Source of the DNA: Nemertoderma westbladi
Taxonomy: Eukaryota > Animalia > Xenacoelomorpha
Length of the DNA stretch: 38,543 nt
Direction of reading: 5' to 3'
Assembly: GCA_032718475.1 (NCBI GenBank)
Contig: JAUCBJ010001014.1
Location: forward strand, 1 to 38,543
The position numbers were made by a program, and so were the translations under genes. The notes beneath the pieces were generated by a model. The model ran no database searches and was not told the DNA's origin. It saw nothing but the letters and a program-made list of their open reading frames with translations. Numbering within the stretch: the first letter of the stretch is position 1; every line of letters starts with the position of its first letter. Below, one piece after another: positions 1 to 38,543 of this stretch.

Positions 1-1000
1 AAGGAATGTCCGTTTGGTAAGGAATGTCAGTTTGGTAAGGAATGTCCGTTTGGTAAGGAATGTCCGTTTGGTAAGGAATGTCCGTTTGGTAAGGAATGTC
101 CGTTTGGTAAGGAATGTCCGTTTGGTAAGGAATGTCCGTTTGGTAAGTTAATGTCCGTTTGGTAAGGAATGTCCGTTTGGTAAGGAATGTCCGTTTGGTA
201 AGTTAATGTCCGTTTGGTAAGTTAATGTCCGTTTGGTAAGTTAATGTCCGTTTGGTAAGGAATGTCCGTTTGGTAAGGAATTTCCGTTTGGTAAGGAATG
301 TCCGTTTGGTAAGGAATGTCCGTTTGGTAAGGAATGTCCGTTTGGTAAGGAATGTCCATTTGGTAAGGAATGTCCGTTTGGTAAGGAATGTCCGTTTGGT
401 GAGGAATGTCCGTTTGGTGAGGAATGTCCGTTTGGTAAGGAATGTCCGTTTGGTAAGGAATGTCCGTTTGGTAATGAATGTCCGTTTGGTAAGGATTGTC
501 CGTTTGGTAAGGAATGTCCGTTTGGTAAGGAATGTCCGTTTGGTAAGGAATGTCCGTTTGGTAATGAATGTCCGTTTGGTAAGGAATGTCCGTTTGGTAA
601 GGAATGTCCGTTTGGTAAGGAATGTCCGTTTGGTAAGGAATGTCCGTTTGGTAAGGAATGTCCGTTTGGTAAGTAATGTCCGTTTGGTAAGGAATGTCCG
701 TTTGGTAAGGAATGTCCGTTTGGTAAGGAATGTCCGTTTGGTAAGGAATGTCCGTTTGGTAAGGAATGTCCGTTTGGTAAGGAATGTCCGTTTGGTAAGG
801 AATGTCCGTTTGGTAAGGAATGTCCGTTTGGTAAGGAATGTCCGTTTGGTAAGGAATGTCCGTTTGGTAAGGAATGTCAGTTTGGTAAGGAATCTCCGTT
901 TGGTAAGGAATGTCCGTTTGGTAAGGAATGTCCGTTTGGTAAGGAATGTCCTTTTAGTAAGGAATGTCCGTTTGGTAAGGAATGTCCGTTTGTTAAAGGA
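1..1000 (+). repeat. 18-bp minisatellite (GGAATGTCCGTTTGGTAA)n, about 55 copies, truncated by the window start; intronic
   Basis: Directly visible near-perfect tandem array. Four 19-bp variants have GTAAGTTAA (GT at 143, 198, 217, 236). Almost every unit contains TTG|GTAAG. Confidence 0.97.
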
Positions 1001-1214
1001 GTGTAGGTGTATATGGAGCCAATACCAACGCGCGGTCGAACTGCTAACGTCTGACATTATGCTCACACTGTGTATGCACGAGTCCATCTCAAGATAATTA
1101 GTTAATTATATTATTTAATATTTTGGACAAATTAAAATATTTAAGTGACGCCAAATTTAATAATGAATTTAAATACTAAATAGATTTTCTATTATTTTTT
1201 TTCATTAATTTAAG

Positions 1215-2065
1215 GCTTGGCACGATTTGTTGGAAACTGTAAGTCACGAACGGCCGCAGAGTCTGACGTTGTCCCGGGAGTGGGACGTCGGATCGGAGCA
1301 GTTCGAATGGGAGTTGGACCCGAGTGAGGGTCCCAGTCGCACGCGGCTGCGTCTACGACCCTCCAACGACCCCCCGTTGGCCTCCGCGTTCTATCTCCCG
1401 AACAAACGAACCCGACTCTCGAGCTCGGGGGTTTCCGACTCACATATCGACTATCTCTTCCGCGACTCGCCTCTCTCCCCGGACGCCTCCAACCTCCGGA
1501 ATAAACTCGTCACCCAGGAGGCCGCCGCTATCACCTACTCCGCCTACTGCACGCTGGTCACGCCATTCGCCGAATGCCGGCGAGAGTTCCTAATCGGCTC
1601 CAACGGGTTGTACTTCTTCCCGGAACACGACGAAGAAGTTATCAGATGCGAGTTCTCTTCGGTTCGCGAGATCCACAACCGGAGATACCTCCTCCGGGAC
1701 GTCGCCATGGAGATATTCCTAACGGACGGGCAGTCTCTACTTCTAGCCTTCGAATCTACAGATCAACGCGCCCAGGTCTACAAGCGAATCCTCGCCAACG
1801 AGCCGCCTTGTTTACTTAGCAACGACCAGAAGCTCTCCTTAGCAACAGCAGCCTGGCAACGAGGCGAGATAACAAACTTCGAGTATCTGACTCACGTAAA
1901 TAAATGCGCCGGACGAACGTTCAATGACCTCATGCAATATCCAGTGTTCCCATTCGTATTGGCCGATTACCATAGCAGCAGTTTGGATCTCAATAACACC
2001 AAAATTTACCGGAAACTCCACAAACCGATGCCAATTCAACACGAGAATAAAGAAGCTTACTTCCG
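1215..2065 (+). CDS. LYST: LYST-like exon A: pre-PH region, PH domain and start of BEACH
   Basis: Acceptor tttaAG at 1213-1214; reads [13 protein letters not shown]...[18 protein letters not shown]; donor GTTAGT at 2066 (phase 2). Overlaps ORF 1227..2090. Confidence 0.88.
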
Positions 2066-5000
2066 GTTAGTCAGTCCTACTTCCGGTTAGTGAAAACCCT
2101 ACTTCAGGGTAATAATAAGCTTACTTCCGTTTAGCTGAAGCTTACTTCCCCGGCTAGCCAGAAGCCTACTACCTGTTAGTTAGCAATAAGCTTGCCCCAG
2201 GACCTACTAGGATCGGCATGCTGCATTGCAGCTGCATTTTTAAGAATGCTGTGCCAGGCCCAGGTTAGCCAACAACGTACTTTCGGTTACTCAAGCTTAC
2301 TTCTGATTCCTCAGAAGCGCACTCTTACAATTCCCATTAAATTTCCTAATTTATAACTTTTAGGGAGAAATACCACGAAGTGGAAACATCTGACTGCGAC
2401 CCCATGGCCGAATTCGGGCCGTACCATTTCGGTTCGCTTTACAGTAACAGCGGGATTGTCTTACATTTCCTAATCCGGATGCTTCCATACACAAAGATGT
2501 TCCTTCGGTAAGTAACTTGCTACTTTCAACTAAAATATAGAACACATCGGAGCCTTTGGAGATGATGGTACATTAACAGTCACCTTTTCTAAATGCGTCC
2601 GGAGTTGGTTCGTTCGAAGGTTACGAGGTCTCATAGTCTTCCACACGACCAGTTCGGTTGGAATTCACAATTTACAAACTGCGGCACTCCTTAAAGCACC
2701 TTGTCCTGCTGTCCCTGACGAATTTGCCTCTAACTTTGTTTATTATTTATCATGTCCTTGTTGTAAGGAGTGACATGTTTGACACACCATCTAATATTTA
2801 TGTGGACGAGTTTTATACTGCCCCTGGATGGGACTACCAAAGATGGCAGCGAGCAAAGCGAGACTGTGCAGAAACACATCATACATGATACATCTAGGCG
2901 ATCCAATATACGTTGGCTTAGCAATTGGCAATCTTTAATGCCTGTTGTGAAAAAGATTGAAATGTATTATACGGTATAATATTCGCACATATCCCTATTC
3001 ATACTCCGGTATTTTTCTCCCCCGGGGGACTTTGAACTCATCTCCATTGACGTGCTTTGCACTTAGAGTCTTGATAGATTAGGGTGAAACCTTCCGATCA
3101 GCTGATCACTGTCACTTCTGGTCCCCTATTCTTATAACTGTCGGTTTATAAATTTACCTACCAGCTAGACCGTAAGAATACCGTAAGCGTACCTGTAAGA
3201 TAATTAATTAGTTACTTAATTATAATTATTGTTATCGTACATTTATATTGTTACGTCCTAATAAATTAATGTTGCTTAATTTCCTGTTTGCTTTAGTTAC
3301 CAGGACGACAACTTCGACCTTCCAGACAGAACGTTCCACAGTTTGGCGACGACATGGAGTCTTTCCTCTCGGGAGTCCAACACCGATGTAAAGGAACTCA
3401 TTCCGGAGTTCTTTATGATGCCGGAGTTCCTGGAGAACCAAAACGGTTTGTACATTCTATTTTACATTATCTTTACCGTAAAGCTGATCGAGTAACAAAT
3501 TATATACACATTTATTTATCTGATATTATTGGCTGCAGCTTATCAAATATTTTCCGTATAAATGGTGCTTTTGCTTTCTTTCGTTCTAGAATTTGATTTC
3601 GGTGTTCGTCAGAACGGTAAGACTATTGGGGACGTGGAACTCCCCCCATGGTGCCATGGCGACGCGAGGTTGTTTATACTGGTACACCGTCAGATCTTGG
3701 AGTCGAGTCATGTGTCGGGTCATCTTCATCACTGGATGGATCTCATATTCGGTTACAAACAGAAAGGTCGCGCAGCTGTTGATGCTATTAATTGCTTTAG
3801 ACCAATGGTATGTTTATGTAAAGCTTAGCATTGGTTTAGTATTGTAGTAACAGTAAGTATGAAAACTCTGAAACTTTTATCGCGGTTTTGGCTGGGTTTT
3901 GACTGATCGCGGTTTTGACTGGGTTATGGTTTAGCGCTAGATGGCGCTGAGATAGCTAGTTAGTCTATTTCTGTATATATTTATACAGTTTCACATATAG
4001 ACCCTCGCGCTGCCCGAATGCCCCACAACGTGTTACTTTGCGTAGATTGTATACAAACGATATTCGGATTAGGCTACACCTAACCGGTAGGGTGTTCTCT
4101 TATGGAATCAGATTTAATAACTATAATCTTTTTTGTTGTCGCAGTTGTATTACGGGTTGGATCTGGAAGCGATTAAAGATCCCAATGATCGTAAGGCTGT
4201 AGAAAGTATGATCAAATCGTACGGCCAAACACCTAAACAGTTGTTCGTTAACCAACATCCTAAGAGACAGGTGAGTGAGTGAGTGCGGTCAAACACATAA
4301 ACAGTTGTTCGTTAACCAACATCCTTAGAGACAGGTGAGTGAATGAGTACGGTCAAACACATAAACAGTTGTTCGTTAACCAACATCCCAAGAGACAGGT
4401 GAGTGAGTGAGTGCGGTCAAACACATAAACAGTTGTTCGTTAACCAACATCCTTAGAGACAGGTGAGTGAGTGAGTATACGGTCAAACACATAAACATTT
4501 GTTCGTTAACCAACATCCTTAGATACATCGGTGAGTGAGTGAGTACGGTCAAACACATAAACTGTTGTTCGTTAACCAACATCCTTAGAGACAGGTGAGT
4601 GAGTGAGTATACGGCCAAACACCTAAACAGTTGTTCGTTAACCAACATCCTAAGAGACAGGTGAGTGAGTGAGTATACGGTCAAACACATAAACAGTTGT
4701 TCGTTAACCAACATCCTTAGAGACATCGGTGAGTGAGTGAGTACGGTCAAACACATAAACAGTTGTTCGTTAACCAACATCCTTAGATACAGGTGAGTGA
4801 GTGAGTATACGGCCAAACACCTAAACAGTTGTTCGTTAACCAACATCCTAAGAGACAGGTGAGTGAGTGAGTATACGGTCAAACACATAAACAGTTGTTC
4901 GGTAACCAACATCCTTAGAGACAGGTGAGTGAGTGAGTACGGTCAAACACATAAACAGTTGTTCGTTAACCAACATCCCAAGAGACAGGTGAGTGAGTGA

Positions 5001-8000
5001 GTACGGTCAAACTCATAAACAGTTGTTCGGTAACCAACATCCTTAGAGACAGGTGAGTGAGTGAGTACGGTCAAACACATAAACAGTTGTTCGTTAACCA
5101 ACATCCCAAGAGACAGGTGAGTGAGTGAGTGCGGTCAAACACATAAACAGTTGTTCGTTAACCAACATCCTAAGAGACAGGTGAGTGAGTGAGTACGGTC
5201 AAACACATAAACAGTTGTTCGGTAACCAACATCCTTAGAGACAGGTGAGTGAGTGAGTACGGTCAAACACATAAACAGTTGTTCGTTAACCAACATCCCA
5301 AGAGACAGGTGAGTGAGTGAGTGCGGTCAAACACATAAACAGTTGTTCGTTAACCAACATCCTTAGAGACAGGTGAGTGAGTGAGTACGGTCAAACACAT
5401 AAACTGTTGTTCGTTAACCAACATCCTTAGAGACAGGTGAGTGAGTGAGTATACGGCCAAACACCTAAACAGTTGTTCGTTAACCAACATCCTAAGAGAC
5501 AGGTGAGTGAGTGAGTACGGTCAAACACATAAACAGTTGTTCGGTAACCAACATCCTTAGAGACAGGTGAGTGAGTGAGTACGGTCAAACACATAAACAG
5601 TTATTCGTTAACCAACATCCCAAGAGTCAGGTGAGTGAGTGAGTACGGTCAAACTCATAAACAGTTGTTCGGTAACCAACATCCTTAGAGACAGGTGAGT
5701 GAGTGAGTACGGTCAAACACATAAACAGTTGTTCGTTAACCAACATCCCAAGAGACAGGTGAGTGAGTGAGTATACGGTCAAACACATAAACTGTTGTTC
5801 GTTAACCAACATCCTTAGAGACAGGTGAGTGAGTGAGTATACGGCCAAACACCTAAACAGTTGTTCGTTAACCAACATCCTAAGAGACAGGTGAGTGAGT
5901 GAGTACGGTCAAACACATAAACAGTTGTTCGGTAACCAACATCCTTAGAGACAGGTGAGTGAGTGAGTATACGGCCAAACACCTAAACAGTTGTTCGTTA
6001 ACCAACATCCTAAGAGACAGGTGAGTGAGTGAGTACGGTCAAACACATAAACAGTTGTTCGGTAACCAACATCCTTAGAGACAGGTGAGTGAGTGAGTAT
6101 ACGGCCAAACACCTAAACAGTTGTTCGTTAACCAACATCCTAAGAGACAGGTGAGTGAGTGAGTACGGTCAAACACATAAACTGTTGTTCGTTAACCAAC
6201 ATCCTTAGAGACAGGTGAGTGAGTGAGTATACGGCCAAACACCTAAACAGTTGTTCGTTAACCAACATCCTAAGAGACAGGTGAGTGAGTGAGTACGGTC
6301 AAACACATAAACAGTTGTTCGGTAACCAACATCCTTAGAGACAGGTGAGTGAGTGAGTACGGTCAAACACATAAACAGTTGTTCGTTAACCAACATCCCA
6401 AGAGACAGGTGAGTGAGTGAGTACGGTCAAACTCATAAACAGTTGTTCGGTAACCAACATCCTTAGAGACAGGTGAGTGAGTGAGTACGGTCAAACACAT
6501 AAACAGTTGTTCGTTAACCAACATCCCAAGAGACAGGTGAGTGAGTGAGTGCGGTCAAACACATAAACAGTTGTTCGTTAACCAACATCCTAAGAGACAG
6601 GTGAGTGAGTGAGTACGGTCAAACACATAAACAGTTGTTCGGTAACCAACATCCTTAGAGACAGGTGAGTGAGTGAGTACGGTCAAACACATAAACAGTT
6701 GTTCGTTAACCAACATCCCAAGAGACAGGTGAGTGAGTGAGTGCGGTCAAACACATAAACAGTTGTTCGTTAACCAACATCCTTAGAGACAGGTGAGTGA
6801 GTGAGTACGGTCAAACACATAAACTGTTGTTCGTTAACCAACATCCTTAGAGACAGGTGAGTGAGTGAGTATACGGCCAAACACCTAAACAGTTGTTCGT
6901 TAACCAACATCCTAAGAGACAGGTGAGTGAGTGAGTACGGTCAAACACATAAACAGTTGTTCGGTAACCAACATCCTTAGAGACAGGTGAGTGAGTGAGT
7001 ACGGTCAAACACATAAACAGTTATTCGTTAACCAACATCCCAAGAGTCAGGTGAGTGAGTGAGTACGGTCAAACTCATAAACAGTTGTTCGGTAACCAAC
7101 ATCCTTAGAGACAGGTGAGTGAGTGAGTACGGTCAAACACATAAACAGTTGTTCGTTAACCAACATCCCAAGAGACAGGTGAGTGAGTGAGTATACGGTC
7201 AAACACATAAACAGTTGTTCGTTAACCAACATCCCAAGAGACAGGTGAGTGAGTGAGTACGGTCAAACTCATAAACAGTTGTTCGGTAACCAACATCCTT
7301 AGAGACAGGTGAGTGAGTGAGTACGGTCAAACACATAAACAGTTGTTCGTTAACCAACATCCCAAGAGACAGGTGAGTGAGTGAGTACGGTCAAACTCAT
7401 AAACAGTTGTTCGGTAACCAACATCCTTAGAGACAGGTGAGTGAGTGAGTACGGTCAAACACATAAACAGTTGTTCGTTAACCAACATCCCAAGAGACAG
7501 GTGAGTGAGTGAGTACGGTCAAACACATAAACAGTTGTTCGTTAACCAACATCCTTAGAGACATCGGTGAGTGAGTGAGTACGGTCAAACACATAAACAG
7601 TTATTCGTTAACCAACATCCTAAGAGACAGGTGAGTGAGTGAGTACGGTCAAACACATAAACAGTTGTTCGTTAACCAACATCCCAAGAGACAGGTGAGT
7701 GAGTGAGTACGGTCAAACTCATAAACAGTTGTTCGGTAACCAACATCCTTAGAGACAGGTGAGTGAGTGAGTACGGTCAAACACATAAACAGTTGTTCGT
7801 TAACCAACATCCCAAGAGACAGGTGAGTGAGTGAGTACGGTCAAACTCATAAACAGTTGTTCGGTAACCAACATCCTTAGAGACATCGGTGAGTGAGTGA
7901 GTACGGTCAAACTCATAAACAGTTGTTCGGTAACCAACATCCCAAGAGACAGGTGAGTGAGTGAGTACGGTCAAACTCATAAACAGTTGTTCGGTAACCA

Positions 8001-11000
8001 ACATCCTTAGAGACAGGTGAGTGAGTGAGTACGGTCAAACACATAAACAGTTGTTCGTTAACCAACATCCTTAGAGACATCGGTGAGTGAGTGAGTACGG
8101 TCAAACTCATAAACAGTTGTTCGGTAACCAACATCCCAAGAGACAGGTGAGTGAGTGAGTACGGTCAAACTCATAAACAGTTGTTCGGTAACCAACATCC
8201 TTAGAGACAGGTGAGTGAGTGAGTACGGTCAAACACATAAACAGTTGTTCGTTAACCAACATCCTAAGAGACAGGTGAGTGAGTGAGTACGGTCAAACAC
8301 ATTAACCAAACAGTTGTTCGGTAACCAACATCCTTAGAGACAGGTGAGTGAGTGAGTACGGTCAAACACATAAACAGTTGTTCGTTAACCAACATCCTTA
8401 GAGACATCGGTGAGTGAGTGAGTACGGTCAAACTCATTAACCAAACAGTTGTTCGGTAACCAACATCCTTAGAGACAGGTGAGTGAGTGAGTACGGTCAA
8501 ACACATAAACAGTTGTTCGGTAACCAACATCCTTAGAGACATCGGTGAGTGAGTGAGTACGGTCAAACACATAAACAGTTGTTCGGTAACCAACATCCTT
8601 AGAGACATCGGTGAGTGAGTGAGTACGGTCAAACACATAAACAGTTGTTCGTTAACCAACATCCTTATAGAGACATCGGTGAGTGAGTGAGTACGGTCAA
8701 ACACATAAACAGTTGTTCGTTAACCAACATCCTTAGAGACAGGTGAGTGAGTGAGTACGGTCAAACACATAAACAGTTGTTCGTTAACCAACATCCCAAG
8801 AGACAGGTGAGTGAGTGAGTACGGTCAAACTCATAAACAGTTGTTCGGTAACCAACATCCTTAGAGACAAGTGAGTGAGTGAGTACGGTCAAACACATAA
8901 ACAGTTGTTCGTTAACCAACATCCCAAGAGACAGGTGAGTGAGTGAGTACGGTCAAACACATAAACAGTTGTTCGTTAACCAACATCCTTAGAGACATCG
9001 GTGAGTGAGTGAGTACGGTCAAACTCATAAACAGTTGTTCGGTAACCAACATCCTTAGAGACAGGTGAGTGAGTGAGTACGGTCAAACACATAAACAGTT
9101 GTTCGTTAACCAACATCCCAAGAGACAGGTGAGTGAGTGAGTACGGTCAAACACATAAACAGTTGTTCGGTAACCAACATCCTTAGAGACATCGGTGAGT
9201 GAGTGAGTACGGTCAAACACATAAACGGTTGTTCGTTAACCGACATCCCAAGAGACAGGTGAGTGAGTGAGTACGGTCAAACACCTAAACAGTTGTTCGT
9301 TAACCGACATCCTTAGAGACATCGGTGAGTGAGTGAGTACGGTCAAACACATAAACAGTTGTTCGTTAACCAACATCCTTATAGAGACATCGGTGAGTGA
9401 GTGAGTACGGTCAAACACATAAACAGTTGTTCGTTAACCAACATCCTTAGAGACAGGTGAGTGAGTGAGTACGGTCAAACTCATAAACAGTTGTTCGTTA
9501 ACCAACATCCTAAGAGACAGGTGAGTGAGTGAGTACGGTCAAACACATAAACAGTTATTCGTTAACCAACATCCTTAGAGACAGGTGAGTGAGTGAGTAC
9601 GGTCAAACACATAAACAGTTATTCGTTAACCAACATCCCAAGAGACAGGTGAGTGAGTGAGTACGGTCAAACACATAAACAGTTGTTCGGTAACCAACAT
9701 CCTTACAGACATCGGTGAGTGAGTGAGTACGGTCAAACACATAAACAGTTGTTCGGTAACCAACATCCTTAGAGACATCGGTGAGTGAGTGAGTACGGTC
9801 AAACACATAAACAGTTGTTCGTTAACCAACATCCTTAGAGACAGGTGAGTGAGTGAGTACGGTCAAACTCATAAACAGTTGTTCGTTAACCAACATCCTA
9901 AGAGACAGGTGAGTGAGTGAGTACGGTCAAACACATAAACAGTTATTCGTTAACCAACATCCTTAGAGACAGGTGAGTGAGTGAGTACGGTCAAACACAT
10001 AAACAGTTATTCGTTAACCAACATCCCAAGAGACAGGTGAGTGAGTGAGTACGGTCAAACACATAAACAGTTGTTCGTTAACCAACATCCTTAGAGACAG
10101 GTGAGTGAGTGAGTACGGTCAAACACATAAACAGTTATTCGTTAACCAACATCCTTAGAGACAGGTGAGTGAGTGAGTACGGTCAAACACATAAACAGTT
10201 ATTCGTTAACCAACATCCCAAGAGACAGGTGAGTGAGTGAGTACGGTCAAACACATAAACAGTTGTTCGGTAACCAACATCCTAAGAGACAGGTGAGTGA
10301 GTGAGTACGGTCAAACACATAAACAGTTATTCGTTAACCAACATCCTTAGAGACAGGTGAGTGAGTGAGTACGGTCAAACACATAAACAGTTATTCGTTA
10401 ACCAACATCCCAAGAGACAGGTGAGTGAGTGAGTACGGTCAAACACATAAACAGTTGTTCGGTAACCAACATCCTTAGAGACATCGGTGAGTGAGTGAGT
10501 ACGGTCAAACACATAAACAGTTGTTCGGTAACCAACATCCTTATAGAGACATCGGGAGTGAGTGAGTACGGCCAAACACATAACAGTTGTTCGTTAACCA
10601 ACATCCTTAGAGACATCGGTGAGTGAGTGAGTACGGTCAAACACATAAACAGTTGTTCGTTAACCAACATCCTTAGAGACATCGGTGAGTGAGTGAGTAC
10701 GGCCAAACACATAAACAGTTGTACGTTAACCAACATCCTTATAGAGACATCGGGAGTGAGTGAGTACGGTCAAACACATAAACAGTTGTTCGTTAACCAA
10801 CATCCTTATAGAGACATCGGGAGTGAGTGAGTACGGTCAAACACATAAACAGTTGTACGTTAACCAACATCCTTATATAGAGACATCGGTGAGTGAGTGA
10901 GTACGGTCAAACACATAAACAGTTGTTCGTTAACCAACATCCTTATAGAGACATCGGTGAGTGAGTGAGTATACGGTCAAACACATAAACAGTTGTTCGT

Positions 11001-14000
11001 TAACCAACATCCTTAGAGACATCGGTGAGTGAGTGAGTACGGTCAAACACATAAACAGTTGTTCGTTAACCAACATCCTTAGAGACATCGGTGAGTGAGT
11101 GAGTACGGTCAAACACATAAACAGTTGTTCGTTAACCAACACCCTTAGAGACAGGTGAGTGAGTGAGTACGGTCAAACACATAAACAGTTGTTCGTTAAC
11201 CAACACCCTTAGAGACATCGGGAGTGAGTGAGTACGGTCAAACACATAAACAGTTGTTCGTTAACCAACATCCTTAGAGACATCGGTGAGTGAGTGAGTA
11301 CGGTCAAACACATAAACAGTTGTTCGTTAACCAACATCCTTAGAGACATTGGTGAGTGAGTGAGTATACGGTCAAACACATAAACAGTTGTTCGTTAACC
11401 AACATCCTTAGAGACATCGGTGAGTGAGTGAGTATACGGTCAAACACATAAACAGTTGTTCGTTAGCCAACATCCTTAGAGACATCGGTGAGTGAGTGAG
11501 TACGGTCAAACACACAAACAGTTGTTCGTTAACCAACATCCTTAGAGACATCGGTGAGTGAGTGAGTACGGTCAAACTCATAAACAGTTGTTCGTTAACC
11601 AACATCCTTAGAGACATTGGTGAGTGAGTGAGTATACGGTCAAACACATAAACAGTTGTTCGTTAACCAACATCCTTAGAGACATTGGTGAGTGAGTGAG
11701 TATACGGTCAAACACCTAAACAGTTGTTCGTTAACCAACATCCTTAGAGACATCGGTGAGTGAGTGAGTACGGTCAAACTCATAAACAGTTGTTCGTTAA
11801 CCAACATCCTTAGAGACATCGGTGAGTGAGTGAGTACGGTCAAACACATAAACAGTTGTTCGTTAACCAACATCCTTAGAGACATCGGTGAGTGAGTGAG
11901 TATACGGTCAAACACATAAACAGTTGTTCGTTAACCAACATCCTTAGAGACATCGGTGAGTGAGTGAGTATACGGTCAAACACATAAACAGTTGTTCGTT
12001 AACCAACATCCTTATAGAGACATCGGGAGTGAGTGAGTACGGTCAAACACATAAACAGTTGTTCGTTAACCAACATCCTTATAGAGACATCGGGAGTGAG
12101 TGAGTACGGTCAAACACATAAACAGGTGTTCGTTAACCAACACCCTTAGAGACAGGTGAGTGAGTGACTATACGGTCAAACACATAAACAGTTGTACGTT
12201 AACCAACATCCTTATAGAGACATCGGGAGTGAGTGAGTACGGCCAAACACATAAACAGTTGTTCGTTAACCAACACCCTTAGAGACAGGTGAGTGAGTGA
12301 GTATACGGTCAAACACATAAACAGTTGTTCGTTAACCAACATCCTTATAGAGACATCGGTGAGTGAGTGAGTACGGTCAAACACATAAACAGTTGTTCGT
12401 TAACCAACATCCTTAGAGACATCGGTGAGTGAGTGAGTATACGGTCAAACACATAAACAGTTGTTCGTTAACCAACATCCTTAGAGACATCGGTGAGTGA
12501 GTGAGTATACGGTCAAACACATAAACAGTTGTACGTTAACCAACATCCTTATAGAGACATCGGGAGTGAGTGAGTACGGTCAAACACATAAACAGTTGTT
12601 CGTTAACCAACATCCTTATAGAGACATCGGTGAGTGAGTGAGTACGGTCAAACACATAAACAGTTGTACGTTAACCAACATCCTTATAGAGACATCGGAA
12701 GTGAGTGAGTACGGTCAAACACATAAACAGTTGTTCGTTAACCAACATCCTTAGAGACAGGTGAGTGAGTGAGTATACGGTCAAACACATAAACAGTTGT
12801 ACGTTAACCAACATCCTTATAGAGACATCGGTGAGTGAGTGAGTATACGGTCAAACACATAAACAGTTGTACGTTAACCAACATCCTTAGAGATAGGTGA
12901 GTGAGAGAGTACGGTCAAACACATAAACAGTTGTACGTTAACCAACATCCTTATAGAGACATCGGGAGTGAGTGAGTACGGTCAAACACATAAACAGTTG
13001 TTCGTTAACCAACATCCTTAGAGACATCGGTGAGTGAGTGAGTATACGGTCAAACACATAACAGTTGTTCGTTAACCAACATCCTTATAGAGACATCGGT
13101 GAGTGAGTGAGTACGGTCAAACACATAAACAGTTGTACGTTAACCAACATCCTTATAGAGACATCGGGAGTGAGTGAGTACGGTCAAACACATAAACAGT
13201 TGTACGTTAACCAACATCCTTATAGAGACATCGGGAGTGAGTGAGTACGGTCAAACACATAAACAGTTGTTCGTTAACCAACATCCTTAGAGACAGGTGA
13301 GTGAGTGAGTACGGTCAAACACATAAACAGTTGTTCGTTAACCAACATCTTTAGAGACATCGGTGAGTGAGTGAGTACGGTCAAACACATAAACAGTTGT
13401 TCGTTAACCAACATCCTTAGATACATCGGTGAGTGAGTGAGTACGGTCAAACACATAACAGTTGTTCGTTAACCAACATCCTTATAGAGACATCGGTGAG
13501 TGAGTGAGTACGGTCAAACACATAAACAGTTGTACGTTAACCAACATCCTTATAGAGACATCGGGAGTGAGTGAGTACGGTCAAACACATAAACAGTTGT
13601 TCGTTAACCAACATCCTTAGAGACAGGTGAGTGAGTGAGTATACGGTCAAACACATAAACAGTTGTTCGTTAACCAACATCCTTAGAGACATCGGTGAGT
13701 GAGTGAGTACGGTCAAACACATAAACAGTTGTTCGTTAACCAACATCCTAAGAGACATCGGTGACTGAGTGAGTATACGGTCAAACACATAAACAGTTGT
13801 ACGTTAACCAACATCTTTATAGAGACATCGGTGAGTGAGTGAGTATACGGTCAAACACATAAACAGTTGTTCGTTAACCAACATCCTTAGAGACATCGGT
13901 GAGTGAGTGAGTATACGGTCAAACACCTAAACAGTTGTTCGTTAACCAACATCCTTAGAGACATCGGTGAGTGAGTGAGTACGGTCAAACACATAAACAG

Positions 14001-17000
14001 TTGTTCGTTAACCAACACCCTTAGAGACAAGTGAGTGAGTGAGTATACGGTCAAACACATAAACAGTTGTTCGTTAACCAACACCCTTAGAGACATCGGT
14101 GAGTGAGTGAGTATACGGTCAAACACATAAACAGTTGTTCGTTAACCAACATCCTTAGAGACATCGGTGAGTGAGTGAGTATACGGTCAAACACATAAAC
14201 AGTTGTTCGTTAACCAACTTCCTTAGAGACATCGGTGAGTGAGTGAGTACGGTCAAACACATAAACAGTTGTTCGTTAACCAACACCCTTAGAGACAGGT
14301 GAGTGAGTGAGTATACGGTCAAACACATAAACAGTTGTACGTTAACCAACATCCTTATAGAGACATCGGGAGTGAGTGAGTACGGCCAAACACATAACAG
14401 TTGTTCGTTAACCAACATCCTTAGAGACATCGGTGAGTGAGTGAGTACGGTCAAACACATAAACAGTTGTTCGTTAACCAACATCCTTAGAGACATCGGT
14501 GAGTGAGTGAGTACGGCCAAACACCTAAACAGTTGTACGTTAACCAACATCCTTATAGAGACATCGGGAGTGAGTGAGTACGGTCAAACACATAAACAGT
14601 TGTTCGTTAACCAACACCCTTAGAGACAAGTGAGTGAGTGAGTATACGGTCAAACACATAAACAGTTGTTCGTTAACCAACACCCTTAGAGACAAGTGAG
14701 TGAGTGAGTGAGTACGGTCAAACACATAAACAGTTGTTCGTTAACCAACATCCTTATAGAGACATCGGGAGTGAGTGAGTACGGTCAAACACATAAACAG
14801 TTGTTCGTTAACCAACATCCTTATAGAGACATCGGGAGTGAGTGAGTACGGTCAAACACATAAACAGTTGTACGTTAACCAACATCCTTATAGAGACATC
14901 GGGAGTGAGTGAGTACGGTCAAACACATAAACAGTTGTACGTTAACCAACATCCTTATAGAGACATCGGGAGTGAGTGAGTACGGTCAAACACATAAACA
15001 GTTGTTCGTTAACCAACACCCTTAGAGACAAGTGAGTGAGTGAGTATACGGTCAAACACATAAACAGTTGTACGTTAACCAACATCCTTATAGAGACATC
15101 GGGAGTGAGTGAGTACGGTCAAACACATAAACAGTTGTACGTTAACCAACATCCTTATAGAGACATCGGGAGTGAGTGAGTACGGTCAAACACATAAACA
15201 GTTGTTCGTTAACCAACATCCTTAGAGACATCGGTGAGTGAGTGAGTACGGCCAAACACATAAACAGTTGTACGTTAACCAACATCCTTATAGAGACATC
15301 GGGAGTGAGTGAGTACGGTCAAACACATAAACAGTTGTTCGTTAACCAACACCCTTAGAGACATCGGTGAGTGAGTGAGTATACGGTCAAACACATAAAC
15401 AGTTGTTCGTTAACCAACATCCTTAGAGACATCGGTGAGTGAGTGAGTATACGGTCAAACACATAAACAGTTGTACGTTAACCAACATCCTTATAGAGAC
15501 ATCGGGAGTGAGTGAGTACGGTCAAACACATAAACAGTTGTTCGTTAACCAACACCCTTAGAGACAGGTGAGTGAGTGAGTATACGGTCAAACACATAAA
15601 CAGTTGTACGTTAACCAACATCCTTATAGAGACATCGGGAGTGAGTGAGTACGGTCAAACACATAAACAGTTGTTCGTTAACCAACATCCTTAGAGACAT
15701 CGGTGAGTGAGTGAGTACGGTCAAACACATAAACAGTTGTTCGTTAACCAACATCCTTAGAGACATCGGTGAGTGAGTGAGTATACGGTCAAACACATAA
15801 ACAGTTGTACGTTAACCAACATCCTTATAGAGACATCGGGAGTGAGTGACTACGGTCAAACACATAAACAGTTGTTCGTTAACCAACACCCTTAGAGACA
15901 GGTGAGTGAGTGAGTATACGGTCAAACACATAAACAGTTGTACGTTAACCAACATCCTTATAGAGACATCGGGAGTGAGTGAGTACGGCCAAACACATAA
16001 ACAGCTGTACGTTAACCAACATCCTTATAGAGACATCGGTGAGTGAGTGAGTACGGTCAAACACATAAACAGTTGTTCGTTAACCAACATCCTTAGAGAC
16101 ATTGGTGAGTGAGTGAGTATACGGTCAAACACATAAACAGTTGTTCGTTAACCAACATCCTTAGAGACATCGGTGAGTGAGTGAGTATACGGTCAAACAC
16201 ATAAACAGTTGTTCGTTAACCAACATCCTTAGAGACATCGGTGAGTGAGTGAGTATACGGTCAAACTCATAAACAGTTGTTCGTTAACCAACATCCTTAG
16301 ATACATCGGTGAGTGAGTGAGTATACGGTCAAACACCTAAACAGTTGTTCGGTAACCAACATCCTTAGAGACGTCGGTGAGTGAGTGAGTACGGCCAAAC
16401 ACATAACAGTTGTTCGTTAACCAACATCCTTAGAGACATCGGTGAGTGAGTGAGTATACGGTCAAACACATAAACAGTTGTTCGTTAACCAACATCCTTA
16501 GATACATCGGTGAGTGAGTGAGTATACGGTCAAACACATAAACAGTTGTTCGTTAACCAACATCCTTAGAGACATCGGTGAGTGAGTGAGTACGGTCAAA
16601 CACGTAAACAGTTGTTCGTTAACCAACACCCTTAGAGACAGGTGAGTGAGTGAGTATACGGTCAAACACATAAACAGTTGTACGTTAACCAACATCCTTA
16701 TAGAGACATCGGGAGTGAGTGAGTACGGCCAAACACATAAACAGTTGTTCGTTAACCAACAACCTTATAGAGACATCGGGAGTGAGTGAGTACGGCCAAA
16801 CACATAAACAGTTGTTCGTTAACCAACATCCTTATAGAGACATCGGGAGTGAGTGAGTACGGCCAAACACATAACAGTTGTTCGTTAACCAACATCCTTA
16901 GAGACATCGGTGAGTGAGTGAGTACGTCAAACACATAAACAGTTGTTCGTTAACCAACATCCTTAGAGACATCGGTGAGTGAGTGAGTACGGCCAAACAC

Positions 17001-20000
17001 ATAAACAGTTGTACGTTAACCAACATCCTTATAGAGACATCGGGAGTGAGTGAGTACGGTCAAACACATAAACAGTTGTTCGTTAACCAACATCCTTATA
17101 GAGACATCGGGAGTGAGTGAGTACGGTCAAACACATAAACAGTTGTACGTTAACCAACATCCTTATATAGAGACATCGGTGAGTGAGTGAGTACGGTCAA
17201 ACACATAAACAGTTGTTCGTTAACCAACATCCTTATAGAGACATCGGTGAGTGAGTGAGTATACGGTCAAACACATAAACAGTTGTTCGTTAACCAACAT
17301 CCTTAGAGACATCGGTGAGTGAGTGAGTACGGTCAAACACATAAACAGTTGTTCGTTAACCAACATCCTTAGAGACATCGGTGAGTGAGTGAGTACGGTC
17401 AAACACATAAACAGTTGTTCGTTAACCAACACCCTTAGAGACAGGTGAGTGAGTGAGTACGGTCAAACACATAAACAGTTGTTCGTTAACCAACACCCTT
17501 AGAGACATCGGGAGTGAGTGAGTACGGTCAAACACATAAACAGTTGTTCGTTAACCAACATCCTTAGAGACATCGGTGAGTGAGTGAGTACGGTCAAACA
17601 CATAAACAGTTGTTCGTTAACCAACATCCTTAGAGACATTGGTGAGTGAGTGAGTATACGGTCAAACACATAAACAGTTGTTCGTTAACCAACATCCTTA
17701 GAGACATCGGTGAGTGAGTGAGTATACGGTCAAACACATAAACAGTTGTTCGTTAGCCAACATCCTTAGAGACATCGGTGAGTGAGTGAGTACGGTCAAA
17801 CACACAAACAGTTGTTCGTTAACCAACATCCTTAGAGACATCGGTGAGTGAGTGAGTACGGTCAAACTCATAAACAGTTGTTCGTTAACCAACATCCTTA
17901 GAGACATTGGTGAGTGAGTGAGTATACGGTCAAACACATAAACAGTTGTTCGTTAACCAACATCCTTAGTGACATTGGTGAGTGAGTGAGTATACGGTCA
18001 AACACCTAAACAGTTGTTCGTTAACCAACATCCTTAGAGACATCGGTGAGTGAGTGAGTACGGTCAAACTCATAAACAGTTGTTCGTTAACCAACATCCT
18101 TAGAGACATCGGTGAGTGAGTGAGTACGGTCAAACACATAAACAGTTGTTCGTTAACCAACATCCTTAGAGACATCGGTGAGTGAGTGAGTATACGGTCA
18201 AACACATAAACAGTTGTTCGTTAACCAACATCCTTAGAGACATCGGTGAGTGAGTGAGTATACGGTCAAACACATAAACAGTTGTTCGTTAACCAACATC
18301 CTTATAGAGACATCGGGAGTGAGTGAGTACGGTCAAACACATAAACAGTTGTTCGTTAACCAACATCCTTATAGAGACATCGGGAGTGAGTGAGTACGGT
18401 CAAAAACATAAACAGGTGTTCGTTAACCAACACCCTTAGAGACAGGTGAGTGAGTGACTATACGGTCAAACACATAAACAGTTGTACGTTAACCAACATC
18501 CTTATAGAGACATCGGGAGTGAGTGAGTACGGCCAAACACATAAACAGTTGTTCGTTAACCAACACCCTTAGAGACAGGTGAGTGAGTGAGTATACGGTC
18601 AAACACATAAACAGTTGTTCGTTAACCAACATCCTTATAGAGACATCGGTGAGTGAGTGAGTACGGTCAAACACATAAACAGTTGTTCGTTAACCAACAT
18701 CCTTAGAGACATCGGTGAGTGAGTGAGTATACGGTCAAACACATAAACAGTTGTTCGTTAACCAACATCCTTAGAGACATCGGTGAGTGAGTGAGTATAC
18801 GGTCAAACACATAAACAGTTGTACGTTAACCAACATCCTTATAGAGACATCGGGAGTGAGTGAGTACGGTCAAACACATAAACAGTTGTTCGTTAACCAA
18901 CATCCTTATAGAGACATCGGTGAGTGAGTGAGTACGGTCAAACACATAAACAGTTGTACGTTAACCAACATCCTTATAGAGACATCGGGAGTGAGTGAGT
19001 ACGGTCAAACACATAAACAGTTGTTCGTTAACCAACATCCTTAGAGACAGGTGAGTGAGTGAGTATACGGTCAAACACATAAACAGTTGTACGTTAACCA
19101 ACATCCTTATAGAGACATCGGTGAGTGAGTGAGTATACGGTCAAACACATAAACAGTTGTACGTTAACCAACATCCTTAGAGATAGGTGAGTGAGAGAGT
19201 ACGGTCAAACACATAAACAGTTGTACGTTAACCAACATCCTTATAGAGACATCGGGAGTGAGTGAGTACGGTCAAACACATAAACAGTTGTTCGTTAACC
19301 AACATCCTTAGAGACATCGGTGAGTGAGTGAGTATACGGTCAAACACATAACAGTTGTTCGTTAACCAACATCCTTAGAGACATCGGTGAGTGAGTGAGT
19401 ATACGGTCAAACACATAAACAGTTGTTCGTTAACCAACATCCTTATAGAGACATCGGGAGTGAGTGAGTACGGTCAAACACATAAACAGTTGTTCGTTAA
19501 CCAACATCCTTATAGAGACATCGGGAGTGAGTGAGTACGGTCAAAAACATAAACAGGTGTTCGTTAACCAACACCCTTAGAGACAGGTGAGTGAGTGACT
19601 ATACGGTCAAACACATAAACAGTTGTACGTTAACCAACATCCTTATAGAGACATCGGGAGTGAGTGAGTACGGCCAAACACATAAACAGTTGTTCGTTAA
19701 CCAACACCCTTAGAGACAGGTGAGTGAGTGAGTATACGGTCAAACACATAAACAGTTGTTCGTTAACCAACATCCTTATAGAGACATCGGTGAGTGAGTG
19801 AGTACGGTCAAACACATAAACAGTTGTTCGTTAACCAACATCCTTAGAGACATCGGTGAGTGAGTGAGTATACGGTCAAACACATAAACAGTTGTTCGTT
19901 AACCAACATCCTTAGAGACATCGGTGAGTGAGTGAGTATACGGTCAAACACATAAACAGTTGTACGTTAACCAACATCCTTATAGAGACATCGGGAGTGA

Positions 20001-23000
20001 GTGAGTACGGTCAAACACATAAACAGTTGTTCGTTAACCAACATCCTTATAGAGACATCGGTGAGTGAGTGAGTACGGTCAAACACATAAACAGTTGTAC
20101 GTTAACCAACATCCTTATAGAGACATCGGGAGTGAGTGAGTACGGTCAAACACATAAACAGTTGTTCGTTAACCAACATCCTTAGAGACAGGTGAGTGAG
20201 TGAGTATACGGTCAAACACATAAACAGTTGTACGTTAACCAACATCCTTATAGAGACATCGGTGAGTGAGTGAGTATACGGTCAAACACATAAACAGTTG
20301 TACGTTAACCAACATCCTTAGAGATAGGTGAGTGAGAGAGTACGGTCAAACACATAAACAGTTGTACGTTAACCAACATCCTTATAGAGACATCGGGAGT
20401 GAGTGAGTACGGTCAAACACATAAACAGTTGTTCGTTAACCAACATCCTTAGAGACATCGGTGAGTGAGTGAGTATACGGTCAAACACATAACAGTTGTT
20501 CGTTAACCAACATCCTTATAGAGACATCGGTGAGTGAGTGAGTACGGTCAAACACATAAACAGTTGTACGTTAACCAACATCCTTATAGAGACATCGGGA
20601 GTGAGTGAGTACGGTCAAACACATAAACAGTTGTACGTTAACCAACATCCTTATAGAGACATCGGGAGTGAGTGAGTACGGTCAAACACATAAACAGTTG
20701 TTCGTTAACCAACATCCTTAGAGACAGGTGAGTGAGTGAGTACGGTCAAACACATAAACAGTTGTTCGTTAACCAACATCTTTAGAGACATCGGTGAGTG
20801 AGTGAGTACGGTCAAACACATAAACAGTTGTTCGTTAACCAACATCCTTAGATACATCGGTGAGTGAGTGAGTACGGTCAAACACATAACAGTTGTTCGT
20901 TAACCAACATCCTTATAGAGACATCGGTGAGTGAGTGAGTACGGTCAAACACATAAACAGTTGTACGTTAACCAACATCCTTATAGAGACATCGGGAGTG
21001 AGTGAGTACGGTCAAACACATAAACAGTTGTTCGTTAACCAACATCCTTAGAGACAGGTGAGTGAGTGAGTATACGGTCAAACACATAAACAGTTGTTCG
21101 TTAACCAACATCCTTAGAGACATCGGTGAGTGAGTGAGTACGGTCAAACACATAAACAGTTGTTCGTTAACCAACATCCTAAGAGACATCGGTGACTGAG
21201 TGAGTATACGGTCAAACACATAAACAGTTGTACGTTAACCAACATCTTTATAGAGACATCGGTGAGTGAGTGAGTATACGGTCAAACACATAAACAGTTG
21301 TTCGTTAACCAACATCCTTAGAGACAGGTGAGTGAGTGAGTACGGTCAAACTCATAAACAGTTGTTCGTTAACCAACATCCTTAGATACATCGGTGAGTG
21401 AGTGAGTACGGTCAAACACATAAACAGTTGTTTGTTAACCAACATCCTTAGAGACAGGTGAGTGAGTGAGTACGGTCAAACTCATAAACAGTTGTTCGTT
21501 AACCAACATCCTTAGAGACATCGGTGAGTGAGTGAGTATACGGTCAAACACATAAACAGTTGTTCGTTAACCAACATCCTTAGAGACATCGGTGAGTGAG
21601 TGAGTACGGTCAAACACATAAACAGTTGTTCGTTAACCAACATCCTTAGAGACATCGGTGAGTGAGTGAGTATACGGTCAAACACATAAACAGTTGTTCG
21701 TTAACCAACATCTTTAGAGACATCGGTGAGTGAGTGAGTACGGTCAAACACATAAACAGTTGTTCGTTAACCAACATCCTTAGATACATCGGTGAGTGAG
21801 TGAGTACGGTCAAACACATAACAGTTGTTCGTTAACCAACATCCTTATAGAGACATCGGTGAGTGAGTGAGTACGGTCACACACATAAACAGTTGTTCGT
21901 TAACCAACATCCTTAGAGACAGGTGAGTGAGTGAGTATACGGTCAAACACATAAGCAGTTGTTCGTTAACCAACATCCTTATAGAGACATCGGTGAGTGA
22001 GTGAGTACGGTCAAACACATAAACAGTTGTACGTTAACCAACATCCTTATAGAGACATCGGGAGTGAGTGAGTACGGTCAAACACATAAACAGTTGTTCG
22101 TTAACCAACATCCTTAGAGACAGGTGAGTGAGTGAGTATACGGTCAAACACATAAACAGTTGTTCGTTAACCAACATCCTTAGAGACATCGGTGAGTGAG
22201 TGAGTACGGTCAAACACATAAACAGTTGTACGTTAACCAACATCTTTATAGAGACATCGGTGAGTGAGTGAGTATACGGTCAAACACATAAACAGTTGTT
22301 CGTTAACCAACATCTTTAGAGACATCGGTGAGTGAGTGAGTACGGTCAAACACATAAACAGTTGTTCGTTAACCAACATCCTTAGATACATCGGTGAGTG
22401 AGTGAGTACGGTCAAACACATAACAGTTGTTCGTTAACCAACATCCTTATAGAGACATCGGTGAGTGAGTGAGTACGGTCAAACACATAAACAGTTGTTC
22501 GTTAACCAACATCCTTTAGACAGGTGAGTGAGTGAGTATACGGTCAAACACATAAGCAGTTGTTCGTTAACCAACATCCTTAGAGACATCGGTGAGTGAG
22601 TGAGTATACGGTCAAACACATAAACAGTTGTTCGTTAACCAACATCCTTAGAGACATCGGTGAGTGAGTGAGTACGGTCAAACACATAAACAATTGTTCG
22701 TTAACCAACATCCCAAGAGACAGGTGAGTGAGTGAGTACGGTCAAACACATAAACAGTTGTTCGTTAACCAACATCCTTAGAGACATCGGTGAGTGAGTG
22801 AGTACGGTCAAACACATAAACAGTTGTTCGTTAACCAACATCCTTAGAGACATCGGTGAGTGAGTGAGTACGGTCAAACACATAAACAGTTGTTCGTTAA
22901 CCAACATCCTTAGAGACATCGGTGAGTGAGTGAGTACGGTCAAACACATAAACAGTTGTTCGTTAACCAACACCCTTAGAGACAGGTGAGTGAGTGAGTA

Positions 23001-26000
23001 TACGGTCAAACACATAAACAGTTGTACGTTAACCAACATCCTTATAGAGACATCGGGAGTGAGTGAGTACGGCCAAACACATAAACAGTTGTTCGTTAAC
23101 CAACACCCTTAGAGACAGGTGAGTGAGTGAGTATACGGTCAAACACATAAACAGTTGTACGTTAACCAACATCCTTATAGAGACATCGGGAGTGAGTGAG
23201 TACGGCCAAACACATAACAGTTGTTCGTTAACCAACATCCTTATAGAGACATCGGTGAGTGAGTGAGTACGGTCAAACACATAAACAGTTGTTCGTTAAC
23301 CAACATCCTTAGAGACATCGTTGAGTGAGTGAGTATACGGTCAAACACATAAACAGTTGTTCGTTAACCAACACCCTTAGAGACAGGTGAGTGAGTGAGT
23401 ACGGTCAAACACATAAACAGTTGTTCGTTAACCAACATCCTTAGAGACATCGGTGAGTGAGTGAGTACGGTCAAACACATAAACAGTTGTTCGTTAACCA
23501 ACATCCTTAGAGACATCGGTGAGTGAGTGAGTACGGTCAAACACATAAACAGTTGTTCGTTAACCAACATCCTTAGAGACATCGGTGAGTGAGTGAGTAT
23601 ACGGTCAAACACATAAACAGTTGTACGTTAACCAACATCCTTAGAGACAGGTGAGTGAGTGAGTACGGTCAAACACATAAACAGTTGTTCGTTAACCAAC
23701 ATCCTTAGAGACATCGGTGAGTGAGTGAGTACATTCAAACTCATAAACAGTTGTTTGTTAACCAACATCCTGAGAGACAGGTGAGTGAGTGAGTATACGG
23801 TCAAACACATAAACAGTTGTTCGTTAACCAACATCCTTAGAGACATCGGTGAGTGAGTGAGTACGGTCAAACACATAAACAGTTGTTCGTTAACCAACAT
23901 CCTTAGAGACATCGGTGAGTGAGTGAGTATACGGTCAAACACATAAACAGTTGTTCGTTAACCAACATCCTTAGAGACATCGGTGAGTGAGTGAGTACGG
24001 TCAAACACATAAACAGTTGTACGTTAACCAACATCCTTATAGAGACATCGGGAGTGAGTGAGTACGGTCAAACACATAAACAGTTGTTCGTTAACCAACA
24101 TCCTTAGAGACATCGGTGAGTGAGTGAGTACATTCAAACTCATAAACAGTTGTTTGTTAACCAACATCCTGAGAGACAGGTGAGTGAGTGAGTATACGGT
24201 CAAACACATAAACAGTTGTTCGTTATTCAACATCCTGAGAGACAGGTGAGTGAGTGAGTATACGGTCAAACACATAAACAGTTGTTCGTTAACCAACATC
24301 CTTAGAGACATCGGTGAGTGAGTGAGTATACGGTCAAACACATAAACAGTTGTTCGTTAACCAACATCCTTAGAGACATCGGTGAGTGAGTGAGTACGGT
24401 CAAACACATAAACAGTTGTACGTTAACCAACATCCTTATAGAGACATCGGGAGTGAGTGAGTACGGCCAAACACATAACAGTTGTTCGTTAACCAACATC
24501 CTTATAGAGACATCGGTGAGTGAGTGAGTACGGTCAAACACATAAACAGTTGTTCGTTAACCAACATCCTTAGAGACATCGGTGAGTGAGTGAGTATACG
24601 GTCAAACACATAAACAGTTGTTCGTTAACCAACACCCTTAGAGACATCGGTGAGTGAGTGAGTACATTCAAACTCATAAACAGTTGTTTGTTAACCAACA
24701 TCCTGAGAGACAGGTGAGTGAGTGAGTATACGGTCAAACACATAAACAGTTGTTCGTTAACCAACATCCTTAGAGACATCGGTGAGTGAGTGAGTACGGC
24801 CAAACACATAAACAGTTGTTCGTTAACCAACATCCTTATAGAGACATCGGTGAGTGAGTGAGTACGGCCAAACACATAAACAGTTGTTCGTTAACCAACA
24901 GCCTTAGAGACATCGGTGAGTGAGTGAGTATACGGTCAAACACATAAACAGTTGTTCGTTAACCAACATCCTTAGAGACATCGGTGAGTGAGTGAGTATA
25001 CGGTCAAACACATTTATGTGTTTGACCGTATACTCACTCACAACTGTTTATAAACAGTTGTTCGTTAACCAACATCCTTATAGAGACATCGGTGAGTGAG
25101 TGAGTACGGTCAAACACTTAAACAGTTGTACGTTAACCAACATCCTTAGAGACATCGGTGAGTGAGTGAGTATACGGTCAAACACATAAACAGTTGTTCG
25201 TTAACCAACATCCTTAGAGACATCGGTGAGTGAGTGAGTACGGTCAAACACATAAACAGTTGTACGTTAACCAATATCCTTAGAGACATCGGTGAGTGAG
25301 TGAGTATACGGTCAAACACATAAACAGTTGTACGTTAACCAACATCCTTAGAGACATCGGTGAGTGAGTGAGTACGGTCAAACACATAAACAGTTGTACG
25401 TTAACCAACATCCTTAGAGACAGGTGAGTGAGTGAGTACGGTCAAACACATAAACAGTTGTTCGTTAACCAACATCCTGAGAGACAGGTGAGTGAGTGAG
25501 TATACGGTCAAACACATAAACAGTTGTTCGTTAACCAACATCCTTAGAGACATCGGTGAGTGAGTGAGTACGGTCAAACTCATAAACAGTTGTTCGTTAA
25601 CCAACATCCTGAGAGACAGGTGAGTGAGTGAGTATACGGTCAAACACATAAACAGTTGTTCGTTAACCAACATCCTTAGAGACATCGGTGAGTGAGTGAG
25701 TACGGTCAAACTCATAAACAGTTGTTCGTTAACCAACATCCTTAGAGACATCGGTGAGTGAGTGAGTATACGGTCAAACACATAAACAGTTGTTCGTTAA
25801 CCAACATCCTTAGAGACATCGGTGAGTGAGTGAGTACGGTCAAACTCATAAACAGTTGTTCGTTAACCAACATCCTTATATAGAGACATCGGTGAGTGAG
25901 TGAGTATACGGTCAAACACATAAACAGTTGTTCGTTAACCAACATCCTTAGAGACATCGGTGAGTGAGTGAGTACGGTCAAACTCATAAACAGTTGTTCG

Positions 26001-29000
26001 TTAACCAACATCCTGAGAGACAGGTGAGTGAGTGAGTATACGGTCAAACACATAAACAGTTGTTCGTTAACCAACATCCTTAGAGACATCGGTGAGTGAG
26101 TGAGTACGGTCAAACTCATAAACAGTTGTTCGTTAACCAACATCCTTAGAGACATCGGTGACTGAGTGAGTATACGGTCAAACACATAAACAGTTGTTCG
26201 TTAACCAACATCCTTAGAGACATCGGTGAGTGAGTGAGTACGGTCAAACTCATAAACAGTTGTTCGTTAACCAACATCCTTATATAGAGACATCGGTGAG
26301 TGAGTGAGTATACGGTCAAACACATAAACAGTTGTTCGTTAACCAACATCCTTATAGAGACATCGGTGAGTGAGTGAGTACGGTCAAACACATAAACAGT
26401 TGTACGTTAACCAACATCCTTAGAGACATCGGTGAGTGAGTGAGTACGGTCAAACTCATAAACAGTTGTTCGTTAACCAACATCCTGAGAGACAGGTGAG
26501 TGAGTGAGTATACGGTCAAACACATAAACAGTTGTTCGTTAACCAACATCCTTAGAGACATCGGTGAGTGAGTGAGTACGGTCAAACACATAAACAGTTG
26601 TTCGTTAACCAACATCCTTAGAGACATCGGTGAGTGAGTGAGTATACGGTCAAACACATAAACAGTTGTTCGTTAACCAACATCCTTTATAGAGACATCG
26701 GTGAGTGAGAGAGTACGTTCAAACACATAAACAGTTGTTCGTTAACCAACATCCTTAGATACATCGGTGAGTGAGTGAGTACGGTCATACACATAAACAG
26801 TTGTTCGTTAACCAACATCCTTAGAGACATCGGTGAGTGAGTGAGTACGGTCAAACACATAAACAGTTGTTCGTTAACCAACATCCTTATAGAGACATCG
26901 GTGAGTGAGTGAGTACGGTCAAACACATAAACAGTTGTTCGTTAACCAACATCCTTAGAGACATCGGTGAGTGAGTGAGTACATTCAAACTCATAAACAG
27001 TTGTTTGTTAACCAACATCCTGAGAGACAGGTGAGTGAGTGAGTATACGGTCAAACACATAAACAGTTGTTCGTTAACCAACATCCTGAGAGACAGGTGA
27101 GTGAGTGAGTATACGGTCAAACACATAAACAGTTGTTCGTTAACCAACATCCTTAGAGACATCGGTGAGTGAGTGAGTATACGGTCAAACACATAAACAG
27201 TTGTTCGTTAACCAACATCCTTAGAGACATCGGTGAGTGAGTGAGTACGGTCAAACACATAAACAGTTGTACGTTAACCAACATCCTTATAGAGACATCG
27301 GGAGTGAGTGAGTACGGCCAAACACATAACAGTTGTTCGTTAACCAACATCCTTATAGAGACATCGGTGAGTGAGTGAGTACGGTCAAACACATAAACAG
27401 TTGTTCGTTAACCAACATCCTTAGAGACATCGGTGAGTGAGTGAGTATACGGTCAAACACATAAACAGTTGTTCGTTAACCAACACCCTTAGAGACAGGT
27501 GAGTGAGTGAGTACGGTCAAACACATAAACAGTTGTTCGTTAACCAACATCCTTAGAGACATCGGTGAGTGAGTGAGTACATTCAAACTCATAAACAGTT
27601 GTTTGTTAACCAACATCCTGAGAGACAGGTGAGTGAGTGAGTATACGGTCAAACACATAAACAGTTGTTCGTTAACCAACATCCTTAGAGACATCGGTGA
27701 GTGAGTGAGTACGGCCAAACACATAAACAGTTGTTCGTTAACCAACATCCTTATAGAGACATCGGTGAGTGAGTGAGTACGGCCAAACACATAAACAGTT
27801 GTTCGTTAACCAACAGCCTTAGAGACATCGGTGAGTGAGTGAGTATACGGTCAAACACATAAACAGTTGTTCGTTAACCAACATCCTTAGAGACATCGGT
27901 GAGTGAGTGAGTATACGGTCAAACACATTTATGTGTTTGACCGTATACTCACTCACAACTGTTTATAAACAGTTGTTCGTTAACCAACATCCTTATAGAG
28001 ACATCGGTGAGTGAGTGAGTACGGTCAAACACATAAACAGTTGTACGTTAACCAACATCCTTAGAGACATCGGTGAGTGAGTGAGTATACGGTCAAACAC
28101 ATAAACAGTTGTACGTTAACCAACATCCTTAGAGACATCGGTGAGTGAGTGAGTACGGTCAAACACATAAACAGTTGTACGTTAACCAACATCCTTAGAG
28201 ACATCGGTGAGTGAGTGAGTATACGGTCAAACACATAAACAGTTGTACGTTAACCAACATCCTTAGAGACAGGTGAGTGAGTGAGTACGGTCAAACACAT
28301 AAACAGTTGTTCGTTAACCAACATCCTGAGAGACAGGTGAGTGAGTGAGTATACGGTCAAACACATAAACAGTTGTTCGTTAACCAACATCCTTAGAGAC
28401 ATCGGTGAGTGAGTGAGTACGGTCAAACTCATAAACAGTTGTTCGTTAACCAACATCCTGAGAGACAGGTGAGTGAGTGAGTATACGGTCAAACACATAA
28501 ACAGTTGTTCGTTAACCAACATCCTTAGAGACATCGGTGAGTGAGTGAGTACGGTCAAACTCATAAACAGTTGTTCGTTAACCAACATCCTTAGAGACAT
28601 CGGTGAGTGAGTGAGTATACGGTCAAACACATAAACAGTTGTTCGTTAACCAACATCCTTAGAGACATCGGTGAGTGAGTGAGTACGGTCAAACTCATAA
28701 ACAGTTGTTCGTTAACCAACATCCTTATATAGAGACATCGGTGAGTGAGTGAGTATACGGTCAAACACATAAACAGTTGTTCGTTAACCAACATCCTTAG
28801 AGACATCGGTGAGTGAGTGAGTACGGTCAAACTCATAAACAGTTGTTCGTTAACCAACATCCTGAGAGACAGGTGAGTGAGTGAGTATACGGTCAAACAC
28901 ATAAACAGTTGTTCGTTAACCAACATCCTTAGAGACATCGGTGAGTGAGTGAGTACGGTCAAACTCATAAACAGTTGTTCGTTAACCAACATCCTTAGAG

Positions 29001-32000
29001 ACATCGGTGAGTGAGTGAGTATACGGTCAAACACATAAACAGTTGTTCGTTAACCAACATCCTTAGATACATCGGTGAGTGAGTGAGTACGGTCAAACTC
29101 ATAAACAGTTGTTCGTTAACCAACATCCGTATATAGAGACATCGGTGAGTGAGTGAGTATACGGTCAAACACATAAACAGTTGTTCGTTAACCAACATCC
29201 TTATAGAGACATCGGTGAGTGAGTGAGTACGGTCAAACACATAAACAGTTGTACGTTAACCAACATCCTTAGAGACATCGGTGAGTGAGTGAGTACGGTC
29301 AAACTCATAAACAGTTGTTCGTTAACCAACATCCTGAGAGACAGGTGAGTGAGTGAGTATACGGTCAAACACATAAACAGTTGTTCGTTAACCAACATCC
29401 TTAGAGACATCGGTGAGTGAGTGAGTACGGTCAAACACATAAACAGTTGTTCGTTAACCAACATCCTTAGAGACATCGGTGAGTGAGTGAGTATACGGTC
29501 AAACACATAAACAGTTGTTCGTTAACCAACATCCTTTATAGAGACATCGGTGAGTGAGAGAGTACGTTCAAACACATAAACAGTTGTTCGTTAACCAACA
29601 TCCTTAGATACATCGGTGAGTGAGTGAGTACGGTCATACACATAAACAGTTGTTCGTTAACCAACATCCTTAGAGACATCGGTGAGTGAGTGAGTACGGT
29701 CAAACACATAAACAGTTGTTCGTTAACCAACATCCTTATAGAGACATCGGTGAGTGAGTGAGTACGGTCAAACACATAAACAGTTGTTCGTTAACCAACA
29801 TCCTTATAGAGACATCGGTGAGTGAGTGAGTACGGCCAAACACATAAACAGTTGTTCGTTAACCAACATCCTTAGAGACATCGGTGAGTGAGTGAGTACG
29901 GTCAAACACATAAACAGTTGTTCGTTAACCAACATCCTTAGAGACATCGGTGAGTGAGTGAGTACGGTCAAACACATAAACAGTTGTTCGTTAACCAACA
30001 TCCTTATAGAGACATCGGTGAGTGAGTGAGTACGGTCAAACACCTAAACAGTTGTTCGTTAACCAACATCCTTAGAGACATCGGTGAGTGAGTGAGTACG
30101 GTCAAACACATAAGCAGTTGTTCGTTAACCAACATCCTTAGAGACATCGGTGAGTGAGTGAGTACGGTCAAACACCTAAACAGTTGTTCGTTAACCAACA
30201 TCCCAAGAGACAGGTGAGTGAGTGAGTACGGTCAAACACCTAAACAGTTGTTCGTTAACCAACATCCCAAGAGACAGGTGAGTGAGTGAGTACGGTCAAA
30301 CCCATAAACAGTTGTTCGTTAACCAACATCCCAAGAGACAGGTGAGTGAGTGAGTACGGTCAAACACATAAACAGTTGTTCGTTAACCAACATCCCAAGA
30401 GTCAGGCGAGTGAGTGAGTACGGTCAAACACATAAACAGTTGTTCGTTAACCAACATCCTTAGAGACAGGTGAGTGAGTGAGTACGGTCAAACACATAAA
30501 CAGTTGTTCGTTAACCAACATCCCAAGAGACAGGTGAGTGAGTGAGTACGGTCAAACACATAAACAGTTGTTCGTTAACCAACATCCCAAGAGTCAGGCG
30601 AGTGAGTGAGTACGGTCAAACACATAAACAGTTGTTCGTTAACCAACATCCCAAGAGACAGGTGAGTGAATATAAAATAACTTAACTAAACGACGTTCAA
30701 ATCTAGAAGATTAATTAGCGGTAGGGTCTTAGTCAATTACATTTTCTTCAATTCAATTACATATCATGCCAATTCAATTAAATTCGATATTACATCTGTA
30801 ATTCGTGATCAAAAATAATAATTACCGCGGTAATAATTTGCCTATCTAACCGCTATTTATTTCATTTATTGTTAGGTACAGCAAAAGATTGACGAATTGT
30901 CGAGCCACGGGAAATCCTCATGTAACATTAAACCTTTGTGGGACGTGTTCGGATTGAATTGGGGCCAATACGTTGGTAGGTTTGTTGCTTTATGCCAATA
31001 TGTCGGTAGGTTTGTCGATATGACAATATATCGGTAAGTTTGTTGCTATGACAATATATCGGCAAGTTTGTTGCTACGCCAATATATCGGTAAGATTATT
31101 GATATGCCTATATAGCGGCAGGTTTGTTGCTATGCCAACGGCAAATTTATTATCTTTAAATTCATTTAGGTTCTCCTGGAATGCCTGACCCTCAGGTTGT
31201 TTGGCACACGTTGTGCAAAAAAACAATTGCCCGCTTGGTTGCCTTGGAAACTGGGGAAATGGTAGGGCTCTCAGACAGTGTACATCTACTAGTCGCATAC
31301 AGTTACAGTAACGGTGAGTTCCATACATACAATTCGATGGTGTTTTATTTTTATCATAACCACTCAACACTCAAAAACCTAATTGTTCAGGGGAGCATTT
31401 TTCTACAAGTCCCCTATGGTACCTAAGAGATAATTTTTGGTTTCATAAGGTAAAACACCACAATTAGGATTTGTAGTGACATTTAACCAATTTATCGATG
31501 TTTTCTTAGGATTTGAGTGGTTATGCAAAATGTTTTCACTTAAATTGTGATTTTTCATAACGACATATCTATTAATATGTTAGGCATACGAACAAAACAA
31601 TCAGTGAAATCTGTCCGAGACAGTCTTTTCATGAACTGCTAACTATCTTTCCTCCTATCCATCACCTTCGGCTCCATAAAACCTGGACTTCATGACCAAT
31701 TCAGTGCATTGTTTGAACAAACACAATTACCGGTATTCAATTAAATGTCAATTAAAAATGTAAAATATTTATTTAATCTGAAATCTGAAAAATTAGTCAT
31801 GTAAAGAAGTACTTATAGTAGTTACAATTCGAATTTCCCGCCCATTGATAGTATATTGAGTCTGTAAGGGACGAATTTTAATCACCATCTCCTTATCTGT
31901 AATGATGGGCTATGGGTTTAAGTGGTTATGAAAAAAAAGCCGTTTCCCTTGACTTAATGTAAAATTGGCATTTGAGTGGTTATGCAATTTTCTGAAATGC

Positions 32001-34228
32001 GCTGTAACTCAAGCACACGCAACAACTAGGCTCTAATACTTTAATAGAAGATTCGTAGAAGTCTAAATATGCCAAAAAACACCAAAACTCTATTTTGAAA
32101 AAAATGACATTTGAGTCGTTATGATAAAACACCATCGAATTAATCTCAGAGGACAGCCCATAACTCTCTTGCGGCGGCTCATAAACAATTAAGCATGTTG
32201 ACAAGCTTAATATGTACTGTTAGCCTGTTAGGTATATTTATATAATGCCGCCGCAATTCAGTATGCCGTTTATAATATCCTTCATATCTTTTTATGTTTT
32301 TCAATTTAAGAGTTGTTGATATAAGGTGTAATGCAGACAGGAATGGAGTTGTGGATAACATTGAAGGAGGGGTAAACTCAGCAGTGTGCGAGATTGAAAG
32401 CCAAAATGGGCGTCAAAAATAGTCATGAAAAATGAATTATGCTGTCCAGTCCCCCTCCGAATACTAACATAAACACATCGGTTGTCAACACAACACAGTA
32501 TAAAATGTAATGAATGCTCTATATTAGGCCTACATACTGTATACTGGTCGCGAACATACAGTAAGCATTCTGCTATAGATCCAATAGATCACATTTTATT
32601 GTGTTTCATAGTGCCTTGAAATACGCCCAGAGAGGCGTTGTATAAATTATTATTATTATTTTGATTCCACCATGACCTATTATTATTATATTATAGTAGG
32701 TCATTGTTCCACGCAACCGCTCGCGGGCACTAAAGTCTCAGTCTAATATGTAATGCCACTAAACTAACGTCCCAAGACCCCTTGTAGTCAGTCAATAACG
32801 CGCACTATATTTAACTATTGTACTGATGAAGCTTTGTTTATATTCCATATATTTCAGACCCTTCACTATATAACCTGAGAGTGAATCTGTCGTGGTCTGG
32901 TATTCTGACTTGGGATTACCCGGATCTTACTGTACGACTGAAGAGTAATATAGACCATCCTACTATTAACTTGATGGTTGAGGATCTCTATGATAAGGTA
33001 ACTAAATATATTGGAATATATAAACCTTCATTATTTCAAGTGTCGAGGGCCGAGTTGTCTAGAAATAGTATCAAAAATTAGAATTCGAAACAAAAGTAAA
33101 GGGCAATCAAATTAAATTAACAATATTATTTAATTACTGGGATATATAATAAACTAATAATCAAATTATTATTAAATTATTTCCTCCTAGATCACGTGCT
33201 GCGCGACGCCTTCGAGTTTTCGCCATATTTTCTTCGGTCACGCCTCTGGCGGCGTCACCGTGTATCGCTTACGACGCGCCCCCCATAGGATCACTGGGAT
33301 ATCGTTGCAAAAGTCTCCGATTAGTCTGCGAGGTCATCAGGGAGCAATCACGTGCATGGCTGTCTCCGACGCTTACAGTATCCTAGCAACGGGCAGCGAC
33401 GACGGAAGTTGCATTGTGTGGGACATCAACCGGTTAGTTATCTTAAGGGAGAGTCAGTGGGTGACTCTCCTGACAAAGTTTTATTTTTGAAACTATTGCA
33501 GTTCTATTAGCTGCACGATTATCTATATTGTAAACTTTAGGTTTATATACGTGCGTTCGCTGATGCTAACTAGAGTTGTCCGTCTGCCGGTAACGAGTCT
33601 TGCCATCTCACCGACACTAGGGGATATCGCTGTCTGTCACAGCGGCACCAAACTAGTCACATGGACACCCAATGGACGACTAGTTGGCATGGCAACCTTA
33701 GACGAATCCAAGGCGACTATTACTTCTCTTTGTTTCTCAAATGGGCCCGAGGGGGTGTCTGTGAACTGTATTATAGCCGGAACTAGTCTGGGCTTCCTTA
33801 GGTTAGTACCCCTCCCTCGTTTATATTTATCGTCTGGACATATGACTCATTTTTGGTACGTATTTGTTGCGATTATTTCCCTTTCTGGGGGAACACTTTA
33901 TCGCAATCATCACTATTGTGTCTATAAATAGGTGGAAGTATTATAGTTTAGAATTTGTTTTATTATTTTTAATTATGGTTCTAATGACTGTCCCATTATT
34001 TCCATTTTTCGATTGTTTATTTTTTTTATTAGATTTTGGAGTGTTTGGGACCTGATGTATGTGAGGGATATAGACACCGGTACAGAGTCGCCAATCACCG
34101 GTCTGGCCTTCACTTCCGATAGTAGGCGTCTGTATGTCGCAGGGAGTACCGGTTACGTAGCTGTGTACTCCTGGGACGAGTTGAAAGGAGGGGAAGCTAA
34201 TCAATTCCAGCATTTCCTTAAAGATTAA
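1215..34228 (+). CDS. LYST: 3' part of a spliced LYST/CHS1-like BEACH-domain gene (PH-BEACH-WD40); join(1215..2065,2364..2507,3297..3445,3590..3807,4145..4270,30876..30975,31170..31313,32858..32997,33191..33432,33541..33801,34033..34228); 5' exons lie outside the window
   Basis: Manual splicing gives 2571 nt (857 codons including TAA), all introns GT-AG, phases consistent. Motifs: [29 protein letters not shown] (PH), [97 protein letters not shown]40 repeats. As I recall the family, FDFGVRQNG, WGxYVGSP and [11 protein letters not shown] fit LYST better than NBEA/LRBA/WDFY3. Confidence 0.9.
2053..2306 (+). repeat. Degenerate ~20-bp repeats of the exon A/donor junction (AAGCTTACTTCCG|GTTAG)
   Basis: Copies or partial copies at about 2053, 2077, 2099, 2117, 2138, 2162, 2188, 2278 and 2294, e.g. 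aagcttacttccgtttag and aagcttacttccccggctag. Confidence 0.8.
2364..2507 (+). CDS. LYST: LYST-like exon B (BEACH)
   Basis: ttttAG| then [47 protein letters not shown]; donor GTAAGT at 2508. Confidence 0.9.
3297..3445 (+). CDS. LYST: LYST-like exon C (BEACH)
   Basis: ctttAG| then [49 protein letters not shown]; donor GTTTGT at 3446. Confidence 0.9.
3590..3807 (+). CDS. LYST: LYST-like exon D (BEACH)
   Basis: ttctAG| then [72 protein letters not shown]; donor GTATGT at 3808. Confidence 0.92.
4145..4270 (+). CDS. LYST: LYST-like exon E (end of BEACH); its 3' half is the first unit of the giant array
   Basis: gtcgcAG| then [42 protein letters not shown]; donor GTGAGT at 4271. Confidence 0.9.
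4219..30669 (+). repeat. 26.4-kb intronic tandem array, about 400 units of 64-70 bp, consensus GTACGGTCAAACACATAAACAGTTGTTCGTTAACCAACATCCTTAGAGACA(TC)GGTGAGTGAGTGA
   Basis: Directly visible. The first unit is the coding end of exon E plus its donor. The last unit ends CAG|GTGAGTGAAT at about 30662 and runs into unique intron sequence. Copy number is estimated as length divided by ~66. Confidence 0.98.
30876..30975 (+). CDS. LYST: LYST-like exon F (BEACH-WD40 linker)
   Basis: CTAAC branch-like motif at 30846-30850, gttAG acceptor; [33 protein letters not shown]; donor GTAGGT at 30976; phase 0 start matches exon E. Confidence 0.82.
30964..31146 (+). repeat. Degenerate ~28-30 bp tandem repeat (about 6.5 copies) of the exon F/donor junction
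   Basis: gccaatacgttg|gtaggtttgttgctttat, gccaatatgtcggtaggtttgtcgatat, gacaatatatcggtaagtttgttgctat, and further copies. Confidence 0.88.
31170..31313 (+). CDS. LYST: LYST-like exon G
   Basis: catttAG| then (G)[47 protein letters not shown]; donor GTGAGT at 31314. Confidence 0.82.
31331..32141. mobile_element. Non-autonomous TIR DNA transposon (MITE-like, about 810 bp) in the G-H intron
   Basis: Left end AATTCGATGGTGTTTTA(ttttta)TCATAACCACTCAA; the right end TTGAGTCGTTATGATAAAACACCATCGAATT is its reverse complement. Internal AGTGGTTATG motif copies at about 31516, 31921 and 31975. No transposase ORF. Confidence 0.78.
32671..32706. mobile_element. 36-bp palindromic micro-insertion flanked by a TTCCAC direct repeat
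   Basis: ttccac-CATGACCTATTATTATTATATTATAGTAGGTCATTG-ttccac; ATGACCTA/TAGGTCAT inverted arms. Confidence 0.55.
32858..32997 (+). CDS. LYST: LYST-like exon H
   Basis: tttcAG| then (D)[46 protein letters not shown]; donor GTAACT at 32998. Confidence 0.82.
33191..33432 (+). CDS. LYST: LYST-like exon I (WD40)
   Basis: cctcctAG| then [25 protein letters not shown]...[35 protein letters not shown]; donor GTTAGT at 33433. Confidence 0.88.
33541..33801 (+). CDS. LYST: LYST-like exon J (WD40)
   Basis: ctttAG| then FIYVRSL...[17 protein letters not shown]...[27 protein letters not shown]; donor GTTAGT at 33802. Confidence 0.87.
34033..34228 (+). CDS. LYST: LYST-like terminal coding exon K (last WD40 repeat, stop TAA)
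   Basis: tttattAG| then [47 protein letters not shown]...FLKD*. Confidence 0.87.
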
Positions 34229-34997
34229 AAGCGATTGGACGAGAATTTAGCTAATGACATTCAAGACCTTGAATTAGTCGAATTTATAAGAATTTCTAGC
34301 TGGTAGAAGTAGACTATACCGGGGTTTTAGTGAGTTCGGGTGGTTATCCTAACTGGTTACCGCAGCTGGGAGGCCCTGTATTCAATCAGGAGCGAGCCAG
34401 TTGTTATGGTAAGCCATCAATATGGGAACCTGGTTTCCGCTGGATGAGTGAAGTAAAGAGTTGAATAATTCCCGGGAAATTAAAGTGGCGCTCTACGGGT
34501 AACAGCCAAGAGAGAACAGCCTTTGGTTTGTATATTCACCGATAACTTAACTTTTTTTAACGAACCATGCGTTTCAACCTGGTGTATGTGCCATATTAAT
34601 AGATCTGCTGCATTATACGGTAAGGTAGACCCGGTATAATCTGCTACAACTGTCACGGTTTTCATTCGTACTGTAGAAATTGACAATCTTTATTTATTTT
34701 GCAAATAGGTTTAATATTTTATAATTATTTATATATTTCGAATATATTACGCGAATATTTTTACTAATGAATCCTTAATTGATGGTGCCGATTTTTGTGT
34801 AATAATTTAGTAGATTTCTCTCGATAGGATTTACATACATTGGAGGCTACAGTTTAAGCCCAAACTACAGTACCTGTATCAAGAAATGCCTTCAGATTTC
34901 TAATTATTATTTTATTATTATGTTGCATTCTAAATATATTTTTTATTTATTAATTTATATGAATAACGTTAGTTTATGATTTTATGAGATTTTCTGT

Positions 34998-35003
34998 AAT
35001 AAA
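34998..35003 (+). terminator. Candidate polyadenylation signal AATAAA for the LYST-like gene
   Basis: The first AATAAA I found after the stop codon (about 770 nt downstream), at the end of an AT-rich stretch. Confidence 0.4.
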
Positions 35004-35152
35004 ATATTGTTTTCGCGAAGTAGGGCCTAATGAGTAATTAATACATGAATAATAATTGTAATTAATATTATACAATTTTTTGCCTGGAGATATTCCCACA
35101 TATATTTTTGTCGTCTGGAGATATTCCCACATATCTTATTGTCTTTATACAA

Positions 35153-35182
<30 letters not shown>
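35153..35182. repeat. Poly-G tract (30 G)
   Basis: Directly visible homopolymer. Confidence 0.9.
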
Positions 35183-35183
<1 letters not shown>

Positions 35184-35539
35184 AATGTAGGTAAACAATC
35201 ATTTTCATTTATTTGCCCCGGCGGCATTAATCGATAAAATGGTCGAACAACAGCAGCATAAGTATATTCTGAGGAAATTTCCGATTTTAACATCATAAAG
35301 CTCGGCGTTTCTCATGGTGTTGGTTGTTTCCAGCTGATATTTAGTGCCTTCCTTAGTAGTTTCGTGTAACAATCATTAATTCGTTGTTCAAGTGATTTCG
35401 TTAGTGTCAATCTTCAATGGACGCAAATTCTAAGTTTCTAAGTTAATAGTTTCATCAGCTCTCGTTATAGCTCTAGACATGTTACGATTATCATCTTGAG
35501 CTGTACAGTAATACACACCGGCTTATCATCAACAAAGTT

Positions 35540-36925
35540 GCACCACCACACCACCCTATCCCCTATGACTTTAGCGAGATTACCCGCATCTTCAAGGTCA
35601 GTGTCCTTTTAGATGCGTCTCAAGAAAGTCATGGGCTGTCCACCATGCTTATTCACTCCATGAGGCTGCCAAAGTACAAGATTATGCACTGGCTGGTCCT
35701 CACGTCGAAAGCAATGTCCTGCAAAGCGGAGGAGGCTTTGTTCTAGTGTCAAGCTTGGGGGAACCAATGAGACACCTCCAATGTTATATTGTGTCTGGTT
35801 GGGGATGTGTGGATTGTACTTGACACAATGAACCCGGCGTAGCATTCTTGTGAATGTGCCATCCAGAGATTTGGTGTCCTCAGCAGTTAGAGTCCATCAT
35901 GAACTCCCATAGAGGAGTACTGGAACTACTGCTGCTTTAAATAATCGGAGCTTAAGTTTCCGATGAATTCTGTGTGACTTCCAAATCCTGGAAACGCCAT
36001 TCAATGCTGCCCATGCCTTTCCCTTACGTATTCGAAGGTCCTCACCTGACTTCCGGATCCATGATCCCAGGTAACAGAAATGATCAGATCAGGGATTTTG
36101 GAGCCAGTAGGTGGAGTTACCATCACCCCATCGTCATTAAAATGATCTAAGAAGAACATAGTCAACCACAATTGTGAACAAGAATGGTGCAAATGTGTCT
36201 CCCTGGAGGACGCCCCATAACACTTCAAATGGTTCTGTGTCACCGTCAACAGTAGACACAAATGTTATCGAACCATCGTATACCGATCTGATTGCTGCAA
36301 TAATTTCATCAGGAATCCCATATAATGAAAGTATGCTAAACATACATGAGCGAGAGACTGAATCAAAGGCCCTGAAGAAGTCAACAAAGATAACAGCCAG
36401 ATGCCTGTCTTTCTTTTTGAGAACTCTTCAATTATCCTTCTGAGAGCCAAAATGGGCTCCATGGTCCCACGACCTTTACGGAACCCATTCTGATTTCCAC
36501 GTAGCAGTCTCTCAATTGGATCCCTGATGCGATTTAATATAATTCTATTGTAAAGCTTTGCTGCAATCGAAATCAATGAGATTCCCCGAAAAGAACCATA
36601 GAGTGATAGGTTGCCCTTCTTGGGAACTGGCACCAACTTATTTGTTTTCATTTCTTGTGGGACTCTTGTTGTTCGGTACATGTCTACTATGATGGAATAG
36701 ATGAGCTTTAAACACTCAGGTATTTTAAAGACCTCAGGGGGGATACAATCTATCCATTGGCAGGATTGGCCTTAATGATCTTTGCAGCAGCCTTCACTTC
36801 TGCAAAGGAGATATCGCCAATGGGAATATCTGGGAGTACAGACTCAAGACACTTTTACTTCTATAAAGTTATCAGGCAATACCCTGTCATTATTGAGGAG
36901 CTTTTCAAACATTGACGCGATCGGC
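35540..36925 (-). mobile_element. Degenerate 5'-truncated non-LTR retrotransposon (RTE-like LINE) reverse transcriptase fragment
   Basis: Minus-strand frameshifted pieces: LVPVPKKGNL..FRGISLISIAAKLYNRII..NQNGFRKGR; IFVDFFRAFDSV; GVLQGDTFAPFLF; DHFCYLGSWI; LKLRLFKAAVVPVLLYG; LLRFAGHCFR. No endonuclease region seen. Boundaries are approximate. Confidence 0.9.
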
Positions 36926-38503
36926 TGGTGATTCTGCAATAGAATATACTGTATTGCAGATAGTATTGTAAATAATATACTTCCAGAGTTTAAATCTGCT
37001 ATATATCAAAATCGTCGAGTGATGTTGACATTTTAGATTAAAAATATAACTTGTTCAAGGGATTAGACGCGTTGTGTGGGGAATTAATTTTTTATAAAAT
37101 TAACATGAGATCGTACCAAATGCAGTCAAGCTACTTCTGTTTATTAATAAAGTTTTTATCAGGTCGATCCAAAAAGATCGACCTAACCAACTTATCGGGC
37201 TAATTTAGTACCAAAGTTTATAAATATTGGCTGGAGCCAACAATTATTAGCTCGCTCTACTGAGACTATAAATACGAACATACGGTTCCGGGTCGTTACG
37301 TGAGGTACAGAAGTGGTGCAGATTCTGGCCCCAGGCCACGCTGATGTTCCGGATAATTTAACCTGTCAATAGGGTGTTGTTGTGGGTGCTGCTTGGGCTG
37401 ATTTTGATATTGAAAATTAGTTCCTTAAAGTAAAAATTTTACAGTAAACCCTGCACCCAAATGTAGTTGCACTAGATATTATGGTTAGAAATGCATGTCA
37501 CTCTAACCTAATCCTTTCCCTTAATAATTACCTTAAATAATGATTAACGAAGTTAAATATTCGCTAACTTAAGTTCATAAGTAAATTTCTCTCGACCCCC
37601 AGAAGCATCCGGTACCCCAATTAGAAATATATCTCAGGGTCCTCATAAAAGGAGGCGCCCTGAAATATATTTTTTCAAAGTGTCTCAAATCCAAAATATC
37701 AATACTGAAAATATAATACTACTACTACTAGGTCGAGCGAACTCGGACTCTAGAGGTCTTTCCCAGTTTTCCCATTACTATTATAATTACAGCATATTAG
37801 TGTTAGTGAAATCTCATTCAAAATGAGAAGGCATATCCATAGGCCTACCTGAGTTCATATCACTATATGTGTGCATAAGGCACTTTTGAAGAGTCAAGCA
37901 AGATATCTGGTTGCAAAAAAGTTTTTTTATATAATAATAATAATTTATTATAAGCAAAATATAAGCAGATTCCACGTAAACACTTTTACCACCTAGAGGA
38001 AGTTTGCGATGTCTAGAATATACTGTATGTGCCAGGTATATACAGTATCATGAAAAAAGGATTATAAACAATAATACTGTAGCCCTACGAATTGGCGGAA
38101 GGTTTTACATTTCAAACATTTCTGAAATGTTTTCATTTGAGCCCACTACACTACTACTGGTAGATTGGAGAACTGCCGAGGGATTACTGTCCCCACAAAG
38201 ACACCGCCTAAATGGATGGTCTAGTAGGCCTAGGTCTACGAATTACGTAAATCTGCCAAGTTTTTGCGTAAACGGATAACAAATAACGAAATTCACTCAG
38301 ACATTAATCTGGTTTATATTGCACCATTGCGCATATACTGTATACAGTATCAGCTGGTTAAACTCATTTCAGTAGTGTAACTAACTGATCATCCACAAAT
38401 TTATGGTTATGGGTTTTGTTTAATTTTAAAGTTAATACTTTATTATTATTAAACGTTGCTAGTTACTTTATTTAATATTGATTTATTTAAGTTCGCTGAC
38501 TGA

Positions 38504-38524
38504 GGGGGGGGGGGGGGGGGGGGG
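38504..38524. repeat. Poly-G tract (21 G)
   Basis: Directly visible homopolymer. Confidence 0.9.
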
Positions 38525-38543
38525 CTGCTTACTCTCATCCAGC

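Follow-up and report, generated by a model that had tools for sequence, protein, structure and literature searches.

Minisatellites whose first monomer spans an exon–intron boundary have been described in the human genes F7, 6-16, CBS, lamin B2 and PDGF (PMC1557585); the loci include the 37-bp VNTR of F7 intron 7, CBS intron 13 and PDGF intron 4. According to that paper, the most upstream donor alone is used in F7, lamin B2 and PDGF; in 6-16 and CBS, splicing also takes the two donors that follow. In amphioxus, ‘mirage’ minisatellites are reported from Adh3, the globin genes BflGb6 and BflGb9, troponin C and PGBD5, where they lie at 5' and 3' boundaries and splicing is normal (PMC3087553, PMC3902484). 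Mirages are proposed to be general in that lineage, with an origin described as unclear and with edge units set apart during turnover (PMC3087553). The same paper cites a model by Rogers, in which introns are gained via tandem duplication of AG/GT proto-splice sites. A further study, in the part that bears on this subject, ties repeats to splicing variation rather than to junction-spanning units (PMC10078293).

Here we analyze a window of 38,543 nucleotides from Nemertoderma westbladi, the whole stretch of DNA under study, which holds the 3' end of a LYST-like gene on the + strand. The last 11 exons of the gene lie within the window (Table 1). Joined, they give 856 codons free of stops, and every junction is bounded by AG and GT. 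Pfam matches were found in seven of the eight exons scanned; these include exon 1 (PH_BEACH and Beach), exons 2–5 (Beach, in profile order) and exon 9 (WD40). Named animal LYST proteins are the best matches (40–44% identity over ~850 residues). These are scattered among vertebrates, an echinoderm, a lancelet and arthropods; a close relative was not found, and none of 1.84 billion representatives exceeds 46% identity across the whole of exon 1. By its C-terminal PH-BEACH-WD40 architecture and these best matches, the predicted protein is placed in LYST, of the BEACH-domain family. The G+C content is 51% in the exons and 24–44% in the introns.

Table 1. Exons, tandem arrays and embedded repeats of the LYST-like gene (window positions)
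Feature	Positions	Strand	Remarks
Array 1, 18-bp minisatellite	1..996	+	55.1 copies, 96% matches; 3' part of intron upstream of exon 1; extends past window start
Exon 1	1215..2065	+	PH-BEACH, then beginning of BEACH; spliced contig uses its acceptor and first donor
Array 2	2053..2310	+	decayed ~20–22 bp copies of exon 1 end plus donor; first unit straddles 2065/2066
Very high-copy dispersed repeat piece	2204..2257	.	inside array 2; found in many contigs of four runs, with unrelated flanks
Exon 2	2364..2507	+	BEACH; junction repeat absent
Exon 3	3297..3445	+	BEACH; junction repeat absent
Exon 4	3590..3807	+	BEACH; junction repeat absent
Exon 5	4145..4270	+	end of BEACH; its final 52 nt form the exon portion of array 3 unit 1; first donor used
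Array 3	4219..30669	+	period 66; 314.2 + 43.0 + 40.7 = ~398 copies in three rows; 93–94% matches
Perfect 25-bp fold-back (inverted copy of unit part)	24988..25041	.	inside array 3; second copy at ~27903–27956; z = -10.7
Exon 6	30876..30975	+	predicted from reading frame and homology
Array 4	30964..31146	+	six donor-like units of 28–30 bp; first unit straddles 30975/30976
Exon 7	31170..31313	+	predicted
Exon 8	32858..32997	+	predicted
Exon 9	33191..33432	+	predicted; WD40
Exon 10	33541..33801	+	predicted
Exon 11	34033..34228 (codons to 34225, then stop)	+	predicted last coding exon

A repeat scan returned four tandem arrays, at 1–996, 2058–2139 (decayed to ~2310), 4219–30669 and 30964–31138, in agreement with an earlier reading of the DNA made from the sequence only. 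That reading had also claimed that each array is anchored on the junction between an exon and its 5' splice site. For arrays 2, 3 and 4 this is what we find: the first unit straddles the exon end and the GT, at the donors after 2065, 4270 and 30975. The units of these three arrays are unrelated and decayed to different degrees, and hence they represent separate events, as the sequence-only reading had proposed. The claim of four donor-anchored arrays out of four is not supported, as array 1 fails in the register put forward for it (see below).

Array 3 is by far the largest. Its units, mostly 60–73 bp long, consist of ~52 nt of exon end followed by ~12–14 nt of intron start, and it occupies ~26.4 of the 26.6 kb of intron 5, so that at this locus the claimed growth of an intron without transposons is borne out. 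The 26-kb array accounts for ~80% of the visible gene span. Unit 1 carries the 52 nt that close exon 5 and code for the conserved BEACH end, and this exact string occurs once in the array. Since the 52-nt exon end is conserved in homologues and occurs only once in exact form, copying went from the exon into the intron. An inserted satellite that merely resembles the exon was rejected on the grounds that the exonic part of the unit encodes a BEACH end conserved in homologues.

Within array 3, at least 131 unit variants are present, with similar types at both edges and others mid-array. Stretches of up to 1,196 bp recur exactly within the array, at offsets of 1,141 to 7,431 bp, representing nested kilobase duplications, and a perfect fold-back is found in two copies. 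Unequal exchange and template switching leave such patterns of variants, duplications and fold-backs in minisatellites. The turnover of array 3 is as expected for an ordinary minisatellite with template switching added. Of the 391 units parsed, 337 have GT where the donor would lie, which argues against a purging of spare donors; in 52 units GG stands at this position, and further GTGAGT words then follow. AG|GT ends 133 of the 391 units, although use of these sites as acceptors was not seen.

The two smaller donor-spanning arrays differ in their state of preservation. The core of array 2 (2058–2139) has a period of 22, with 3.8 copies and 69% matches. After the first unit, six further copies of the junction 14-mer, decayed, are spread out to ~2310, compared to 0.14 expected, and none of 2000 shuffles reached six. 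Array 4, called by the repeat scan at 30964–31138, has a period of 28, with 6.2 copies and 81% matches; GT is found in three of its five extra copies and GC in the other two.

The anchor of array 1 is ambiguous. A contig derived from spliced RNA (described below) shows that the exon upstream of 1215 ends in the codons EDLKIRK, joined to AWHDLL at 1215, and homologues such as the lancelet protein P0121 agree with this join (QDLSVRR, then AWHAL). The sequence-only reading had suggested that array 1 also fits as a donor copy, for which the natural register would be TTTG|GTAAGG. Against the exon end seen in the contig, the letters before GTAAGG mismatch, with a score of 0, and we reject this register. 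In a second register, picked post hoc and setting the junction at GTCCGT, which two units have as GTCAGT, six of the last eight exon letters match, a result equalled by 75 of 2,557 coding 11-mers and 391 of 20,000 shuffled units (∼2–3% by chance). When the consensus of array 3 is compared in this way with the exon end from which it stems, it scores just 2, indicating that units drift. Array 1 may have begun as a junction copy that has since drifted, it may start precisely at the GT, or it may be an intronic repeat unrelated to the junction. An acceptor-anchored origin was rejected, as the array ends ~215 nt upstream of the acceptor and contains no junction copies. Thus, donor-spanning arrays are demonstrated in three cases, and the fourth array begins beyond the window.

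Evidence on donor choice comes from X3, one of six runs, none of which is on record as RNA; X3 itself is labelled ‘DNA?’. On 1001–4300, one X3 contig of 4,789 nt skips four GT..AG introns exactly as modelled, and hence derives from spliced mRNA. Exon 1 ends at 2065 in this contig, which corresponds to the first donor of array 2. The contig is identical to 4144–4272 and then leaves the stretch 1001–4300, which places the cut there at 4270, where array 3 has its first donor; the two letters beyond 4270 are a GT that is common to the start of exon 6. The remainder of the contig measures 1,100 letters, and exons 6–11 need 1,081 up to the stop codon. We infer from this that 4270 is joined to 30876 in the mRNA. 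The normal mRNA is thus made from the first donor at 2065 and 4270, as seen in one contig of one run, contigs being a form of data that drops rare isoforms. Later donors in arrays 2 and 3 would shift the frame or include a stop.

The second donor of array 4, 30 nt downstream at 31005, lies in frame and adds no stop. We compared the protein made from the first donor with the form longer by 10 residues, using 17 homologues chosen, out of at least 120 matched proteins, for reaching the C-terminus. Sixteen of these 17 give the higher score to the first-donor protein, the exception being the Geodia protein P0027. This comparison argues against the +30-nt donor as the main form and favors the first donor, at 30975, as the one probably used. 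The idea that the arrays are tolerated because the upstream-most donor is used, raised by the sequence-only reading, is therefore supported directly at two of the three junctions (2065 and 4270), by a single spliced contig.

To see how general the copying of junctions is within this gene, we tested all 21 splice junctions in view, counting copies of the junction-straddling 14-mers in the adjoining intron and comparing with 300 shuffles each. Copies beyond chance were seen at three of the 10 donors (2065, 4270 and 30975), each with p = 0.003, the floor of 300 shuffles, and at none of the 11 acceptors within the window. The remaining 18 junctions (seven donors and 11 acceptors) gave p values of 0.10 or more, and a scan with 16-mers was concordant. 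Short overlaps at the array ends are indistinguishable from partial last units. The reported absence of arrays at acceptors is confirmed for the 11 in the window. The donor specificity drawn from it is another matter: the comparison of 3/10 donors with 0/11 acceptors gives p = 0.09, which is not significant, and counting array 1 as a donor case gives p = 0.045 one-sided and 0.09 two-sided. Moreover, published mirages occur at both boundaries (PMC3087553, PMC3902484).

We consider it probable that each array began as a tandem duplication of a short local segment, that unequal exchange then enlarged it, and that it has persisted since splicing takes the first donor. A short duplication, born by slippage during replication or repair, would happen to cross a donor. 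The first copy would still end the exon correctly and the mRNA would be unchanged. The repeat could then expand or decay like any minisatellite, by unequal crossover or conversion, and its fate would be neutral. Such a tolerance filter predicts no excess over mid-intron DNA, and for this reason a step of exon-proximal seeding was added. Under this addition, seeding would be more frequent in or beside exons, with wholly exonic repeats being purged and donor-spanning ones surviving. Three arrays in one gene would then point to a genome prone to exon-proximal seeding, and the flagging of the window for this pattern would have contributed. On the whole, the arrays are likely harmless, and they were likely made by ordinary repeat slippage.

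The need for more than a filter can be put in numbers. In a seeding model of the gene with its arrays collapsed (6,235 bp, 10 donors), units of 20, 64 and 28 bp placed at random would all cross a donor with a probability of 1.3e-4, or 5e-4 if only tolerated positions are allowed, and three of four arrays would do so with a probability of 5e-4 to 0.012, all of these figures being uncorrected for the selection of the window, which was flagged on account of this pattern. Some bias of origin, or window picking, must therefore be at work beside the filter. One such bias would be a mutational process specific to donors and acting across the lineage. Breaks coupled to transcription or splicing, R-loops, or a polymerase that pauses at 5' splice sites could drive it. 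All three arrays with a visible start cross a donor, and the chance figures just given speak for this process, whether three of three or three of four arrays are counted, as does the fact that tolerance alone predicts no excess over mid-intron DNA. The second register of array 1 can be read in the same direction, and the origin of mirages was called unclear in the amphioxus work (PMC3087553). We nevertheless regard a donor-specific process as unlikely. The difference between donors and acceptors falls short of significance, reaching a one-sided 0.045 only when array 1 is counted, the chance figures come from a window chosen out of a very large scan, and mirages in print are found at acceptors as well as donors (PMC3087553, PMC3902484). 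Hairpin-prone units were considered as a common cause and rejected, since folding is no stronger than in shuffled sequence for the unit of array 1 (z = 0.86), array 3 (z = 1.14) or array 4 (z = -0.53); array 2 gave z = -2.0. R-loops and breaks are proposals here. Unlikely, too, is the broader claim that 5' splice sites are lineage hot spots for short tandem duplications, that many introns across the genome therefore open with donor-spanning minisatellites, that these can reach tens of kilobases and are a main transposon-free driver of intron size, and that array 1 is a drifted fourth case.

Another possibility is that the spare donors are functional. Occasional use of downstream donors might yield RNA with a stop or frameshift, which would be degraded, or the 26-kb run of U1 sites might slow or tune LYST expression. 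The retention of GT in 337/391 units of array 3 would fit this idea, as would the stops met on reading past the first donor (the fourth codon in array 3, the ninth in array 2), the in-frame second donor of array 4, and the use of downstream donors reported for human 6-16 and CBS (PMC1557585). However, the spliced contig uses only the first donors at 2065 and 4270, the donor letters of array 3 are conserved no better than the remaining letters of the unit, and array 2 has decayed and carries a piece of a dispersed repeat within it. We consider a function of this kind very unlikely. That the large arrays are assembly artefacts, i.e. collapsed or over-expanded repeats, is scarcely credible even though the length of array 3 comes from the assembled window alone, no contig spans any array, and the runs best for the flanks (X1 and X2) may be the source of the window DNA, because X1 and X2 contigs cover 1001–4255 with 0 and 1 differences, the summed depth of the array 3 unit is in the thousands compared to 10–25 for single-copy flanks (a rough sign, not a copy number), and at least 131 unit variants with nested duplications are unlike the product of a collapse.

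Short duplications followed by ordinary minisatellite growth, tolerated through first-donor use, thus remain our preferred account, and the locus is of interest on several counts. Array 3 is spliced past from the first of ~400 donors, which makes it a natural test, at the extreme, of first-donor selection. The birth of such arrays is the question already raised by the work on amphioxus (PMC3087553). With three arrays in one gene, this genome is well suited to a genome-wide count of arrays at donors, at acceptors and in mid-intron DNA; no genome-wide count of donor versus acceptor arrays, and nothing further on the origin of such arrays or on a bias toward donors, was found in the literature searched, a scope that leaves out most subscription papers. 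A strong donor excess across the genome, if true, would tie splicing sites to mutation and provide a transposon-free route to intron growth.

How, then, does the locus compare with the systems described? The sequence-only reading had called it the best candidate for an undescribed system, but the structure is in print for F7 and four other human genes (PMC1557585) and for the amphioxus mirages (PMC3087553, PMC3902484). Within what these papers cover, the tolerance of such repeats and the idea of a lineage-level process are also already published. Arrays 2, 3 and 4 have the features of the mirage and F7-type repeats: minisatellite-sized units arranged head to tail (periods of 22, 66 and 28), with the terminal unit lying across an exon–intron boundary. 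That boundary is set by the spliced contig for arrays 2 and 3, and by reading frame and homology for array 4. The splice signal is reiterated in the intron, in 337/391 units of array 3 and in 3/5 extra copies of array 4.

The likeness to the amphioxus mirages, as described, extends to boundary-spanning tandem units with splicing kept, to unit length (10–72 bp in Adh3), and to the pattern of edge units, which matches that of array 3 (PMC3087553). Unlike the mirages, which are found at both boundaries, all three resolved arrays here lie at donors. In size, the BflGb6 mirage of 3–6 units contrasts with the ~398 units and 26 kb of array 3. The host is also not close to Branchiostoma, the LYST of B. 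belcheri being 42% identical over the coded region.

With the human F7-type repeats the locus shares a first monomer that spans the boundary, a donor reiterated in the intron, and use of the most upstream donor, as in F7, lamin B2 and PDGF (PMC1557585). In the human cases that this paper describes there is one array per gene, with 5–26 units, whereas here there are three arrays with up to ~398 units. Oriented scanning for the donor was tested by mutagenesis in F7 (PMC1557585), and for this gene we infer it. The Rogers model, as cited in PMC3087553, resembles our case in that tandem duplication across splice signals alters gene structure without transposons, but at this locus existing introns grew, and no new intron or exon was seen. 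Collectively, these comparisons identify the arrays as a large, clustered example of a repeat type that has been described before, which stands out by having three donor arrays in one gene, one of them 26 kb long.

Spare donors are the copies of a splice donor that lie downstream of the first donor in an array. Among those in the window, only the second donor of array 4 (the six donor-like units at predicted exon 6) could, from its sequence, yield a full-length variant. The segment that it would add encodes 10 further residues in the predicted product, in frame and free of stops. At the donors themselves, CG precedes the GT at five of the ten exon ends, and the donor sequence GTTAGT is found at three donors in the window. 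Exon 1 showed an A/C difference at one site; of the sequencing runs compared, X1 carries the window base, and X2 and X3 carry C.

Array 3, the long array that starts across the exon 5 donor, contains a perfect 25-bp fold-back, composed of part of an array-3 unit and its inverted copy. We infer that this structure is the mark of a template switch. It is present twice through a 2,915-bp duplication.

Coordinates of the features described in this part
Feature	Position	Strand
A/C difference, exon 1	2003	
Donors preceded by CG	2065, 2507, 3445, 31313, 33432	
Repeat piece in array 2 (54 bp)	2204-2257	
Repeat piece in intron 4	3974-4031	
Fold-back, two occurrences	24988-25041; ~27903-27956	
Added segment, second donor of array 4	30976-31005	
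Two-copy 31-bp repeat and pure G runs (30 and 21 bases)	35084-35182 and 38504-38524	
Broken reading frame	~35500-36950	minus

The DNA 3' of the gene holds a short repeat, G runs and a reading frame broken by several frameshifts and stops, which, judged by its motifs, resembles a non-LTR retrotransposon reverse transcriptase.

Pieces of dispersed repeats were also seen within the gene. The one in intron 4, of lower copy number than that in array 2, has copies at ∼88% identity in other contigs of X1, X2 and X4. Array 2, the decayed array at the exon 1 donor, contains a fragment of a very high-copy repeat with no second copy within the 38,543-nt window. Contig comparison placed this fragment in hundreds of DNA-run contigs with unrelated flanks. 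Many of these carry a short CTA run before it, an arrangement that, judged by sequence, resembles the end of a mobile element.

Follow-up and report, generated by a model that had tools for sequence, protein, structure and literature searches.

The window, a 38,543-nucleotide stretch of Nemertoderma westbladi DNA (contig JAUCBJ010001014.1), contains the 3' part of a LYST-like gene (Table 1), residues 2-854 of whose product display 42-43% identity to LYST-named proteins. Protein searches revealed no close relative, the best match among representative sequences being 46% over exon A, and the nine related loci were all distant, none being usable as a sister-species version of the intron described below. 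A sequence-only reading of the locus had placed most of the introns outside the exon E-F interval at about 110-340 nt, which holds for seven of the nine (108-337 nt), although the remaining two are longer (789 and 1544 nt). The exon E-F intron (4271-30875), previously put at 26.6 kb, spans 26,605 nt.

Table 1. Features of the LYST-like locus (positions within the window).
Feature	Position	Strand	Basis or remark
18-bp array, at least 55 units, probable fourth donor-junction repeat	1-996	+	Source exon upstream, outside window
3' part of LYST-like PH-BEACH-WD40 gene, 11 exons	1215-34229	+	856-codon open frame; PH_BEACH, Beach and WD40 domains
Exons A-D	A 1215-2065, B 2364-2507, C 3297-3445, D 3590-3807	+	
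Second donor-junction repeat, ~22 bp, decayed, exon A donor	2052-2315	+	TRF 2058-2139; first donor used
Exon E, 126 nt, end of BEACH domain	4145-4270	+	Pfam Beach E=9.5e-08; X3 contig identical over 4144-4272 (0 differences)
Tandem array, 398 units of 64-72 bp	4219-30669	+	First unit is the genuine exon E end; TRF, anchor counts, junction comparison
Intron E-F, 26,605 nt, GT..AG, phase 0	4271-30875	+	X3 contig positions 1103/1102 adjoin for 4270/30876
Fold-back (inverted) insertion within a unit	25013-25049	.	Identical second copy at 27928-27964, 2,915 bp further
Final donor copy and unique 214-nt intron tail, T-rich acceptor	30662-30875	+	Likely ancestral intron
Exon F, 100 nt	30876-30975	+	
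Third donor-junction repeat, 28 bp x 6.2, exon F donor	30964-31138	+	TRF; first donor used
Exons G-J	G 31170-31313, H 32858-32997, I 33191-33432, J 33541-33801	+	
Exon K	34033 to stop at about 34227	+	

The array begins within exon E, whose terminus at 4270 lies inside unit 1, so that the first unit spans the real exon-intron boundary. Each unit comprises the final 51-52 nt of the exon (4219/4220-4270), as had been proposed (~52 nt plus the 5' splice site), followed by a (GTGA)n donor run, and counting by anchors gave 398 units against the roughly 400 claimed. TRF assigned a period of 66 to three segments (4219-25013, 25050-27928 and 27965-30669), while anchor-to-anchor spacing was 64-72 bp in 395 of 397 intervals and 106 bp in the other two; the units are thus head-to-tail, near-uniform and of minisatellite length. 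The predicted HpaI ladder of about 66 bp is borne out in the sequence, which holds 362 sites with 330 of 361 intervals at 64-72 bp. Open frames on the forward strand of the array do not exceed 47 codons, neither AATAAA nor ATTAAA occurs in it, and an exact 26-nt piece of the unit gave no matches among metagenome contigs.

The description of the copies as near-identical decoys proved overstated. On average a unit lies 4.6 events away from the real junction, 113 distinct variants occur among 397 units, and the 51-nt exon end is matched exactly by only nine copies including the real one, all upstream of 6923, the eight others lying within 2.7 kb of the real end. Donor-like sites nevertheless persist in later units: the junction reads CAG/GTGAG in 133 of the 398 and TCG/GTGAG in 191, that GT being lost in 52, and the array contains 1,115 GTGAGT hexamers. 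Within the conserved GQTP stretch, the proline codon is altered in 376 of 398 units, showing that the copies are free of coding constraint. Mean distance from the exon is lowest over units 1-50 (3.0-3.2 events), rises to 4.7-5.4 towards the centre of the array and falls back to 4.1 over the final 23 units. Nested blocks have also been duplicated: twelve exact runs of 5-17 units reappear 1.1-7.4 kb away, compared with a maximum of 4 units when unit order was shuffled 100 times. Such block-wise turnover, with edges nearer to the exon, is the pattern of a donor-spanning minisatellite.

One 17-unit block is duplicated exactly side by side (18222-19363 and 19363-20504), and the 26.5-kb array is known from assembled sequence rather than spanning reads. 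Both points would fit an array that is real but whose length was inflated by assembly, or most of whose copies reside elsewhere in the genome. We consider this highly improbable, given the 113 unit variants with their positional gradients and the sequencing data. DNA contigs from two samples, X1 and X2, link unique flanking sequence to the array's first and last units. The ratio of summed unit depth to flank depth was 406, 417, 418 and 684 in four estimates from two DNA runs, three of them near 398, although these ratios are rough guides rather than copy numbers, would be raised by copies elsewhere and come from samples that are both possible sources of this DNA. The flanks in X2 are not identical to those of the window, yet this sample displays the same unit excess; with a range of 406-684 the two runs are too rough to separate alleles by copy number.

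Evidence on splicing comes from a third sample, X3, which has no listed DNA run and whose animal may or may not carry the long allele. A 4,789-nt X3 contig (depth 92.1) lacks all 10 introns, each with GT..AG ends, and joins 4270 to 30876. Since every intron is absent, X3 was taken as RNA, although it is not recorded as an RNA run. The join shows that the gene is intact across the giant intron, as it had appeared to be on both sides, and that, in one contig of one run, the mature transcript leaves exon E at the first, authentic donor (4271). Neither of the two outcomes that the sequence-only reading had named as fatal to its own interpretation materialized in the contig data: no artefactual or shortened array came to light, and a transcript joining exons E and F exists. 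Assignment to the first copy is unambiguous: exon E in the contig displays no differences from it, the first and last copies differ at 3 places, and the part of the contig left unaligned ahead of the last unit is unique exon E sequence. The main contig is the only X3 contig on the array unit, depth at 4260-4269 being 92.1, equal to that of the contig as a whole. As the RNA basis is one assembled contig from one sample, it is blind to rare variants, which contigs drop, and to decayed products, which steady-state RNA hides.

The decoy donors themselves are not weak. The TCG/GTGAGT copies look usable, since five of the gene's 10 real donors read CG/GT. Furthermore, if splice sites in a gene with introns of 108-337 nt are paired across the intron, the donor that one might expect to be chosen is the last, which lies 214 nt upstream of the acceptor. 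Masking of nearby decoys by hairpins was considered and found to be unsupported; the first four units did not fold more stably than shuffled sequences (z = 1.07; 168 of 200 shuffles fold as well).

Reading through the first donor meets an in-frame TGA after three codons, as had been stated, and products of later donors would probably be removed by nonsense-mediated decay. The array could in principle exploit this to tune LYST output: some transcripts would be spliced at a later donor, or at +4/+8 within the GTGA run, gain the stop and be destroyed, so that array length or edge sequence sets expression. The 1,115 hexamers and the eight exact exon-end copies close to the real donor would provide the sites, and in human 6-16 and CBS the two nearest pseudo-sites are used, according to the excerpts of PMC1557585 consulted. 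We regard such tuning as very unlikely, as the copies drift freely, to the extent of 113 distinct units, and no X3 contig lengthens exon E or lies on array units, although minor use could escape contigs.

Stepwise removal of the intron is a second alternative, in which CAG/GTGAG units serve as recursive (ratchet) sites and every splicing step restores the same donor. The final mRNA would be indistinguishable from that of one-step splicing, the intronic AG/GT junction is kept in 133 of 398 units, and most units carry, about 20 nt upstream, a TTAAC that we take to resemble the branch-point consensus. The units are, however, devoid of an acceptor-like pyrimidine tract: by a crude T count at -20..-3, every array AG scores 7 or fewer of 18, whereas all 11 real acceptors, the sites on which the comparison is based, score 9-15. 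In addition, common units have two other AGs within 7 nt upstream of the CAG, and loss of CAG/GTGAG from 265 of 398 units argues against selection to keep the junction. Recursive splicing of this kind is therefore extremely improbable.

The claim that an ordinary intron was enlarged through its own donor junction fits the anatomy. After the last donor there are, as reported, 214 nt to the acceptor, a unique tail with its own T-rich acceptor (13 of 18 positions), and the ancestral length was probably about 0.2 kb. Intron gain by tandem duplication of an exonic AG/GT, the Rogers model, in which the duplicated exon piece composes the intron and supplies both ends (described in excerpts of PMC3087553), was rejected because the acceptor sits in this unique tail, indicating that the array enlarged a pre-existing intron.

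We therefore favour, with considerable confidence, the view that a minisatellite built from the end of exon E and its donor has expanded, likely through slippage and unequal exchange, an intron of probably about 0.2 kb to 26.6 kb, and that the animal likely tolerates it because splicing takes place at the first donor. A short duplication across the donor may have started the growth, possibly with help from the (GTGA)n run and from a TA shared where units meet. The first donor would win because it is transcribed first and, alone among the donors, can be paired with a genuine acceptor 126 nt upstream; the copies, having no acceptor of their own, presumably cannot define exons. The array is likely a harmless, unusually large case of a known repeat type, and no new molecular function is indicated.

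Exon E is not the only source of such repeats in this gene. A probe for the exon A junction found 6 later copies (shuffle mean 0.02), and one for the exon F junction gave 2 matches (shuffle mean 0.00). The 18-bp array at the start of the window, in which 38 of 55 units are identical and contain G/GTAAG, is probably a fourth donor-junction repeat, derived from an exon upstream of the window. The 12 nt preceding its GT encode N-V-R-L, the best of 14 stop-free forward-strand cuts against homologues, although it is surpassed by one reverse-strand cut and its score is reached by 5.7% of model 4-mers; a starfish LYST reads D-V-R-S at this position. Donor-junction repeats thus begin three of 10 introns and acceptor-junction repeats occur at none, an asymmetry that is not significant (Fisher two-sided ~0.21). 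Because three introns, and probably the upstream one, start with donor repeats of 6-398 copies, and none has them at its acceptor, it is possible, if doubtful, that donor-biased amplification of exon ends operates genome-wide in this lineage, turning 0.2-kb introns into ones of tens of kb, the largest of which might be spliced out in steps. If so, the genome would constitute a natural titration of the commitment of a compact-intron spliceosome to the first donor.

The surprise at first-donor choice implied by the sequence-only reading is not warranted, as the behaviour is already published for human F7, LMNB2 and PDGF (PMC1557585), and lancelet mirages leave splicing undisturbed (PMC3087553, PMC3902484). 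According to excerpts of the F7 paper (Borensztajn et al. 2006, PMC1557585), the 37-bp VNTR of F7 intron 7 has 5-9 copies with 4 exon bases per unit, the upstream-first choice was shown by mutagenesis, in mammalian cells only, and the next copy takes over when the first donor is lost; the cases cited beside it (6-16 (IFI6), CBS, LMNB2 and PDGF) have at most 26 sites. As in F7, unit 1 here straddles the end of the exon and the start of the intron, copies of the donor recur within the intron, and splicing uses the one furthest upstream. The differences lie in the copy number, 398 being more than tenfold beyond the published cases compared, in the ~52 exon bases per unit and in a gene that otherwise has introns of 0.1-1.5 kb. 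First-donor choice can thus hold with ~400 copies over 26 kb in a gene of otherwise short introns, where one decoy lies 214 nt ahead of the acceptor. The locus is therefore well suited as a natural experiment, in a non-mammalian animal, on exon definition or first-come commitment. It also calls for caution in gene prediction, since programs could select the final donor or divide the gene in two. A literature search that excluded most subscription journals turned up no array with donor copies in the hundreds; lancelet supplements may give larger copy numbers.

Lancelet 'mirage' minisatellites, in Adh3, the globins BflGb6 and BflGb9, troponin C and PGBD5, leave normal splicing undisturbed in the accounts consulted (PMC3087553, PMC3902484). 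They resemble the present array in consisting of tandem copies of an exon-intron boundary, with units of 10-160 bp, in an invertebrate host, and in edge units that are closest to the real exon, cluster edges being excluded from homogenisation (excerpts of PMC3087553). In contrast, BflGb6 has 3-6 units and, as far as these sources describe, mirages occur at acceptors too, whereas the three (probably four) repeats here are all at donors. In the Drosophila Y genes kl-3 and kl-5 the intron repeats are simple satellites unrelated to the exon. Those gigantic, satellite-filled introns, which reach megabases in the parts of PMC6508621 and PMC11207136 consulted, are likewise enlarged mostly by tandem repeats, but differ from the present intron in their megabase scale and in that the repeat here is the gene's own splice junction. 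Against these systems, what is new is the size of the array and the presence of donor-junction repeats at three of 10 introns, and probably at a fourth upstream; the kind of repeat is already known.

The 11-exon gene model has GT..AG introns and 856 open codons followed by a stop. Five of the six exon pieces searched matched PH_BEACH, Beach or WD40 domains, the piece from exon J giving no domain match, and model residues 2-854 are 42-43% identical to LYST-named proteins. By sequence similarity the gene is identified as an animal LYST-like gene, and the naming is kept at that level because no close protein relative was found, the best showing 46% identity over exon A only. Comparison with homologues places the E-F junction within a variable-length linker flanked by two conserved stretches. 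Apart from intron E-F, seven introns are 108-337 nt long and two are 789 and 1544 nt. GTTAGT starts three of the ten donors (exons A, I and J), CG precedes the GT in five, and most acceptors end in TAG; these may be lineage traits.

The window, which contains no N, holds the array and intron E-F where the sequence-only reading had placed them, and the in-frame stop noted after the first donor is present. Counting by an anchor gives 398 units, each consisting of 51-52 nt from the end of exon E and then a (GTGA)n run. Spacing is 64-72 bp in 395 of the 397 anchor intervals and 106 bp in the other two. The predicted HpaI ladder is borne out in the sequence by 362 sites, with 330 of 361 intervals of monomer size. 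The description of the decoy donors as near-identical was, however, too strong: units lie on average 4.6 events from the real junction. There are 113 distinct unit sequences; CAG/GTGAG is kept in 133 of the 398 units and TCG/GTGAG occurs in 191, while 52 lack GT at that junction position yet retain later GTGAGT words. Over 51 nt, nine copies including the real one agree with the exon end, and all nine lie within the first 2.7 kb. Two identical fold-back insertions mark a 2.9-kb block duplication in the array.

Features of the window and their coordinates
Feature	Position	Strand	Details
18-bp array	1-996		at least 55 units; most hold G/GTAAG
Decayed donor-junction repeat, exon A donor	2052-2315		~22 bp
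52-bp piece inserted in the A-B donor repeat	2204-2255
Tandem array	4219-30669	+	Tandem Repeats Finder, 66-bp period, 3 stretches
Fold-back insertions, identical, in two long array units	25013-25049 and 27928-27964		hairpin of ~25 bp possible
Donor-junction repeat, exon F donor	30964-31138		28 bp x 6
Element in intron G-H	31331-32141		~810 bp; perfect 18-bp terminal inverted repeats
Segment skipped by one X1 contig	32212-32483		270 bp
G run	35153-35182		30 bases
Broken reverse-transcriptase frames, downstream of gene	35600-36771	-	RVT_1 in 2 of 3 pieces
G run	38504-38525		~22 bases

Unique contigs from two DNA runs, X1 and X2, reach into the first unit as far as 4255 and into the last unit from 30640 or 30623. 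Summed contig depth of the unit relative to flank was 406x and 684x in X1 and 417x and 418x in X2; these ratios, which are no copy number, are silent on whether all unit copies sit at this locus and come from runs both flagged as a possible source of the window, give support to hundreds of copies rather than a measurement. X2 differs from the window at flank sites. Twelve blocks, each 5-17 units long, are repeated exactly 1.1 to 7.4 kb apart, whereas shuffling the unit order 100 times gave blocks of at most four units; edge units are also closer to the exon than mid-array units, so the inner structure looks evolved. Inflation of the array length is very unlikely.

Six sequencing runs are listed, none recorded as RNA. 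A 4,789-nt contig (depth 92.1) from a separate sample, X3, skips introns A-B to D-E exactly and also skips E-F to J-K, and X3 is therefore read as a transcriptome. In this contig window positions 4270 and 30876 adjoin (contig positions 1103 and 1102), no differences from window 4144-4272 are seen, and the loose end before the last unit is unique sequence of exon E; the mRNA thus carries a single copy of the exon end and exits at the first donor. The first and last array units differ at three places. The 5'-side contig comparison found no other X3 contigs on the array unit. The splicing evidence comes from assembled contigs of one sample, in which rare isoforms are dropped, and X3, which is without matching DNA, may or may not carry the long allele.

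In 376 of the 398 units the conserved GQTP stretch has a changed proline codon, showing that coding constraint does not act on the copies. The decoy donors are not obviously weak, since half of the gene's real donors are likewise CG/GT, and the first units show no unusual RNA structure. Tuning of expression through unproductive donors is very unlikely. Stepwise removal of the intron through AG/GT units is the least probable alternative, as the array fails the acceptor test for such ratchet points: a simple T count found no acceptor-like AG in the array (at most 7 of 18, versus 9-15 at 11 of 11 real acceptors). We favour a start from a short duplication across the exon E donor, which would have been harmless because the upstream copy was still attached to exon E, whose acceptor lies at a distance of 126 nt. 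The array would afterwards have lengthened by slippage and unequal exchange. Later donors would go unused since none of them defines an exon and all are transcribed after the first, and mis-spliced slips would contain a stop and probably be degraded. The proposal that an existing intron was enlarged by its own donor junction stands, as a tail of unique sequence that carries an acceptor remains; the array therefore did not create an intron, and intron gain by duplication is rejected on the same ground.

Of ten donors and ten acceptors probed with a 16-nt junction sequence, three donors had it again in the intron that follows, and no acceptor was repeated. Hits numbered 6 in A-B, 21 in the first 1.5 kb of E-F and 2 in F-G, against shuffle means of 0.02, 0.50 and 0.00, respectively; the donor versus acceptor excess across the ten introns is not significant (Fisher two-sided ~0.21, by hand). 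In all three introns the X3 contig uses the first donor. The 18-bp array has 12 nt before its GT that, in the phase required by exon A, translate as N-V-R-L, which among 14 stop-free plus-strand cuts compares best with homologues; a starfish LYST has D-V-R-S at the corresponding place. The array is probably the amplified end and donor of an exon upstream of the window, a weak reading because one minus-strand cut gave a higher score and 5.7% of 4-mers from the gene model itself reach the same level. That the clustering of donor repeats reflects a lineage-wide process is a tentative suggestion, and we lean against it.

Several other features were observed. The 52-bp piece belongs to a dispersed element of very high copy number, its bin depth being 409,741 in X1 and 689,824 in X2 versus flanks of 10-25; the loose ends are many and varied, and there is a (TAC)n-like flank. 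The window holds no second copy of the piece. The intron G-H element, at DNA depth 240-720 in most bins versus flanks of 10-36, is MITE-like by its terminal inverted repeats and depth. The broken frames look like a decayed non-LTR retrotransposon. The 270-bp skip and the alternation of X1 flank depth between ~10 and 17-23 suggest that the X1 individual is heterozygous, with a polymorphic insertion. The G runs may be real or sequencing artefacts.

The array is real, correctly described and spliced at its first donor, and its kind is already known. According to PMC1557585, the donor-spanning VNTR of human F7 intron 7 has 5-9 copies, and mutagenesis showed selection of the most upstream donor although the others are functional; 6-16 has 25 pseudo-sites, of which the two nearest are used too, CBS has 15-20 units, two used too, and LMNB2 and PDGF use the first donor only. 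Lancelet mirages, minisatellites described in excerpts of PMC3087553 and PMC3902484, copy exon-intron boundaries and leave splicing undisturbed; the former also places them at acceptors, whereas none of the ten acceptors of the LYST-like gene is repeated. The limited literature searched contained no donor array of hundreds of copies. The array shows every defining feature of the F7-type repeats and mirages that could be examined, and what is noteworthy is its size and the fact that several donor repeats cluster in a single gene.
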